The notes beneath the pieces were generated by a model. It saw nothing but the letters and a program-made list of their open reading frames with translations. It made no database searches and was not told the origin of the DNA. This document shows, one piece after another, positions 1 through 64,000 of a stretch of DNA of 64,000 nt (positions are counted from its first letter, which is position 1; every line of letters begins with the position of its first letter). The position numbers and the translations under genes are program-made. The DNA is from a virus. The stretch spans positions 35,220 to 99,219 of IMG/VR virus record IMGVR_UViG_3300027749_000063; one strand, written 5' to 3'.

Positions 1-1
1 T

Positions 2-292
2 GTTACTCAAGCTTCAAGTCGTTCTACTGCTGTTACTTTGAATGCACCTGCTGGAGTTATCACTACTGATACTACCAACATTGCAATTGCAGGTAATGCT
101 GTATTCACTGTAAACAACTCTTATGTAAAAGCAGATTCAGTTATCTTGTTGACTATCAACACTACTGGATTGGCTGCTTACTCTATCCACTTGGCTGTGG
201 AGAGTGTTGCTGCAGGCTCATTTGCTGTTCGCATCTACAATGCTACTGGTGCAACTTTGTCAGCAATTAAAATTAATTACGCAATCCTTTAA
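2..292 (+). CDS. 5'-truncated virion structural protein (head/collar decoration-like)
   Basis: The frame is open from position 2 (VTQASSRSTAVTLNAPAGVITT...), so the TTG at 38 is internal. Small-residue, beta-rich composition; followed by a terminator. Confidence 0.55.
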   Translation, partial: VTQASSRSTAVTLNAPAGVITTDTTNIAIAGNAVFTVNNSYVKADSVILLTINTTGLAAYSIHLAVESVAAGSFAVRIYNATGATLSAIKINYAIL

Positions 293-298
293 TTAAAT

Positions 299-323
299 AG
301 GGGAGGTAATACTCCCCTTTTTT
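299..323 (+). terminator. Intrinsic terminator
   Basis: AGGGGAG-gtaata-CTCCCCT hairpin followed by a T-run. Confidence 0.8.
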
Positions 324-328
324 AAACC

Positions 329-835
329 ATGAATGTACAACTAAACATAGAAGCATTAAAAGCCAAAGACTGCGCTTTCTTATCTATCTTGGATAACTCT
401 TTATATCCAGTAGCTCCAACTAGTGCAGAAATCAATATCACTCTACCAGGGTTTTCGGATCCATATAATTTTGACTTTATCTTAGGCGAAGTAAATACAT
501 TTACCGCTTATTCTTTTGGTCTTACAGTAGAGGGAACAGATAGCTTTACTCCACTTCCTGATGGTGTGTACAGATTAGAATTTGCTCCCTGCCCTAACGT
601 AGGAGTAGCTAACAGGTACCATTTGCGTACTTGTAAAATTGATTGTCGTCTTGGAGTTCAGTGGGCTAAATATGTAGACTGCTGTGATGATGAGAAGATG
701 TTATATTACTTAGACAAAATTGAGTTTTTGCTAAAGGGAGCTGAGGCACATGCTGATCTTTGCAACCCTGCAAAAGCTACTGAATTATATATAAAAGCCG
801 ATGACCTACTCAGAAGAATTGAGCTTGACTGTTAA
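329..835 (+). CDS. Cys-rich virion structural protein (tail/collar, Ig-like N-terminus)
   Basis: LPDGVY beta-sandwich-type motif, helical Cys-rich C-terminus, located in the structural module. Confidence 0.5.
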   Translation: MNVQLNIEALKAKDCAFLSILDNSLYPVAPTSAEINITLPGFSDPYNFDFILGEVNTFTAYSFGLTVEGTDSFTPLPDGVYRLEFAPCPNVGVANRYHLRTCKIDCRLGVQWAKYVDCCDDEKMLYYLDKIEFLLKGAEAHADLCNPAKATELYIKADDLLRRIELDC

Positions 836-989
836 GAAGAAACTAGCTATGGCTGCCTACAAGGAACTACAGCATATCAAGTACTTAACAAAACCCTATT
901 ACAAAAAGTCTAGAGCATTAGCACGCTTTCTTAAGTATGCTGATTGTTTAGACTGCGATACACGTGCAACCCTAAAAATTAAATTGTAA
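801..989 (+). CDS. Small hypothetical protein with CxxC (start uncertain)
   Basis: Fills the gap between 835 and 1016; CLDC motif; an alternative ATG lies at 849. Confidence 0.5.
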   Translation: MTYSEELSLTVKKKLAMAAYKELQHIKYLTKPYYKKSRALARFLKYADCLDCDTRATLKIKL

Positions 990-1009
990 TTAAATTGTAA
1001 TTAAATTGT
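977..1009 (+). repeat. Tandem repeat (AATTAAATTGT)x3
   Basis: Three exact 11-nt units ending 6 nt before the ATG at 1016. Confidence 0.9.
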
Positions 1010-1015
1010 AAGAAA

Positions 1016-1540
1016 ATGACTAAATGCTGCCCTACCAATAATTGTGTTGAGATCGTTCCTTCTGGGTGCGTCAAATACACTGGTACTCCTACAGTAGGAG
1101 GACTTATAGATTCTTTTGATTCTTGTGATCCTTACCTAAATGACTTGCTTAAGTTATTAGATGATAAGGTAGTTAACTTAGATGCTCGTGTAGGATTAAA
1201 TAAAACTGCATTTGACAATGCTAATACAGCATGTGGACTTACTTCGGTAATCTCTACAACAGGTCTTACAGTTACAGATGATAAATATTACTCTTCTGAG
1301 GTTGTACTTAAACTTGTAGGAGTTATCTGCGAATTGCGTTCTCGCATGAACTACTTGTCTTCTGGAAATATTAACTCCAATCTTGGAAATGTTTATTGGG
1401 AAGACTTAGCATTAAGTCCTGATTTTATACTTTACCTTAAAACTAAATGTTTAGGTGATGATCCTTGTGGTGGTGGATTACCTACTACACTTGGAGGATT
1501 GCTTAGAACTATTATTAACAAACTTTGTACTTGCTGCTAA
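1016..1540 (+). CDS. Cys-rich tail fibre-associated protein
   Basis: Begins MTKCC and ends KLCTCC; the CVKYTG motif is paralogous to CITYSG in the next ORF; coiled-coil-like segments. Confidence 0.55.
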   Translation: MTKCCPTNNCVEIVPSGCVKYTGTPTVGGLIDSFDSCDPYLNDLLKLLDDKVVNLDARVGLNKTAFDNANTACGLTSVISTTGLTVTDDKYYSSEVVLKLVGVICELRSRMNYLSSGNINSNLGNVYWEDLALSPDFILYLKTKCLGDDPCGGGLPTTLGGLLRTIINKLCTCC

Positions 1541-1543
1541 CCT

Positions 1544-3430
1544 ATGTCTACTTGTATTGATTGCTACGGAACTACTTCTATTGACCCTTGTGGAACTACA
1601 GGGTGTATCTCTACCAACTATGGTAAGTGTATAACCTATTCAGGTGCAGATCTTTTTTGTGCTACAGGTGCTGTTAAAACTTTTAGTGTAACTGGAGTAG
1701 CAGTAAACCCTACTGTACTTACTGAGTACACTGTATCTCCAACAGGAGGAGCAGGAAGTTCTTTAAGTGTTAAGGTAACTCGTACTCCAGGTTCTACTAC
1801 CTACACAGTGACTTTGGTTTCTGCAGGTTCAGGCTATGCTATTAATGACGTAGTAACTGTTGCAGGAGCTAGCTTAGGGGGAACTACTCCAGCTAATAAC
1901 TTATCTTTAGTTATTACCGCATTGGTTCCTTTAATCTCTTCAGTAAATACTATTGACGAAGTTATTGCTAATATTAACTCTAGACTATGTACTTTAACTT
2001 CTGTAGGATTAAACTACTCAGGATTTAACTATGCTTGTCTACGTGTAGGCGGTAACTTAAATAGTATAGGAACTTCTATTACAACTGCTCAACAGTTTGC
2101 TGAATCTACTTCTGCTGCTTTGTGTTCTTTGAATACTAGAACTCTTGCATTAGAAACTCCTACGTTTGTTGCTGCTTGTGTATCTGGGATTACTTCAGGT
2201 ACTTCTACTCTAAGTCAAATCTTGACTGCTTATGGAACTAAAATATGTTCTATTAACACAAGTGTAGATATGACTGGGGTTACAAACAATCCTTGTATCT
2301 CGTACTCATTTACTACTAAGCCTTCTACCACTGTAGTTTCAGATTATATTAACTGGGTCACAACTAACATGTGTGGCATGTTCCAGACTTTAAATACAAG
2401 TATTGTTACTGTAACTACTGCAGCAGCTGCTCTTAAGACTTATATCTCAGGGGGGTCTGCTGTTCCTGCATCTATTAATACTTCTTGTATTTCAGGAGGA
2501 TCTGCTACAAGCACTTTGAGTGCAGCAGCTATCTTGTTTACTAGTCAGATTTGTGCAATCAACACTACTTTAGCTTCTATCCCTGCTTCTAGTTATGCTC
2601 TAACTTGGGCTACAAACTTTGGATCAACTCCTTACTATGGTTATACTTTTGGTTTTACTAACAGTTCAGATACTTTAGCTAACCAGTTAGGTAAGATTGT
2701 TTCTACCTTAGGTAGATTAAAACTTAAGTTAAACTCTGGTGACTTTGTTGCTACTAGTGATTCAGATGGATTAAATGTAGCTTTGGCTTCAGGAGTAAGA
2801 TTTGCTTGTTCTCAATTGAGTACTTGTTCTATCTCTGCTTTATCTGATGTAACTACAAGTTCTCCTGCAACCTACCACACTTTGTTCTGGAATGGTTCTG
2901 AGTTTGTAAACAAAGAACTTATCTTTACTTCAACAGGAGGAACAGTAACAGTTACTCGTACTGATAACGTAGGTAATGTAACTATTAATTTAGAGTCTTC
3001 TGGATCAAGTGGAACAGCTACAGCTGCTACTTTGGTTGCAGGAACTTTGACCAATGCAGTAGTTGCTGCTTCGTTAAGATTCCCAAGTGGATCTTTACCT
3101 AGAGTATCTAAGTTTGGTAAAACAATAACAATTGTAGGAAGTTTGGCTGTTAATGCTACAGGTTCTTTTGCTTGGGCACATGGTCAATCTTTAATATTTG
3201 CAACAGTTCCTGCAGGATATCTTCCTTTATACCTTCCAGTATTTAACGTATTGATTCTTAAGTATACAACAACTTCAGGTACTAACTCGACTGTTGTATA
3301 TCAAGGAGTAGCATACATAAATAGTAGTGACTTAAGTATAGAGTTGAATAACCCAGCAAGTCCAATATCTTTATCTGTTGGAGAATCTCTTGAGATATTT
3401 ATCGGAGGAAATTCTTACGCAGCAATTTAA
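1544..3430 (+). CDS. Cys/Thr/Ser-rich tail fibre protein
   Basis: CITYSG N-terminus, an AGSGYAINDVVTV-type beta repeat, repeated helix+Cys units (LCTL, LCSL, ICSI, ICAI), ISALSDV fibre motif, C-terminal beta-sandwich (VPAGYLP). Confidence 0.65.
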   Translation: MSTCIDCYGTTSIDPCGTTGCISTNYGKCITYSGADLFCATGAVKTFSVTGVAVNPTVLTEYTVSPTGGAGSSLSVKVTRTPGSTTYTVTLVSAGSGYAINDVVTVAGASLGGTTPANNLSLVITALVPLISSVNTIDEVIANINSRLCTLTSVGLNYSGFNYACLRVGGNLNSIGTSITTAQQFAESTSAALCSLNTRTLALETPTFVAACVSGITSGTSTLSQILTAYGTKICSINTSVDMTGVTNNPCISYSFTTKPSTTVVSDYINWVTTNMCGMFQTLNTSIVTVTTAAAALKTYISGGSAVPASINTSCISGGSATSTLSAAAILFTSQICAINTTLASIPASSYALTWATNFGSTPYYGYTFGFTNSSDTLANQLGKIVSTLGRLKLKLNSGDFVATSDSDGLNVALASGVRFACSQLSTCSISALSDVTTSSPATYHTLFWNGSEFVNKELIFTSTGGTVTVTRTDNVGNVTINLESSGSSGTATAATLVAGTLTNAVVAASLRFPSGSLPRVSKFGKTITIVGSLAVNATGSFAWAHGQSLIFATVPAGYLPLYLPVFNVLILKYTTTSGTNSTVVYQGVAYINSSDLSIELNNPASPISLSVGESLEIFIGGNSYAAI

Positions 3431-3475
3431 TAAAAATCTTGGCAGGATTTTTTGGTTGGTTTTCCTGTCATCTTG

Positions 3476-3512
3476 CTAGTAGGAGCCTGCGAAAGTGGGC
3501 TCTTCTAGTTTT
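3476..3512 (+). terminator. Intrinsic terminator
   Basis: AGGAGCCTGC-GAAA-GTGGGCTCTT stem with a GNRA loop, extended by CTAG/CTAG, then TTTT. Confidence 0.75.
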
Positions 3513-3522
3513 AAAATAACCC

Positions 3523-3553
3523 TTGACTTAAACTTAAAATTAAATTATATTTG
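3523..3553 (+). promoter_or_regulatory. Bacteroidota primary-sigma promoter (-33 TTG / -7 TATATTTG)
   Basis: TTG at 3523, 20-nt spacer, TATATTTG at 3546-3553, directly after the terminator. Confidence 0.8.
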
Positions 3554-3589
3554 TAATGAACCTTAAATTAACCCAAACTATATCCTGAG

Positions 3590-4231
3590 ATGTACACAAA
3601 TTCAGAATTAATCGGTAGAGTTAAGAGTGCTAACAAGTTTGTTAGTGACGATGACTTAATAACTGATCGTTATATTTATGGTTTATTAAAAACAAAAGCA
3701 GCTACTTTACTACGTAGAGAGATCAATTTGAGAAGGTTGCTTACTTCAGATAATGTTTATCAATCGTATGAGTGTGTACACTTGATTGAAGCTAAGGGAT
3801 CGGAGTGTGATTTGAATTGTCCTATTCGTAGAACCAAATACAAACTACCAAACATAGATGAAGGTTTATATTCATATTTCATTCAGGGGGTATTCAATAC
3901 TTCGAACTCAGAAGAACTTTTCCCCACGACTATTAGAGATTACATCAATCATACCCGCTTACGTTTTAAGACCCCTAAAAAGTACTACACCATTCGTAAT
4001 GGATATTTGTATGTTTTAGACCCTGACGTAGAATGTGTTAATATGTACGCTTACTTCACCGAGTCTATAGAAGACTTAGATGGTACAGAATGCATGAGTA
4101 TGTATGATAAACAATTTAAGTTTCCAGGTTATCTAACAGACGCATTAATTGAAATATGTACTCAGTCATTGATGAACTATCAAAGAATCCCTCAAGATTT
4201 GGAAGATAACAACAGAGACGAACCCAACTAA
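3590..4231 (+). CDS. crAss-like tail ring/tubular (adaptor) protein
   Basis: Size, YYTIRNGYLYV motif, acidic ...DNNRD C-terminus and position before the IHF-like and stabilisation genes match crAss-like tail gene order. Confidence 0.6.
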   Translation: MYTNSELIGRVKSANKFVSDDDLITDRYIYGLLKTKAATLLRREINLRRLLTSDNVYQSYECVHLIEAKGSECDLNCPIRRTKYKLPNIDEGLYSYFIQGVFNTSNSEELFPTTIRDYINHTRLRFKTPKKYYTIRNGYLYVLDPDVECVNMYAYFTESIEDLDGTECMSMYDKQFKFPGYLTDALIEICTQSLMNYQRIPQDLEDNNRDEPN

Positions 4232-4233
4232 TT

Positions 4234-4725
4234 ATGTCGAAAGACTTCATAAGAAAAAACCAGCAACCCAAAGTAAGACAAAAAGAGAAAGACACAGCTT
4301 CAGATACGAACTATGTCTGTCTTGGTGCTTACGAAATGTTCTTAAGAGAAACCAAACGTAAAGATATCACCTACAGAGAATTCTGTGGCATTCCTAAAAG
4401 GATACACTTAAAACTTATGGAGAGATTGTTACGTGGTAGATATGCAATTAGATTTCCAAACTTAGGTTCCATTAAAGTTGTAAAGACAGAAAATGCAATT
4501 CCAAAAGGTAAACATACGATTATTAACTGGAAACTCTACCACGAAACTGGTGTCAAAGTGCCTTATAGAAACACACATACCAATGGTGCCGTCTATAAGT
4601 TTCACTTGTATCCTTACTATAAAAGGGTAGTACAGTTTGGCTTCTACGATTTAAGAGTGTCTAACAAACACAAAGCAGTACTAGCACAAGCTATAAGAGA
4701 AAACAAAATAGACATACAGTCTTAA
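4234..4725 (+). CDS. IHF/HU-like DNA-binding protein (crAss-type)
   Basis: AIRFPNLGSIKVVK resembles the HU/IHF beta-arm motif; basic; typical position in crAss-like tail modules. Confidence 0.6.
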   Translation: MSKDFIRKNQQPKVRQKEKDTASDTNYVCLGAYEMFLRETKRKDITYREFCGIPKRIHLKLMERLLRGRYAIRFPNLGSIKVVKTENAIPKGKHTIINWKLYHETGVKVPYRNTHTNGAVYKFHLYPYYKRVVQFGFYDLRVSNKHKAVLAQAIRENKIDIQS

Positions 4726-4736
4726 AATATAAAAAC

Positions 4737-5573
4737 ATGAATTACGATAACACTAACTTTATTTCATCTGAGCCCTTAATTGCGGAAGTAAAGCAAGAGT
4801 TAAAGTCGTACTTTGAGGCAGGTGCAATAAGTGAAGTGATGATTCCTACTTACATAGATCAATCACTTCGTAAGCTTAGAGTAATGGTCTTAAAACCAGA
4901 AGAATTGGTTTTGTCTTTTCACGATTACAAGTCAGAACTTCCTTGCGACTTTGGGCTACTAGACTACGCTATATACTATGACTCCGAGATTTTCTGGTCT
5001 CAAGGAGTTAACTCTGTTAGAGGTAGTTGGTATAAGTCTATTCAATGTACTAATGGTTGTACAGATTGCGGACTTAAAGAAGAGATGTATGAAACAGTAT
5101 CTGTTGCTACTCCTGGCTTTAAGATTACAATGAAACAACCTACTTGGATTAAGGTTTACTATGGATCTAAGGCTCTCTGTGTAGAGGACTGTCCTAACCT
5201 TAGTACTTCTTCAAATGATGTTATTCAAATTCATCCTAATAAGACTGTCACATCTACGTTTGAAACTGGTTGCATATACGTTAGATATTTCTCACGTCCA
5301 ATGGACGATGATAACCTACCTATGGTTCCAGAAATTCTTGAAGTTGAAGAGTATATCAAGTCTTATCTTAAGTTTAAGTTTTTTGAACAACTTTGGCATT
5401 CAGTAGTAGACGAGAGTCAACGTCAGGTAGAAGCTAAGTTTCAGTACTACAGACAAGATCAATTAAACAAGTTGCAAGCAGCTAACGGTTACTTGTTGAC
5501 TTATACCAAACAACAGATGGCAGATAACGTAGCTAAGATGCGTAATCGCTTTATTAGATTCCATATTCAATAA
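4737..5573 (+). CDS. crAss-like tail tubular/ring protein
   Basis: TFETGCIYVRY...DDDNLPMVP pattern; lies directly upstream of the stabilisation protein. Confidence 0.6.
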   Translation: MNYDNTNFISSEPLIAEVKQELKSYFEAGAISEVMIPTYIDQSLRKLRVMVLKPEELVLSFHDYKSELPCDFGLLDYAIYYDSEIFWSQGVNSVRGSWYKSIQCTNGCTDCGLKEEMYETVSVATPGFKITMKQPTWIKVYYGSKALCVEDCPNLSTSSNDVIQIHPNKTVTSTFETGCIYVRYFSRPMDDDNLPMVPEILEVEEYIKSYLKFKFFEQLWHSVVDESQRQVEAKFQYYRQDQLNKLQAANGYLLTYTKQQMADNVAKMRNRFIRFHIQ

Positions 5574-5578
5574 ACTTA

Positions 5579-8500
5579 ATGGAGAATAAAATTAATCAGA
5601 ACATTGCTGGGTTAAATTTAGATTCAGTTAACTACCAGATAAAGGAGAACATGATTACGTTTGCTTTAAACGCAAATGTTCAATCTCATGATGGTAACTC
5701 AACTACCTATACTAATGAGCCTTCCAATCAGATCTGTTATAATTTTATCAATTTATATCCTGGATTTAAAATTACAGGAACCTTAAGTATTACTGAGCAA
5801 TCTAAGTTAGTTGTTTTTTTAGCACACCCTGATGGACGTTCTCTTATTGGAGTAGTTACAGATTTAAGAAAAGACTGTACTAGTTTGGTAGAAAGTGAAA
5901 CAGACTGTGGTTGTGTATCAGGTACTGCACTATCTAGTACGGTAGACTTAGCTGAGGGTTGTTGTACTTTTACTCCTTTAGTTGTAGACAACTGTTGTGA
6001 TTGTTCTGACTGTTACGAATACTCAGTAGAAAGCATTTCTAAATCTCCTTACATAGTAAATTATATAGACTGTTCTGGATTAGAAACTAATATTACTTTT
6101 CCTGCAGGACAGGTAGGAGTATTTAGAGCTAGAAAAGATAAGTACACATTAACTTCAGATACAAGTATTGTTTCAGAACGTTTTATATCTCAGGGAATCT
6201 GCGTACCTAAGTCTAGTAAGTGTTGTTTAGGTTTGAGTCCGGACTATCCTGTATACTCTGAATATCGTATAGATAATTGTAATACTAAAATATATTTTAT
6301 TGCTAAGAACATTACTCCTAGATTCTTCTCTTTAGAGGAACCTTATGGTAAAGATCAATGTGGAATATTGTCTGATTGTCTTTCTGATTCTTGTGAGAGA
6401 CTAAAATTGTTTCCTGACTTCTGTCAAGCAGACATATATCCTACCTCAATTAACTCAGGTGGATCATTAAAGGGAGGAGTTTATTCCTTCTCTATTGCTT
6501 ATGCAGATGAGAAAGGAAAAGAACTTACTGACTATGTAGATTTTTGTAATCCTATTCCAATTTTTGAGAGGTACATTACAGAACAAACTGAGTATGTAAC
6601 TTCTAAATCTATTAGAGTTGCTATAGAACACAGTACTGCTATCTTTAATTACTTTAACTTAGTAGTAGCTGAAAACATAAATGAAGTAACTACATACCAA
6701 CTAGTAGGTACTTACAGAGTTAATCAGACTACTAACAAAGATTCTTTAATCTATACAGGAGAATACACTTCTACATTCTCTTCTATTGTTCCTCTTATTC
6801 GTACTCCTCATTATACTAGTGCAGGAATTATTGATAAGCAAACTGACATGTTAATGTTAGCGGATTTAACAGAAACGCCTAAGTATAACTTTCAGTTACT
6901 TGCAAACAATATTAAGTTACGTTGGGAAACAGTGGAGATGCCTGCTGATCAAAAGTTTGATTACTCTAATCCAGAGATTGCTTATTTCTTCCGTACATAT
7001 CAAAGAGATGAAGTTTATCCATTTGGAATTAAGTTTAGATTAAAGAACGGAAAGTATACAGATGTATTCCATATTCCAGGAAGAGTTGCTTCTGGTTCTG
7101 ATACAGCTACCTTATCAAAAGGATCTAGTTTAGATGTATTTACTGTTGCAAACGATTGTACTGTAGAGAAAGATCTTCCTACTTGGAAAGTATATAACAC
7201 AGCTACTGCAGGTCTCACACCTCCTAGTAATGAACCTTCTATACAAGAAGCTCAGTACAGTTGTAAGATTACTGTAAAAGACTCAGGAGAGTTTGCTTAT
7301 TGGGAATCTACTGAGACTTATCCTTGTTACACAGAAGTATGGGGAGCATTAGCTGAACAACCTATAAGATTTCATAAGTTTCCTGAGAATGCAATTTCTC
7401 ACATACATGCAGACAGTAAAGATTTAATTTACCCTATTGGAGTACGTATCCTTGAGAGTTTGTTTGAAGCAGACTTAAATACATTTACAGTATACGATCC
7501 TTTAAACACTTATGGTAATAATCAGATTCCTGTTAAGGAACTTATCTGTGGCTACGAGTTAGTAAGAGGTAATCGTGTAAACAATAAATCAGTTATTGCT
7601 AAAGGTCTTATTTACGATGTCGGAACTTTTGAAGATGTTAAATCAGGTAAGAAGTTTTACTACCCTAACTATCCTTACAACGATATTAGGGAAGATGGTT
7701 ATATTAAATCTAACCCAGATTGGTACAATGCAGCAGATAGAGGAGAAAAGAATAATAGCATTCCAGGAATGAGTCTCCACAAAGGATTCAATACTATTGG
7801 ATCTCGTTATACATTCCACTCTCCTGATACACATTTCCAACTTCCTAAAATTGGTACAGAACTTAAAATAGAAACTTTAGAGTTTGGTAAAGTACAGGGA
7901 AAGTTTGTTCCTGTATTAGATCATCCTCAATATAAGTTTTTAACTAAAGCTGACTATGCTTTGTCTGCTGTTTTATCAAATGCACTTTCTTTAGCTTTTG
8001 AAAGCAAAGCTACGGTTGCTGACGCAGGAAGTATTATTAAGACAGATGCACTTTCAATTCTAACTAACAATCAAATATTTATAGATCTGATTGAGAGACT
8101 AATTCCTAATACAAACTTTGCTTATCAGTTTAACTCCGTAGGAAAGTATACAAGTTTTAGACCTATAACTACTAGAGGAAACAGAAGACGTTTCTTGGAT
8201 ATTGGACTTTATGCTAATGATAAGATAGTAGAGTTAAATGATGACAAACCTTTACATAATCGTCTAAGAGAAACTTCAGTTTATCTCAAGACTAGTGCTG
8301 GATTCTCTCAAGAGTTTACGTCTATCCAAGATAACACTCGTTACACAATAGGAGAAAAAGGATTAGAAGATAATCCAGAAAAAGTAACAGAAAGCGATAC
8401 AAGAGCTTACTACGCTTCTATTAAAAGAGAATTCCCAAATCAGTATGGACAGATAGAAAACATTAGATATATTTCTACAGGTTATATCTGTGATGTAACT

Positions 8501-10585
8501 CTTAGTCTAGGAGGTACTGCAAAGATTCTTAAGAAGTATTATCCTGCTTTTGGTGGAGATACTTATATTAATAAGTTTGCTCTTAAACGTAAACACTCTT
8601 TTTTTACTCGTAATTTAGCTAATCTTCCTGCTAAAGTAAATAACGTTCCTTTTGATTATTGGTTGTTTCCTAACTTAGGATATCCTACTTACTACATAGG
8701 AGAGTCTCCAGAAGAACTGGATGCTGCTATTATCTCAAGTGCAGTAACAGGAATTGGAGCAGCAGCAGCTACCGCAATAGCTGCCGCACTTACAGGAGCA
8801 GCTAGTGGAATTGCTCTTAATGCTATTATTTCTGGAGCACTTGGTACTATTTATAGCTTGTTTGTAAAGAAAAATAACTTAGATGCAGATCCTCAAGAGT
8901 TCTTCTATCAGAAAGGATTCTTCTACACAGCATCTTATGGTATTCCAGTATTCTACGTAGAGTCTGACATTAACGTAGACTTACGTCATGGAAGAAATGA
9001 CCTAGAAGAAAACTTCTACCCTAATGTAGGAGATGGTATTCCTGACGATTGGTTGCATGAAGTAAACGTACCTATTAAGTTTGATAACTTCTACAGCTAC
9101 AACGCTACTTACTCTGCACAGAACTTAAGTCCTAACTTCCCTTATAGATTAAAGTATCCTTCTTTAGAGTGTCTTACTTATCATCAGAATAGAGTTATCT
9201 ATTCTGATCCTGCAAATGCTTCTAACTATCTTTCAGATGCTTGGAGAGTATTCCGTTCTGGTAATTTTTATGATTTTCCTAAGCAAGGAGGTCGCTTAAT
9301 AGATTTGAATGCAGGAGAGAACGAAAGAGTATATGCTAGGTTTGAAAATACAACTAAAGTATACAACTCTCGTATTACACTAAGCACTACTTCGCCTTAT
9401 CAGTTAGAGATTGGTAATGCAGAAATGTTTAAACAAAAACCTGTAGAACTTTCTAAGACAGACTTAGGTTATATAGGAACTCAACACAAAGCTTATGTTA
9501 AGTGTGAGTATGGAACATTCTGGGTAGATGCTAAGCGTGGTCACATCTATCAAATTACAGGAGATGGATTTAACGAGATTAAAACAGAGAATAACTTTAA
9601 CTGGTTTAAAAATAATTTACCTTTTAATATCCTTAAGAACTTTCCTGATGCAGACATAGATAATCCACAGTCAGGATTAGGTATTGTAATGGGATGGGAT
9701 GAAAGATACGAAAGAGTATTTATTACTAAGTTAGATTATTTAGTACGGAAAGATCTAGTAGGTATTATAACTTACGAAGATAGAAAGTTTTACTACCAAG
9801 AAATAAACTTAAGGATAGAAGTCCAGTTAACAGATCCTACTTACTTTGAGAATAAGTCTTGGACAGTTGCCTACTCTCCTAAACTTAAAAACTTTATTTC
9901 ATTCTATTCTTTCCTTCCTAACTTCTTTGTTCCTTTGTTAGGTCATTTCCAAACTATTATCAACACAGGAACAGGTTCAAGTCTTTGGAACCATAACCTT
10001 TCTGTTTATACTTATCAGACTTATTACGGAATCTTGTACCCTTATATTCTAGAGTATTGTGTAAACTCTTTTCCAGTAGCTTCATCTATTAACTCAGTAA
10101 CTATCTTAGAAGATATCCAAGAGTACTATTCAGACTATGAGTACTATTCTTTAGGAACCACAAATAATACTAACTTAGCAAACTTTACTAAGGCTATTAT
10201 TTATAATAAAGAACAGTCTTCTGGAGTTATTAAGTTGATTCCTGAGATCTTTGGTAACACAAGACAAAAGATAACCTATCCTAGAATGACAGCAACAGGC
10301 ATAGAAGCGCTTATCTCTCGTAGAGAACACGTGAGTACCTTCAATGGATTTTGGAACGTTGCAGCGCAAGGAAATGGACAACCTTTATGGTCTACTCAGT
10401 GGAGTGACTTAGTAACTCAATATCCAATTGATAAAGTTCCTAATACAAAGAGTGTAAGACCTGTGTCTGTATCTTACCAGAAGAGTAAAATTAAATCAGA
10501 CTTTGCTAGAATTAGACTAATACAAGATGCTTACTCTAGATTTAAGTTTATCAATACAATCCAAATAACACAAACCAATCCATAA
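5579..10585 (+). CDS. Tail stabilisation (muzzle/nozzle) protein
   Basis: 1668 aa; GLNLD...ALNA N-terminus, RDEVYPFGI, FHSPD, FGGDTYI and SFYSFLP motifs typical of crAss-like stabilisation proteins. Confidence 0.75.
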   Translation: MENKINQNIAGLNLDSVNYQIKENMITFALNANVQSHDGNSTTYTNEPSNQICYNFINLYPGFKITGTLSITEQSKLVVFLAHPDGRSLIGVVTDLRKDCTSLVESETDCGCVSGTALSSTVDLAEGCCTFTPLVVDNCCDCSDCYEYSVESISKSPYIVNYIDCSGLETNITFPAGQVGVFRARKDKYTLTSDTSIVSERFISQGICVPKSSKCCLGLSPDYPVYSEYRIDNCNTKIYFIAKNITPRFFSLEEPYGKDQCGILSDCLSDSCERLKLFPDFCQADIYPTSINSGGSLKGGVYSFSIAYADEKGKELTDYVDFCNPIPIFERYITEQTEYVTSKSIRVAIEHSTAIFNYFNLVVAENINEVTTYQLVGTYRVNQTTNKDSLIYTGEYTSTFSSIVPLIRTPHYTSAGIIDKQTDMLMLADLTETPKYNFQLLANNIKLRWETVEMPADQKFDYSNPEIAYFFRTYQRDEVYPFGIKFRLKNGKYTDVFHIPGRVASGSDTATLSKGSSLDVFTVANDCTVEKDLPTWKVYNTATAGLTPPSNEPSIQEAQYSCKITVKDSGEFAYWESTETYPCYTEVWGALAEQPIRFHKFPENAISHIHADSKDLIYPIGVRILESLFEADLNTFTVYDPLNTYGNNQIPVKELICGYELVRGNRVNNKSVIAKGLIYDVGTFEDVKSGKKFYYPNYPYNDIREDGYIKSNPDWYNAADRGEKNNSIPGMSLHKGFNTIGSRYTFHSPDTHFQLPKIGTELKIETLEFGKVQGKFVPVLDHPQYKFLTKADYALSAVLSNALSLAFESKATVADAGSIIKTDALSILTNNQIFIDLIERLIPNTNFAYQFNSVGKYTSFRPITTRGNRRRFLDIGLYANDKIVELNDDKPLHNRLRETSVYLKTSAGFSQEFTSIQDNTRYTIGEKGLEDNPEKVTESDTRAYYASIKREFPNQYGQIENIRYISTGYICDVTLSLGGTAKILKKYYPAFGGDTYINKFALKRKHSFFTRNLANLPAKVNNVPFDYWLFPNLGYPTYYIGESPEELDAAIISSAVTGIGAAAATAIAAALTGAASGIALNAIISGALGTIYSLFVKKNNLDADPQEFFYQKGFFYTASYGIPVFYVESDINVDLRHGRNDLEENFYPNVGDGIPDDWLHEVNVPIKFDNFYSYNATYSAQNLSPNFPYRLKYPSLECLTYHQNRVIYSDPANASNYLSDAWRVFRSGNFYDFPKQGGRLIDLNAGENERVYARFENTTKVYNSRITLSTTSPYQLEIGNAEMFKQKPVELSKTDLGYIGTQHKAYVKCEYGTFWVDAKRGHIYQITGDGFNEIKTENNFNWFKNNLPFNILKNFPDADIDNPQSGLGIVMGWDERYERVFITKLDYLVRKDLVGIITYEDRKFYYQEINLRIEVQLTDPTYFENKSWTVAYSPKLKNFISFYSFLPNFFVPLLGHFQTIINTGTGSSLWNHNLSVYTYQTYYGILYPYILEYCVNSFPVASSINSVTILEDIQEYYSDYEYYSLGTTNNTNLANFTKAIIYNKEQSSGVIKLIPEIFGNTRQKITYPRMTATGIEALISRREHVSTFNGFWNVAAQGNGQPLWSTQWSDLVTQYPIDKVPNTKSVRPVSVSYQKSKIKSDFARIRLIQDAYSRFKFINTIQITQTNP

Positions 10586-10588
10586 CCT

Positions 10589-10984
10589 ATGAGCTCCTTT
10601 AACATGAAAGAAAAAGAATTATTCACAACAATTAAGCCTGAGATCTTTATCGGCCAATTGTTCCAGTCACGTGATATGATGCACTTGACTCACCTTCAAA
10701 CTGTAAACTATGCAGAACACAAAGCATTAAACGCTTACTATGATGGTATCCTTGATCTTACTGACTCTCTTACCGAAACTTACTTTGGTACAATCGGAAA
10801 ACGTCTTAACATCAAGATCCCTGCATCAGAGTACATGAACTCTAGAACCCACTTAACTTACTTGAAAGATTATATTTTCAAGCACAGAGGAGTATTGGGT
10901 ATGGAGAACACTCACATTCAAAACATTATTGATGAGATCCTTGGTCTTATTACTGAGACTCTTTACTTGTTGACACTATCTTAA
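10589..10984 (+). CDS. Ferritin/Dps-like four-helix protein (DUF5856-like)
   Basis: HLTHLQT..YAEHKAL..YYD.I.DL.D.L.E and QNIIDEI motifs. Confidence 0.7.
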   Translation: MSSFNMKEKELFTTIKPEIFIGQLFQSRDMMHLTHLQTVNYAEHKALNAYYDGILDLTDSLTETYFGTIGKRLNIKIPASEYMNSRTHLTYLKDYIFKHRGVLGMENTHIQNIIDEILGLITETLYLLTLS

Positions 10985-10995
10985 AATAAAAATAT

Positions 10996-11379
10996 ATGAA
11001 TCGTTTAAAAGAAGCTTACGCTGGCTGCATGAATTGCGGAGGTAAGGTAAAAATGAAATCTGGAGGTAAATGGATCCAGTCTGCAATTAAAAATCCAGGA
11101 TCTTTTACAAAGCAAGCACAAGCTGCAGGTATGTCTGTTACAGGATTCCGTAATAAAGTACTTAGCAATAAAGGTGCTTACTCTTCTACTACTGTTAAGA
11201 GAGCTAACTTAGCTAAGACTCTTTCTAAGATGCGTAAAGGAGCAGCAGGTATGTCTGTATCTGAGTATGGAGGCATGGAAAAATATGCTTCTAAAAGTGC
11301 TATGAAAAAACACGAGTCAAAGGAAAGTAAAAAAACGGAGGCTAAAGAAGAATCTAAATTTATTAAAAGAAGAAAGTAA
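10996..11379 (+). CDS. Small basic protein, putative internal virion protein
   Basis: Lys-rich; WIQSAIKNPGSF...KRANLAKTL motif; RLKxAY and xGG motifs. Confidence 0.6.
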   Translation: MNRLKEAYAGCMNCGGKVKMKSGGKWIQSAIKNPGSFTKQAQAAGMSVTGFRNKVLSNKGAYSSTTVKRANLAKTLSKMRKGAAGMSVSEYGGMEKYASKSAMKKHESKESKKTEAKEESKFIKRRK

Positions 11380-11657
11380 TGTTTGTCCCAGGGGTTAACG
11401 GTTCTATAATTGCAAATTCTAATGCACTTACAGGTTCAAGACTTAAGGGTGCGTACAAGAATTCTAAGAAATTTGCTAAAGGAGGTAAAGCCTCTGACGA
11501 TAAACAAATGGTTAATGGAGTAGCAAGTATTCTACGTAGAGTAAAAGATCCTAAGAACAGATTGCAATTAGCTAATCAACTTTCAAAGCAATTCAATAGA
11601 GAAAAAGTAAAGTATGACTTAGCTTCTTTTTTAAATAAATCTAAAGTAAAGAAATGA
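11379..11657 (+). CDS. Small basic protein
   Basis: Start overlaps the previous stop (TAATG); RLKGAY and FAKGG motifs. Confidence 0.6.
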   Translation: MFVPGVNGSIIANSNALTGSRLKGAYKNSKKFAKGGKASDDKQMVNGVASILRRVKDPKNRLQLANQLSKQFNREKVKYDLASFLNKSKVKK

Positions 11658-12226
11658 AACAGATGATAAAACGCAAAGATGGATCTTATTCACAACGAGG
11701 TTTGTATGATAACATCCGTGCAAAGAGAGGTTCTGGAAAGAAGCCTACTCCAGAGATGCTTAAGCAAGAACGTAAGATTAAACGTGAAATGGCTGATGGT
11801 GGTAAGATGCCTACAGCTGTTGCTAAAGCAAGATTCGTAGCAGCTAATAAAGGAAATGTATCTGAAGCTAGACAAGATGCTTCTAAGTACGGATACAAGT
11901 TTATGTCAGGAGGAAGACTTAAGATGGCTTACATGGCTAAAGGAGGAAACATTTCTCACACAACTAAAGGAGCAGGTGCTAACTACCGTCCTACTAAGTC
12001 AGGAGCAGGTATGACTCAAAAAGGAGTTATGGCTTATCGTAGAGCTAACCCTGGATCTAAATTAAGTACAGCAGTAACAGGTAAAGTTAAAGCAGGTAGC
12101 AAAGCAGCTGGTCGTAGAAAATCTTATTGTGCTCGTTCATTAGGACAGTTACGTGGATCTAAACAATCTACACAGAATGATCCTAACAGCAGAATACGTC
12201 AAGCACGTAGACGCTGGAAATGTTAA
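11654..12226 (+). CDS. Basic multi-module protein ending RRKSYCARS...ARRRWKC
   Basis: Very basic; GLYDNIRAKR and RRKSYCAR modules separated by MADGG/MSGG/MAKGG. Confidence 0.6.
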   Translation: MKQMIKRKDGSYSQRGLYDNIRAKRGSGKKPTPEMLKQERKIKREMADGGKMPTAVAKARFVAANKGNVSEARQDASKYGYKFMSGGRLKMAYMAKGGNISHTTKGAGANYRPTKSGAGMTQKGVMAYRRANPGSKLSTAVTGKVKAGSKAAGRRKSYCARSLGQLRGSKQSTQNDPNSRIRQARRRWKC

Positions 12227-12251
12227 ACTAAAATAAACTAAAACTAAATAC

Positions 12252-12404
12252 ATGGCAGCTAAAGCATCTAAATCAAATACATCTTCATCTTCAAAGTTTA
12301 CAGTTAAACCTAAAGTAAAAAGAAAGGGAGTTGTAGCAAAGACTAAGGCATCTAGGTCAAAGTCTAGCAAAAATTACATCAAGCGAAGTAAGGGTCAGGG
12401 TTAA
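12252..12404 (+). CDS. 50-aa Lys/Ser-rich basic peptide (absent from the ORF track)
   Basis: ATG 12252 to TAA 12404: MAAKASKSNTSSSSKFTVKPKVKRKGVVAKTKASRSKSSKNYIKRSKGQG; A-rich leader; terminator follows. Confidence 0.75.
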   Translation: MAAKASKSNTSSSSKFTVKPKVKRKGVVAKTKASRSKSSKNYIKRSKGQG

Positions 12405-12425
12405 GAAATCAACCCTTGCTTTTTT
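12388..12425 (+). terminator. Probable intrinsic terminator
   Basis: GTAAGGGT...ACCCTTGC stem followed by T6; overlaps the -33 box of the next promoter. Confidence 0.55.
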
Positions 12426-12445
12426 ATATTAATCTTGTATATTTG
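12416..12445 (+). promoter_or_regulatory. Bacteroidota-type promoter
   Basis: TTG-19 nt-TATATTTG upstream of 12509. Confidence 0.8.
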
Positions 12446-12508
12446 TATAACTAGCTTAAACTCAAGCAGTTATTAACCTTCTATGTTAATAACATAAATA
12501 ATTAAAAC

Positions 12509-14923
12509 ATGTTAAGAAATCGTTTATTCAAGAAATTTGGCAATGGTGGGGTAGACGATATCCCTAAAAAAGGTATTAGTACTTCTACTGCTACTCCTAC
12601 TTCTCCTCAACCTGAAAAGATTACTAATGAAGGAGGACTTAACATTCCTACAGCAGAAGAACTTAATTCGATATTACAAAAGAATATTGCTCAACCTAAC
12701 TCTGATGTATTTGGAAAGCCCTTTGCTCCTAAGGGCAGTTATAGGAGTTCTTTAATGCCTGAGGGTACAATTACCTCAGAAGGAACTACTTATGAGCCTG
12801 GAACATTTAACGATGCTTCTAAGACTCTTAATTTTCTTTATAGTAATACAGGTACTAAAGCAAATGAAGGTCAACCTAAGCCTGAAGACAATCAAGACAA
12901 CCAAACAAGAGATGCAGTTTCTTTAGGACTTCTAGGATTAGATGCAGGACTTGCATACAATCAAGACCTAAAGAATGAACGTACTCTTAACGAATCAATT
13001 CAACAACGAAAGTCAAAGCCTCTTTATGATTATAACTATATGTATGGTCGTACATCAAGTGGAGGTACAGAATATCAACCTACAATTAAAGCAGAAATGG
13101 GTGCACAAATAAAAAAACGTTATGCTTCTAATGGAGCAAATGATGTAGAAATTGAAGGTGGAGAATTTATCCAACTTCCAAACTTTGAAACAGAAATGGC
13201 TACAGGCCCTTCTCACTCTAATGGGGGGATACCTACAAACCTTCCTGACCAAACTAAAGTATACTCTAACAATCTAAAGCCAGAAGGTTCTAAAAAGACC
13301 TTTGCTCAGATTGCTAAGAAGTACGATACTACTTCTTACAAGAAGACAATAGATAATCCTTTTGCTAAGCAGGTAGACAAAGACACTGCTAGCATTATGA
13401 TGCAACGTAATCAAAAAATCCTTGATGATTTATTTAATGATCAACAGGCTCTTAATGGAAATTCTAACGGAGAGGTGGAAGCAAAGAATGGAGCAAGCAT
13501 TAACAATGCAGGCTTCAGAGCACTTCCCCAAAATGTGCAAGATAAAATACTTGCAGAAATGCAGTATGGAGGATATGCTAAAAGAGAAGCTGCATCATTA
13601 GAGATGCAAGATGGAGGTACTGATATAAATGATATAACTAATCCTTACGAAAAAGGAAACTTTCCTCCTAAGTCAACATATCCTTATGACCCAAAGAAGG
13701 CTGGTATGCCTGCATACACAGCAGACGAAACTACATTTTTAACAGGTATGGATTCTAGGTTGGCTCCTAGTCAAGAGATGGTTCCTGGAATACAACCAGG
13801 ATCTGCTAGTGGTGTTTATGGAGATCAAGATAATATGGCTACGTTTAATAAGAACTATGATTGGTATCTTAAAGATCTAGCTGCTAAAGGAGAGACTTAC
13901 GATCCTAAAAGAAAAGGAGATTCTTACAAAGCACAGGTTGCTTTTAATGAGGAGGCTTACAATAGATTTAGAAAACAAGGCTTAGGAGAAGAAGATGCAC
14001 GTAAAAGAGTAAACGAGATTGGCTTTGATGTTAAGACAGGATTACAAAACTCGTTAGATGACAAGTTAGGAAAGTATACAGCAACACGTATACTACCTGA
14101 TGGAACTCCTGTTACTCCTGTTACTCCAATAGGTACTTCAGGTATACCTCCAGGTACAACTCCAGAGAAAGGTAAAAGTACGACTCCTAATACAGAACCT
14201 AATAAAGAACCTATAAAAGATCCTGTTACAGGTAGAACTTTTACAGGAGTAGGAGAACCTAATAAAGGAAAGTATATTCCAGGACAGTTTCCTTTGTATC
14301 AAGCTATTCCAGAAGCTATGGGACTTGCTCAATCACAAGAAATTTATCCTTATGCTATTCCTGAGATAGATGCGCCTTATCTTCGCCCTCAGACTTTAAA
14401 CATTCAAAGTCAGTTACAAGATATAGATAGTATGGCAACAGCAAGTCAAAGAGCAGGAGGAGATCCCCTAACTACTTACATAGCAGGACTAGATGCTAAG
14501 CAAAGAGCATTTGGAGCTAAGCAAAACTATGATGCAAATGCACGTGCTGCTGCAGATCAAGCTAATGCTTCTATGCAGTTTAATGCTGACCGAGTTAACA
14601 TGAATGCTTTTGATCAAGTTTATAATACTCAAATAGCTAATGCAAGAGATGCTCAGTCTTACGAAAAGAATAAACAAGTCAATAGTTTAGTTAATAAGAA
14701 AGCTCAGTTTACTCAAGAAGAAAATAAAAAATCTGCTTACATTAACAACTTAATTGAGAACTATGATGTTGATTCTAAAGGTAACTTTACTTTGAAGCCA
14801 GGTAAGAATCCAATTATAAACAATACACCTAGTAAAAACGTAGATGCTTCTACTACAGCTATTCCTCCAACCAAAGCTAAGACTAAAGGTAAGAACGGAA
14901 TGTATAAAAAATCTAAATATTAA
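12509..14923 (+). CDS. Internal virion cargo protein (crAss-like)
   Basis: VEIEGGE...GPSHSNGGIP motif seen in crAss-like cargo proteins; low complexity; no Cys; several xGG motifs. Confidence 0.6.
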   Translation: MLRNRLFKKFGNGGVDDIPKKGISTSTATPTSPQPEKITNEGGLNIPTAEELNSILQKNIAQPNSDVFGKPFAPKGSYRSSLMPEGTITSEGTTYEPGTFNDASKTLNFLYSNTGTKANEGQPKPEDNQDNQTRDAVSLGLLGLDAGLAYNQDLKNERTLNESIQQRKSKPLYDYNYMYGRTSSGGTEYQPTIKAEMGAQIKKRYASNGANDVEIEGGEFIQLPNFETEMATGPSHSNGGIPTNLPDQTKVYSNNLKPEGSKKTFAQIAKKYDTTSYKKTIDNPFAKQVDKDTASIMMQRNQKILDDLFNDQQALNGNSNGEVEAKNGASINNAGFRALPQNVQDKILAEMQYGGYAKREAASLEMQDGGTDINDITNPYEKGNFPPKSTYPYDPKKAGMPAYTADETTFLTGMDSRLAPSQEMVPGIQPGSASGVYGDQDNMATFNKNYDWYLKDLAAKGETYDPKRKGDSYKAQVAFNEEAYNRFRKQGLGEEDARKRVNEIGFDVKTGLQNSLDDKLGKYTATRILPDGTPVTPVTPIGTSGIPPGTTPEKGKSTTPNTEPNKEPIKDPVTGRTFTGVGEPNKGKYIPGQFPLYQAIPEAMGLAQSQEIYPYAIPEIDAPYLRPQTLNIQSQLQDIDSMATASQRAGGDPLTTYIAGLDAKQRAFGAKQNYDANARAAADQANASMQFNADRVNMNAFDQVYNTQIANARDAQSYEKNKQVNSLVNKKAQFTQEENKKSAYINNLIENYDVDSKGNFTLKPGKNPIINNTPSKNVDASTTAIPPTKAKTKGKNGMYKKSKY

Positions 14924-14926
14924 ACC

Positions 14927-16663
14927 ATGCCAATTTCAGCTAACCATAATAGATTTGCAGACTCCCAGTACATATCTGCTTTACCTGCAGATGATCTTAT
15001 TAACCTAGCAGTTAAGAAGCAAGAAATGTACACTGAGGGACTTACTAAAGTTCAACAGAGTGTAGACGCTTACGGACAACTTAGAAACAATATCAAGACT
15101 GATGTAGAACGTGAGTACTTTGATAAGACAATGGACAATCTAGTAAAGACTATTAACAGTAGTGCTGGATTAGACTTTTCTATGAAGGGTAATGTACAAG
15201 CAGTCCTAAACATAGGTAAGCCTTTAGAAAGAGATCAGTACATTACTACTGCTATTTCTAACGGGAATGAAATTACTCGTAGACAGGAAACTTTAGGTAA
15301 ACTTAAATCCGATGAAAGAAGTGCTGCTAATGATGCTGATTACTTTGAGGATGTACAAGACTACATGAAGAGTGGTAAACTAGGATACAAACTAGGAAGT
15401 AAAGAATATACTCCTTACATTGATATCTCAAAAGAAATCAATGAGCGTATGAAGGGGGCTAAAGAAAATGGTACAGTAGATATTATGATGGATGGCAAGT
15501 ACATCAAAACAGAATCTACAAAAGGTTTAACTGATCTTCAAGTTGGTGCTAAAATTAGAGCAGGACTAGGAGCTAAGGAAAATAATCAACTTCGTATAGA
15601 TGCAATGTATGACCTCAAACAAAGGGGAGTAGAACAGGGCCATGCTGAAGTAGTTGGTTATTATACTAATCTTAAACAAACAAGTGAGGCTATCCTACTT
15701 CAAAGTCAAAATCAGTTAAAAGCAGCACAAGACGCTTACGCTAAAACTCCTACAGAAAGTGCAAGACTAGACCTTGAAGCTGTTAGAGGACCGTTAGAAG
15801 AAGCAAGAGTTCAAGTAGAAGTTGCTAATAAGAATTTAACTACAGTATCTGATCCAGCTAACTTTAACCCTAATCAATATGTTAGTTTGTTTACTGATAA
15901 ATTTATTGCTAATCAAGCTAATGCCTATGCTTATAAACAAGTAGAAACAAAGATTCAAGCAGATCCTTATGGAGTACAAGCATCAGCTTCTAACAATGCA
16001 ATGAAGTTGGCTTCATACAATAGTCAATTACGTAGAGAAGAGTTTCAAGTAAAGTCAGATATCGTAGGAACTAAGTTACCTACTGATGCTCGTGTGCTTT
16101 CTGGAAATGATAATCTTCAGTTAAACTTTAAACCTACTCAAGGTTTAAATGATTTAGCAAACTATTACAAAGAGACTGGTATTACTATTGACGGAAAAGA
16201 TAATGCAAGTACAGTAGGAAAAGAAGTTAGAGAAGCTAACTCTGCTTTTACTAGTGCGGATATAAAAACTCCTGAAGGACAAAAAGCAATACAAGATGCA
16301 GTTAATAAACTTAATACTTCTTATAAGATTACTGGTGATACAAACTTAAGAGACGTAGCTGCTAAGGCTGCTTCTGTATTACAGGCTTATAAAACATATC
16401 AAACTAAAACAACAGGAGAAAAAAGTGTAACTAAGGATGGAGAGTTTGTAGAAGTCAACACAGGAAAACGTTCTATGCCTGCAGATGAATTCTTTAATCA
16501 ACCATTTAATAGTCTGTTAGAAACATCTCAGACACAAGTGTATAGTCGCCCAAGGAGAAGTATGAATCAATTAGAACAGATGATGCAAATGAAAATGTTA
16601 GATTCTGATAATAGTTCTACTACTACTACTACTCCAACTGATAACACTGATAATCCTGGTTAA
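14927..16663 (+). CDS. Internal virion/ejection protein, coiled-coil
   Basis: Helical, Cys-free, immediately upstream of the giant RNAP cassette. Confidence 0.5.
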   Translation: MPISANHNRFADSQYISALPADDLINLAVKKQEMYTEGLTKVQQSVDAYGQLRNNIKTDVEREYFDKTMDNLVKTINSSAGLDFSMKGNVQAVLNIGKPLERDQYITTAISNGNEITRRQETLGKLKSDERSAANDADYFEDVQDYMKSGKLGYKLGSKEYTPYIDISKEINERMKGAKENGTVDIMMDGKYIKTESTKGLTDLQVGAKIRAGLGAKENNQLRIDAMYDLKQRGVEQGHAEVVGYYTNLKQTSEAILLQSQNQLKAAQDAYAKTPTESARLDLEAVRGPLEEARVQVEVANKNLTTVSDPANFNPNQYVSLFTDKFIANQANAYAYKQVETKIQADPYGVQASASNNAMKLASYNSQLRREEFQVKSDIVGTKLPTDARVLSGNDNLQLNFKPTQGLNDLANYYKETGITIDGKDNASTVGKEVREANSAFTSADIKTPEGQKAIQDAVNKLNTSYKITGDTNLRDVAAKAASVLQAYKTYQTKTTGEKSVTKDGEFVEVNTGKRSMPADEFFNQPFNSLLETSQTQVYSRPRRSMNQLEQMMQMKMLDSDNSSTTTTTPTDNTDNPG

Positions 16664-16665
16664 TA

Positions 16666-19600
16666 ATGCCAAACGATCCTAAATACCCTACACTTGCTCC
16701 TAACGTAGGAAGATTTTCTTCCAAAACAGTAAAGTTAGGAAATACTGCCCAGTCTCAAGCTTTGGCAAACGAAGGAATTATTGCTCAAAATAATTCTATC
16801 TTTCTTGCTCAACAAAAACAACAACAGGAAGCACTTAGAAGTAAAGCAGCTAACGATGCTAAGATTGATGGAGCATTGACAACTGCAGCACAAATTAATT
16901 TAGAAAGCGTAGGATCACTTAGACCAGGAATGTTCTTTTCTCCTCCGTCTACTAAAGGAACAATGGGTCCTCAGTTGACTACAGAGTATCAGTTAGTTAA
17001 CCAAGAGAAAAATAGATCTAAACAAATTCTTACAGAAAGCTTTGGAGAGAAAGATCCTATCTCAGAAGAGTTAGATAAAAAACTAGGTCAAGCAGAAGAT
17101 GAATTAAATACTTTTACTTCTAGAAAACAACAAGGTTCTGCTATTACCAGTGTAGGAGCAGAAGCAGGAGGAGGAGCAGGAGGATTTTTACAAGACTTTA
17201 TTGCAGAGAAGGCTTTAGGACAAGACACTAGTTTAAATAAAGAACAAGAATTAAAGAATACTATTGCTAATCTTAAACAGAGTCAAGCAACTATAAACTC
17301 TTTTAAATCCGATCTACAACTAAAGAAATTTACTACAGATTATCTTACTGAGTTAAAAGGACAAGGTAAGAAGTTTGGAGAACAAGAAGCAGCAACTCTA
17401 ATGCAGAAAGCAAAAGAGATTACAGCAAACCAAAGACATCTTACCAGAGGAGACGATTTGTATGATGACAACACATACAATACTTATATAAAAGACTTTC
17501 AGGGAAAGAATGATTTCTTTGACTGGAGACATACAGACATAAGTTTAGGTAATGCAATAAACTCTGTTTACAATCAAGTAAAATCTGCACAAGGTCCTGA
17601 GAGAGAAGAGTTGGTAGGAGTTCTTAACCAATTACAAGGTTATAGTAAAAGACATGAGGGTTCTAACAAAGACGCTTACGATCATTACTACGGGGGATCA
17701 AAACAATACTACAAAGAAAATACTCCTTGGAAAACTTATTTAGGTAACCAAATTGGAGGGGGAGTTGGAGAAGGATTATACAATGCTTTAGGTACAATAG
17801 TTAGTACTTCTCAAGATCTACTAGGATACCACTCTGCTGCATTTGCTTCTAGACAAGCTAAGGATAAATACTTTTCAGCTGATATGCTTCAAGCGGACTT
17901 AGATGGAGATGGTAGGATTACAGAAAGAGATCAAGACATTAATGGTCAATATCAGTACATTGGAAAGAATGTTACTTATATAAAAGCAGGAGATGGACCA
18001 GATAAAAAAGGAAAGGGTGATGTAGGTTTTATTGGGCAATCTGTTTTAGGAGCTTCTGTAAGAACTCTTGCAGAAATGGCACCTACTTTATTACTTACTA
18101 GGGGTATGATGGCAGCAGGTGCTGGCATGCGAATAGCAACCTTTGCTCCAGTTGCTTTAACTTCTACTATTCGTTCTTATGAAGAGAATCGTAAGTGGTT
18201 CAAAGATAAAGGCACTGCAGCTTTAGTAAGTGGTATTCAAGGAATTATTGAAGGAGCAACTGAATCTATTGTTCCAGACATTAGTTACTTTATGGGTAAC
18301 AAGTCTTTAGGAACAAAAGCTTTAAACAATAGTAGTAGAAAATATTTTACAGCTCAAACTTTAGTTCCTGAGTTTACAACACTTTCTAATGCGGGTAAAA
18401 ACTTTCTTTTAGGAACAGTCTATGCAGGAAAAGCTTTAGGTAAACAAACTTTACAAGAAGGTGCTGAAGAAGAACTTTCGATGTTTGCTAACTATATCTT
18501 AGATAAACAACTTGAAACAAAAGATGATCTTTATGGAAAGAGAGAACAGGAGTTAGATGATAGCAGTGTAGAAGGATTCTTTAAGTCAGTAGCAAAAACA
18601 TTTGTTGAGTCTGCAGCTGCAGGATTACTTATGTCTGGTACTGCTATAGGAAGTTCTCGTACAGAAGATAGGAACTATATGCGATTTAACATTGCAAATA
18701 ATCCTGACCAATTTAAAACAGAACTAAAAAGCCAACTAGAAGCAAAGAAGATTACACAAGATCAGTATAATAAAGGAATTTTGGAGACAGGTCGCTTAAG
18801 TCAATTACAAGAACAAGCGACAAGTACTATGATGAATCTAGTAGACTCAGAAAATCTATTAGAAGATCATGACAAACAATACGAATACTTTTCTAAATTA
18901 CTTACTAGAGATGATCTATTAACTAAAGTAGATTACAATGCTTTGTCTGAAACAGAAAAAGCAGAATACGTTAAGAAAGTAGAGACTGTAGAAAAAGAGA
19001 TAGATAGCTTTGAAAATTCAGCAAGACAGTATGCAAACATGCCTAAAGAAGAGAAAGAAGGCATACTGGCTAAAATGTTTCAGAAGAATCTTGAAACTGT
19101 AAAGAACACAAACAATCCTGCAGTACTTGCAAAAAACTTAAAAGCCATTACAGATGCAATTGAAATAGGAGAGAAAACAGGTAAAGGTTCTCAAGTAGCA
19201 ATCTCAGGAAGACAGCAAGTAAGAGAAGCTTTAGTAGGACAGATAGAAAGACTTCAAACTGTAGAGGATAATGGGAACACTGTATATGAGAATCAATTAT
19301 TAAATACTCCTATAGAATCTGCTGGAGAGTCTATGCAGATAAGTAATGCTGTTAAGTTAGAAAACCTATTGACTGAGAATAAAAACTTAGTCAGCCCTGC
19401 AGTAAGACAACAGTTACTTGGTAAGATTGCTCAGGCTTCTAGTGTTGCAAGAGAAAGACTTAATAGCCTTTCTAAGAAAGAACAGAAGAAAGTTATTGCT
19501 AGAGAATTAGCAAGAGTAGAATTAATATACCCTGGTACTGCTTTTAATAAAGAAAGATTAAAGACATTATTTGGTCAAGACTTAACTCAAGAAGAACACT

Positions 19601-21378
19601 CAGAAGTAATACAGCAAGCTTCAGTTATAACTGCTAGAGAGAAGGAAACTCTTAAGGACGAAGACATATTACAACCTCAAGACGAGGATATAACATTAAA
19701 CTCTTTACTTAAATCTATTGAAGCTACTCCTGCAGAGATTCAAGTAGAGAATGAGATGGGTAATGTAGAAACAAAAAGAAATGAAGAAAGAGTTACTAGG
19801 GAGCGTAGAGCTGTTATGTCTATTCCTAGAGCTAAATCTAAAGAACAAGCAAGAGGTAGAGTTAAAGCTATCTTTAAGGTACTAGGTTATGATACTGAAC
19901 AAATAAATAAAGCTTTAGAAGATCTTAACAAAGTATTTGATAATCAAGAAGTTACAAGTCCAGGTGAAATCTATGAAGGATTTCTTCGCTTCCTTGACTC
20001 AAACTTATTACGTTCTTTACCTGATAGAGCTATTACAACTTCAGAAGATATATTAGCTGAAGAACCTATAGTAACAGAAACAGTAACTCCTCCTATAGTA
20101 ACTGAAACACAGACTTCTGTTGTATCTGAAGAGGATGCTTTATTTGGAACTAATGAAGAGATTGATGCTCGTAGAGGAGCAGCAGAAGTTGTTGTAGAAG
20201 GTCCTACAATAGATGCAGCAGACGAAGTGATAACTGAAACTCCTATTCCTGTAGTGGATCCATTAGATGGTTTAGAAGTAGTTGCTGCAAAGAGTATAGA
20301 TTCCCCTAATCTAGTGGCAACTGTTCCTACAGTATTTACAAATAGTAATGCAGTAGTACAAAGTTCTATTATGAGAACGATCAGTCAATCCTTAGAGTCT
20401 TTTAATCTAAAAGTAGTAGATATGTTCTCTTTTATAAGAGAGACTTTAGGAGAGTCAGCTATGCCTACCTTAGAGAACATCTATAATAATCTAACAGAGG
20501 CGCTTAAAACAAACGACACAGAAGCTATTGCTAGACTTAAAGAAGAGTACTTAGCTGTATTTAGTGGTAGTACATTTGCTAATGAGCAGTTAGAATATAT
20601 CTGGAAAGCACAATACGTAAACGGAAAACCTGATGCTTCCATTCCTTTCCAAGACTTAGCTTATGTTACCAATGGACAGTTTGCTACAGCATACCAAGGA
20701 GACGAAGTAATTGTTACTGCAGTAAAAAAAGAGACAGGAGAAGTGTTTACTTATAATGCAACTGTAACAGGCAAAGTAAATGAATCAAACCAAATCGAAG
20801 TAAAGACTCGTAAGGGTAATATAGTTTATATTAAGAAGAGCAACCTCCAAACTATTGCTCCTAGAACAATAAGTGTAAGAGCAAACTTTAATCAAACTAA
20901 CTCTATTATGATGACTGCAGTAGATAGAACTACTGGAGAGATTGCTAAGTTTAATTCTAACGGAAAAAGAGATGCTCAAGGAGATACACAGTTAAATACA
21001 TTTGTTCCTAGAGAGAATGACGCTATGAAAGAAGTAAGAAAAAGTCTTGCTTCAGGTCAACCTGTTGCTCACACTCTTCCTATACATGCAGGAGCAAGAA
21101 TCAATAGTGCTTTTGCTTATGAAAAGGGAAAGACTTCTGTTTACTTAACAGCTTCAGTTACAGGAATTAACACTGACATACAAACAGTAGCACCTGTAGA
21201 ATTAGATGTAGTATCTGAAGAAATAGTAGAACCACAAGTAACTTCTACCTTAAGTAAAGACGAATTAGACATTCTTTCTTTTGATACTAGTCAGATAGAC
21301 AACCTAGAGATTTCTGAAAATCCTATAAATCAAAGTGATGCGAAAGAGATAGAGGATGCAGCAAGCTGTAAACTATAA
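16666..21378 (+). CDS. Large ejection protein of the virion RNAP cassette
   Basis: 1570 aa; Gly/Ala-rich amphipathic segments and an EGAEEE motif; acidic linkers; a single Cys, in the C-terminal SCKL. Confidence 0.6.
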   Translation: MPNDPKYPTLAPNVGRFSSKTVKLGNTAQSQALANEGIIAQNNSIFLAQQKQQQEALRSKAANDAKIDGALTTAAQINLESVGSLRPGMFFSPPSTKGTMGPQLTTEYQLVNQEKNRSKQILTESFGEKDPISEELDKKLGQAEDELNTFTSRKQQGSAITSVGAEAGGGAGGFLQDFIAEKALGQDTSLNKEQELKNTIANLKQSQATINSFKSDLQLKKFTTDYLTELKGQGKKFGEQEAATLMQKAKEITANQRHLTRGDDLYDDNTYNTYIKDFQGKNDFFDWRHTDISLGNAINSVYNQVKSAQGPEREELVGVLNQLQGYSKRHEGSNKDAYDHYYGGSKQYYKENTPWKTYLGNQIGGGVGEGLYNALGTIVSTSQDLLGYHSAAFASRQAKDKYFSADMLQADLDGDGRITERDQDINGQYQYIGKNVTYIKAGDGPDKKGKGDVGFIGQSVLGASVRTLAEMAPTLLLTRGMMAAGAGMRIATFAPVALTSTIRSYEENRKWFKDKGTAALVSGIQGIIEGATESIVPDISYFMGNKSLGTKALNNSSRKYFTAQTLVPEFTTLSNAGKNFLLGTVYAGKALGKQTLQEGAEEELSMFANYILDKQLETKDDLYGKREQELDDSSVEGFFKSVAKTFVESAAAGLLMSGTAIGSSRTEDRNYMRFNIANNPDQFKTELKSQLEAKKITQDQYNKGILETGRLSQLQEQATSTMMNLVDSENLLEDHDKQYEYFSKLLTRDDLLTKVDYNALSETEKAEYVKKVETVEKEIDSFENSARQYANMPKEEKEGILAKMFQKNLETVKNTNNPAVLAKNLKAITDAIEIGEKTGKGSQVAISGRQQVREALVGQIERLQTVEDNGNTVYENQLLNTPIESAGESMQISNAVKLENLLTENKNLVSPAVRQQLLGKIAQASSVARERLNSLSKKEQKKVIARELARVELIYPGTAFNKERLKTLFGQDLTQEEHSEVIQQASVITAREKETLKDEDILQPQDEDITLNSLLKSIEATPAEIQVENEMGNVETKRNEERVTRERRAVMSIPRAKSKEQARGRVKAIFKVLGYDTEQINKALEDLNKVFDNQEVTSPGEIYEGFLRFLDSNLLRSLPDRAITTSEDILAEEPIVTETVTPPIVTETQTSVVSEEDALFGTNEEIDARRGAAEVVVEGPTIDAADEVITETPIPVVDPLDGLEVVAAKSIDSPNLVATVPTVFTNSNAVVQSSIMRTISQSLESFNLKVVDMFSFIRETLGESAMPTLENIYNNLTEALKTNDTEAIARLKEEYLAVFSGSTFANEQLEYIWKAQYVNGKPDASIPFQDLAYVTNGQFATAYQGDEVIVTAVKKETGEVFTYNATVTGKVNESNQIEVKTRKGNIVYIKKSNLQTIAPRTISVRANFNQTNSIMMTAVDRTTGEIAKFNSNGKRDAQGDTQLNTFVPRENDAMKEVRKSLASGQPVAHTLPIHAGARINSAFAYEKGKTSVYLTASVTGINTDIQTVAPVELDVVSEEIVEPQVTSTLSKDELDILSFDTSQIDNLEISENPINQSDAKEIEDAASCKL

Positions 21379-21408
21379 TAATTAAGTTTTAAAAGTATCA
21401 AACTAAAG

Positions 21409-21416
21409 TATATTTG
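21409..21416 (+). promoter_or_regulatory. -7 promoter element TATATTTG
   Basis: Exact match, 5 nt before the ATG at 21422; no clear -33 TTG. Confidence 0.6.
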
Positions 21417-21421
21417 TAAAG

Positions 21422-24400
21422 ATGGCAAAAATAAACTGTCCTGATAGGGGTAATAAAGATTTCTTAGATTTAAGTAATGCACTAGGCAGTGATGCTTTAG
21501 CTAAATTTATATGGTATAAGAATAGCAACCTTCCTTTGAATCAAACAGAGGACGCAGAAGGAAACATTGTACCTAGTGAAGTATATGATCGTATATTAAA
21601 TGAAGTTGCAGAAGGTAATGAGGCACAAGCTTTAGCTATGGTCTCTACTATGTATCTTCCTAGTTTCCAAGAAAAGTACAGAGAAGAAGATCCAGCCTTT
21701 ACAGTTGACTACATAAAACAAGAAGTACAAGATCATCAAGACAAAGCAGCTAAGAGACAAGGACAACTTATAGAGGAAAAGATAATTCCAGGTACAAAAA
21801 CTCTTTACATTCAAACACCTGAAGGAGACATTGTATACACTCAAGAAGAGGGTAAGGAAATCTTTGACAGCTTAGAGTATTTATTGGCTACAAAGAAAAG
21901 TTGGAAAAGTACTATTGATGCTTTGAAAGAAAGATTCGAAGACATTAGAACTAAAGTAAAAAACTCTACTGTAGATCCTAATGTTATAGTTACACCCCAA
22001 GATACTCTAGTAGGAAAAAACCTTGTTAACATTTTAAAGAACTGGCCTCAAGTAAAAGCTTGGTATCTAAGTCAAGAATCTGTATTTGGATTAGAAGCAA
22101 TAGATGATGAGGTTAATCAAGAGATAGGTAACAGTCCTTACAATAAGAATGCGCATGACTCAAGTCAGATGGATTTGGCTTCATCCCAAGTTATCAAACT
22201 AGTACAAGCTTTACCTAAGTACAATAAACTAACTACACAAGATAGAAAAGATATTAAGTCAGGTAAGAAAAGTATATCTGACTTTCAAGTAATAAGTAAC
22301 ATTACTGGATTTCCTGTAGTAGGGAACTTCTCTACTAACTGGAATGTACTTACTTCAAGTCTATCAGGAATAACTGAATACCCTAAAATTCTTGCAGAGT
22401 TAGCGGTAGTAGCACAAGAGTATCCACAGTTTAATGATATGGTTTCTTTGCTTCCTGAAGAGGATGTGCAAGACGTAGATCTAAACACAGCAAACTTTGT
22501 AGCTTCTTTTGTACAGACAGTCTCTATGCCAGAGATTCTTGCATACCAACTATCTGTTAAAAAACTTACAGGTTCTACTGAATCAAGTAACTTGGTTAGT
22601 AAAGTATTCCAACTAGGTACTAGAACAACTGATAACCTAGTTAGATACTTTGATGAGGATTACTTTAAGTCTAATCCTAAATACGGAACTGTAAATGACA
22701 AAGGTGAGACAGTTTTAAATGTACCTAAGTTATTAGAAGATTTTAGTTACATAAAGAACATCAAACAATTCTTTGCAGGACGTAATAAACTTACAAATGA
22801 GAAGGGAGATTATACTCCAGAAGGCAAAGAGTTATTACAAGGGATACATAAGTTCTACAATGCCTTAGGTATTATTCCTACTAATGCACTTTACCAAAAA
22901 GATAAGAAAGCGCTTTATGACTTTTTATCTGATACTACTTTTACTGTAAGAGAACTGTATGACAAATTAGAAGAGAGTATAGATAACACTTCTATTACTC
23001 AACCTTTACAATTTTTAGGTAAGTCACAAGGATCAGGTAAAGCACTAGGACCTAAGTTTGATGCTATTAATGCAGTTGTAGGATACTATGGTAAATTTGA
23101 AAGAGAGTTTGCTTCAGGTTCTTACTTTAACTCTGAAGATAAACTTCAGTACAATAAAGTACAGTACTTCTACCTTACTCAAGTAACTAATGCTTTAAAC
23201 TCTGTAAAGAGTTATAACGAACTTATAGCTAAGCCAGAGTTTGCTCACCTTGATGTTAGATTGAATCCTAATATTATAGGATCTCTTTGGTTAGAAAAAA
23301 TGTTTGGTATTACTGTTAAGGATAAAACCTTACCTCAGTTATACAAAGAACTTAATTCAGGTAAACAGTTTCCTAGACTTAAAACACAGTTTAGTAAACA
23401 AGACTTTAAGATTAACATTGTAAACTTCTCAGGAGTTAAGGTTGAAGCAGATTTAAAAGACGGTGTAACTACTACCGAACTTACTTCTGAAGATAAAATT
23501 ATACAGGATTTTGCTTCTTTCTTCCAAGAAGGTATGACAGAGAACATCCGCTTTGGAGACAAAGGAACTTCTTATGCTACCATGACCTCAGGTAAAGTAG
23601 AAGAAAGAATGTACGTACCTTTAGATCCTGCAGTATTAGGTAGTAGTGAAAAGTCTACTGTAGTAGAAAAAGTACTAGCAGACCAATTCAAGGCTTACCT
23701 AACTTCAGAGGTAGCAAGAGTACTCAACATTCTAAATAGCGATAAGAAGCACGTATACAATACAAAAGGAAAAGAGTTGTTTATATTCAAAGACATCCTT
23801 CCTAAAGAAGATTATGCTGACTTAACTAGTAACGACAAAGCAACTGTTATAGCAGCCTTTACTCGTGTTAGTGATCAATTACCTACTCACTTGAGTAAGT
23901 ACTTTGAAACACAAACTGCTCTCTACAAACAACGTCTAATAGAATCTACACTAGGAGACAAGAGTGCTATTACTGATAACTCTACTGAACAACAGAAGGA
24001 TCAAGACTTAGCAAATATGTTAAATGCTTTAAACTTTGCTAATCCTGCCTTGTTTAAAAAGAATAAGATTACTCCACAAAACTTAGACTACGTTATAGCT
24101 AACTACTTAAAGAATGATTTCATTCATAAGGTAGAGTTTATGAAAGTCTTTGTAGGAGACATTGCTAACTTCCAAGTTAAGGGAGACTTTCGTGAGGTAT
24201 TTAAACGTATTCCTTTTACTTCTTCTCCTGGATTTGTATTCCAAGACAATGCTGCTGTAATGGCTTATTTAAATAATAGTGGGAACACTAATGGTTTATA
24301 CAAAGCATTAAGAGGAGCAACTCAGAAGTTTCGTAAGACAGTTAGAACAGTTGTCTTTAATGATGTAAATACATTTAGTAAAGAAGACTGGCCTACTTAC

Positions 24401-27400
24401 AGAGCAGCTTTAGGACTTCCTGATACATTAGAGTACCAAGAGTATGTCAACTCTCCTAAAGAAGCAGATGCTCAGGGTTTAGTTAGTTTAGATTTTTATC
24501 GTAACTACATACTAGGATTAGGTCAATGGTCTCAAGAACAAGAAAACGCTTACTTAAATGAGATTGAAATATTTAAAATCTTAAACAAGAAAGATAAAAC
24601 TGAAGAGGACTATGCAAAGATGCAAGAACTCAAGGACAGTACAAACTATGTAGGATTTCCTCCACTTAAGTTAGGTCACTACGGAGCTATTGTAGAGGAT
24701 CCCAAGTTAACTGCCTTACATAAGTATTCTTTGGCTCCAATGATTCCTTCTATGATTGCAGGAACTCAATTAGAGGAGTTGAATAAGCAAATGATTGCTA
24801 AGCAAATTGACTATGCAACATTTAACTCAGGTTCTAAAGCTTCTAACTATGGAGATGCCTTAGACTTTTATGTACCAGATGCAGACAATGCAGGTACACT
24901 TAAAGTAAACCCTAGTATTAAAGGAAACAACATTACGTCTTTACACTTAAAGAATCTTAAACAACAGCAATACATTGCTCCTAAATTTAAGAATGAGGCT
25001 ACACTTTCTACACAGATGGTTAAGCTTATCTTTGGTGACTTTTTTACTGCAGGAAACCTAAGCAACTTGAATGCAGGTACAGCTAAGACAGTCCAAGATT
25101 TATACAAAGAGTACGATCAAGTGCTTGGTAATATCATTGGAATAGAAGAAGCAAACTTATTTAATAAGATAGGTTTGACAAGAGATTCTAGTGGAGCTAT
25201 ATTAGGATTTGATAATAAGAAGTTCTATAACTTCCTAAAGAGTGAGATGGAAAAAAGAGACACTAGTCAGTCTCTTAGGCGTTACATCCAATTAGATGCA
25301 GCAGGAAACTTAAAATATCCCTTAGACGCTACTAAGAATAGAGCAGAGATAGAAAACATCTTATTGTCTATTATTAATAACAAGATTATCTCACAGAAAC
25401 TTCACGGAGAGTCTTACATCCAGATGGCTTCTACAGCTCAGGGAAGTACTAGATTTACTAAACCTACTGAAGAACAGATTAAGAAGTTTGGAATTAATGG
25501 CTTAAGATTCTATCGCAAAGGGGTAAATGGTACAGAGCCTGCAGATGTTAAGATTGCGTTTAATCCTAAGAAGCATGCTCCTCTATTAAACTTAACCTTT
25601 AAAGGACAAAAGATTGGTACAGTAGAAAGACTTAATAAAATTCTAAAGTCTAATAACAAAGAAGCAACTGATTGGGTAGATCAACATACAAAACAACTTA
25701 CTTTAGTAGGAGTACGTATTCCTGTACAGGGTTTAAATTCTATGGAGTATTTTAGAGTAAGAGAGTTCTTATCTACTAGTGCAGGTCCTGTAATTGTAGT
25801 TCCTCCTCAAATTATTGTTAAGGCTGGTTCTGACTTTGATATAGATAAGTTAACTATGTTTGAACCTAAATTGGATCAAAATGGTCAATTAATTAATGAT
25901 GCAGGTTTTACATTAGAAAATTATAATAAAGCATTACCAACTAAAGCTGAGTCTGTACGAATATTAAAAACTTTAAGAGCAGCTAAACAATCTCTAGTTG
26001 AGACCTTAGAAACTATTCCTTCTTATTTAAACAAGAAAGAATTAGAGAAAGAGATAAAAGAACTTAACGAATCTATGTCTTCTACCGAGGAGAACATAGG
26101 CAAGTTTGCTAATACAAAAATGAACTTAGAAGAACTTCAGGCTTTAATGTCAGAAGGATCTACTGAGAAAGAAGACTTGATTAAACAAAAGATAGAAGAA
26201 GTTAAAGCGTTAAGTAAGTCTGGAGAATTAGCGGGTGCATTATCTGCATTGAAAGCACTCAAAAATGAAATTGGAGATTACTCATCTGCTGTGTCTAACG
26301 TAAACAACTTTAAGGACGGTAACGTTAACAGACTTATAGATGTGTTTACTTCAGTTATCTCAATGCCTGAGAACTATAACAAGTTAGTTCTTCCTAATAC
26401 AAACACAATCTTAACAGAGATCTCTGACAAGTTAAATCAGAATCCAATTACTTCTACTGGTTTGTTTAGTCCTCTTACATCTAATCGTGTATATGGAGAC
26501 AATATCGAGTCTAAGAAAGCTTTGGGTATTGACGCTAAACTTAACACTATGCAGAAGGAGTTCCAAATTGCAGGCTTAGTTTACAATAACGAACTCTCTG
26601 GATTTTATCCTTTTGATGCAAACAGAGTAAACGGAGGTATTAGCTTAGGAGAACAAACTCTTACAGATGGAACTGTTATCTCTAGGGTAATCAGTGAAAC
26701 AATTAACGGGCACGTAGATATTGCAAAAGAAGATTGGATTATTCTTTTAGGTTTAGATAAAGCTAAGACTCCTCTTTTTCATGCTATGATTCTTGCAGGT
26801 ACTCCTGTAAGAACTGCTTTAGATTTTTTGAACAAGCCTTTAGTTAAGTATGTACTTAAAGAATCTAACAGAGGTCTGTTGTTTAAACAAATTGGAATGA
26901 GAAGAGGAAGACCAGTTAGTATGACATTTAAGAATGTAATGGTGCAAACATTAAAAGACTTAAATGTATCCGACAACACTAAGTCTTACATTAATATTGC
27001 AATAGATACTTTTAGTAATAAAGATGTAGTTAAGTTTAAACCTTTGATGATGGATTTAAATCGTTTCATCACTGAAGGTGGAGTTAACAATGAATCAGAT
27101 AAACAACAACTAGAAGATTTGTTTAACTTGTATATAATTAAAGAGTTACAAGGATCAGTTCAACAGTTAACTAGTTTAGTAGATTACAACACTAAGAGAT
27201 TCCAAAACTCCTATCAAGTAAAAGCAGATGCAATTACTTACGGCAGAGTAGTAGAAAGTTTTAATAGAGACGGTTTAAATAAACTTACTCAACAGTCTGC
27301 TTTATCTAACTTTAACCAAGCAGGAACAGTTCTTTCCCTCATGCCACAAGTATTTGATGTATCTAATCATCCTTCAGTATTAGATGCTATTTCTCAATAC

Positions 27401-28537
27401 ACTAATAGAGCAGGAAAATATACTGACGATGACTTAGTAAAAGCATCTAAAAAGATTAAAGACAATTATCTAGTAGCAATGGTTCAACTTTTTGGTGTAG
27501 ATCAAACAGGTACTAAGTTACAAGACAAGTTTTTCTCTGCTGCTGGATTGTTTAATAAAACCAATCCTAATAACATAGCAAAGAAACTTGCTGACCTTAC
27601 AGAAAAGTATAGTGATCTATCTAAGAATCAGATAATTGCTAACCTTTACACTGCTGAGAATTCGTCAAAGAATATTATATTTAAGCTTAGAAATGCTAAT
27701 CTAGATGCTTATCTAGTAGGTGAGTATGAGAAAGCATTTATAGAAGGACTTAATGATGTGAGAGAAGATGTAAGCGAGTTATTTAAGAACATTGGTCTGG
27801 GTACATTCTTACAGTTTGGCTTTAGCAATAACTCTTATGGCTTATCTCAAGTAATTCCTTACGAGACTTACGTAGACCAAACGACTAAAGCAGTAAACAA
27901 ACTTAAGTTAATGCAGGGGAACAAAATAGTATCTGAACAACTCGCTGGATATATTTCTCAGATGACTTATTTTAATGACAGCAAAGATGTTCCTACTTTA
28001 GTCTTAGATAAGAACGTAGCTAAGAGAGAGCATGAGCCAGACTTTAATGTTAGATTACTTTTGATAGAAGAAAAAATAGATAGTGCTCTTAGAGGAATTC
28101 TAACTTTCCAAACTAAAAACTATACAAATCTTGAAAATCTTAAGTCTACAAATAGATTCAGAGGACTTCGTATAGAGTTTGTAGACAAATTATCTACTAG
28201 TAAAAATACTCCAGTTGCTATGCGAAACTCTAACGGAGTTATACAAATAGCAGAGAAAGACTTACTTAATAAGTTTAACGATAAAGCATGGACTAAGTCA
28301 GCTAAACAAAAAGATGACAGTTATTCTACTCCTTTAGCTTCAGATGAGTTTAAATCCTTTGAAGAGTTTTTAACTTTTGCTTTGATACATGAAGTAAAAC
28401 ATGAGACTATAAAGAAGTCAGAAGACCAAACAATAGGTCAGTACGAAGATCAGATCAATGAAGCAGCTTTAGTTGATCTTAGAAACAACTACAAGCAAGA
28501 AAAGTTTGATGATGTAGTAGATCCATTTAAATGTTAA
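21422..28537 (+). CDS. Virion-packaged single-chain two-barrel RNA polymerase (crAss-like, phi14:2 gp66-type) with a C-terminal HExxH domain
   Basis: Catalytic GSDFDIDKL, upstream VRIPVQGLNS and ADAQG motifs, 2371 aa; ALIHEVKHE near the C-terminus. Confidence 0.9.
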   Translation: MAKINCPDRGNKDFLDLSNALGSDALAKFIWYKNSNLPLNQTEDAEGNIVPSEVYDRILNEVAEGNEAQALAMVSTMYLPSFQEKYREEDPAFTVDYIKQEVQDHQDKAAKRQGQLIEEKIIPGTKTLYIQTPEGDIVYTQEEGKEIFDSLEYLLATKKSWKSTIDALKERFEDIRTKVKNSTVDPNVIVTPQDTLVGKNLVNILKNWPQVKAWYLSQESVFGLEAIDDEVNQEIGNSPYNKNAHDSSQMDLASSQVIKLVQALPKYNKLTTQDRKDIKSGKKSISDFQVISNITGFPVVGNFSTNWNVLTSSLSGITEYPKILAELAVVAQEYPQFNDMVSLLPEEDVQDVDLNTANFVASFVQTVSMPEILAYQLSVKKLTGSTESSNLVSKVFQLGTRTTDNLVRYFDEDYFKSNPKYGTVNDKGETVLNVPKLLEDFSYIKNIKQFFAGRNKLTNEKGDYTPEGKELLQGIHKFYNALGIIPTNALYQKDKKALYDFLSDTTFTVRELYDKLEESIDNTSITQPLQFLGKSQGSGKALGPKFDAINAVVGYYGKFEREFASGSYFNSEDKLQYNKVQYFYLTQVTNALNSVKSYNELIAKPEFAHLDVRLNPNIIGSLWLEKMFGITVKDKTLPQLYKELNSGKQFPRLKTQFSKQDFKINIVNFSGVKVEADLKDGVTTTELTSEDKIIQDFASFFQEGMTENIRFGDKGTSYATMTSGKVEERMYVPLDPAVLGSSEKSTVVEKVLADQFKAYLTSEVARVLNILNSDKKHVYNTKGKELFIFKDILPKEDYADLTSNDKATVIAAFTRVSDQLPTHLSKYFETQTALYKQRLIESTLGDKSAITDNSTEQQKDQDLANMLNALNFANPALFKKNKITPQNLDYVIANYLKNDFIHKVEFMKVFVGDIANFQVKGDFREVFKRIPFTSSPGFVFQDNAAVMAYLNNSGNTNGLYKALRGATQKFRKTVRTVVFNDVNTFSKEDWPTYRAALGLPDTLEYQEYVNSPKEADAQGLVSLDFYRNYILGLGQWSQEQENAYLNEIEIFKILNKKDKTEEDYAKMQELKDSTNYVGFPPLKLGHYGAIVEDPKLTALHKYSLAPMIPSMIAGTQLEELNKQMIAKQIDYATFNSGSKASNYGDALDFYVPDADNAGTLKVNPSIKGNNITSLHLKNLKQQQYIAPKFKNEATLSTQMVKLIFGDFFTAGNLSNLNAGTAKTVQDLYKEYDQVLGNIIGIEEANLFNKIGLTRDSSGAILGFDNKKFYNFLKSEMEKRDTSQSLRRYIQLDAAGNLKYPLDATKNRAEIENILLSIINNKIISQKLHGESYIQMASTAQGSTRFTKPTEEQIKKFGINGLRFYRKGVNGTEPADVKIAFNPKKHAPLLNLTFKGQKIGTVERLNKILKSNNKEATDWVDQHTKQLTLVGVRIPVQGLNSMEYFRVREFLSTSAGPVIVVPPQIIVKAGSDFDIDKLTMFEPKLDQNGQLINDAGFTLENYNKALPTKAESVRILKTLRAAKQSLVETLETIPSYLNKKELEKEIKELNESMSSTEENIGKFANTKMNLEELQALMSEGSTEKEDLIKQKIEEVKALSKSGELAGALSALKALKNEIGDYSSAVSNVNNFKDGNVNRLIDVFTSVISMPENYNKLVLPNTNTILTEISDKLNQNPITSTGLFSPLTSNRVYGDNIESKKALGIDAKLNTMQKEFQIAGLVYNNELSGFYPFDANRVNGGISLGEQTLTDGTVISRVISETINGHVDIAKEDWIILLGLDKAKTPLFHAMILAGTPVRTALDFLNKPLVKYVLKESNRGLLFKQIGMRRGRPVSMTFKNVMVQTLKDLNVSDNTKSYINIAIDTFSNKDVVKFKPLMMDLNRFITEGGVNNESDKQQLEDLFNLYIIKELQGSVQQLTSLVDYNTKRFQNSYQVKADAITYGRVVESFNRDGLNKLTQQSALSNFNQAGTVLSLMPQVFDVSNHPSVLDAISQYTNRAGKYTDDDLVKASKKIKDNYLVAMVQLFGVDQTGTKLQDKFFSAAGLFNKTNPNNIAKKLADLTEKYSDLSKNQIIANLYTAENSSKNIIFKLRNANLDAYLVGEYEKAFIEGLNDVREDVSELFKNIGLGTFLQFGFSNNSYGLSQVIPYETYVDQTTKAVNKLKLMQGNKIVSEQLAGYISQMTYFNDSKDVPTLVLDKNVAKREHEPDFNVRLLLIEEKIDSALRGILTFQTKNYTNLENLKSTNRFRGLRIEFVDKLSTSKNTPVAMRNSNGVIQIAEKDLLNKFNDKAWTKSAKQKDDSYSTPLASDEFKSFEEFLTFALIHEVKHETIKKSEDQTIGQYEDQINEAALVDLRNNYKQEKFDDVVDPFKC

Positions 28538-28548
28538 AATAAGAAGAC

Positions 28549-29058
28549 ATGGCAACTTGTAACGTAAGAACAACAAACAAAGAGTATATGGTTAGTAAGG
28601 GAGCCCTAGAGAATGGGTCTGCTAAAGTAAAAAATGAACGTCTATTTGATGTGCATAATGCAGAGATAAGAGATGCAGCAAACCAACGCTATAACCTAAA
28701 GACTGAAGAACTTCCTTTCTCTAAGGCAGTAAGAGATATTCCTAGAAGTGGTAGAACAGCTTCTAATTATTTCATAGAGTGGCAGTTTAATGACAAGTTC
28801 TTTGATGAAGTAACTCCTATAGTAGAGATGTATAAATCTATGGAGGATATATCTGAAGAAGAAAATATGACTCAACCTTCTTATACTCAGACTCAACTAG
28901 ACTTTAATGATTTAGTAAACGATGATATAATTATAAATGAGTCACCTATTAGATTTACTTATCCTTACGAGGCAGAAGACTACATGGCAGACATGAGTCC
29001 TGAAATAAAGAAAGAACTTAGTAAAGTAGAATTTAAAGAACTAAACTGTAATCTTTAA
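28549..29058 (+). CDS. Small acidic protein of the RNAP cassette (putative linker)
   Basis: 169 aa; Cys only at residues 4 and 167. Confidence 0.6.
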   Translation: MATCNVRTTNKEYMVSKGALENGSAKVKNERLFDVHNAEIRDAANQRYNLKTEELPFSKAVRDIPRSGRTASNYFIEWQFNDKFFDEVTPIVEMYKSMEDISEEENMTQPSYTQTQLDFNDLVNDDIIINESPIRFTYPYEAEDYMADMSPEIKKELSKVEFKELNCNL

Positions 29059-29059
29059 C

Positions 29060-29067
29060 TATATTTG
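29060..29067 (+). promoter_or_regulatory. -7 promoter element TATATTTG
   Basis: Exact match in the 34-nt gap before the ATG at 29093. Confidence 0.6.
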
Positions 29068-29092
29068 TATTAACTTAAGATAAACTTAAATA

Positions 29093-32000
29093 ATGTCTTG
29101 TAAAGCATCAATAAAATCTCCCATTACTGGTAACACAGTATCCTCAACAGCATACTTTCAGTTAACTAATCTTTTTGACAAACAAAAAGCAGTAGACGTT
29201 TATAACAGTATGTATACTCCAGGGTTTAAAGACCTATTAGGATTTGATTGGACTACTAACACAGCACACAGGGAGGAGTTAAACCTAAACGGAGAACCTA
29301 AGATTGAATATCTAAACAAGATATTAGGTTTAGATTTAAGTCAGTATGAGATTGATGCAGTAAACTCAGAAGAAGATATCCTTAGTCAGTTAGATCCTAC
29401 ACAAGAATTTGATTCTTTTGAGGAAGCAAGTGTAGCAGCTGCTGGGTTTAACATGAATCCAAGATACAAGAACATATCTACAGATGTTGTTAGAACAGAT
29501 AACGGATTTAGATTAACTGTAGGTATCAACCAATCTCCTCAAAGTATAACTAAGGAAACTTTGTCTGCTTTAGGATTTGGAACACTTGTTACTCAGTTCT
29601 TTCCTTCTACTAATTCTAGTTGGAGTGATGTAGTTAATAGTTTGCTTACTGGTGATCAGTTACCTGAGTTCCAAAAGAATATTTTATCTAAGTTAGTAGA
29701 ACTACAGAATAAGAATGCTCGTGTAAAGCTTGTAGTGTTTGATGACACACAAGACTCAGATCCTGGACAAGTTGCTTTCTATGATAACAACACAGGAACA
29801 ATTTACATAGGCAAGACTGTAAGTGAGAGTATGAACAATTCTAAGCTTGTTAGAGACCTTATCCATGAGTCTTTGCATGCTTATACCATTAAAGCGTTAA
29901 ACGAGCCTGTAACAGAGCAGGAGAAAGCGTTTAAGGCAGAGATGGAGAAGATATTTAATTCTTACTTAAAGAAGTTCCCTAACCTAGCTGTTAACTATGG
30001 CTTTAAGAACGTAGAAGAGTTTGTAAGTGAGGTTATGTCTAACCCACACTTCAGAGCTGCTTTAACTACCCAGCAGGAATCTTTAAAGAATGATAAGAAT
30101 TTCTTAGGTAATCTTTTAGAGAAAATAGGTAACTTCTTTAAAGGACTATACACAGACCTTCCTAATGTTAATGAGATTGCAGAAACTATTAACGAATACC
30201 TAGATAACTTGATTGAGACAGGTGACATGCCTTTAACTCAGGGAGAGTATGATCTTCGTTTTAGAAATGAGAAGTATAATGCACAAGGTCAAACAGATCT
30301 AGAAAGATTTCCTGAGTTAGAGAAGTTTGTTGAATTTATTAACAAAAACTCTTCCACAAGTATGTGGAGTCAGATTACTCAATCTCTAAAAGAAATAGAT
30401 GCTACTCTTAGAAATACTGGAAGACTGCAGGAACGTTTTAGTGACATTAATGCTGTAGATGCTAAGACTATCTTAGCTAATACAATAAGTTATCTTAACT
30501 CAGCGTTTTCTACGCTTAAGACTGTACAAGATCAATTAGAATTATATAGAGATAACATATCAGAGTTTGAAGACTTTGCTATCATTAAAACCTTCAACTA
30601 CGCAAAGAACTTAAGTGGAGTAATCAAACAACAGATAGATGTGTTTGAATCTGAGCTTAATCAACTCTTTGATGTATCAGAGATAGCTGACTTACAGGAG
30701 AGAGCTACTACTACAGAAGCTTTAGAAAAAGCTATTCCTGATTTCCAAACAGTAATAAGCGAACTAAGAGATTCATTGACTAAGTCACGTAGTTTAGCAA
30801 ACTCTATTGAAAGCGACTACAACAACTATGTGTTAGCACCTATTGCAAGAGAGCTAGCTAGTTCTTTTGGAGAATCTGCTACAGCAGAAGGTAAGAAGCA
30901 AACACAACAGATGATCAATGCTTTAACTGTTGCCAGAGATAAAGCAAGAACACAAGGTAAAACTAAACTAGCAGAAGCTTTAACTCAGGAGATAAAAGAC
31001 TTACAACAACTACAATCTTTTATACCTACTGCAAAGAACATTGAAGCTTTACTAAAGAACGATAGGAAGTTAGGAAAAGAAACAAGTGTCTTAGGGATGT
31101 GGATTAATAATGCTGTACAAGGAAAGAATCCTACAGTACAGATTATTAAACAGTTCATAGATAAAGCTACTGCAGAAGCTTCTAATAACTCAGGTAAGTT
31201 TAGTAAGCGTGCTCAGGATATCTTTGACAGACTACGTAACCTAAGAGGTAAGCTAGCTACTGAGATTTCAACCTTTCAATCTTTGTATAAAGGTTACACA
31301 CGAGAGGTAGAGGTTTTACATAAGCAGCCAGATGGTTCTCTTAAGAAAGTTAAACAAGCTGTTCTAAATACTAAATTAAAAGAAGAGGAATTCCAAAACG
31401 ATCTTAAACTTCTATTACAAAGAGAAGAGGATGCTGTTAAGACAGGTGATCAAGCTAAGATAGACCAAGCTAAGGAAGCTACTAATAAATTTTTAGAAGA
31501 CTACGCTTTAGCTCCTTACACAGAGGAGTACTATAAGATTCAAAACCTATTAACTGAAGAAGCAAAAGAAGCAAGAGAAGAATATCTAAAAGAAATAAAC
31601 TACTTATCAGAAGACTCTGATCCAGACGAGGGTACTAAGGCGGAGATTAAAAGACTGTTAACAGAGTTTGCTAGACTAGGTTCTATATACTATGCTAATG
31701 GAGATGAGAAAGTAGAAGGCAGTAAAGAAAGAAGAATAGCTGAGTCTATTATAGCCTGGAAGAAGGAAAGAAATAACCAAGACGTATTAACCTACGATAA
31801 CACAGTTAAGCGTAAGCAGTGGCAGATTAAAAAGAATCAGATAGATGAACAGTATTCTAAAATCCTAAAGAGGAAGAACGCTGCAGATATTTCATTATCT
31901 ATGGCAGCCTTTACAGGACAGTCAGAAGAGACTTTAGGAGAAGCAAACCAAAAGATAACAGCAGAGTTTGAAGAAGCAAAGAAAGTAAGAGACGAATGGT

Positions 32001-35000
32001 ATGCAGAAAATACCAGAATAGAACTCACTCCACAGTTTTTTGAAGAACAGACTGCAATTACAGAAGCTATTAATACTATTTATTCTAAGTACGCTAGTAC
32101 AGAGAGTACGGACTTAAGTGATCTTTATACTAAACTCTTTAATGCTGTATTAGGATTCAGAGATACGGATGGAGTTATTCAAGCTAACGATGTAACTAAT
32201 GCAGGTAATCTATTTGAAACTATTAAAAACTTAGAAAAGCAAATAGATGAAGCCAAGAAAGAAGTAGATGCTAGCAGAGAGATAAGTCAAGATGATAAGA
32301 AAGAGTTAGGAAGATTGTTTAAGATGCTAGGAGGACTCCAAAGCAGAAAAGAGACTTCTTACTACACAGAGAAGGTAGCAGAGGTTAAAGGTTCTATCAG
32401 AGCTAAACTAATGCAAGATACTGCTTATATGGATGAGGTAGAAGAAGCAGCAGTAGAAAGAAGAAATACTTACTTAGCAGCAAAATTAATAACTCCCTTT
32501 ACTACAGTACAGGAAATCAAGCAAGCAATGCTTGAAGAACAGGTAGAAGACTTGTATAGACAGAGTGAGTGGTTTAAAAACAATCACATTACTACACAAG
32601 AAACAAAAACTGTTGACGGAGACCAAGTTACTGCAACAAAACAAAGACCTTCTTATATCTGGACTCAGACAGTTCCAAATGATCCAAGATACATAAACCA
32701 AGACAATCCCTCTTTCCAATGGTCAGTTCCTGTAATTGACGAGAAGTTTAAGAATAGAGATTATAAATTTACCTCAGAACCTAGACCTAGAGTAACTGAA
32801 GATGGTAAATACTCTAACCCAGAGTATACTAGACTACCTTTAGAGGAGAGAGCTATCTTAGATGACATTATTACTTTACATGAAGACGTACAGAAAGAAC
32901 TTCCAAAGAGTCAACGTGTAGGGTATGCATTAGTGAATGAAGCTAAAGGAACTCTTGAGGCTACTTCTACAGTACTTAGAAGACCTTTGAATACTTTCTC
33001 AGGAATCCTAGAGTTACTTAAACTTACATTTGTTCCTAACATTGGATCTAATGAGTACGAACAGTTAGATGATTCACAAGTTGCTACTATTCAAGGAAGA
33101 AAGGTACAGTTAATTCGTAATAGGTATAAGACTCCTTTAAATTCTAGTCAAGTATCTTATAACATCTTAGGTAATATAGCTAAGTTTGGAGTTTACTCTT
33201 CACACTTTGCAGCTATGCAAAAGATTATGCCTACAGTATTTAGTGCAAGAGAAGCTCTTCAAAGAGGAGATGCAGCTGATAGTACTTTGTCAACTGTAGA
33301 CTTTGAAATCTCTAAAAACTTCTACGGAGAAGAAATTGCTTCTATTGGAAACAATAAATACGTTAAGTTGTTTAGTCGTCCTGCAAATAAATTCTTATCA
33401 GTAGGTCAACGTAAAGCTCTACAGTTTAACGTAATTGCTTCTGTAAAGAACTTTGCAGTCAACTTGTGGAACGCAGGCATAAATAAAAACTTAGCAGGAG
33501 TATCTCGTACAGAATTCTTACAAGGTATGGTAAGAGCTATGAGACAGTCAGATAAGTTCTTTGATATCTACAGAGGTGGGGGAAATGTTTCTTACTATGC
33601 AGATCTATTAATGCATTTTCAGGCTTTCTCTAAAGCTCAGTCTACTAACAAAGCAGATAACATACATCAAACTATGTTAAATAGATATGTATCTAGTGAG
33701 ACTGCTGGTTTTATTCTAAGAGGATACTTAGAGAATATTTCTACAGGAGCTGTATTCGAGTCTATTATGAATCAATACAACGTAACTATTGATGAGGGGG
33801 GAGTAAAAAGAACTATAAAGTTAGCAGAAGCCTACGAACAGAGAGATGGTAAACTTCAGTTAAAGCCTGGAGTAGAGGCAAATAACATAGAAAGACTAGA
33901 ACAAGAAATCAGAGATAGGATATACAACTTCCAAACTTCAAGCCAAGGTAACTACTATAAGAGAGGCTCAGCAAAGTATGAGCGTTACTTAATAATGAGA
34001 ATGATCATGAGTATGAAGCGTTGGGTAGCTACTACTTTTAATAACAAATATGGTTCTAGAAGAATTCAGTTGAATACAGGAAACATAGAAAAAGGATTCA
34101 ATAGAGAAGTATTAGCTTATACTAAGTTACTTGTTATGGGAGGAACTTCTATGGCTAACGATACTACCACTGATCAACAGAAGTCTAGAATGAAGACAGC
34201 AGCTGTCAACTTAGTTGCTATGCTTGCAGTACAACAAGCTTTAATTACTACTATGGGTATCATTGCACAGTCTTTAGATGGAGATGACGATGATGAAACA
34301 AGTCCTGTACTAGCATTTGTTGCTAACCTTCTACAAGGTATTCATGATGAGTTAAGTACATTTAGTCCTATTGGAGTAGCAAACTGGGCTTACAGAGCCT
34401 TTGTCCAGACACCTACTAAGTCTCCTGGAGAAAGCGATGCAGTTGCAAGAGGCAAGCAGTTGGCTTATAGTTTTATTGGAGGTACAACTAAATCTTCTCT
34501 AGATGCTATTACTCCTTTCCTAGACGGAGATACTTGGAGTGATCCTACGGGTTCTTACTCTTATAAGTATAGTAATGGTCTTCCAAATGAGTTTAGTACT
34601 CCTGAAGCACTATATGGTAAGCCTAAATTACTAGCAGCATTCATGATATACTCAGGGGTAGAGACAGGTATGACTCAGTTCCTACAACCAGAGAAAAAGC
34701 TTTTCAATGTACTTAAGTATAATCCAAGGTTAGACATAACAGAAGAAAGAAGAATCAAACTAGATCCTTTGGGAAGTTACAATCAATTGGGTGAGAGAAT
34801 TTCTGAGATTAAGAAAGAGTTAAAACAAGTAGGTAACGACAGAATCACTAACATGGTAGAACGTCAAGCTAAAATAACAGAGATTATGGAAGCAGAAAGA
34901 ACAATGGAGAATATTGGAAAACAATACCCATATGTAGGTGCTTACTATAAAAATAGAAAGTTTGCTTCTTCTGTAGGAACTAGACAAGGATCAGAACTAG

Positions 35001-35122
35001 AAAGAGAAATGAAGATGTACGAACTTCAAAACAATCCTAATGACTACATCAAAAAGAAGATGGAATCTAAGATAGAAGGTATGAAGAATAAGATGGAATA
35101 CCAGAGACTTAAGAGAAAGTAG
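29093..35122 (+). CDS. Large polyvalent ejection protein with a zincin metallopeptidase domain
   Basis: AFYD...IYI...LIHESLHAYT...NVEEFVSEVMSNPHF zincin signature; long helical C-terminal region; the only Cys is residue 3. Confidence 0.75.
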   Translation: MSCKASIKSPITGNTVSSTAYFQLTNLFDKQKAVDVYNSMYTPGFKDLLGFDWTTNTAHREELNLNGEPKIEYLNKILGLDLSQYEIDAVNSEEDILSQLDPTQEFDSFEEASVAAAGFNMNPRYKNISTDVVRTDNGFRLTVGINQSPQSITKETLSALGFGTLVTQFFPSTNSSWSDVVNSLLTGDQLPEFQKNILSKLVELQNKNARVKLVVFDDTQDSDPGQVAFYDNNTGTIYIGKTVSESMNNSKLVRDLIHESLHAYTIKALNEPVTEQEKAFKAEMEKIFNSYLKKFPNLAVNYGFKNVEEFVSEVMSNPHFRAALTTQQESLKNDKNFLGNLLEKIGNFFKGLYTDLPNVNEIAETINEYLDNLIETGDMPLTQGEYDLRFRNEKYNAQGQTDLERFPELEKFVEFINKNSSTSMWSQITQSLKEIDATLRNTGRLQERFSDINAVDAKTILANTISYLNSAFSTLKTVQDQLELYRDNISEFEDFAIIKTFNYAKNLSGVIKQQIDVFESELNQLFDVSEIADLQERATTTEALEKAIPDFQTVISELRDSLTKSRSLANSIESDYNNYVLAPIARELASSFGESATAEGKKQTQQMINALTVARDKARTQGKTKLAEALTQEIKDLQQLQSFIPTAKNIEALLKNDRKLGKETSVLGMWINNAVQGKNPTVQIIKQFIDKATAEASNNSGKFSKRAQDIFDRLRNLRGKLATEISTFQSLYKGYTREVEVLHKQPDGSLKKVKQAVLNTKLKEEEFQNDLKLLLQREEDAVKTGDQAKIDQAKEATNKFLEDYALAPYTEEYYKIQNLLTEEAKEAREEYLKEINYLSEDSDPDEGTKAEIKRLLTEFARLGSIYYANGDEKVEGSKERRIAESIIAWKKERNNQDVLTYDNTVKRKQWQIKKNQIDEQYSKILKRKNAADISLSMAAFTGQSEETLGEANQKITAEFEEAKKVRDEWYAENTRIELTPQFFEEQTAITEAINTIYSKYASTESTDLSDLYTKLFNAVLGFRDTDGVIQANDVTNAGNLFETIKNLEKQIDEAKKEVDASREISQDDKKELGRLFKMLGGLQSRKETSYYTEKVAEVKGSIRAKLMQDTAYMDEVEEAAVERRNTYLAAKLITPFTTVQEIKQAMLEEQVEDLYRQSEWFKNNHITTQETKTVDGDQVTATKQRPSYIWTQTVPNDPRYINQDNPSFQWSVPVIDEKFKNRDYKFTSEPRPRVTEDGKYSNPEYTRLPLEERAILDDIITLHEDVQKELPKSQRVGYALVNEAKGTLEATSTVLRRPLNTFSGILELLKLTFVPNIGSNEYEQLDDSQVATIQGRKVQLIRNRYKTPLNSSQVSYNILGNIAKFGVYSSHFAAMQKIMPTVFSAREALQRGDAADSTLSTVDFEISKNFYGEEIASIGNNKYVKLFSRPANKFLSVGQRKALQFNVIASVKNFAVNLWNAGINKNLAGVSRTEFLQGMVRAMRQSDKFFDIYRGGGNVSYYADLLMHFQAFSKAQSTNKADNIHQTMLNRYVSSETAGFILRGYLENISTGAVFESIMNQYNVTIDEGGVKRTIKLAEAYEQRDGKLQLKPGVEANNIERLEQEIRDRIYNFQTSSQGNYYKRGSAKYERYLIMRMIMSMKRWVATTFNNKYGSRRIQLNTGNIEKGFNREVLAYTKLLVMGGTSMANDTTTDQQKSRMKTAAVNLVAMLAVQQALITTMGIIAQSLDGDDDDETSPVLAFVANLLQGIHDELSTFSPIGVANWAYRAFVQTPTKSPGESDAVARGKQLAYSFIGGTTKSSLDAITPFLDGDTWSDPTGSYSYKYSNGLPNEFSTPEALYGKPKLLAAFMIYSGVETGMTQFLQPEKKLFNVLKYNPRLDITEERRIKLDPLGSYNQLGERISEIKKELKQVGNDRITNMVERQAKITEIMEAERTMENIGKQYPYVGAYYKNRKFASSVGTRQGSELEREMKMYELQNNPNDYIKKKMESKIEGMKNKMEYQRLKRK

Positions 35123-35127
35123 ATCTC

Positions 35128-35157
35128 TTGACTTTATTTTTAATTAAACTAAATTTG
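35128..35157 (+). promoter_or_regulatory. Bacteroidota-type promoter
   Basis: TTG-19 nt-TAAATTTG upstream of the fibre operon. Confidence 0.75.
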
Positions 35158-35228
35158 TAATACGGGCTTAACAGCCGAGTACTCAAGTACTGTACCGATA
35201 ATTAAACTTAAAATAAGACTATACAATT

Positions 35229-35564
35229 ATGGAAAATAATGATTTGCTTAAAGAACAAGCTAAAAGAATTCGTCAAGTAAAAGATGAATTAGTTTTAGTT
35301 AACAATGCTACTTCTAGAAGCGCAGGTATGGGAGGTTCAATAGGAGTCTCTACTACATACACAGGAAGCTTTGAATCACTTGTAATAAACGAAGATGCAG
35401 TTATCTCTGTATTGGAGTATGTAAGTGAGCCAGGAGTAAATAAAGTAACTGCATTAGGCTTAAATGCTTTCACAGTTACTAAGGGTATGCTTCTTACCCC
35501 TCCTTACGGAAAACTTTTCGGAAAAATTACTTTAGCCTCAGGCACAGTTCTAGTTTACGCTTAA
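35229..35564 (+). CDS. Small beta-rich structural protein
   Basis: C-terminal FGKITLASGTVLVY; first gene of the fibre operon. Confidence 0.5.
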   Translation: MENNDLLKEQAKRIRQVKDELVLVNNATSRSAGMGGSIGVSTTYTGSFESLVINEDAVISVLEYVSEPGVNKVTALGLNAFTVTKGMLLTPPYGKLFGKITLASGTVLVYA

Positions 35565-35575
35565 TTTAATTCTCT

Positions 35576-36859
35576 ATGCGGGATTTAAAACTTGATACTA
35601 GGCGCCTAGCTGATGGCTTTTCTACGTCTGTTCTATGGGATAGACCAAATGTTCTATGGAATAAGGCAGATGATTGGTGGAATGATAACTACGTTACTGA
35701 CTCTAATACAGCAGCTTTCCTAAGTGCTACAGGTATCATTGATCCCAACAAACAAAACTATGTAAACAATCTTGTAATAGCTCTTAAGAATCAAGGGTTA
35801 TGGAATAAGATGAAAGCAATCTATCCGTTTGTAAGCGAACAGAGAAACTTGCTTAATAACACAGACACCTTCTCAGGATGGTCATTAGAAGGAGGAACTC
35901 TAACAGGAGGCTTTACAGATCCTTTGGGAGGAACAACTGCATATAAATATGTAAACAATTCGTCTCAAGGATTATGGGCGAATCAAACCTTTACAGAAAC
36001 CTCAACAACTTACACCCAGTCTATCTGGGTTAAATCTGTTTCAGGAGCGAACGTAAACTTTATTTTAAGTAGTGGTAATGGTTCTACAGGTCAAGTGAAT
36101 TTGACAGCTACAGGAACTTGGCAGAGAGTTACCAATACAACATTTCTTGATGTAGGAGGTTCCTTTTACATTCGTAGCGTATTCGATGCTGCAGGTATTT
36201 ATGTTTGGCATCCTCAAGTAGAGTTAGGAAACCTAACAGACTATCAAGTAACTATCAACGCTCAAGAACAGTTTGCAGCAGCTTATAAGTATAACTTAAA
36301 AGATCCTCAAGATACTGACGCAGCATTTAGACTTAAGATATTTGGAACATGGACATTCACTCCTACAGGAGCTAAGCCTAATGGTACAAATGCTTATATG
36401 GATACATGTTTAAATCCTTCTACTAACTATGGAGGTATTTTAGATTCCCACTTATCCTACTATTCTAGAACTGACAATAATAGCGGATTTGATATGGGGG
36501 GAGAGACTCCAACATTTGATTTAATAGTAAGACTTAGTAATGTATTTTGGTCAAGATTTGGGAATGATGTTACAGCTACTAATACAAATGGATTAGGTTA
36601 TTACATTTCAAGCAGTAACTCAACATTTGGAATTAAAGGATACAAGAATGGTGTAAATATTTCAAGCGGTAGTTACTCGAATAGTTTATTTAATGGAAAT
36701 ATTTATTTAGGAGCTGTTAATGCTGCAGGTACAGCCTCTTCTTTTGGATCAAAACAATCTGCATTTTCTTCTATTGGTACAGGACTATCTGATACAGAAG
36801 CAGCAGCGCTTTATACTATCGTACAGCAATTCCAAACTTCAATGGCTCGCCAAGTTTAA
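35576..36859 (+). CDS. Head spike/fibre-like protein with a carbohydrate-binding-like insertion
   Basis: LK..GLW.KMKAIYPF scaffold interrupted by an RNLL...YTQSIWVKS...TGTWQRV...QVELG jelly-roll-type module; LamG-like C-terminus. Confidence 0.55.
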   Translation: MRDLKLDTRRLADGFSTSVLWDRPNVLWNKADDWWNDNYVTDSNTAAFLSATGIIDPNKQNYVNNLVIALKNQGLWNKMKAIYPFVSEQRNLLNNTDTFSGWSLEGGTLTGGFTDPLGGTTAYKYVNNSSQGLWANQTFTETSTTYTQSIWVKSVSGANVNFILSSGNGSTGQVNLTATGTWQRVTNTTFLDVGGSFYIRSVFDAAGIYVWHPQVELGNLTDYQVTINAQEQFAAAYKYNLKDPQDTDAAFRLKIFGTWTFTPTGAKPNGTNAYMDTCLNPSTNYGGILDSHLSYYSRTDNNSGFDMGGETPTFDLIVRLSNVFWSRFGNDVTATNTNGLGYYISSSNSTFGIKGYKNGVNISSGSYSNSLFNGNIYLGAVNAAGTASSFGSKQSAFSSIGTGLSDTEAAALYTIVQQFQTSMARQV

Positions 36860-36876
36860 TTTAAAATAAAATAATT

Positions 36877-37125
36877 ATGTCAGATATAACCTTAAACCTA
36901 ATTCCTTTTGATTCTGCTTTCTTTCTAACAGAAGAAGAAGCAAATACTTTAAAAGGAAAAGAGTACAGACCTAACTGTTACTTTAATCCTGTACAAGACA
37001 GTGAGGACAGGTGGTGTATCTTCTATCAGGAATCACAAGACTGCTTAAGCGAAGAATTCGCTTGGGTAAAAGATCTCCCTTACGGAGAATTTATAGCTAA
37101 ACCTACGCTTAATCCCTTTATCTAA
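36877..37125 (+). CDS. Small acidic protein, possible fibre chaperone
   Basis: YFNPVQD..D.W...WVKDLP motif; directly follows the spike gene. Confidence 0.5.
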   Translation: MSDITLNLIPFDSAFFLTEEEANTLKGKEYRPNCYFNPVQDSEDRWCIFYQESQDCLSEEFAWVKDLPYGEFIAKPTLNPFI

Positions 37126-37131
37126 AACACA

Positions 37132-39228
37132 ATGGCAACACTCTTTAATACTAAGATAAAAGACACCTACCAATCCTTACTAAAGTTGGAGGATAACACT
37201 ATCTTAACTACAACCACTAAGAACATAACAGACGGATTAGGTAATGCCTCTCCCTTGTATATGAGCACTACCCAAGTAAGAATAGGTAGTACATCTGCTA
37301 GTGCCATGTATTGGGATAACACTAATAGTAAGATGGGGATTGGTACTAATGCACCAAGTGCATCTTTGCAGGTTATTGGTATAACAGATATTGCACGTTT
37401 TGGTACTCTTACAAATTATTGGAGATTTAATTCTAACTATGCAGCAGATCAATCCTTAGAAATGGTCAATCAAGGAGGTAGTGGAAGTCAAACCTATTAT
37501 AATACGAAATTATTAAACGAAACATATCAAACTAAATTGCTATTTGGAGAGTATCAAAACTACTTAAGTTTTGGAAAGTACGATAATCATCGTATGGTTT
37601 CACTTTTTAATAATGGAAATTTTGTTATTGGTAGTAGTACAGACCTTAATGCACGTCTGGGAGTACGTGGTGCTGGATCAACTTCAGCAACCACATCTTT
37701 ATTAGTTCAGAATAGTTCGGCTAATACATTACTTCAAGTTTTAGATAATGGATTAGTTTATGTAGGTACAGGATTTACAGGTTTAAATTTTTCAGGAAGT
37801 AATACTCAAATATTTAATGACGGAGGTAGTGGAGGAACTATAACCTTTGCTATGGCTGGTAGTACTTATTTCAGAGTTTATCAACCTAAAAATGCAGGCT
37901 CAGGAATTACATCGGGAGAAATAAATACTATTACAACACCTGTTGATTACGGATGGAGTTCAGGTAGTGCTTCTCCTAATCTGCTTTCGTTAAACCCTTC
38001 AATTAATAATACAGGTACTTATTCAGGTGGAACCTTTAGAGGTATCTACTATAACCCAACTTTAACAAGTTTAACAGGAACTAATCATATTGCTATTCAA
38101 ACAGTAACAGGAGATGTATTGTTTGGTACTACAAGTGGTAAAGCAACCTTTGGATCTGGTGTAGCAGGAACGTCTTTCATCGAAGTTAAACCTGGTAATG
38201 GTAATGGAAACAATAGAATTTCATTTAATGATTTTGATGGGGGTACAACTACTAGAGGTGGATTTTTAGAATTAGGTACATATGGAGCAAGATTACAATT
38301 TGGTCAATATAATCAGTTTGGACTTGGTTGTAATGTATACCCTTATACTTTAAGTGCTATATCAAATACAGGCGAACAAAGCGTTATCATATCTAGTGGT
38401 TCTACTGCTCTAGTAGGTAATGCTTCTAGGTTGCAAGTGTACGGAAATACTTTTATTAAAGGAAACGGATCTACTTCTGCCACATCTTCTTTACTAGTAC
38501 AGAATAGTTCTGCTACTCAATTATTGCAAGTTCGTGATGATGGAGCTTTAGTTGTTGGAACAAAAGCATCAGGATTAGGTTTAATTCAAATTACAACGCA
38601 TCCTACAAATGGTTCAAAGGTTGTGATGGCAAATGAATATGGAGGTAGCATTATAACGCAATTAAGTACAGATAGTCTGTATTTTGGAGGTCAATACATT
38701 GGTGGGTTAACTGCAACTGGATATTTGCTATTATCTGCACCATATATAGCAGGTAATACCATTTCTGCTGCTTCAACAGGTGCATCTTTTAATTTTCAAG
38801 TAGCATCAAATCTTTATGGAGGTTCAGCTTCTACACCTGCAAGAGGATTTTTGATTAATGGGGGTTTAACTCTACAAAGTGCTGGATTTGTAAACGCTTT
38901 TGAACTGTCTCCAAATTTTAATTTTGACTCATCAAACAATCGTATAGTAAAAGGAATTTATTATAATCCAACGATTACAACTCCAAATACAAACGATAAA
39001 CATTATGGAATTCAGACAACCTCAGGAGGTGTTTATATAAACACTACAACTCCTAATGATGCTGCAGCTTTACAAGTAGACTCAACTACACAAGGAGTAC
39101 TCTTCCCTCGTATGACTACAACTCAGAAAAACGCTATCGCTTCTCCTGTAGGAGGACTTGTTGTCTATGATACTACTACTAATAAACTATGCTGTTACAA
39201 CGGCACAACTTGGAATGACTTATTTTAA
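37132..39228 (+). CDS. Tail fibre protein A
   Basis: MGIGTNAPSASLQV, repeated GSTSATTSLLVQNSS, C-terminal GVLFPRMTTTQKNAI..P..GL.VYDT motif typical of Bacteroidota-phage fibres. Confidence 0.75.
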   Translation: MATLFNTKIKDTYQSLLKLEDNTILTTTTKNITDGLGNASPLYMSTTQVRIGSTSASAMYWDNTNSKMGIGTNAPSASLQVIGITDIARFGTLTNYWRFNSNYAADQSLEMVNQGGSGSQTYYNTKLLNETYQTKLLFGEYQNYLSFGKYDNHRMVSLFNNGNFVIGSSTDLNARLGVRGAGSTSATTSLLVQNSSANTLLQVLDNGLVYVGTGFTGLNFSGSNTQIFNDGGSGGTITFAMAGSTYFRVYQPKNAGSGITSGEINTITTPVDYGWSSGSASPNLLSLNPSINNTGTYSGGTFRGIYYNPTLTSLTGTNHIAIQTVTGDVLFGTTSGKATFGSGVAGTSFIEVKPGNGNGNNRISFNDFDGGTTTRGGFLELGTYGARLQFGQYNQFGLGCNVYPYTLSAISNTGEQSVIISSGSTALVGNASRLQVYGNTFIKGNGSTSATSSLLVQNSSATQLLQVRDDGALVVGTKASGLGLIQITTHPTNGSKVVMANEYGGSIITQLSTDSLYFGGQYIGGLTATGYLLLSAPYIAGNTISAASTGASFNFQVASNLYGGSASTPARGFLINGGLTLQSAGFVNAFELSPNFNFDSSNNRIVKGIYYNPTITTPNTNDKHYGIQTTSGGVYINTTTPNDAAALQVDSTTQGVLFPRMTTTQKNAIASPVGGLVVYDTTTNKLCCYNGTTWNDLF

Positions 39229-39236
39229 TAAATAAC

Positions 39237-40856
39237 ATGGCAACCTTATTCAATACAAAAATAAAAGATACCTACCAGTCACTCTTAAAACTGGAAGACA
39301 ATACTATCCTAACCACTACTACTAAAAACGTAACAGATGGCTTAGGCAATGCTTCTCCTCTATACATGAGTACTACTAGGGTAGGTATAGGTACTAATGC
39401 TCCTACAAGTACATTACAAATTAAAAGTAGTGGTACAACAGCAGCTACTACTTCATTATTAACTCAAAGTAGTACAGGAACTACAACATTTTCAGTTGGG
39501 GATGACGGTAATATTTTAGTGGGTGCAACCACAATAAGTTTTAATAATAATCCAAATTTTAATAGAATAACTTCAAATTTTGGTGGAGTAACGTATGATA
39601 ATGATGGTCTAGGTTCTCTTCGTGCTTCCTATACTAATGGTCGTTATTCAACAAATGATAGAGTAGGTTTTGGTGGAGTTAATAATGCTTTATCTCGTGT
39701 ATATATTGTAGGAACAGGATCTACCTCTGCTACTACTTCATTACTTGTTCAGAATAGTTCGTCAGTTGCTGCTTTAACTATTACTGATGATGCGAATGTT
39801 ACATTTGGAGGAAGCGTAATAAATAGTAGTACGAGTCAATTAAATTTTACAAATCCAGTTCCTATTCATCGCTTAGGTAATTTTACTTTCAACGCCAACA
39901 CAATAGCAAGTTTTTTTGGAACTTTACAAATTCAAGGTGCAAGTTCCGTTGCTTTTGGCAATGCCGCAATTTCATATTTAAGAGATACACTGGTATCCAT
40001 TCAAGCATTTCTGCCAAGTAACGATACACGAAATGGACTGATATTTAATGATAATTATACAAACGCTGGTGCAGGTGCAAGTAGTACGGGTAACTTAATC
40101 ATTTTCAATAATGCTTTAAATACTTCGATAGGTAATGTTACGTTAAACCTTTTATCGGTAACAAATACAATCAATACAACTGCAGGAACTACCCTACAAC
40201 GTGGATTTTATTACAACCCTACGTTAACAGGAACTGTTGGTTTTACTCATCGTGCAATCGAAACAGTAACTGGTAACGTTCTATTAGGAACAACTAGTGG
40301 TAACGTAGGAGTAGGAGAAGCTTCACCTACAGCTAGACTACAAGTAAAAGGAAGTGGTAGTACTAGTGCAACTACATCGCTTTTGGTGCAGAATAGTGGG
40401 GGTAATTCTGCGGTAACTATTTCAGATGATTTAACAACTACTTTTAGGGATAGAATAAAGATTGATTCTGATACAATTTCGTTTTTAGCTAGTCCATCAA
40501 ATACATACATACAACAATCATTAGGTACTGGTTATGGTTATTATTCTGCTGCTATATCTAATCAGATAATGATTAATGCACAACCTAAAATAATTGTAAA
40601 AGATACAGGAGCATCACGAGCAAGTACATTAATTGTAGGTCATAGCGTAGCCACATCTGCTGCTGCAGACGCAAGTGCTTTATTAGAAGTTAGGTCTGAT
40701 GCTACGTATCTTAAAGGATTCTTACCACCTCGTATGACAACGGCACAAAAAAACGCAATAGTAACCCCCGCTGAAGGATTAATTGTTATGGACATTACAT
40801 TGCATAAACTTTGTGTTTACAGTGGTACTGCGTGGGAGACTATAACTAGTGTATAA
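39237..40856 (+). CDS. Tail fibre protein B (paralogue of A)
   Basis: 46 of the first 47 aa are identical to fibre A; same internal repeats and GFLPPRMTTAQKNAI C-terminus. Confidence 0.75.
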   Translation: MATLFNTKIKDTYQSLLKLEDNTILTTTTKNVTDGLGNASPLYMSTTRVGIGTNAPTSTLQIKSSGTTAATTSLLTQSSTGTTTFSVGDDGNILVGATTISFNNNPNFNRITSNFGGVTYDNDGLGSLRASYTNGRYSTNDRVGFGGVNNALSRVYIVGTGSTSATTSLLVQNSSSVAALTITDDANVTFGGSVINSSTSQLNFTNPVPIHRLGNFTFNANTIASFFGTLQIQGASSVAFGNAAISYLRDTLVSIQAFLPSNDTRNGLIFNDNYTNAGAGASSTGNLIIFNNALNTSIGNVTLNLLSVTNTINTTAGTTLQRGFYYNPTLTGTVGFTHRAIETVTGNVLLGTTSGNVGVGEASPTARLQVKGSGSTSATTSLLVQNSGGNSAVTISDDLTTTFRDRIKIDSDTISFLASPSNTYIQQSLGTGYGYYSAAISNQIMINAQPKIIVKDTGASRASTLIVGHSVATSAAADASALLEVRSDATYLKGFLPPRMTTAQKNAIVTPAEGLIVMDITLHKLCVYSGTAWETITSV

Positions 40857-40877
40857 TACTTACGCCTAACTATTTCC

Positions 40878-40907
40878 TTGATTTAAATTTAAAATAAACT
40901 ATTTTTG
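40878..40907 (+). promoter_or_regulatory. Bacteroidota-type promoter
   Basis: TTG-19 nt-TATTTTTG upstream of the holin. Confidence 0.7.
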
Positions 40908-40917
40908 TAAACATATC

Positions 40918-41340
40918 GTGAAAACTTCTTTCTTACTATACTCGACAACTACTGTCCTAGCTTTCTTAGGAACTTACTTCCTTAATCTAGGAGCAGCAAA
41001 TGCTGAACAGTACTTAGCGGTAGTTGCTGTTGTGTTTATAGATGGCTTCTTTGGTGTTTGGGCAGGAACTAAGAAGATTGGTTTTCAGACTAGAAAAGCA
41101 CTTAAGGTACTTCAGACTTTGTTTGCTTGGCTACTTATACTTACGGGTGTCTTGATGATTGAGAAGGGGTTTGAAGGCACTTTTTGGCTAAGCGAAACTT
41201 TATGTGCTCCCTTTATTGTTTTTCAGCTGATAAGTGCGCTTAAGAATGCTCACACAGTAGGAATCATAGACAACAGTGTACTCTCTCAGATCTTAGAGAA
41301 GATAGATAAACACAAGTTCAACCACAACAACGAAAAATAA
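40918..41340 (+). CDS. Holin (phage holin family 4-like)
   Basis: 3-4 hydrophobic helices; IDGFFGVWA and QLISALKNA..G motifs; charged C-terminus; GTG start. Confidence 0.75.
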   Translation: MKTSFLLYSTTTVLAFLGTYFLNLGAANAEQYLAVVAVVFIDGFFGVWAGTKKIGFQTRKALKVLQTLFAWLLILTGVLMIEKGFEGTFWLSETLCAPFIVFQLISALKNAHTVGIIDNSVLSQILEKIDKHKFNHNNEK

Positions 41341-41375
41341 ATTAACTTAAATTAACTTAAATTAACTTAAATTAA
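41339..41375 (+). repeat. Tandem repeat (AAATTAACTT)x3 plus a partial unit
   Basis: Exact 10-nt units just before the ATG at 41382. Confidence 0.9.
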
Positions 41376-41381
41376 ACCTAA

Positions 41382-44300
41382 ATGAAAAATACAGATCTAT
41401 ACCTTAAGTCAGGAACATACATAAAAGCCTCTACTACAACAGGAGATGTTAGTGGAATCTCTTTAGAGAACTTTGTAGTAAGTGTTTTAAACAATCCTAC
41501 ATGTTGTCCTAAGTTATTTTTAGCAACAGGAGTCTTACAACTTCAGAATGGAATTGCACTAAGTTCTACACCTGCTTTAGTAACTGACCAAAATAATACA
41601 ACTTCTCCCTTACGTCTATCCACAACAGATGTAAGTAATAGAGGAGGAGGTTCTCTTGCATCTAATACAGCTTTTGGTTCTAATGCTCTAGGTCTTAATA
41701 CTACAGGAGCTAATAATACAGCCTTTGGTCTTTCTGCTAGTTATAATAATTCAACTGGTAGTAATAATACTGCTCTTGGTTATTTAGCCTTAGCATTAAA
41801 TGCTGCCTCAAACAATACAGCCATTGGGTATCGTGCTCTAACAGCTAATACAACAGGTGCGGACAATTCGTCATTTGGAACACAATCATTATTTTCCAAT
41901 ACAACAGGTTCAAATAATACAGGAATAGGAACGTATGCTTTATATTCTAATTTGACTGGAACTGGGAATACAGCATTAGGTAAAAGTGCTTTAGAAACTA
42001 ATACATCAGGCTCAAATAATACTGCTGTAGGACAACAATCTTTGTACTTAAACACAATAGGTTCTCAAAATGTAGCAATTGGTTTATTTGCTTTACGAGC
42101 AAACACAGCAGACAACAATACAGCAGTCGGCTATCAGGCAGGGTATACTAATACGAGTGGGGCAAATAACGTTGCTATGGGTTATCAAGCATTACTATTG
42201 AATAACATAGGGAATTCTCAAGTCGCTATTGGTGCTTATGCGTTAAATGCAAATACATCAGGTGGAGAAAATACAGCAATAGGTTATCAGTCGTTGTATA
42301 AAAATACAACAGGTGCTGGAAATGTTGCTATTGGTATTTATACATTATATGAAAATTTAATAGGAATACAAAACGTAGCAATTGGCAAAAGAGCATTACA
42401 AAATAATATAACAGATAATAATACTGCTATTGGCTACCAAGCGGCTTATTGGAATTCAACAGGTAGTATAACTGCTGTTGGATATAGGGCAGGTTATAAT
42501 AATACAACAGGTATTAACAATACCGTTCTTGGTGGTGATGCTTTTTATTTCAATACAACAGGTTCTGCAAACGTAGCAGTAGGTTTTGGTAGTTTACAAT
42601 TAAACTCAACGGGTAGTAATAATACCGCTATTGGGGGCGGTGGTGTATTATACTCCAACACCGCCTCCAACAATACAGCCGTAGGTTATCAAGCAGGGTA
42701 TACAAACACAACGGGAACATTCAACGCATTTTTTGGTAGAGAAGCGGGTTATGAAAATTTAGATGGTTCTAATAACGCATTCTTTGGAAATCAAGCAGGT
42801 CGTAGAAATACATCTGGTTATCAAAACGTTGCTGTTGGAGATAACGCACTTTATAGTAACAACACAGGTGTGTTAAATGTAGCATTGGGATTTTACTCAA
42901 TGAGAAGTGTCACAACAGGTCAACAAAACGTTGGTATTGGTGGATATGCTTTACAATCTGTTGGAACAGGTAATTACAACGTAGGTATCGGTTTGGGTGC
43001 TGTCGGTGGTGTCAATGTAAGCAACAACACAGGCGTTGGATTTTATTCGTTAACTAATACCACATCAAACGATAATACTGCTTTAGGATTTCGTTCAGGA
43101 AATGCTAACACAACAGGTGGAGGTCAAGTATTCATCGGTAGTACAGCAGGATATAATAACACATCAGGTACTGCAAATACCATCATTGGGTTTCAAGCAT
43201 CCTATCAAAATATCGTAGGAAGTAATATCACCGCAATTGGTTATCAAGCATTAACAAACAACACCGCTTCCAACAATACTGCAATAGGATACCAAGCAGG
43301 GTTGAGTAATACGAGTGGTAGCGTAACCGCTTTTGGTTATAACGCATTGCTTTCAAATACCACAGGAACTGACAATACCTCAATAGGTTTACAATCACTA
43401 CGTAATAATACAACAGGTACTTCAAATGTTGCAATGGGTGTAAATTCTTTGTATAATAATAGTGCAGGTATTAAAAATGTAGCGATTGGGGTACAAGCGT
43501 TATTTCAAAATCAAGGGTCAAATAATACAGCAGTTGGTCACGAATCATTGTATGGTAATTCAAGTACGTCTGCTAATTCGGCAATGGGCTATCAAGCATT
43601 GTATAACAACCTTGCAAATAACAACACCGCAGTAGGATATCAAGCAGGTTATAGTAATACGAGTGGGGATATAACAGCAGTAGGTTTAACGGCAGGTTAC
43701 AAAAACACAACAGGTACAAACAATACAGCAATGGGAATTACATCGTTGTATTCAAATACAACAGGTAGTGGAAATTCTGCTTTTGGTTACGAAAGTTTAA
43801 TACAAAATATAACAGGTTCAAATAATTCCGCATTTGGATATAAAGCATCTTACTCAAATACAACAGGAAATCAAAACGCTGCCTTTGGTCGTTGGTCATT
43901 ACTAAATACTACAACAGGTAGTCAAAACATTGCAATTGGTAACGTAGCATTATTTAATAACGTAAGTGGTGATAACAACGTATCGGTTGGTAATGCTTCA
44001 CTATTCTCCAACACCGCCTCCAACAACACCGCAGTAGGGTATCAAGCAGGGTATAGTAATACGAGTGGGTCATTGAACGCATATCATGGTTATTTGGCAG
44101 GTTATACCAATACAACAGGAGTTAACAATACCGCTTTTGGTGCTTACGCTTTACAACTTAACGCATCTTCAAATTATAATACTGCTTTTGGAACTTACGC
44201 TTTACAAAACAATACCGCTACAAGCAATACCGCATTTGGATATGGTGCGGCAAGTGTAAATAGTACAGGTGGAAATATAACTGCAATCGGTTATTTAGCG

Positions 44301-44687
44301 TTAAACTCAAATACAACAGGTGCTGCAAATACTTCCTTAGGTTTTCAATCAATGCAAAAGACAACAACAGGTTCAGAAAATACTGCTATTGGCTATTTGT
44401 CTTTACGTGATAATTTAACAGGTGGACAAAACACAATTCTTGGTATTGCTTCTTTTACCACAACAACAGGTAGTAATAACGTTGTTGCTGGTTATCAAGC
44501 ATCTCACGCTAATTTTAGTGGAACTGTGGTTTTAGGTCGTGATGCAGCGGCAACAGCAAACAATCAATTTGTAGTAGGTAGTGCAGGAACAAACGCAGGT
44601 GCAGTAACTACCGAAGTAGTAATATCAGATACTACTTGGGCTGTTCGTATAAACGGAACGGCTTATAAAATTTTAATGAGAGCATAA
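41382..44687 (+). CDS. Long beta-roll repeat fibre/adhesin (YadA-head-like NTAxGxxAL repeats)
   Basis: Dozens of roughly 13-16-aa NNTA(V/I/F)GY.AL..NTTG repeats; ends AAATANNQFVVGS. Confidence 0.8.
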   Translation: MKNTDLYLKSGTYIKASTTTGDVSGISLENFVVSVLNNPTCCPKLFLATGVLQLQNGIALSSTPALVTDQNNTTSPLRLSTTDVSNRGGGSLASNTAFGSNALGLNTTGANNTAFGLSASYNNSTGSNNTALGYLALALNAASNNTAIGYRALTANTTGADNSSFGTQSLFSNTTGSNNTGIGTYALYSNLTGTGNTALGKSALETNTSGSNNTAVGQQSLYLNTIGSQNVAIGLFALRANTADNNTAVGYQAGYTNTSGANNVAMGYQALLLNNIGNSQVAIGAYALNANTSGGENTAIGYQSLYKNTTGAGNVAIGIYTLYENLIGIQNVAIGKRALQNNITDNNTAIGYQAAYWNSTGSITAVGYRAGYNNTTGINNTVLGGDAFYFNTTGSANVAVGFGSLQLNSTGSNNTAIGGGGVLYSNTASNNTAVGYQAGYTNTTGTFNAFFGREAGYENLDGSNNAFFGNQAGRRNTSGYQNVAVGDNALYSNNTGVLNVALGFYSMRSVTTGQQNVGIGGYALQSVGTGNYNVGIGLGAVGGVNVSNNTGVGFYSLTNTTSNDNTALGFRSGNANTTGGGQVFIGSTAGYNNTSGTANTIIGFQASYQNIVGSNITAIGYQALTNNTASNNTAIGYQAGLSNTSGSVTAFGYNALLSNTTGTDNTSIGLQSLRNNTTGTSNVAMGVNSLYNNSAGIKNVAIGVQALFQNQGSNNTAVGHESLYGNSSTSANSAMGYQALYNNLANNNTAVGYQAGYSNTSGDITAVGLTAGYKNTTGTNNTAMGITSLYSNTTGSGNSAFGYESLIQNITGSNNSAFGYKASYSNTTGNQNAAFGRWSLLNTTTGSQNIAIGNVALFNNVSGDNNVSVGNASLFSNTASNNTAVGYQAGYSNTSGSLNAYHGYLAGYTNTTGVNNTAFGAYALQLNASSNYNTAFGTYALQNNTATSNTAFGYGAASVNSTGGNITAIGYLALNSNTTGAANTSLGFQSMQKTTTGSENTAIGYLSLRDNLTGGQNTILGIASFTTTTGSNNVVAGYQASHANFSGTVVLGRDAAATANNQFVVGSAGTNAGAVTTEVVISDTTWAVRINGTAYKILMRA

Positions 44688-44694
44688 AATTAAT

Positions 44695-44702
44695 TAACTT
44701 TG
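44695..44702 (+). promoter_or_regulatory. Possible -7 element TAACTTTG
   Basis: Matches TAnnTTTG in the gap before 44730. Confidence 0.45.
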
Positions 44703-44729
44703 CAATACAAAATAAAATAAAATATAATT

Positions 44730-45056
44730 ATGACAACTTACAATTGGACAATCACTAACCTCTACACCAAGACTGTAGAAGGTTTGGAAGACTACGTAGT
44801 AACTGCTATGTTTGAAGTAGAAGGCGTAGATGGAGAATTTACTAACACCGTAAACGGAAGTCAAATGTTTACCGTAAAAGAAGGAGCTGATTTTATTCCT
44901 TATGCTAACTTGACTGAAGAGGTTGTAGTAGAGTGGATTAAAGAAGAGTTGGGTGAGAATGGTTTGCTTTCTATTACTGCTTGCATTGATGGACAGATCG
45001 AAAGCCAGAAAAACCCTCCTGTAGTTCCAGTAATCACAGCTTTACCATGGAGTTAA
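44730..45056 (+). CDS. Tail fibre assembly/chaperone-like acidic protein
   Basis: YNWTI...FIPYANLTEEVVVEWIKE.LG...LPW pattern, directly after the fibre gene. Confidence 0.6.
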   Translation: MTTYNWTITNLYTKTVEGLEDYVVTAMFEVEGVDGEFTNTVNGSQMFTVKEGADFIPYANLTEEVVVEWIKEELGENGLLSITACIDGQIESQKNPPVVPVITALPWS

Positions 45057-45205
45057 GTCTAGCTAAACAGATCGTATCTGAGGCTTTAAACATTGCTATC
45101 TCTAAGGGATGCTTTGGCTTAGTAGAAGTTTCTAATATCGTTAAGGCTTTGGAAAAGCTTGAGGAAACTCAAGACATCCAGTTTGGCGAAATTACACAAG
45201 AGTAA
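45047..45205 (+). CDS. 52-aa helical protein (absent from the ORF track)
   Basis: ATG 45047 to TAA 45205: MELSLAKQIVSEALNIAISKGCFGLVEVSNIVKALEKLEETQDIQFGEITQE; fills the gap up to the terminator. Confidence 0.7.
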   Translation: MELSLAKQIVSEALNIAISKGCFGLVEVSNIVKALEKLEETQDIQFGEITQE

Positions 45206-45208
45206 ACT

Positions 45209-45235
45209 AAGGGGGTGAAAGCCCCCTTTTATTTT
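45209..45235 (+). terminator. Intrinsic terminator
   Basis: AAGGGGGT-GAAA-GCCCCCTT followed by a T-rich tail. Confidence 0.85.
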
Positions 45236-45240
45236 ATACT

Positions 45241-45558
45241 ATGAAAAACCTATCCATTAAACTTAACTTTATCTTCTTCTTTGCTATTGTCTACCTTTTA
45301 TACAGGTATGAGTACGTACAAGAACAAGACACCAATCAAGTAATCTCTTTTATAGATTCTATTGATAAAGCAAACGATAACTACTTTGAAAAGATAGACT
45401 CCTTAGAGCATATCAAACACGAAGAGTATAGAACTTACGAAAAAATCACTTTAAAGTATGACACCATTCAAATCGCTATTGACACTATGCCTGACATTGA
45501 TGGCACAAAGTATCTACTCACAATCTCTAGACAGCTTACCGCTAAAGGAGTTGAATAA
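45241..45558 (+). CDS. Membrane-anchored protein, i-spanin-like
   Basis: N-terminal TM segment (LNFIFFFAIVYLLY) followed by a helical soluble domain. Confidence 0.45.
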   Translation: MKNLSIKLNFIFFFAIVYLLYRYEYVQEQDTNQVISFIDSIDKANDNYFEKIDSLEHIKHEEYRTYEKITLKYDTIQIAIDTMPDIDGTKYLLTISRQLTAKGVE

Positions 45559-45817
45559 CGAGTTCCTTAAGGGAATTCAAGCACGTGAGAGAGTAGTAAG
45601 TCTTAAAAAGATAGTTAAGACTGACAGTGTACAGTTATCTTTATATAAAGATTCTATTATTCCTAACTTTAGATTAGCTCTAGATACCGCTAAAGTAGAG
45701 ATAGTTCGCTTAGATACTAAAGTTAGATCTCAAGCACAAACTATTAAAACACTTAAAAATGTTTTGAAAGGTGGATTAATTGCTATAGCTTTGTTAACCA
45801 TAGGGTTAATACTTTAA
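45458..45817 (+). CDS. Exported coiled-coil protein with C-terminal TM, spanin-like partner
   Basis: Signal-like N-terminus, coiled coil, C-terminal GGLIAIALLTIGLIL; overlaps the previous ORF by 101 nt. Confidence 0.45.
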   Translation: MTPFKSLLTLCLTLMAQSIYSQSLDSLPLKELNNEFLKGIQARERVVSLKKIVKTDSVQLSLYKDSIIPNFRLALDTAKVEIVRLDTKVRSQAQTIKTLKNVLKGGLIAIALLTIGLIL

Positions 45818-45827
45818 CTCTCTGCCT

Positions 45828-47162
45828 ATGATGCCAATCTCTAAACAGATTGTTCAATATTACATTGACAATCCAAATACAACCGAGACAGCTGTTGAAG
45901 TTGCTATACGCTTCAACTATCAGCCAGAAATAAACAATCTACTAAGAGGAAAAAGAGTTCGTGACTTAAAGAGAACAGCAATGGCTCATCTACTTAGAGA
46001 AGATTCTTTGTATCAGCCAAGTGCTACTTCTCCTGTGTTGTCTAACCATACTCTAGGAACTTACGATGAGAACTTAGATAAAGGCACTCTAGAAGTATCT
46101 AAACTAGTTTCTGAACAACCTAGGTCTGCTGAAGAGATTATTAAGATCCACAAAATAGATACTACTAAGTGGAGATTAGTACAGTATTGGAGTAAAGAAA
46201 AACAATCAGGTTGGCTAGTGTCAGCCTTATTTGCTTCTATAAAGCCTGAGGATAGTTTACCTGAAGACATTGAAGCCGTTCTAAGAGAGGTTTTCTTAGA
46301 ATCTAACATAAGTCCTTGCCCTACTCCTAAGAAGGTCCCTGTGGCCTCTAAAAGAGCTTTATTTGTTTATATGAGTGACAAGCATGTAGGAGCACTTACT
46401 CACCCTAACTCTATCTTTAACAACGACTACAACGAAGACATCTTCGAAGTAAGAATGATGAGAGTATTAGAAGAGATAGAGAAGCAAGTAAAGATCTATG
46501 GAAGACTAGAAGATCTTTTTATCTGTGACTTAGGAGATTCATTAGATGGTTGGAGTGGATTAACTACTAGAGGAGGACACCCACTACCTCAAAACATGAA
46601 CAACAAGGAGTCTTTTATGACTTACCTTTATGCTCACAAAAGATTCTTTGATGAATTGCAAGAAAAGAATCTTGCAAATAACATCCATGCAATTATGCAG
46701 ACAGAGGACAACCACTCAGGTTCCTTTGGTTATATTACAAATCAAGCACTCACTCTTTATTTAAATACAGCTTATCCTTTTATCAAAGTAACGATAATGG
46801 AAAAGTTTTTAGAACATTTTGATTATGGCAAACACACGTTTATCTTTACTCATGGCAAAGATTCTGAGGATCTTAAACATGGTCTTCCCCTTTTCTTAAC
46901 AGAAAAAGCAGAAAATTTCCTTAATAAATACATAGATCATCATGGTCTAGGAGAGAATAAAAATATTTCGATAGTAAAAGGAGACTTACATACAGAGAGT
47001 ATGCAACAAGTCTATAAGTTTAGATACCGTAATGTTCTCTCTATGTATGGCTCTTCTAAGTGGGTAATGAACAACTTTGGTCCAGGATATCCAGGAGTTT
47101 CATTTGATTTAGTAGAAAAAGATACGGATTTAATATATTCGTTTTATATTCGCTTTAAATAA
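45828..47162 (+). CDS. Calcineurin-like metallophosphoesterase with N-terminal extension
   Basis: SDKHVG, GDSLDG, EDNH, FTHG and GDLH motifs in canonical order. Confidence 0.8.
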   Translation: MMPISKQIVQYYIDNPNTTETAVEVAIRFNYQPEINNLLRGKRVRDLKRTAMAHLLREDSLYQPSATSPVLSNHTLGTYDENLDKGTLEVSKLVSEQPRSAEEIIKIHKIDTTKWRLVQYWSKEKQSGWLVSALFASIKPEDSLPEDIEAVLREVFLESNISPCPTPKKVPVASKRALFVYMSDKHVGALTHPNSIFNNDYNEDIFEVRMMRVLEEIEKQVKIYGRLEDLFICDLGDSLDGWSGLTTRGGHPLPQNMNNKESFMTYLYAHKRFFDELQEKNLANNIHAIMQTEDNHSGSFGYITNQALTLYLNTAYPFIKVTIMEKFLEHFDYGKHTFIFTHGKDSEDLKHGLPLFLTEKAENFLNKYIDHHGLGENKNISIVKGDLHTESMQQVYKFRYRNVLSMYGSSKWVMNNFGPGYPGVSFDLVEKDTDLIYSFYIRFK

Positions 47163-47178
47163 AATTAAATAAACAGTT

Positions 47179-47409
47179 ATGATTACCCTAGCAGATATAG
47201 ATAAATTAAAAAATAAGTTTTACTTAGACTCAGAAAAAGATGGGCCAGGAGTAAGACCTAACGTAATACTAATCACAGAGGATCAGTTTGAAGAGATACT
47301 AAAAGAAATGGGTGTAGAAGATGAAGAAGATGTTACAATAGAAAGCATACTAGGAATGGATGTGGTTATAGCAAATGGATTAGAATACCCAAGACTGCTA
47401 AGACTTTAA
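47179..47409 (+). CDS. Small acidic protein, possibly HK97 A-domain-like
   Basis: Helix-PNVILITEDQFEEIL...ILGMDVVIANGL pattern. Confidence 0.5.
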   Translation: MITLADIDKLKNKFYLDSEKDGPGVRPNVILITEDQFEEILKEMGVEDEEDVTIESILGMDVVIANGLEYPRLLRL

Positions 47410-48203
47410 ATCTGAGTAACTTTAAATACTACAGAGTAAGCATCCGTATTATTGTTGTCTACATAGACAGTAGGAACACTTCCTCCTACAAATCCTGAAG
47501 TAAAATTAAGAATCATTCCCCCTCCTATTGTTGTTACACCTGCCTGACCTATACTAGATTGAGGAGTAGCTGCATTATTAAAAGTCGCTACATATACCCC
47601 TGCTTCTTGTTTGTCTTGAGTTACGTTATTAACAGCGTAGTACTCTATTTTAAGTAAACCTACAAAGAATTGAGTAGCAGATTGATACAGAACGGTGTTA
47701 TTAGACATTCCATTTACTACTACAGTAGTTGAGCTACCTCCACCTCCACCACTTCCATTAGAAGCAGCAGTAATTCTACCTTGAGCATCTACTGTAATGT
47801 TAGAATTTGTGTAAGAGCCTGCAGTTACTGCAGTATTGGCTAGAGAGATGGTTCCACTTGCTGTTATTGTTCCTCCGCTTAATCCTGTTCCTGCTGTGAT
47901 AGAAGTAACAGTACCTAAGTACTGATCTCCACTTACAGGAGTATAACCAAGAGCATTAGTAACATCAGTACCTGTTAAGGTAATAGCACCTGTTCTTGTG
48001 TTAAAGCTTGTAACAAAGTTTGCTGAGCTAAAGCCTATAGTCACATCTCCAGTACCAGAGTTAGTACCTGTGCTACTAATGGTCAAAGGAGAACTAACTA
48101 TAAGTTTAGTAATCAAAGCCTCTCCAGAGGTAGAAACGTTTATGTCGCTTCTACCTACAGAGAAATTATCAATAAGGGAACCACCAATCTGAGTTCTAGC
48201 CAT
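47406..48203 (-). CDS. Tail fibre-like protein
   Basis: VTSFNTRTGAITL..DVTNALGYTP, GTVTSITAGTGLSGG and AGSYTNSNITVDAQGRIT fibre motifs. Confidence 0.75.
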   Translation of the reverse strand: MARTQIGGSLIDNFSVGRSDINVSTSGEALITKLIVSSPLTISSTGTNSGTGDVTIGFSSANFVTSFNTRTGAITLTGTDVTNALGYTPVSGDQYLGTVTSITAGTGLSGGTITASGTISLANTAVTAGSYTNSNITVDAQGRITAASNGSGGGGGSSTTVVVNGMSNNTVLYQSATQFFVGLLKIEYYAVNNVTQDKQEAGVYVATFNNAATPQSSIGQAGVTTIGGGMILNFTSGFVGGSVPTVYVDNNNTDAYSVVFKVTQI

Positions 48204-48222
48204 ATTTACAATTTAAAATATA

Positions 48223-50223
48223 TTAAGGTTTAATATAAGAAATACGGATTTTATCAGTAGAAGTAGGAGTGAATAAGAAAGTAACAGTCAAGGTAGGAGT
48301 ATAAACAATAGTATAATCATTACCTGTACCTGGTTCCATCAATACACCGTTAAAATAAACATGTTCGCTTCCTGATACTCCTGTTGTATTCAATGGAGCA
48401 CTAAATACTGTAGTAGATCCATTAGGTAAAGGAGAAGGAGTTTCTCTTGTTACAATATTAGAGATGTTTAAAGTTCCTGAAGGAAGATCACCTACGCTTA
48501 AAGTAGTACCACTAGTAACTCTACCTTTTGCATCTGTAGTAACCTTGGTATAAGTACCTGCAGTTCCAACACTTGTTAAAGTTAAAGCAATTGAAGTACT
48601 TCCTGAACCTGTAGCATCTCCACTTACGGTAATAGTTTGGTTACCTGTAATGTAGTTAGGAGTCCAGTTTACCCACTTGTTAGTTCCACCACCTGTGTAA
48701 CGAAGCAATTGTCCGTCAGCAGGAGTTGTAATAGTTACATCACTAAGTCCGCTTAGAGCACTGATCAAGTTAATAGCTGTATTAGTTACACCTGTTACAC
48801 GACCTTTAGCATCTACTGTAAATACAGGAACCTGAGTTGCACTACCATAAGTACCTAAAGTTACACCTGAGTTAGCAAGAGTAACTGCAATACCTGTAGC
48901 TCCTGTACCTGTAACGTCACCAGACAATGTGATTGTTTGGTTACCTGTTAAGTAAGTACTAGTATCAAGTGCCCAAGTGTTAGCTGCAGTCTTCTTCAAG
49001 AATCCTGTTGTTCCACTTAAGGTTGCAATTGCACCTAAATCCGCATCATACGCTTGAACATCAGTACCAATAGCAAGACCTAAAGAAGTACGAGCAGCAC
49101 TAGAGTCAGCAGAAGCAATTAGAGTACGACCAAAAGAAGTCAAACTAGTAACAGAAGCTGTATCTAATGCAGTAAAATAAATCATTGTATCAGGAGCAGT
49201 AACAGCTCCAGCCAATGCAGTTAAAGTAGCATCTAAAGTTTGCTTAGCATTTAGTTGAGTTTGGATAGCTGAACTAACACCACTCAAGTAACTCATTTCA
49301 GTTGAAGTTACTGAACTTACGCTTACTTTACCTCCTCCATCAGAAACTAAGGCTCTGCTTACAGTTAAGTTAGAAGTAACAATAGAAGAAGCACCACCTG
49401 TAACAGCTGCTTGTGCTCTAGCATCTAAGTAGTAAAGGTTAGAACCTTCAGCAATATCAGAAGTAGTAGCGTTAGTAGCAGCAGTAGCTCTACCGTAAGT
49501 ATCAAGAGTAACTTTAGTAAAGGTACCTGCACTTACACCAGTAGTTGCTAAGTCAATGTTATCTGCGTTAACAACAATACGGGCAGAAGAAGCTGTACCT
49601 ACGTCAAAAGTAAGACCTGTTTTAGTTAAACCTGCTCCTGCAGTATAATCGGCAGCTCCTGAGAACTGAGAAAATACAATACTAGTAGTACCTAAAGTAA
49701 TAGGTCCAGGAGTACTTTGTACCCAACCTGTTGCTTGAAGAGTAGTTCCACTCTGTACAAAGTAGAAAGCGTTTACTAACTCTGTACCTGTGTCTGAGTC
49801 TGTAGAACGAGCCCAAGCACCTGCAGCTACATCATAAACACCGTTCTGTGTAGTTGTAGTTTGGTTCTTTACAAGAACACGGTCACCTGCAATAACAGAA
49901 ACACCATCAATAGTCTGTGTTCCACTTAAGGTAATGTTTGCAGTTGTTGCTACTCTTACTGCAGTTTTAGTACTCAAACCTTGAGCAACTGAATCTACAT
50001 AAGCTTTGGTAGCTACATCTGAGTTAGAAGTAGGAGTTCCTACGTTAGTTACTTTGAATCCTCCTAAAGACTGATCTGCTGTAAAAGCTACTGATCCATC
50101 TTTTTTGACAAAGTTAGCTCCATCTGCAAGTTTCGAACTTGCTATGGCTGCGGATGCATCAATATCACTGTTTATGATAGTTAACGCATCCAGTTGCGAC
50201 TTTTTAATTTTAGTTAATGCCAT
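48223..50223 (-). CDS. Tail fibre protein
   Basis: VATKAYVD..AQGL..K.AVRVATTANITLSGTQTIDGV...GDRVLVKNQ domain; repeated GTYTKVT.D.KGRVT; C-terminal VYFNGV...DYT domain. Confidence 0.8.
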   Translation of the reverse strand: MALTKIKKSQLDALTIINSDIDASAAIASSKLADGANFVKKDGSVAFTADQSLGGFKVTNVGTPTSNSDVATKAYVDSVAQGLSTKTAVRVATTANITLSGTQTIDGVSVIAGDRVLVKNQTTTTQNGVYDVAAGAWARSTDSDTGTELVNAFYFVQSGTTLQATGWVQSTPGPITLGTTSIVFSQFSGAADYTAGAGLTKTGLTFDVGTASSARIVVNADNIDLATTGVSAGTFTKVTLDTYGRATAATNATTSDIAEGSNLYYLDARAQAAVTGGASSIVTSNLTVSRALVSDGGGKVSVSSVTSTEMSYLSGVSSAIQTQLNAKQTLDATLTALAGAVTAPDTMIYFTALDTASVTSLTSFGRTLIASADSSAARTSLGLAIGTDVQAYDADLGAIATLSGTTGFLKKTAANTWALDTSTYLTGNQTITLSGDVTGTGATGIAVTLANSGVTLGTYGSATQVPVFTVDAKGRVTGVTNTAINLISALSGLSDVTITTPADGQLLRYTGGGTNKWVNWTPNYITGNQTITVSGDATGSGSTSIALTLTSVGTAGTYTKVTTDAKGRVTSGTTLSVGDLPSGTLNISNIVTRETPSPLPNGSTTVFSAPLNTTGVSGSEHVYFNGVLMEPGTGNDYTIVYTPTLTVTFLFTPTSTDKIRISYIKP

Positions 50224-50225
50224 TG

Positions 50226-50249
50226 TATTTAGTTATTTAGTTATTTAGT
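50226..50249 (-). repeat. Tandem repeat (TATTTAGT)x3 on +
   Basis: Three exact 8-nt units ending 2 nt upstream of the - strand ATG at 50223. Confidence 0.85.
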
Positions 50250-50256
50250 TTTTCTA

Positions 50257-50943
50257 TTAGATTATTTGATACTCTACTATGAGTTGATCTGAGGGAACAG
50301 GAGCGTAAATAAGGCTTACTTGACTTACCCCTGCTTCTACGTAATCATAACCTGCCCCTCTAGTTAACCTTTGTCCGTTTAAGAATACTCTTGTAGTACC
50401 AGAGACAAAGTTAGAACTAGTATTAAAGTTAGTATTACTTCCGTTCTTGGCTCCTGATAGATTGTAATCATAGTCTATCTTAAAAGCGTTAAAACTAGGA
50501 CTCCAATTCTCCCACTGACTAGTAGCTGAGTTAAACCTAAGCAACTGTCCATTAGAAGGAGTAGGTGTGGTTACATCTGTTAACTGATCTAAGTTTGTAG
50601 GTGGGGTAAAACCTAAAGCTGTAGTTACATCTGAAGAGTTAAGAACAACAACTCCTGTCCTTGTGTTAAAGGAAGTAACTCCTCCCCCTCCTCCGCTTAC
50701 TGTTTTCCAAGTACTATCATCTGCTAAGAACTTAGTTCCTGTTCCTGAAGAACCTGAACCTAATCTATTGACGTTAATCGTACCAATAGTAATGTACCTT
50801 GCATCGAATAAACGATAAGCTAAAGGACCATTACCACTTACAGGTGTAGCAAAAACATAGCCAGAAGGTAACAATACTATTCCACCTACTGAAGTCTGTG
50901 CATATGCCTGTAATTCTGCTTGGGATAAGGGATTATTAGCCAT
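50257..50943 (-). CDS. Tail fibre-like protein
   Basis: VTSFNTRTG..DVTTALGFTP, LTDV..TPSNGQLLRFN and VFLNGQRL..DY modules shared with the neighbouring genes. Confidence 0.7.
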   Translation of the reverse strand: MANNPLSQAELQAYAQTSVGGIVLLPSGYVFATPVSGNGPLAYRLFDARYITIGTINVNRLGSGSSGTGTKFLADDSTWKTVSGGGGGVTSFNTRTGVVVLNSSDVTTALGFTPPTNLDQLTDVTTPTPSNGQLLRFNSATSQWENWSPSFNAFKIDYDYNLSGAKNGSNTNFNTSSNFVSGTTRVFLNGQRLTRGAGYDYVEAGVSQVSLIYAPVPSDQLIVEYQII

Positions 50944-50985
50944 TAGATATGGAAGGTACAGATTACTGCACAGTAATTGTTATTA

Positions 50986-50993
50986 CAAATATA
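50986..50993 (-). promoter_or_regulatory. -7 promoter element TATATTTG for the inverted fibre cassette
   Basis: CAAATATA on +, downstream of a - strand terminator and 42 nt before the ATG at 50943. Confidence 0.7.
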
Positions 50994-51000
50994 ATAGATT

Positions 51001-51035
51001 AAAAAAATAAAGAAAGGGGAACTTTTGATTCCCCC
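51001..51035 (-). terminator. Intrinsic terminator ending the replication operon
   Basis: GGGGAA...TTCCCC stem with an adjacent A-run on + (U-tail on -). Confidence 0.7.
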
Positions 51036-51049
51036 TCCTGGTTGGTTAA

Positions 51050-51100
51050 AAAACTAAATAAACTAAAAACTAAAAACTAAAATTACTAAAATTACTAAAA
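51050..51100. repeat. Degenerate ACTAAA-based tandem repeats
   Basis: aaactaaata-aactaaa-aactaaa-aactaaaatt-actaaaatt-actaaaa. Confidence 0.7.
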
Positions 51101-51427
51101 CTACTTAACCTCCTGTGGTCCTCCTGTTAGGCTAAAGAAAGCAAGAATTTCTTCTTTTACTTTCAACTCTAACACTATAGGCTCACTGGTGGTTTCAAAT
51201 TTAGTGATTTTTACTGGAACTTTTTGCTTAGTAGCAGGATCAATTTTATATTGATAGTCTACAGGGTTAAGTTTGTCAGCACTTCCTTCTAGAACAATAG
51301 CTAAGCCATCATCTGTAGGGTAGGTCATTAAGACCTTACTGAGTTCGAAGGAGTAACCTTTCTTAATGATAAGTTCCATCTCTTCTCCACTCTCGATTTT
51401 TTCTCTTTCTGTGTAATAGAATAACAT
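51101..51427 (-). CDS. Hypothetical protein
   Basis: ORF tiles the - strand operon. Confidence 0.6.
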   Translation of the reverse strand: MLFYYTEREKIESGEEMELIIKKGYSFELSKVLMTYPTDDGLAIVLEGSADKLNPVDYQYKIDPATKQKVPVKITKFETTSEPIVLELKVKEEILAFFSLTGGPQEVK

Positions 51428-51445
51428 ATTTTTATTTTTAATTGA

Positions 51446-51727
51446 TTACCAAGTGAAAGCAATGTCGCTATCTCTTACCATGATTCTTTCTGCACCATCT
51501 ACTTCTACTAGTTCAGCAGACTGAAGATACATTAAGTTTACATACACTTCATCGCCTACTTTTACGTTGGTTACTTCTTCTCCAACAGTATGGACTTCTA
51601 AGTGCTTTAAACCTATTAGTTCTTTCATGTTCATTTCTTCTTCCATCTCTGGTGTAAGTTGGATAAGTCTTTCTTCTCTATTAGGACGATTGAGTAACAC
51701 TCTGTGTCCAAATAATTTTATGCTCAT
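51446..51727 (-). CDS. GroES/Cpn10-like co-chaperonin
   Basis: IKLFGHRVLL...EVHTVG..V..VKVGDEV...VEVDG...MVRDSDI. Confidence 0.8.
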   Translation of the reverse strand: MSIKLFGHRVLLNRPNREERLIQLTPEMEEEMNMKELIGLKHLEVHTVGEEVTNVKVGDEVYVNLMYLQSAELVEVDGAERIMVRDSDIAFTW

Positions 51728-51738
51728 TTTTTATTTAA

Positions 51739-52245
51739 TTAAGTCAAGTATTCTTCAAATCTATAGATTTCTTTTCTTATATCCATATCTATGTCATTAA
51801 ATTTTATATTTCTATGAAATAAAATCTTATAATCATCTGACATGTCATGGAATCTGTTTTGTTTAAACATCTCAATGTCTCTTCTGTAGATAGAATTAAC
51901 TCTAAAGACAAACATTATCTTATCTTCTACCTCATAGTAGTCATAGAAAGAGTCAAAGCTGGTAATCTTCTTTTGGAATTCCTGAAAGGCAGCTTTGTCT
52001 GTAGGCTTAAACAAATAAAAAAGACAGTATAGATACTTAGATTTGTATCCGTAGTCATCTACATAAACATTAATTAAACCAAAGTTTAACAATACCCTTA
52101 AAGATTCTTCACCCCTTGCTGTAAATATCAAGGGGCTTAGAAATCTTGTAGTATTATTTAAACTCGTATCCAATATTTTTTTATACAATTCTGATTCCAT
52201 CGTTCTGGTAGTCTTCTCTAGTATAGTTCCACAAATCACTGTCAA
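51739..52245 (-). CDS. Hypothetical protein (start uncertain)
   Basis: ORF in the replication operon; overlaps the nuclease 3' end. Confidence 0.6.
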   Translation of the reverse strand: MTVICGTILEKTTRTMESELYKKILDTSLNNTTRFLSPLIFTARGEESLRVLLNFGLINVYVDDYGYKSKYLYCLFYLFKPTDKAAFQEFQKKITSFDSFYDYYEVEDKIMFVFRVNSIYRRDIEMFKQNRFHDMSDDYKILFHRNIKFNDIDMDIRKEIYRFEEYLT

Positions 52246-53149
52246 TATGCCAACGTAAACGTTCTAGTGCTTGATGAAAGCCTTCGTAAGTCTTACCTTG
52301 ATATACTCCTCCTTTTTTACCTAGAGTCATTGCTTCATCTGATAACTCATAGATAAGCGGACTACCTGGGAATTTTTGGCTTTCTACCAAGAACCTGAAG
52401 TTCTTAACAGTTAACCCTTCTCCATAGATACTTGTATCTGTTTGCTTTAAAGCTTCTGTATAGAATGCTCCTTGAAGATCATAACGATACTTCATAAGAG
52501 TGTCTGTCCAATAGTTTAAAGAAGTAGTAGTAGTCTTTAAGTCAATAGGATATAAAAACTTATTATCTACGTCTACAACTACTAAGTCTAAAAGAGCCTT
52601 ACACTCAAATCCCAAGTACTCAAAAGTAAGGGCCTGTTGTGTAAAGATTTTATACTGATCGTTGCCTAAGATAAACTTAGAACTAAAGGGATGATTCTTA
52701 AGAGATTCTACCAGATTATAGATTGTAGCTAATTGTGCTGGAGAAATCACTTTTCTTCCATCTGCTTCAATTAGGTGATCATAATAGGCTTTACCTTCTT
52801 TCTCAAATCTTTCTCTTACCTTAGGGAGAGTATCTCTTTTAAACCCTACAGTCTCATATGCAATTTGTTCTGCATTGGAATCATGTCTATTGATGAATAG
52901 ATTCCATACAAAGTCTCCCATCTGAGCTGTTGGTCTTTCTACTGTACTGATTAAGAATTCTTCTTGGAAGATTTCTTCTCCTTGTGTAATAATTAAGTCT
53001 ACTCCATCTCCTATCAATGTTACATCTGCTGGTTCTTCTGTGTCAGACTTAGGATCGTAATTATAGTATAGGTTAGGATGTTGAAGAATCTTTTTAAGCC
53101 TGCTTTGGCTTATTGCTCTACTGCTTAGGTAATCTTGATTTAAAATCAT
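52181..53149 (-). CDS. PD-(D/E)XK exonuclease (RecE/DUF3799-like)
   Basis: ISQSRLK N-terminus; CKALLD...IDLKTT...YRYDLQGAFY. Confidence 0.8.
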   Translation of the reverse strand: MILNQDYLSSRAISQSRLKKILQHPNLYYNYDPKSDTEEPADVTLIGDGVDLIITQGEEIFQEEFLISTVERPTAQMGDFVWNLFINRHDSNAEQIAYETVGFKRDTLPKVRERFEKEGKAYYDHLIEADGRKVISPAQLATIYNLVESLKNHPFSSKFILGNDQYKIFTQQALTFEYLGFECKALLDLVVVDVDNKFLYPIDLKTTTTSLNYWTDTLMKYRYDLQGAFYTEALKQTDTSIYGEGLTVKNFRFLVESQKFPGSPLIYELSDEAMTLGKKGGVYQGKTYEGFHQALERLRWHIDSDLWNYTREDYQNDGIRIV

Positions 53150-53340
53150 TTTATTTTTTCAATTGATACGGTTAAAACAAACCAAAGAAAAGCAAAGTGT
53201 ATATTAAAGTTATATAACGAAGATGTACGACTTATGCTTATCGTTGGTATTAAATAAAAAAACCAATAAGGATAACCTCGTTGTCCTCTGGTTCCATAAA
53301 AAAAGTTACTTATCTGAAATTTCACGGCTTCTATCATCAT
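53146..53340 (-). CDS. Small hydrophobic hypothetical protein
   Basis: Aromatic/hydrophobic 64-aa ORF overlapping both neighbours. Confidence 0.5.
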   Translation of the reverse strand: MMIEAVKFQISNFFYGTRGQRGYPYWFFYLIPTISISRTSSLYNFNIHFAFLWFVLTVSIEKIK

Positions 53341-53629
53341 ATTGAGACTTTTCTCTCATTATGTACGAGAGAAACATAGCATTAGACATTATATGTCCTA
53401 GGTGATCTATTCCTGACTCAGGGTCTTTGTCTTCCCCTGAAAGAAAGGCAAACATATGTCTAAGTAAACTTTCGCTTACTGCAGAAACTGGCATACCTTT
53501 CATCCAATTCCATTTATCATATTTGTTTTCTCCATACTCAAGGACTTCAACCATAGACTCTAGAGACTTAAAGTCTACTAAAGACCATTGTCTCTTTCCT
53601 GTGTTGTAACGTAAAGCTTGTTCAGTCAT
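53306..53629 (-). CDS. dATP/dGTP diphosphohydrolase domain protein (DUF5664-like)
   Basis: RYNTGK..WSL...VLEYG..KY..WNW.KG...SLLRH...GED.DPESG..HL.H..NAMFL. Confidence 0.85.
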   Translation of the reverse strand: MTEQALRYNTGKRQWSLVDFKSLESMVEVLEYGENKYDKWNWMKGMPVSAVSESLLRHMFAFLSGEDKDPESGIDHLGHIMSNAMFLSYIMREKSQYDDRSREISDK

Positions 53630-53631
53630 AA

Positions 53632-53898
53632 TTAACGCATTAACGCACCCGTAGTTATTTTAGGAATAGAATCTACTGGCTTTACAGTTAAGATAACTCT
53701 TCCAAACTTCATTGAATTTAATTCAGTAACTACACAATTTACTCCGTTGCAGTCAACAATAGTTCCTAATTGGATACTTTCTGCTGATTCGTTGTCATTG
53801 TAAGTAACAATGTTTTCTCCGTAATGATAGTTGACATCAGGTAAGCCCACGGCTTCCACTCTGTCTGTTTCTGTTCTTGGTTCTATTATATATAACAT
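53632..53898 (-). CDS. Hypothetical protein
   Basis: ORF tiles the operon. Confidence 0.55.
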   Translation of the reverse strand: MLYIIEPRTETDRVEAVGLPDVNYHYGENIVTYNDNESAESIQLGTIVDCNGVNCVVTELNSMKFGRVILTVKPVDSIPKITTGALMR

Positions 53899-53902
53899 AA
53901 GT

Positions 53903-54340
53903 TTAGTTTAATTCTGGTACAGGTACTCCTAGGGTATCTGTTGCAAAGTTAATTACTTGTTTAATAAATTCATTAACTTCTTCTTTTTTTCCTTTAGAAA
54001 GTGAGAGTGGTGTCTTAATAAATTGACCTTGGAACATAATCTCCTCATAGAAGAACTTGTCCTTGAGATAAGTGACTACCTCTTCTTTGGTGTATACTTC
54101 GCCTGTAAGGGCTTCAAATCCTCCTCGGATGATAGGTACTAGGGTGCTGTAGAAATAAGCCAACTGAGGGTTTGTTTTTTTAGAATCTAATCTAGTTATA
54201 CAAACTTCTACATCCACCGCAGGATCTCCTTTTGTCAATTCTCTAAAGTACGACTGCATCAACTCTCTATCTCCCTTAAGATGAATAGTTCCATCTATGT
54301 TAAGGGAGAGAGTAGCTGGCATATAAATACGGTTAATCAT
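53903..54340 (-). CDS. NinB/YbcN-like recombination accessory protein
   Basis: KTNPQLAYFY...EEV..YLK.KF...SLSK..KEE.NEFI..V..FA...LG..VP. Confidence 0.6.
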   Translation of the reverse strand: MINRIYMPATLSLNIDGTIHLKGDRELMQSYFRELTKGDPAVDVEVCITRLDSKKTNPQLAYFYSTLVPIIRGGFEALTGEVYTKEEVVTYLKDKFFYEEIMFQGQFIKTPLSLSKGKKEEVNEFIKQVINFATDTLGVPVPELN

Positions 54341-54343
54341 TGT

Positions 54344-54889
54344 TTAGTCTGCTGCCCAACCAAAGAACACATACTCTCCATGACGTTCATCTTTACTAGG
54401 TTTATAAGTAATAGAACCTACATTTTTATTGCCTTCTTTTAATACTTTAACTCTAGTAATAGAACTACTAATCTTTGTACGTTCTGTGTAATCTCTGGCT
54501 ATCTTAATTGCTCCTGCTTGTAGTATGTGACTTCCGATAAGTGTTCCTTGTCCATGTACTTCGTATCTACTTTCCCAAACACACGTACCTACTTGAGGAA
54601 TTATTTCTACTTGGCTTTTAATCTTGTTGGTGTTTAATCTAGGTTCTTCTGTACAGATACCCCAACAATCTCTTTTGTCCATAACATCTTCTGCTGATTC
54701 AATAAAGTCATTTAGTTTCTTTTTTGAATTTTTAAATTTCTCAGTAACGTCAACAAAACCATTGGTTGTGCTAATAGTTCCATTGTAAGCATCGTTACCG
54801 TACTCATCAATAGCATCTTCTACTAATTGATTATAAGCTTCTTTCATATTAGGAGCTACTGTTCTGTTATAAAATGTGGTTGATCCCAT
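54344..54889 (-). CDS. Hypothetical phage protein
   Basis: YGNDAYNGTIST and YVFFGWA motifs; function not recognised. Confidence 0.6.
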   Translation of the reverse strand: MGSTTFYNRTVAPNMKEAYNQLVEDAIDEYGNDAYNGTISTTNGFVDVTEKFKNSKKKLNDFIESAEDVMDKRDCWGICTEEPRLNTNKIKSQVEIIPQVGTCVWESRYEVHGQGTLIGSHILQAGAIKIARDYTERTKISSSITRVKVLKEGNKNVGSITYKPSKDERHGEYVFFGWAAD

Positions 54890-54912
54890 AATTTTTAATT
54901 TTAGTTTTTGTT

Positions 54913-55167
54913 TTAGTTTTGTTTTTGTTTTTCTAATTCTTCTAATAGTAAAAATGCCAGTTCTTCGTCCTCTGCAATTTGATTTAAATCTTTCTTTTCT
55001 AGATAACCGTCTAGAATCTTAATAAAGTGGGCATTCTTTGCCTTAGCTTCATTAATCGCTTTCTTTAAATCAGGATTAACAAACTCACGAATGAACTGGT
55101 ACTGTGTGTTTAATGCTCTCGCTAGGAGATAAGTTCTTCTTACCTCCTTAATTTCTTCATCTTTCAT
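54913..55167 (-). CDS. Hypothetical helical protein
   Basis: Start overlaps the polymerase stop (TAATG). Confidence 0.6.
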   Translation of the reverse strand: MKDEEIKEVRRTYLLARALNTQYQFIREFVNPDLKKAINEAKAKNAHFIKILDGYLEKKDLNQIAEDEELAFLLLEELEKQKQN

Positions 55168-57137
55168 TATTTACTCCAATAAGGCGATATACAAGGATCT
55201 GCTTTAAGTAATACTCTTGTACAAAACTTAGCTCCTGAATCTACCATTGATTTTTCTAATTGTGCAGCAACCTGTTGCGCAATTGTTTCTGGTGTTTCTA
55301 CCAGAATCTCGTCATGAATTACGTTAACAATCTTAACTTTAAATAAAAGATCATTAGGTACTAGATACCTTGACCAAAAGTAAACACATGCTAGTTTAGT
55401 TATCTCTGCAGATTCTCCTTGTATTCCATAGTTAAGGGACATTCTTTCTATGTCTCCCCTTTTGCTAAAGAATTTAGAAACTTTCTCTTTCATAGCAACT
55501 GCTGTAGGAGTGTTTGAATTCTTGATCTTTTTATATCTTTCCCAGAAGTCTTTATCTAGTTCGTTTTTAACTTGTAAAAACTCATCGTAATAATCTACGT
55601 AGGATCTCTTGCCTGTAACAGGAGAAATTAATACATAACCATTCTCAATTCCGAACTTCTTAGTTTCGTCAAAGTATGCTTTAAGCCCAGGAAATGCTAG
55701 AAAATAGGATTCATAAATTTTATTGCCTTGTTCTACGCTTAGTCCTAATTGTTCTGCTATACCTATTCCTGACCCTCCATAGTTAATTGCAAAGCCAGCT
55801 ACCTTAGCAGCCTGTCTTTTCTCTTTGTGTTTCTTTTTAATCTCGTTTAAATCCATTCCATCCAACTCTTCATACATCTTAGAGGCAATAAAAGCGTGCA
55901 TGTCACCCAAATCTTTATCATAGAACTCAAGTAAGTTATCATCCAAACATTTATTTACTAGTACAATCTGTTCTTGACCTGTATAGTCACAGCCTACTAG
56001 GATGTTTCCTTCTTCTGCTACAAAACAACTACGTGTTTCTTCATCTGAGGGAATGTTTTGGAAGTTAAAGTTCTTGGTTGTTCCTGACTTACCTCCACTA
56101 GATAAGCGACCTGTGTTCATTAACTGTTTGAATTGAGTGTGTATTCTACCGCTTATAGGGTTGATTTGCTCAATCCAGTTATAACCATAGGTGCCTATGT
56201 CTTTTTGGGCTTCTTTAAACGAAAGATAAATCTTAATGATAGGGTATTTGTCTTGAAACTTTACTAAATGGTTTGCTTCTATTGTATGCTTCTTAACTCC
56301 TTTGTCAATTACAGTAGTATTTACTCCTATAGTCTCAAAGAACTGCACTACCTGAGAAGGTGAGTTCCAATTAATCTTGACTTTGTTTCCTCCAGAGAAT
56401 AAATCTAACTGATAGTTAATAAACTTATTCATCTCGTTAGTAAAGATAAACTCATTTAATCTTCTAGTAGCTTCATCTGCTTGAGTTTGTACTTTGTGAA
56501 TCTTGTTAGTCCACTTATCTACGTCTAGCTTCATACCACAATACTCTATGTAAGCTAAAACTAAAACAAAGCGATTATCTAACTCGATTGATACTTTGGA
56601 TCCTGCAGCAAATAGAATTACTTCTTGAGCATCTTTAATAGCATGTAGGTATTTTACGTCATAAGCAGAATACTTTACAAAGCCTTCTGTTAGGTTGCCT
56701 GTAATGTGTTTCCTTTCTTCCTTGTCTAATATAACTCCACAATGTAGTTTTACACAAGCAGCTAAAGAACACCTATGACTTTCTATACCCAAACGAGATG
56801 TTTTTTCGCCTAAAAAGGTATCGTATACCTTAGTTGGTACAATTCTCTGATGATATAAGAACTTTAAATCAAACTTTAAGTTATGACCTATGACTCCTTG
56901 AGTCTCTAAGAGCTGTTTGTAGTCATTGATATCAATCGTAGTCAAGTCAACTACAAACTGATTGTCATTGTCACCTAGCTGAAGCGTGTATAGTTTACAG
57001 GTATATGCATCAAACCCTGAGGTTTCTGTATCTATAGCAACCCATTCTAGGTCTTTAAGGTAATCTAAAGATTCTTGTACTGTGCAGAGAGTTATATCAG
57101 GTAGGGAAATGTTTTGTTTTGTTACTAGATAAATCAT
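55167..57137 (-). CDS. polA: Family A DNA polymerase with 3'-5' exonuclease
   Basis: ExoI DTETSG, ExoII GHNLKFD, ExoIII YSAYDV; TGRLSS, motif A CDYTGQE, motif B RQAAKVAGFAINYG, motif C IHDE. Confidence 0.95.
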   Translation of the reverse strand: MIYLVTKQNISLPDITLCTVQESLDYLKDLEWVAIDTETSGFDAYTCKLYTLQLGDNDNQFVVDLTTIDINDYKQLLETQGVIGHNLKFDLKFLYHQRIVPTKVYDTFLGEKTSRLGIESHRCSLAACVKLHCGVILDKEERKHITGNLTEGFVKYSAYDVKYLHAIKDAQEVILFAAGSKVSIELDNRFVLVLAYIEYCGMKLDVDKWTNKIHKVQTQADEATRRLNEFIFTNEMNKFINYQLDLFSGGNKVKINWNSPSQVVQFFETIGVNTTVIDKGVKKHTIEANHLVKFQDKYPIIKIYLSFKEAQKDIGTYGYNWIEQINPISGRIHTQFKQLMNTGRLSSGGKSGTTKNFNFQNIPSDEETRSCFVAEEGNILVGCDYTGQEQIVLVNKCLDDNLLEFYDKDLGDMHAFIASKMYEELDGMDLNEIKKKHKEKRQAAKVAGFAINYGGSGIGIAEQLGLSVEQGNKIYESYFLAFPGLKAYFDETKKFGIENGYVLISPVTGKRSYVDYYDEFLQVKNELDKDFWERYKKIKNSNTPTAVAMKEKVSKFFSKRGDIERMSLNYGIQGESAEITKLACVYFWSRYLVPNDLLFKVKIVNVIHDEILVETPETIAQQVAAQLEKSMVDSGAKFCTRVLLKADPCISPYWSK

Positions 57138-57781
57138 TTTAATAAGGGTTCCACTATCTTGTTATAATCCTTCAGTGCTTGGTGTAACTTTTGATACTTC
57201 TGATCTTGGCTATAGTTTCCTTGTTCGATATCTGTAAGGCAAGTTCTATAAACGTCATAGATAAGTTTTCTATCGTAGTTACTTAATTTTAATATTTTGT
57301 TAGAAAGCTGTAGCATGTCTTCAGTAGTATCAGTTCCCCATATCTTGTTTAAAGACTTACCTAAGTTCCACACGTGGTGAGGAGTATACATATTACATTT
57401 TAAACATAATGGGGCTAAATTACTTAAGTGGTAACGAGTAGCAACCTTAGTTCTGCCTACAAAGTGTCCACACTGTAAACCTTTAGGATCTAGTGTGATT
57501 TCACAAGCATGGCATTTATTAATATTTGCTCCTCTAACTAACCAAGAAGTTATCTGGTCTAGTTTACTTTGACTGATAGTTTCTTTCTCTAACTTACGTT
57601 TAATCTCTTTACGAACTTTCTGCTTTTCTTTCTTCTCCTTCATTACACACGTAGCACATAACCTCTTTGTTTTGTTGGCTATGGCTTTTACCTTCCCACA
57701 GTCTGAACAAGGCTTTTGAATTTCCTTAGGTTCAGGTATTCCTTTAACTGGAATCTTTTTTGTTGCTGTTCTCTTTAACAT
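57134..57781 (-). CDS. NinG/Rap-like HNH nuclease with an N-terminal Zn finger
   Basis: CSDC...CATC and CHAC...QCGHFVGR...TRY...N....CLKCN; start moved to the ATG at 57781 because the TTG at 57790 lies inside the promoter element. Confidence 0.75.
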   Translation of the reverse strand: MLKRTATKKIPVKGIPEPKEIQKPCSDCGKVKAIANKTKRLCATCVMKEKKEKQKVRKEIKRKLEKETISQSKLDQITSWLVRGANINKCHACEITLDPKGLQCGHFVGRTKVATRYHLSNLAPLCLKCNMYTPHHVWNLGKSLNKIWGTDTTEDMLQLSNKILKLSNYDRKLIYDVYRTCLTDIEQGNYSQDQKYQKLHQALKDYNKIVEPLLK

Positions 57782-57787
57782 ATTATA

Positions 57788-57795
57788 CAAATATA
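57788..57795 (-). promoter_or_regulatory. -7 promoter element TATATTTG
   Basis: CAAATATA on +, 6 nt before the ATG at 57781, just after a terminator. Confidence 0.7.
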
Positions 57796-57797
57796 AT

Positions 57798-57824
57798 AAA
57801 GAAAAGGGGATCTTGTGACCCCCT
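57798..57824 (-). terminator. Probable intrinsic terminator
   Basis: GGGG-a-TC-ttgt-GA-CCCC stem with an A-rich left flank on +. Confidence 0.6.
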
Positions 57825-57850
57825 AATCTTATTTGGCATGCAAGAGACAG

Positions 57851-58699
57851 TTACAAAGATAACTCAGGTGTGTAGAGAGGGGTGTAGGTTTCAGAAATTA
57901 ATTCTAAGCCTCTGTTGTTAATGTTGTAGGCAGTTCCGTGAATTAGAGACTCACGCTTAGCTTCAATACTCTTGTGTCCCATCATATAGTTAGTGAAACG
58001 AGTAGTAGCGTTAAACAAAGCGTAAGCTGTGTTTTCGTGTGTTTCATATTCGGTAGTTAAAGCTGTTCTAAAGTCGTTAATACGATTTTTACCCCTAGAT
58101 GCTTCACCGTCTCCTCCTATAATGTTAATGATAAATTCATCTGTAACTGCTTCAGGGATGTAAATCTTACTAAGTTCTACTAGCTTTTCGATAAACTGTT
58201 CTTCTTGTGTAAGAGAGTTTTGCAACTGAGAGATAATAAGACCTAAACGCTCATGAGAATTCTTAGTATGTCTTACACGTTGAGAGTCTCTAAGAGCCAT
58301 ATAAAAAGTATTAGAGCATACTACAGTTACGTTAGTTGTTCCAAAGCCCATAGGAGCACTACCATCATGTGAAGTAAGAGCTGTTAGGAATCTTTTGTTA
58401 AAGGATCCTCCAATCTGTACATCTGTTAAAGGAAACTGATAATAGACCTTTTGTCCATTCCCCAGAAACCCACCTCTTTCCCCAGAAATATTAACTCTGG
58501 CAGCAGCTTCTAAAAGCATATCAAGGATTTCTTCATTCTGAGTAGGAACATATTTCGATCCTACTACACCAAGACAATTATTGTTGTCTTCACGGAATAC
58601 CCCGTAAGCAGGAGTAATTTCTCCATCAGGACCAAACAAAGGTTTCTTTGTTACAGTCCAATTCGTTCTAGATGATTCTAGCAATTGTTGTTTATTCAT
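57851..58699 (-). CDS. DUF932-family protein
   Basis: NWTVTK...R.D....LGVVG.KY.P.QN, TSHDGS, VVCSNT, VRHT and ALFNA.T motifs. Confidence 0.8.
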   Translation of the reverse strand: MNKQQLLESSRTNWTVTKKPLFGPDGEITPAYGVFREDNNNCLGVVGSKYVPTQNEEILDMLLEAAARVNISGERGGFLGNGQKVYYQFPLTDVQIGGSFNKRFLTALTSHDGSAPMGFGTTNVTVVCSNTFYMALRDSQRVRHTKNSHERLGLIISQLQNSLTQEEQFIEKLVELSKIYIPEAVTDEFIINIIGGDGEASRGKNRINDFRTALTTEYETHENTAYALFNATTRFTNYMMGHKSIEAKRESLIHGTAYNINNRGLELISETYTPLYTPELSL

Positions 58700-58893
58700 G
58701 GTTTTATTTTTTTAATGTTTTCGATAAAGTCTATTAATTCGTCTAATTCTTTAATTCTTCCTTGGATCTCACAGTACTCATACTCACTGCTTTGCTCCAT
58801 TTCTTTTATTATTTTAGTTCTATTAGATAGATACTCTACTAATTTTCCTTTTAATTCTAAATGTCCTAAGGACTCATAGTCTTGCCAATTCAT
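58696..58893 (-). CDS. Small coiled-coil hypothetical protein
   Basis: IQGRIKELDEL; tiles the operon. Confidence 0.55.
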   Translation of the reverse strand: MNWQDYESLGHLELKGKLVEYLSNRTKIIKEMEQSSEYEYCEIQGRIKELDELIDFIENIKKIKP

Positions 58894-58902
58894 TTCTTTG
58901 TT

Positions 58903-59403
58903 TTATTTTAAGTTTTCTAGCCAGTCTATATCGTCTGGATTACTGGCCATTAGTATTTGGTTAATTCTTTTAAAGTGATCACACTCCCAAACTCCACCTT
59001 TGTATACAGCAGAAACAGGATGTGATGCTACTAGTACGTGGTGTACATCATCGTTGATAAGGGGAGCAAACTTTAAAGCGTCCTTTCCCCAAAAACAGAA
59101 TATAAGTCCTGTAGTACTCTCGTTTAGTGTTTTGAATACAGCTTCTGTAAACTGTTTCCAAGGCTCTAGATGAGAACCTGACTTACCTTCTTCGATAGTC
59201 AAAGCAGCATTTAGCATAAGAACTCCTTGCTTAGCCCATGATTCTATATTCATATCAGTGGGGAAGCTTAGTTCATCAGGATAAATGTCTTCTTTGATTC
59301 GTTTGTAGATCATTCTTAAAGACGGAGTCACATAAGTTTTTTTTCTAGGAGAGAAAGCTAATCCATGAGCAATAGGTTCCCCTACATTTCTACCTGGATA
59401 AGG
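58903..59403 (-). CDS. ung: Uracil-DNA glycosylase (family 1), exon 2
   Basis: Begins CCT TAT (PY); AHGLAFS, PSL..IY, GVLMLNAALT, SH...W, FWGKDA and HP motifs. Confidence 0.9.
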   Translation of the reverse strand, partial: PYPGRNVGEPIAHGLAFSPRKKTYVTPSLRMIYKRIKEDIYPDELSFPTDMNIESWAKQGVLMLNAALTIEEGKSGSHLEPWKQFTEAVFKTLNESTTGLIFCFWGKDALKFAPLINDDVHHVLVASHPVSAVYKGGVWECDHFKRINQILMASNPDDIDWLENLK

Positions 59404-59458
59404 CATATTGTTATCGTATAGGCTCTTTATCCTATACATCTATACATTACTGCATAGT

Positions 59459-60454
59459 TCAGACTATATCATCAACAGACTTAAGTCCTCCAGAAACTAT
59501 ACCACCAGGATAGATGGTAAGTCCTCTAGACTTAATATTTATTGTCTGTTGCAGGGTGCTCGTGTCAACATTACTGTCCTCAGCATTATCTGTTTGGACT
59601 CGGTTGTTAGTCGTTGAACCTTCAAAGACATTTCTATCTAAGCTCGGCTGCTGATTGTCCTTGTTAGGATGTTCCAGCAATTCTCCCTGTTTTACATGGA
59701 CCCTATTTGCATAAGGAATTAATTTGTACTTTAAACTTGGAATAACATATGGAGTTACTAGGGAAAGGAATCTTTCTCTAGACTCTGCTACTATATAGAT
59801 TTCATTCATTGCATTCTTGTTTGTATTAATATCAAAGTTTTCCTTTAATATTATTTGCAATATTGCAATTTCTTCATCTAAAAAACTACAACTACTAATT
59901 TGGAAAGAGTTTTTAGTTGCAAACCCATCATCCATAAACCATACAGCAAGGCCAAATGCATCTAAATCCTTTAGAAAATCATAGTTGATACTTTTTTTAG
60001 GAGTATACTGACTACAATAACTGTTGAATATAGTATTTGCCTCTGTACTTAATATGTTGTTAGTATAAAATCCTTTTTTAACTCTTACATCTTTTGAAGT
60101 ACAGTTTCGTATACTTGTAATTATGTCTTTTGAGTGTAAGAAATTTAACTTCCACATATTGTAGTCTGTTTGTTTTTCTCCGTGACCAATTACTAATCTA
60201 GCGTTTTTACTTTGTTTCGCACTCATAGCAAAACAACCATCTCCTAAAAAACTGCCTAACAAAAACTGTCGTAACTCAAAGTCAACCTTTATATATCTAG
60301 TCTTATTTGCCTTGATTTTATAACGACTTGATAGTTTTTGTATGTGTTGTGGGGTAGTACTTAGGATTTTTGATATTTCTAGGTTAGTAAGTCCTTTTGA
60401 GTTTAGTTCTGTTATTTTTTGTTTCCAAGTAGTGTTTGTTGGTAGAGTTCCCAT
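59459..60454 (-). CDS. Intron-encoded double-motif LAGLIDADG homing endonuclease with an N-terminal HTH
   Basis: FLLGSFLGDG and GLAVWFMDDG motifs; N-terminal GLTNLEISKIL HTH-like segment; the C-terminal ~80 codons are the translated ribozyme core. Confidence 0.9.
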   Translation of the reverse strand: MGTLPTNTTWKQKITELNSKGLTNLEISKILSTTPQHIQKLSSRYKIKANKTRYIKVDFELRQFLLGSFLGDGCFAMSAKQSKNARLVIGHGEKQTDYNMWKLNFLHSKDIITSIRNCTSKDVRVKKGFYTNNILSTEANTIFNSYCSQYTPKKSINYDFLKDLDAFGLAVWFMDDGFATKNSFQISSCSFLDEEIAILQIILKENFDINTNKNAMNEIYIVAESRERFLSLVTPYVIPSLKYKLIPYANRVHVKQGELLEHPNKDNQQPSLDRNVFEGSTTNNRVQTDNAEDSNVDTSTLQQTINIKSRGLTIYPGGIVSGGLKSVDDIV

Positions 60455-60459
60455 ACCTA

Positions 60460-60489
60460 CAAATATAACACAAATTAATTTTTATGCAA
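60460..60489 (-). promoter_or_regulatory. Intron-internal Bacteroidota-type promoter for the endonuclease
   Basis: On -: TTG (60489-60487), 19 nt, TATATTTG (60467-60460), then the ATG 5 nt later. Confidence 0.8.
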
Positions 60490-60498
60490 GTTTTATCA

Positions 60499-60699
60499 AT
60501 CCATTCCTAAGATAACAACCCTTACTTTCTGAAAAGGAGTTAAGTTAAAAGCCTTAAAGACTTCATCCTTGTAAGGAAAGATAGTTTTAGTCTTTCTCTC
60601 ATTAGCAATGAATCTTCCTAAGGTATTAAAGTAAGGACTTTCTATTGTGTCTTTTAAGTGATGATACCAATCGTCTGGAATATCAATTAATTTTTGCAT
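60499..60699 (-). CDS. ung: Uracil-DNA glycosylase (family 1), exon 1
   Basis: W...L......YF..L..F...ER....IFP....VFKAF..TP...VRVVILGMD; the spliced product would be 233 aa. Confidence 0.9.
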
Positions 60700-61297
60700 C
60701 TTTATTGATTAGCTTACTTCTTTTGAGCGGAGTCCTTCTAACAATAATATTAGGATTAAGAGTAGTACTCATAAGTCCTGGATACGTTTCTTCCATCATG
60801 TTTATGATTTGATTGTATCTTGTTTTGTAACTTTTAATAGAACTAGAAAAGTTTAAATGTTGTTTCATAGAATGTATAATCGTAGAGTGATCTCTTCCTA
60901 ACAAAGTACCTACCTTCTTGTAAGTATAGTTAAAGTGTATTAAGAGTACAGCTGCAAAATGAAACCTTGCTTCTGTTAGCTCACGTTTACGGCTATTTAT
61001 TGTAAAATCCTTTACAGTCATTGCATTTATATCACAAACAATATGCATTACTCCCAACTCAAACTCTGAAAACTTATCTAAATTTACTTTAAGTTCGTGT
61101 GCTTTTATCATTGCCAACTTGCGTTTTAATCTTAGCTCTTCTGGATTAATGTTATTTATTACTTTACTATAATACTGTTTGTTTTTAGTTTTCTTTAAAA
61201 CTAATAACATAATATTATATCGTACTAGTGCTTCTACTTCTAACTTGTCAAAAGCAATTTCTAAAGCTTCGTTTATAATATCTTTAATTCTTGGCAT
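60683..61297 (-). CDS. Protein with a DnaA C-terminal (domain IV) HTH
   Basis: SRKRELTEAR...YKKVGTLLGRDHSTIIHS matches the DnaA domain IV signature; no AAA+ domain. Confidence 0.8.
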   Translation of the reverse strand: MPRIKDIINEALEIAFDKLEVEALVRYNIMLLVLKKTKNKQYYSKVINNINPEELRLKRKLAMIKAHELKVNLDKFSEFELGVMHIVCDINAMTVKDFTINSRKRELTEARFHFAAVLLIHFNYTYKKVGTLLGRDHSTIIHSMKQHLNFSSSIKSYKTRYNQIINMMEETYPGLMSTTLNPNIIVRRTPLKRSKLINKDAKIN

Positions 61298-62262
61298 ATC
61301 TTTATTAATTTTTCTCTTCCGTGGTTCTTGTAAATGTCACTTATGTCTTTTCCTAAACTCCCGTGGTGGTATAGTACAGGAATGCCATACGTTTCTGAAA
61401 TCTTCTTTGCTCCTTCTTCTCCTGTTCTATCAGCGTCAAACCATACATACATATTATCAAATCTTGCTTTAAGTAACTCGTAAGCATTCTCTGATATAGG
61501 TGTAGTTTCGCTTCTAACAGCAACAGCATTCACTCCAATAGAGTGTAAGGTCATAACATCTTTAGTTCCCTTAGTAATGATTAGAATAGTTCCCTTGTGT
61601 GGTAGCTGAGTATAACCCTCTAGCATACCTCCAAAGAAATTAGTTCTGAATTTAACTTTCTTCTCTGCATAGGGACGATATAGTTTAAACTTATCTTTTT
61701 CCTTATACCGATAACAGGGGTCAAATGTATTACTAATGTACCAGATGTTATCTGCTATCCAAGCTTTGTCTACTTTTCTTACGTCATAGAACTTAAGAAT
61801 CTTTTCTGTTACTCCAAATTGAAGCCAGTACTCTAAGTCTTTCTGTGTAAATTTTGTAACTGTAACTTTGATGGATGCAGGCTTTACCTCTGCTGGCTTA
61901 GCACTTTTAAGAGTGGATACTTCCATCTCTAGTCTAAGTCTATCTTCTAAACTAAAGTTCTTAAGTTGGAAATCTGATTCTATTTTATATAAAATGTCTG
62001 GATACTCGTAGTTAGTACGCATTTGAGCTATGTCAATTGCATTGTAGTGTACTTTCTCCGTAGCATAATCTACAAAATACAGATTACCTCCTTGACTCCA
62101 CCTAAAGAAACAGGTAGCATGCTTGTCAGATCTGAATGGATTCTTATATTTATTTCTCAAGTCTATTTTCTCACCGAAGTAAAAAGACATTAGGTTTTCT
62201 TGCCCTAGTAAAGCGTATAACGTCTTTACATTAGGTCTTATTTCAATGCTTGAGAGATCCAT
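61273..62262 (-). CDS. DNA primase (crAss-type TOPRIM)
   Basis: NPFRSDKHATC N-terminus; IITKGTKDVM, SET, WFDADRTG and KDISD TOPRIM motifs. Confidence 0.85.
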   Translation of the reverse strand: MDLSSIEIRPNVKTLYALLGQENLMSFYFGEKIDLRNKYKNPFRSDKHATCFFRWSQGGNLYFVDYATEKVHYNAIDIAQMRTNYEYPDILYKIESDFQLKNFSLEDRLRLEMEVSTLKSAKPAEVKPASIKVTVTKFTQKDLEYWLQFGVTEKILKFYDVRKVDKAWIADNIWYISNTFDPCYRYKEKDKFKLYRPYAEKKVKFRTNFFGGMLEGYTQLPHKGTILIITKGTKDVMTLHSIGVNAVAVRSETTPISENAYELLKARFDNMYVWFDADRTGEEGAKKISETYGIPVLYHHGSLGKDISDIYKNHGREKLIKICQELKIL

Positions 62263-62289
62263 AAGTGTTGTTTTTAACCCTCCTTCAAT

Positions 62290-62320
62290 AAAAAAGGGGT
62301 CACAAAAGTAACCCCTTTTC
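62290..62320 (-). terminator. Intrinsic terminator, possibly bidirectional
   Basis: AAAAGGGGT...ACCCCTTTT stem with A/T runs on both sides. Confidence 0.75.
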
Positions 62321-62348
62321 TAAAAAAGAGAACAGATTACTTTTAATT

Positions 62349-63194
62349 TTAGAAGATATCGTTGATATCTGTGCTAACAGGACTAGTTGCTACTTCACTA
62401 TTATCCCAACTCATCATAGGTTCTGACTCTTTGAAAGGAGTTTCAGTTTCGTTTGCGTCAGGAGCATTATTCTCAGTGTATTCTTTGAAAGTAAAACTTC
62501 CGTAGAAACTCTTAAAGCCATACTCACCAGTAATTTGCTTAGATACATACTCGGTAATTTTACCTTGTACGTTAACAAATATCTTAGTGCATACGTCTTG
62601 ATATTTTTCGTCTTTAATTCCTAGAAGAACTTTAACACCCATGTTGGCTTTATTGAAGTGAGCAAAGAAGTCTACTAACTCATTGCCTTTACCTTTAGCA
62701 ATAGAAGCCCAGTTGTCAAGAACAAAAGGCTTTTCCTTTGGAGAGATGTTACCATAAGCCTTAAGTAAAGAATAAACTGTTTCTTCACCGCCCTTAGCTT
62801 CACGAACACTCTTCATATCTAAACTACGAGAAGGGTCAATAGATGCTTGATACTCACTTAAAGTAGCAAGATTCTCAGCCCACGCAGTCTTAGTGTAGTT
62901 GTCAATGAATTGTTTCTTGCCTGCTTGAGACATACGGGTGTCATTGTTTACCCACAAAGTAAACTTACCACGCAAATCTGTTTTAAAGTCTGGGTGATTT
63001 ACATACCAGAAGTCTAAACGCATTCCGTTCTCTGACTCATAAGTAGGTTCTTTAACTTTGTCCTCTTCAATACCTAGGATTTTTGCAAGTTCTTTAGCTG
63101 TAGGGTTAACACTTACAACTTGGATAGGAGCAAATCCTGTGTACATTTTCTTGCCTGATGAAGGCTCTCTGGTTTCTAATTGATCGAATTTCAT
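62349..63194 (-). CDS. crAss-like replication protein, putative ssDNA-binding
   Basis: YTG.....V.SVNPT..EL, RLDFW and GKKQFID motifs; acidic tail ending DINDIF; sits between the ATPase and primase. Confidence 0.55.
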   Translation of the reverse strand: MKFDQLETREPSSGKKMYTGFAPIQVVSVNPTAKELAKILGIEEDKVKEPTYESENGMRLDFWYVNHPDFKTDLRGKFTLWVNNDTRMSQAGKKQFIDNYTKTAWAENLATLSEYQASIDPSRSLDMKSVREAKGGEETVYSLLKAYGNISPKEKPFVLDNWASIAKGKGNELVDFFAHFNKANMGVKVLLGIKDEKYQDVCTKIFVNVQGKITEYVSKQITGEYGFKSFYGSFTFKEYTENNAPDANETETPFKESEPMMSWDNSEVATSPVSTDINDIF

Positions 63195-63223
63195 AATTTT
63201 CTAATTTGATTTTGTTTTATTTT

Positions 63224-63928
63224 TTATCTTTTGCTTTTTACTGGTACTGGTACTTCTTCTGCATAATAACTATCTATTGTATCACATACTGTTTGTAGGT
63301 CGTTAGGGATAAGAGTTTCTGCAAACATATCCATAGGACTTTTAGCAGGGTAATTCTTAAAACGATTGGTTACAAAGTGATAAGTTGCTTTCTCATCTTT
63401 ATCTTCACCTACGTGAGTATAAAGACAGATAGTAAACAATCCTTCTAGTACGATTTGGTTATCCAATGCTTTGCCTATTGTCTTAATCTTTTGACCTACG
63501 ATATGTCCATCATCTTCAATGTTCTCTGAGTGAGTGATGTAGAATACTTTAAGGTCATTACGAAGCTTACGAGCACTAGTAAGCATATTAGTTACATCTT
63601 TTGCAAGGGTAACAAACTTACCAAAACCGATCTCATTGGCTTTCTTCATCATAAGAAAAGACATAGAGTAGATAGCATCATCCATGATGATGTTTTTGAT
63701 GTGAGGAGCTTTCTCGCTAATCTGTTGTAACAATGCGGTGATTTGATTGATGTCATCTACCTCCATGTAATTTTTAGATTCGAGATTGTAAAGCTTTTCT
63801 GCTCCTTTGAAAGGCAATTCTTTCCTTGCTACATTAATAATAAATGTTTCTTTTGGGTCTAGAGTCCTTACAGATGTGGATTTACCAGTACCTGAGGGAC
63901 CTACGATAGCGATTAGTTTGCTTGACAT
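63224..63928 (-). CDS. AAA_24/Sak4-like P-loop ATPase
   Basis: Walker A GPSGTGKST, Walker B IIMDD, YITH, KTIGK.LD, LEGLFT and PAKSP. Confidence 0.85.
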   Translation of the reverse strand: MSSKLIAIVGPSGTGKSTSVRTLDPKETFIINVARKELPFKGAEKLYNLESKNYMEVDDINQITALLQQISEKAPHIKNIIMDDAIYSMSFLMMKKANEIGFGKFVTLAKDVTNMLTSARKLRNDLKVFYITHSENIEDDGHIVGQKIKTIGKALDNQIVLEGLFTICLYTHVGEDKDEKATYHFVTNRFKNYPAKSPMDMFAETLIPNDLQTVCDTIDSYYAEEVPVPVKSKR

Positions 63929-63936
63929 ATAGTTAG

Positions 63937-63963
63937 TTTATTTTGTTTATTTTGTTTATTTTG
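63937..63963 (-). repeat. Tandem repeat (TTTATTTTG)x3 on +
   Basis: Three exact 9-nt units ending 8 nt upstream of the - strand ATG at 63928. Confidence 0.85.
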
Positions 63964-64000
63964 TCTCTAGTAATTTATCTAAATCTTCTGTTATTATTTT

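Follow-up and report, generated by a model that had tools for sequence, protein, structure and literature searches.

Paired terminal cysteines at the gene breaks of the virion RNA polymerase cassette in a crAss-like phage and its relatives

The window analysed here is a stretch of 64,000 nucleotides of viral DNA (IMG/VR record IMGVR_UViG_3300027749_000063, positions 35220 to 99219), in which four consecutive genes encode proteins with very few cysteine (Cys) residues, all located at protein ends that face a neighbour in the set. The question raised by this locus is whether these residues join the four proteins to one another. The four genes, designated A, B, S and C, and the two cargo-type genes preceding them are:

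12509 to 14923, + strand: cargo-type protein of 804 aa, Cys-free, located 5' of the chain and not a member of it, occupying the place of the cargo genes of crAss001 gp45 and phi14:2 g069 type
14927 to 16663, + strand: cargo-type protein of 578 aa, Cys-free, with the N-terminal NRF/NRY motif common to phi14:2 g068 and crAss001 gp46-type proteins
16666 to 21378, + strand: protein A, which opens the chain, 1570 aa, 173 kDa, homologous to phi14:2 g067 and crAss001 gp47
21422 to 28537, + strand: protein B, the virion RNA polymerase (RNAP), 2371 aa, 267 kDa, with D[FY]DxD at residue 1471
28549 to 29058, + strand: protein S, 169 aa, 20 kDa, pI 4.6, the C-terminal module of the RNAP, split off
29093 to 35122, + strand: protein C, which closes the chain, 2009 aa, 228 kDa, homologous to phi14:2 g065 and crAss001 gp49

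As judged from its genes, the locus is the virion RNAP cassette of a crAss-like phage, here in four polypeptides. Protein B matched phi14:2 g066 (gp66) in a tblastn search (E 2e-14), and protein C includes an HExxH motif at residue 258 that is conserved in the alignment of relatives, its fold matches being weak but consistently to zincins (best E 0.014). The synteny of the window is of the Crassvirales type, with ring, muzzle and cargo genes upstream and the replication module on the opposite strand. CrAss_Ring_2 (3590 to 4231) and CrAss_Ring_1 (4737 to 5573) were found 5' of the cassette, a 1668-aa virion structural protein is also encoded, and PolA-like, Toprim, AAA_24, UDG and PDDEXK genes lie on the - strand. 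Searches of Pfam and PHROG identified no family for A, B, S, C or the 804-aa protein, and phmmer searches of PDB sequences with B and C returned no match. Packaging in the virion is known for the phi14:2 and crAss001 homologues, for which it has been reported from mass spectrometry.

A recount of the four open reading frames (ORFs) gave exactly what had been claimed in an earlier sequence-only reading, namely six Cys in 6119 aa, each no more than 6 residues from a terminus that faces a junction. Protein A has a single Cys at position 1568 (codon 21367–21369), and B has two, at position 6 (21437–21439) and at its final residue, 2371 (28532–28534). Those of S are at positions 4 (28558–28560) and 167 (29047–29049), and the single Cys of C is at position 3 (29099–29101). 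At each break the upstream protein thus ends 0–3 residues after its Cys and the downstream protein has its Cys at positions 3–6, and the outer ends of the series, the N-terminus of A and the C-terminus of C, were confirmed to have none. The depletion does not extend to the tail module, where ORFs 1544–3430 and 5579–10585 encode 17 and 28 Cys, respectively, against zero in the two upstream cargo proteins, again as the earlier reading had it. The matches to the 578-aa protein in relatives (class N) all lack Cys as well. The AlphaFold2 model of S is of low confidence (pLDDT 42) and mostly coil, such that S may be largely disordered, and in the model of C the Cys at position 3 is on a low-confidence N-terminal tip that is presumably flexible. 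Elsewhere in the window, the product of ORF 11654–12226 has a lone terminal Cys, and the next gene encodes no partner for it.

The sequence-only reading had proposed that orthologues be checked for pairing across junctions, and among the 71 cassettes retained after dereplication at 80% RNAP identity, 109 of 121 junctions had a Cys at the C-terminus of one protein and another at the N-terminus of the next, both within 10 residues of the ends. The N-terminal Cys were at positions 3–7 and the C-terminal Cys at positions -1 to -9. A Cys was never found at the end of the last protein of the chain (0/68) or at the N-terminus of an identified first protein (0/52). Within the cassettes, internal Cys amounted to 0.032% of residues (119 in 375,595 aa). 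For 490 other ORFs at the same loci used as a control, the value was 1.0%, with 8% having a Cys in residues 2–10 and 12% in the last 10. The terminal-Cys pattern is therefore real and conserved.

The rule is also followed in the cultured phages phi14:2 (g067-g066-g065), crAss001 (gp47/gp50/gp49), DAC15 (gp61/gp63/gp62), crAss002 (gp32-gp33), p-crAssphage (gp45-gp44) and Fpv1, and in crAss001-like strains the Cys are kept in all 40–44. The cassettes of the first five are homologous to that of the window, which differs in having an extra break at S and hence three potential links rather than two. Orphan terminal Cys were seen at 5 of 121 junctions, nearly all in broken assemblies. Exceptions include an N-terminal Cys with no partner (L066), a C-terminal Cys with no visible partner (L085) and a Cys located 18 residues from the end (L081). 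The RNAP of L089 is Cys-rich, and an IMG/VR scan seeded with it matched only the contig of L089 itself and that of L090. p-crAssphage gp47 and gp48 and crAss002 gp30 likewise end in a lone Cys for which the following gene encodes no partner.

The fate of the Cys where genes are fused had been suggested as a further check, and at such junctions both were found to be gone together. No internal Cys is present in A+B fusions (L056, L060, L063, L073, L094 and L102), the N-terminal Cys alone remains in B+C fusions (L038, L039 and L076), and the junction pair is absent from L016 and L019, in which S is fused to B. Polyproteins of 5520–5639 aa comprising A+B+C (L087, L091, L092 and L096) have no Cys at all. 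In the fusions, the junction region is a Cys-free linker of unchanged length. Counted by cluster, the A|B junction has the pair in 43/43 split and 0/13 fused cases. This comparison includes five independent contrasts on supported branches (seven on all branches), all concordant, and with five contrasts the phylogenetic sign test has a floor of p = 0.0625.

Conversely, the Cys are kept where the genes are separated. In crAss001, gp47 is encoded on the strand opposite gp50 and gp49, and DAC15 has the same arrangement; as the Cys are kept in both, they do not reflect a DNA-level signal at the junction. The same arrangement of non-adjacent genes, again with the Cys kept, occurs in L082, L088, L148, L152 and L093, and the Cys are also kept in L031, where three unrelated genes have been inserted in the cassette. 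The Cys pairs are thus strictly coupled to gene breaks and independent of gene adjacency. However, loss of both Cys on fusion would also be expected if each merely needs a terminus, and it is only the Cys-free outer ends that argue specifically for pairing.

A bond of the kind suggested by this topology is known from one solved structure. In the cyanopodophage A4 (Anabaena phage A-4L), a disulfide between Cys1715 of the giant ejection protein gp27 and Cys5 of the ejection protein gp26 was seen by cryo-EM in the pre-ejectosome, in the capsid interior (PNAS 2025, PMC12002296). The Cys at 1715 is the only one in the 1717 aa of gp27, and Cys5 is the only one in gp26. Pf-WMP3, Pf-WMP4 and TR020 (Saffermanviridae) share this signature at ~25% identity. 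As in the window, the near-sole Cys is contributed by an upstream C-terminus and by the N-terminus of the following protein. However, A4 lacks an RNAP and has a single link, whereas the window and its relatives would have two or three links in series, and the A4 bond was described as stapling a pentameric ring locally and not as a chain or general rule (PMC12002296). All blastp comparisons of the window proteins with A4 gp26 and gp27 gave E > 0.2, and the relation is one of analogy, not descent.

From the arrangement of the Cys and the A4 structure, it is probable, though by no means assured, that the two Cys facing each other across a break are joined by a disulfide between the chains once the particle has been released, making A-B-S-C one covalent thread. 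The sequence-only reading is supported in part: the linear chain that it proposed came through all of the comparative tests it had suggested, the bond itself resting on topology and the analogy with A4. The summed masses of A, B, S and C (688 kDa) agree with the roughly 690 kDa given for it. Such a thread would be physically equivalent to the single Cys-free polyprotein (~5,600 aa) of some relatives. As the links would sit at the extreme ends, they would leave side stubs of only a few residues, and the thread could therefore traverse the narrow tail channel as one partly unfolded chain. In crAss001, the cargo must partly unfold to clear constrictions of <50 Å (PMC10172136). The bonds would form by oxidation after lysis and might order or tow ejection, and in the reducing cytoplasm of the host they would open, freeing the RNAP and its partners. 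It is doubtful that the disulfides fix stoichiometry, because particles assemble in a reducing cytoplasm; a bond of this kind would have to arise once packaging is complete and could not recruit or count proteins.

The N4-like virion RNAP (~3,500 aa) and the crass-like A+B+C polyproteins are giant, Cys-free, ejected RNAP-bearing chains, and the proposed thread would be the same kind of object. They differ from it in having peptide-bond continuity with no redox-labile joints, and the N4 type of RNAP is unrelated to that of crassviruses. The disulfides reported for the crAss001 particle are in the tail barrel, the tail hubs and the gp57 dimer only (Bayfield 2023, PMC10172136), and gp47, gp49 and gp50 were not resolved in that structural atlas. 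These bonds show that disulfides between virion proteins do occur in crassvirus particles, but they serve as static staples within the capsid and the Cys-rich tail rather than as head-to-tail links in the ejected cargo.

Other explanations of the pattern were considered. Tightly packed genes and the use of TGT for all six window Cys could suggest that the pattern comes from chance or composition, from wrongly called gene ends or from a junction signal at the nucleotide level, but this has already been refuted by the comparative data and merits practically no credence. The computed probability of all six Cys landing by chance among the 36 terminal positions that face a junction is ~4e-14. The pair is conserved at the protein level down to ~22–35% identity, with both codons used (TGT 199, TGC 28 in the survey) and variable positions, and it persists in genomes that encode A on the opposite strand, well away from where B begins. 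Miscalled ends do not account for it either, as the rule itself mends the starts of L093 and crAss002 gp33. It is also very improbable that the Cys are left over from protein processing or serve it, whether through autoproteolysis or intein-like chemistry at sites where a polyprotein was once cleaved, or through trans-splicing that would rejoin the pieces. Inteins and introns do occur in crassviruses, and the single polyprotein encoded by some relatives is thought to be cleaved. However, polyproteins with no Cys mean that this cleavage cannot need them, the Cys are 0–9 residues from the ends, leaving no space for split-intein halves, and a C-terminal Cys on the upstream side plays no part in known N-S acyl-shift cleavage.

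Two further readings accept a role for the Cys in binding and are each considered unlikely, though they carry more weight than those above. Each terminal Cys might act alone or with a like partner, forming homotypic dimers (A-A, C-C) or an anchor to the portal, the inner face of the capsid or the muzzle, with fusion simply removing the terminus. This is compatible with the loss of both Cys on fusion and with the lone Cys at the end of other virion proteins (window ORF 11654–12226, p-crAssphage gp47 and gp48, and crAss002 gp30). It leaves unexplained the Cys-free outer ends (0/68 C-termini and 0/52 N-termini), the matching numbers across each break and the near-absence of orphans (5/121), and the A4 bond is heterotypic, from a C-terminus to the N-terminus of the next protein. 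Alternatively, and with the same small likelihood, the Cys do pair but through a shared metal ion (zinc-clasp-like, perhaps with two or more chains) or another thiol-based crosslink, since the comparative data reveal pairing and not chemistry. The habitat of gut crassviruses also counts against a disulfide: they live without oxygen and nevertheless keep the pairs, which implies either oxidation by another route or a different role for the Cys. Nonetheless, each terminus offers a single Cys with no conserved His, Cys or Asp nearby and flanks that are mostly Lys, Asn, Ser, Ala and Pro, arguing against a metal site, and in A4, the sole solved instance of the signature, the link is a plain disulfide.

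Three more specific candidates were rejected. The halves of a split intein (~100 aa and ~35 aa) do not fit outside the window Cys, and no Pfam domain was found. The N-termini MAKINC, MATC and MSC have no hydrophobic segment or signal peptide, excluding a lipoprotein lipobox. A cyclised RNAP with A linked to C would require re-pairing after every fusion, and the two-protein systems (p-crAssphage and A4) pair a C-terminus with the next N-terminus.

Terminal Cys are not mentioned in the phi14:2 RNAP preprint, the crAss001 atlas, the Yutin 2021 genome survey or the DEV and N4 papers, and no description of a terminal-Cys chain for Crassvirales was found in the full-text literature searched. The suggestion that such a chain was undescribed holds to that extent, but A4 provides a precedent for one link (PMC12002296).

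A broader reading can be put forward tentatively, at slightly less than even odds. In released crassviruses, the RNAP and its partners would be one covalent, redox-cleavable thread in which disulfides replace the peptide bonds of an ancestral or alternative polyprotein, with reduction in the cytoplasm separating and activating them. The same solution would have arisen independently in cyanopodophages, and terminal Cys pairs in otherwise Cys-free ejection proteins would be a general and predictable design rule by which short-tailed phages eject proteins. Crassviruses are the most abundant human gut phages, and these findings bear on how they store RNAP machinery of ~700 kDa and inject it via a narrow tail. 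The thread offers a concrete physical model that matches the polyprotein of relatives and the single-chain polymerase of N4. The sequence rule predicts which protein ends touch, and their order, and it can assist annotation by fixing miscalled starts and by distinguishing true members of the chain from inserted passenger genes.

The cassette at 16666–35122 (+ strand) of the window consists of four close-packed ORFs, in which only six cysteines were found over 6119 residues:

Protein A, starting at 16666, + strand, 1570 aa; one Cys, residue 1568
Protein B, + strand, 2371 aa, the virion RNAP; Cys at 6 and at 2371 (the last residue) only
Protein S, + strand, 169 aa; Cys at 4 and 167 only
Protein C, ending at 35122, + strand, 2009 aa; one Cys, residue 3

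All six are encoded by TGT (at 21367, 21437, 28532, 28558, 29047 and 29099), and the outer ends of the series, the N-terminus of A and the C-terminus of C, carry none. The computed chance of all six falling in the 36 junction-facing terminal positions out of 6119 is ~4e-14. With the positions counted, the observation in the sequence-only reading that Cys occur only at ends facing a neighbouring cassette protein was therefore found to be exact. Its contrast between Cys-free upstream cargo and Cys-rich tail proteins was also recovered, as the two ORFs directly 5' of A (804 and 578 aa) include no Cys whereas tail-module ORFs have 1.7–6.9%, and the mass of roughly 690 kDa given for a linked chain agrees with a computed sum of 688 kDa for A, B, S and C.

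B was matched by tblastn to gp66, the catalytic virion RNA polymerase of Cellulophaga phage phi14:2 (E 2e-14), and includes a D[FY]DxD motif at residue 1471. C has a conserved HExxH at 258, and a fold was predicted with good confidence for its N-terminal 350 residues; the fold matches of this region were weak, yet consistently to zincin metalloproteases, and these predictions agree with the zincin-like domain reported in phi14:2 gp65 (phi14:2 RNAP preprint). S, for which the predicted model is a low-confidence coil, is the counterpart of the RNAP C-terminal module in relatives that have both in one gene. CrAss_Ring_2 and CrAss_Ring_1 proteins and one large virion structural protein are encoded upstream of the cassette, and the - strand carries a crass-like replication module of the typical kind. 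Within this module is a LAGLIDADG homing-endonuclease ORF (59459–60454, -), flanked by a UDG-like gene on one side and a DnaA-C-like/primase pair on the other.

The cassettes of relatives were surveyed in 153 loci (L-numbers) from IMG/VR and GenBank, which gave 71 cassettes after clustering at 80% RNAP identity, and every junction between successive chain proteins was scored. At 109 of 121 junctions, Cys was present both in the last 10 residues of the upstream protein and in the first 10 of the downstream one; N-terminal Cys were at positions 3–7 and C-terminal Cys at -1 to -9. No last protein (0/68) had a C-terminal Cys and no first protein identified on the same strand (0/52) had an N-terminal one. 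Among 490 other ORFs from the same loci, used as a control, Cys content was 1.0%, compared with 0.032% inside cassette proteins, and Cys was present in residues 2–10 in only 8% and in the last 10 in 12%. Both Cys codons are used across the cassettes (TGT 199, TGC 28). In phi14:2, the sole Cys of g067 (1797 aa) is the last residue, g066 (2180 aa) has Cys at 3 and 2179 only, and g065 (1421 aa) at 3 only. The terminal Cys are kept in all 40–44 crAss001-like strains, and crAss002 and Flavobacterium phage Fpv1 obey the rule. Judged from these sequences, the pairing rule holds across the order Crassvirales, with strong comparative support. In crAss002 (L159, MN917146; 17088–17190), the RNAP gene gp33 is probably annotated with a start 32 codons upstream of the real one, as an internal M-S-C at residue 33 matches the N-terminal signature of the other surveyed cassettes.

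Most of the 12 non-conforming junctions were artefacts. The L150 and L098 assemblies are frameshifted or recoded, and in L073 a cargo protein was miscounted as a chain member. Two apparent exceptions were resolved, with a miscalled start in L093 (the true start is M-A-S-C) and a Cys 18 residues from the end in L081. Two genuine oddities stay after checking, which may have been caused by frameshifts or inserted elements. In L066 (7370–19364) a 1161-aa ORF interrupts the RNAP, the 871-aa piece of which has an unpartnered N-terminal Cys; in L085 (5027–19798) an S-like protein of 307 aa ends in Cys, with an ambiguous start for the protein that follows.

Where genes are fused, the Cys of the joined ends vanish, a check that the sequence-only reading had proposed. 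Loci with A and B in a single gene (L056, L060, L063, L073, L094, L102) have no internal Cys, leaving only those at the C-terminus of the fusion and the N-terminus of C. In B+C fusions (L038, L039, L076) Cys are left only at the C-terminus of A and at the N-terminus of the fusion, in B+S fusions (L016, L019) the B|S pair is missing, and the A+B+C fusions (L087, L091, L092, L096; 5520–5639 aa) have no Cys. Fused junctions are poorly conserved, Cys-free linkers with the length of both free tails summed. Among 56 scorable clusters, the A|B pair was present in 43/43 split and 0/13 fused clusters. On the catalytic-region tree there are two changes in the B|C state and at least seven in the A|B state; well-supported branches force at least four of the latter. 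Independent contrasts on supported branches were concordant in 5/5 cases (p = 0.0625, the most that a sign test can yield at n = 5).

A property of the DNA junction was considered and rejected, as the Cys persist when the genes are separated or on opposite strands. The A gene of crAss001, gp47 (its only Cys at 2339 of 2341), is on the strand opposite to gp50 (Cys at 5, 1334 and 2404) and gp49 (Cys at 5), an arrangement also found in DAC15 and five further clusters, and in L031 three unrelated Cys-rich genes part B and C. The pattern therefore belongs to the proteins. In p-crAssphage the order is rearranged, with the zincin protein gp45 first and ending with a Cys at -2, and the RNAP protein gp44 starting M-S-C and lacking a C-terminal Cys. 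The C-terminal Cys of one protein and the N-terminal Cys of the next come and go together, and Cys is never found at the two outermost termini of the series; the simplest reading of the sequences is a bond joining the paired Cys. An RNAP closed on itself, with A joined to C, would need rewiring after every fusion and also misfits two-protein systems, and was rejected.

An analogue of the proposed bond is found in cyanopodophage A4, in which cryo-EM revealed a disulfide within the capsid between gp27 and gp26, with the gp27 C-terminal helix seated in a gp26 cleft (PMC12002296). The A4 genome confirmed a single Cys in gp27 (1717 aa; residue 1715) and in the product of the next gene, gp26 (1114 aa; residue 5), the same order of a sole Cys near a C-terminus followed by one near an N-terminus as in the window, and both are kept in Pf-WMP3, Pf-WMP4 and TR020 at ~25% identity. 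No sequence similarity between the A4 and window proteins was found, so A4 is an analogue and not a relative, and it differs in being a one-link case. It shows that the same signature can be a genuine disulfide between packaged ejection proteins. Full-text literature searches found no description of the terminal-Cys pattern, and these cysteines are not mentioned in the phi14:2 RNAP preprint, the crAss001 atlas, the 2021 genome survey or the DEV and N4 papers. The suggestion that the pattern was undescribed thus stands for Crassvirales within the literature searched; the one-link A4 precedent is published, and was not generalised there (PMC12002296).

A bond between cargo proteins also fits what is known of related particles. 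In crAss001, disulfides are present elsewhere than in the cargo, which was not resolved and which must partially unfold at constrictions <50 Å (PMC10172136), and the complete avoidance of Cys in N4-like ejected proteins has been linked to periplasm passage. With Cys placed right at the termini, the protruding stubs would be no more than a few residues long, and a linked chain could thus pass through as one polypeptide does. Such a chain might tow the RNAP, set the order of ejection and release its proteins on reduction. The suggestion that a disulfide fixes stoichiometry was not borne out, because particles assemble in the reducing cytoplasm; such a bond could lock an arrangement pre-set by non-covalent contacts.

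The pairs are retained in gut crassviruses despite the anoxic habitat. Internal Cys depletion is relaxed in named gut phages (seven internal Cys in p-crAssphage gp44, six in cr4_1, eight and six in cr6_1, and three in DAC15) and internal Cys are essentially missing from marine and freshwater relatives, a pattern and not a test. In one clade (L089, 4613–13900; L090, 3872–13081; L093, 4062–13079) the RNAP proteins have 10–20 internal Cys, so depletion has been lost there, and both the RNAP and the partner downstream of it retain their terminal Cys. Positive selection for terminal pairs is thereby separated from general Cys avoidance.

In several relatives, a cassette junction is the exact insertion site of a ferritin-like ORF (Pfam Ferritin/Rubrerythrin; ~165 aa):

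L029, 17185–17682, ferritin-like ORF
L044, 18730–19233, ferritin-like ORF
L078, 14480–14971, ferritin-like ORF
L081, 7746–8240, ferritin-like ORF
L035, L053 and L086, ferritin-like ORF also present

Its Cys are internal and none is terminal, which by the rule excludes it from the chain. The ORF is absent from the window. In the relatives, a gene that handles iron or oxidants at such a position may have a bearing on thiol chemistry.

Other features were seen in the window. The first 31 residues are identical in the products of two adjacent ORFs, 37132–39228 (+; 698 aa) and 39237–40856 (+; 539 aa), which are probably paralogous tail-fibre proteins that have an attachment module in common. A DUF6321 protein (11654–12226, +; 190 aa, very basic, pI 11.2) has a conserved C-terminal Cys (R-W-K-C), for which the Cys-free product of the next gene offers no partner; p-crAssphage gp47 and gp48 and crAss002 gp30 likewise have a lone near-terminal Cys at the C-terminal end. 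Three consecutive Cys-rich tail-module ORFs (329–835, 1016–1540 and 1544–3430, +) have Cys at facing ends, the first ending in Cys, the second starting M-T-K-C-C and ending C-T-C-C, and the third starting M-S-T-C-I-D-C. Such Cys may staple subunits together, as is reported for the crAss001 tail barrel.

Follow-up and report, generated by a model that had tools for sequence, protein, structure and literature searches.

A predicted mobile group I intron separating Asp and Pro codons in the catalytic loop of a phage uracil-DNA glycosylase

A mobile group I intron with IA topology very probably interrupts the gene of a family-1 uracil-DNA glycosylase (UDG) in a freshwater, apparently crAss-like phage, at the codon junction between Asp and Pro in the catalytic, water-activating G(M)DPY loop. 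The gene lies on the minus strand of the window (the whole stretch of 64,000 nucleotides that was analyzed), as do all window features described here, and consists of exon 1 (60699..60499) and exon 2 (59403..58903), with an insert of 1,095 nt (60498..59404) between them. Exon 1 is an open reading frame of 67 residues that ends in VVILGMD, its last codon being that of the catalytic Asp; the RNA reads GGA AUG GAU up to U60499 and continues directly into the in-frame stops UGA UAA. The insert ends in G59404, the omega-G, after which exon 2 opens with CCU UAU at 59403 (PYPG). Exon 2 encodes 166 residues beginning with PYPGRNVGEPIAHGLAFS, has its stop codon at 58905..58903 and matches the Pfam UDG family PF03167 (6.8e-8). 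These exon ends and the intron-final G agree in all coordinates with the original prediction. Spliced in silico, the two exons yield a UDG of 233 residues that is colinear with intron-less crAss-like UDGs (VVILGMD|PYPG compared to VVMIGQDPYPQ). Recognizing the intron corrects the annotation, in which the UDG would otherwise figure as two broken fragments.

The assignment of the protein to family 1 was made with the continuous allele of a close relative, L006, which aligns over its full length (residues 9-230, E 4e-47) with human UNG (2ssp, 1akz). In this alignment GMDPY falls on GQDPY, as had been proposed for the motif restored by splicing, GVLMLN on GVLLLN and SHPVS on HPSP, so that the catalytic Asp, the uracil-specificity Asn and the His all have their counterparts. 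By this alignment, the freshwater proteins with the GMDPY motif are predicted family-1 uracil-DNA glycosylases. The clade shows two departures from the human enzyme: the Gln of GQDPY is replaced by Met (window 60499-60507; L006:3300-3998), and the DNA-intercalating Leu of HPSPLS falls into a one-residue gap (SHPVS-AVYKG, 59000-59020).

A search of IMG/VR with the exon 2 protein returned 80 loci (53-98% identity). In 77 of these an exon-1-like frame directly adjoins the exon-2-like frame with no gap, and exon 1 of the window aligns to these 77 continuous alleles without gaps. At the nucleotide level, the nearest alleles (L006 and L008) have identities to the window of 98% for exon 1 and 97% for exon 2. 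They read GGAATGGAT|CCTTATCC (in longer form ...GGAATGGAT|CCTTATCCAGG) across the site, the same letters as the flanks of the insert in the window, which fixes the intron at 60498..59404 to the base. In the intron-less alleles with this reading, the flanks are 98-100% identical to those of the window. The junction is also unable to slide, since the bases at the two boundaries differ (T/G and T/C).

The insertion is present in a lake metagenome, X2, independent of the likely source of the window. Here, a contig of 1,225 nt runs across both exon-intron junctions, which argues that the insertion is not an assembly artefact. In the same DNA run, another contig joins 59403 to 60499 and skips the 1,095 nt, as an intron-less allele would. 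Over 59333-60550, the intron-plus form has a depth of about 6 and the intron-less joint contig of about 2. The presence of both alleles in one lake sample points to a population that is polymorphic for the intron. Freshwater and lake metagenomes make up the public runs in which the stretch occurs.

The insert carries the core of a group I ribozyme. A covariance-model search matched Rfam RF00028 at 59766..59440 over the full model (positions 1-253) with 74.7 bits (E 4e-17; gathering score 50), and this is the sole such match in the whole virus record of 99,219 bases. Such a match had been named as a check on the original prediction, which had also listed the P, Q, R and S elements, P3 and P7; all of these are found, with support from covariation. 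The core extends from 59689 to 59440 and comprises P3 (59689..59683 / 59558..59552), P4 (59679..59674 / 59654..59649), P5 (59669..59666 / 59661..59658), P6 (59648..59646 / 59620..59618), P6a (59639..59635 / 59630..59626), P7 (59615..59608 / 59466..59460), P7.1/P7.2 (59606..59566), an extended P8 of 79 nt (59551..59473) and P9 (59457..59440). It is followed by the P9.1 hairpin (GUAUAGG / CCUAUAC, 59437..59416), which has a conserved loop, GAUAAAGA, and then by GAUAACAAUAUG and the 3' splice site.

We analyzed covariation across 12 members of the intron family, which were collected by scanning for a conserved R-element pattern, aligned with MAFFT and compared to a hand-written structure reaching from P3 to P9.1 and including the P7 pseudoknot. 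Over its 62 pairs, 94.3% of the alignment cells were paired, compared to 28-42% for slid partners. Compensatory changes occurred in 29 of the pairs, and none of 500 shuffles came up to these values. In P9.1 (helix 16), six of seven pairs changed on both sides. P7 is invariant and therefore uninformative. The region P7.1/P7.2 (helices 8-10) was 100% paired, with compensatory changes from A-U to G-C, and as it lies between P7 and the 3' strand of P3 it indicates IA topology, confirming the proposed subgroup. P8 is variable and was mis-aligned by MAFFT (helices 11-13 were 30-83% paired), so that its support comes from single-sequence folds. The minimum free energy fold of a mini-intron (z = -1.97) recovered the P1 extension, P3, P4, P5, P6, P6a, P7.2, P8, P9 and P9.1.

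The extended P8 recurs elsewhere in the family. The window hairpin (59473-59551, -30 kcal/mol) is letter-identical in an intron of a DnaB-like gene (L091:5333-5640) and nearly identical in the ORF-less intron of a GHKL ATPase gene (L094:1319-1626), while the rest of these two introns differs from that of the window. In the ORF-less UDG introns P8 has 17 nt, compared to 79 in the window. Judged from this distribution, the extended P8 looks like a portable peripheral module that is swapped between introns.

Both splice sites can be paired with a single guide region at 59704..59696. Its hexamer GUCCAU (59701..59696) forms a P1 with the last six bases of exon 1 (AUGGAU, 60504..60499) in which all six positions pair and the final pair is a U.G wobble. 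Directly 5' of the hexamer, AGG (59704..59702) pairs with the first three bases of exon 2 (CCU, 59403..59401) to form a P10 of 3 bp. With the U.G wobble in P1, P10 and the terminal omega-G59404, the features expected of group I splice sites are present; both pairings had been foreseen in the original prediction and are borne out by the sequence. GUCCAU adjoins J1/3 and P3, and the window intron lacks a P2. P1 has all six pairs in 12 of the 13 UDG introns compared, and the guide tracks the exon: GUCCAU occurs with AUGGAU (GMD), and GUCCUG or GUUCUG with CAGGAU (GQD). Such co-variation of guide and exon is predicted by selection for splicing.

In the region from the 5' splice site to the guide, UGCAUAA (60488..60482) pairs with UUAUGCA (59714..59708) in a hairpin of 7 bp, which by its position is an extension of P1. 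The evidence for it comes from the minimum free energy fold and from comparison with ORF-less introns of 277 nt, one of which (L075) has the compensatory change from UGCAUAA/UUAUGCA to UGCGUA/UACGCA. The endonuclease gene of the window intron (about 760 nt) forms the terminal loop of this hairpin and thus lies inside L1, where about 800 nt separate the guide from the 5' splice site. An 8-nt direct repeat, AAAUUAAU, is found on either side of the endonuclease gene insertion (60474-60481 and 59718-59725) and in single copy in the hairpin loop of the ORF-less introns; it may have been left behind by the insertion event or be due to chance, given the AT-rich sequence.

The ORF-less introns of 277 nt are located at the same codon junction of UDG genes in two further loci, L057 (intron at 3224-3500) and L075, whose UDG proteins are 52-60% identical to that of the window. 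They match RF00028 with 74.4 and 70.3 bits, respectively, and their cores are 84-95% identical to that of the window. When a third UDG intron, L095, is included, the cores of the four introns are 84-97% identical, compared to 64-70% for their UDG exons. We conducted a census of IMG/VR with a pattern consisting of the 3' end of the family followed by G|CCN TAY CC, and found 17 other contigs with the same intron family at the G(Q/M)D|PY site of UDG. For three of them, only the exon 2 side was within the locus; in all contigs that reach far enough upstream, the UDG is split at G(Q/M)D|PY, by introns of 277-1,094 nt. Many of the census contigs have a length of about 95 kb and encode UDGs similar to those of crAss-like phages from the gut.

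The open reading frame within the intron (60454..59459, stop UGA at 59461..59459) encodes a predicted LAGLIDADG homing endonuclease of 331 residues. It matches Pfam PF03161 (LAGLIDADG_2; 1e-21, residues 62-214) and PHROG 11023, and is 69% identical to the endonuclease of the UDG intron L095. Its two motifs, LGSFLGDGCF and LAVWFMDDGF, each contain an acidic residue, and both motifs are conserved in a three-way alignment. The last ~80 codons overlap the guide, the region P3-P8 and the 3' strand of P7. Neither the location of the endonuclease in L1 nor this read-through of the core was part of the original description. Translation through the ribozyme core could disturb the folding of the RNA.

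Read-through of this kind is widespread in the family. In the ORF-bearing members (window, 59459-59714; L089, L090, L091, L092, L095, L096), the endonuclease ORF has no stop of its own and, be it of the LAGLIDADG, HNH or GIY-YIG+NUMOD1 type, continues through the guide, P3-P7 and often P8. This yields a common peptide, GELLE..NQQPSL..FEGSTTNNRVQTDNAEDSNVDTS..DDIV*, which is dictated by the ribozyme sequence. L085 is an exception: its HNH frame terminates ahead of the core, which is spanned by a separate open frame; the annotated crAssphage gp35, unlike this HNH frame, reads through the core. As much of the core is open in a second frame too, the openness is in part compositional. Endonuclease genes of three unrelated families lie in the P1 loop, where endonuclease synthesis and ribozyme folding may exclude each other on any one RNA. 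One could speculate that this provides a switch timing homing against UDG expression, or that the shared C-terminal tail is functional, but we regard either as rather unlikely.

Taken together, these features describe a well-formed UDG intron that is probably active and mobile. In the pre-mRNA, AUGGAU of exon 1 would pair with GUCCAU about 800 nt downstream, and the 7-bp hairpin closing the endonuclease gene loop would bring the end of exon 1 and the guide together. An exogenous G would attack after U60499, omega-G59404 would dock, and P10 (AGG/CCU) would align exon 2, so that ligation would produce ...GGAAUGGAU|CCUUAUCC, which encodes the intact UDG. On unspliced RNA, ribosomes would halt at UGA UAA right past the splice site. 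In a co-infection, the two-motif endonuclease would cut an intron-less UDG gene around GGAATGGAT|CCTTATCC, and repair from the intron-plus copy would spread the element by homing. Both splicing and endonuclease cleavage are predicted from sequence features, and the need to form P1 across about 800 nt counts against this scenario. The sporadic distribution of the intron, with 77 of the 80 relatives lacking it, the conserved cores within divergent exons, the co-occurrence of both alleles in one DNA sample and the conserved endonuclease motifs fit homing.

We considered whether the intron might instead be a decaying relic that is defective in splicing, leaving the UDG a pseudogene expressed as a stub of 67 residues. 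Homing elements are generally known to decay after fixation, and in the contig sets of three RNA libraries we found no contig bridging 59403|60499, a result to be read with their partial coverage, as the contigs (X18, X19, X20) reach only 59009-59266, 59685-59936 and 59420-59627, apart from some short fragments resembling the core, and the libraries may also contain DNA. In a relic, however, one would not expect both exons to be intact at 97-98% nucleotide identity to continuous alleles, nor all conserved core elements, the U.G pair, P10 and omega-G to be preserved, nor the core to be 84-97% identical to copies in other hosts, nor the endonuclease ORF to be full length with both LAGLIDADG motifs; we therefore think it very improbable that the element is defective.

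Two further explanations dispense with an intron in the UDG gene altogether. A free-standing endonuclease gene might have split the UDG into halves that are translated separately and reassemble, comparable to the split phage nrdA/nrdB genes, and an in-frame ATG ahead of exon 2 (ORF 59439..58903) would allow for this. Yet a complete, covarying ribozyme lies exactly between the halves, its guide follows the exon sequence, and the ORF-less copies of 277 nt at the same site are inexplicable by an element consisting of an endonuclease only, which leaves this explanation with next to no probability. We give equally little weight to a mis-joining of the intron into the UDG gene during assembly; the window does come from a metagenome-assembled virus record, but the contig of 1,225 nt from the independent sample X2 spans both junctions and the family occupies the same codon junction in the 17 other contigs. 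We rejected readings of the insert as an intein or a group II intron on account of the in-frame stops at its start and the match to the group I model. The self-splicing, mobile group I intron is thus our preferred explanation for the split UDG gene.

Members of the intron family also occupy other genes. By Pfam assignment, the hosts are dUTPase (L085, L092), class II RNR (L089), a GATase / peptidase C26 (L086), a GHKL ATPase (L094) and an AAA ATPase (L096); a DnaB-like gene (L091) had no Pfam hit and was assigned by eye, and a further member is found in a capsid gene (L090). Reading the pairings by eye, we found in six host-gene classes, the capsid gene not being included, a hexamer upstream of J1/3 that is complementary to the end of the intron's own exon and includes a U.G pair. 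In these classes, the triplet ahead of the hexamer likewise pairs with the first bases of the 3' exon, except in L096, where the P10 register is ambiguous. Among the ten loci searched, four (L095, L091, L086 and L096) had no Rfam listing at the gathering threshold, though they can be aligned to the family. The guide of this one intron lineage appears to have been retargeted to at least eight catalytic motifs (UDG, dUTPase, RNR, GATase, DnaB-like, GHKL, AAA and capsid), which makes the family well suited as a natural series in which to study target changes of introns and endonucleases.

Two of these loci show further peculiarities. The ORF-less intron in L086 (8735-9060, minus strand) splits the catalytic-Cys motif GICLG|MQ of the glutamine amidotransferase / peptidase C26, and its P1 is short, as is conventional, with a P2 hairpin behind it, whereas the UDG introns have no P2. 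In L094, a second Rfam group I match (10819-11051, plus strand, 67.8 bits) lies about 9 kb downstream of the GHKL ATPase intron.

Core genes of crAss-like phages have been described before as hosts of group I introns (Yutin et al. 2021, PMC7886860), without RNA structures or analysis of guide sequences; the main text of that study refers to UDG as a conserved gene only and does not name it as an intron host. Our literature search, with most subscription journals outside its coverage, turned up no description of a UDG gene with an intron, and of the UDG homologues in GenBank phages all 102 are in one piece, none having a related intron. The original prediction had called UDG an unusual host, which holds for the searched literature and GenBank phages but does not for metagenomes, given the 17 IMG/VR contigs. 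Relative to the searched papers and GenBank phages, UDG is new as a host and joins the phage genes colonized by group I introns; the element itself is of an expected, well-known kind and is not rare among metagenomic phage contigs. The genes next to that of the UDG form a replication module comprising a DnaA-C-like HTH protein, a Toprim primase, DUF932 and a DNA polymerase, and the phage appears to be crAss-like, judging by the relatives of its UDG and of the intron.

The closest known counterpart is the dUTPase intron of p-crAssphage (Carjivirus communis, BK010471), which belongs to the same family. Its core is 85% identical to that of the UDG intron over 142 nt, and the two align helix for helix, with compensatory changes. 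In the annotation of BK010471, gp34 "contains intron insertion" and gp35 is an intron-encoded HNH endonuclease. As in the UDG intron, the endonuclease ORF is located upstream of the guide and runs into the core, and the insertion interrupts a catalytic motif (GTLDY|GYRGE) in a gene of nucleotide metabolism. The two differ in the host gene (dUTPase rather than UDG), in the endonuclease (HNH rather than LAGLIDADG), in the guide (GUAGUC rather than GUCCAU) and in P8, which is short in p-crAssphage and extended in the window. p-crAssphage is from the human gut whereas the phage of the window is from a lake, so that one closely related intron lineage connects crAss-like phages of both environments.

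A more distant parallel is provided by the td, nrdB and nrdD (sunY) genes of phage T4, whose self-splicing group IA introns have P7.1/P7.2 and are associated with the endonucleases I-TevI, I-TevII and I-TevIII. These introns occur in conserved catalytic sequences of nucleotide-metabolism genes, have stop codons close to their start, are propagated through homing driven by their endonucleases and show a patchy distribution among relatives. The UDG intron resembles them in its IA topology, in P7.1/P7.2, in its insertion into a catalytic sequence, in its early stops and in its patchy distribution. However, the T4 endonucleases are of the GIY-YIG or HNH type and are looped out from P6 or P9, whereas the LAGLIDADG endonuclease of the UDG intron emanates from the P1 loop, and the T4 introns have a P2, which is absent from the UDG intron, where the guide adjoins J1/3-P3.
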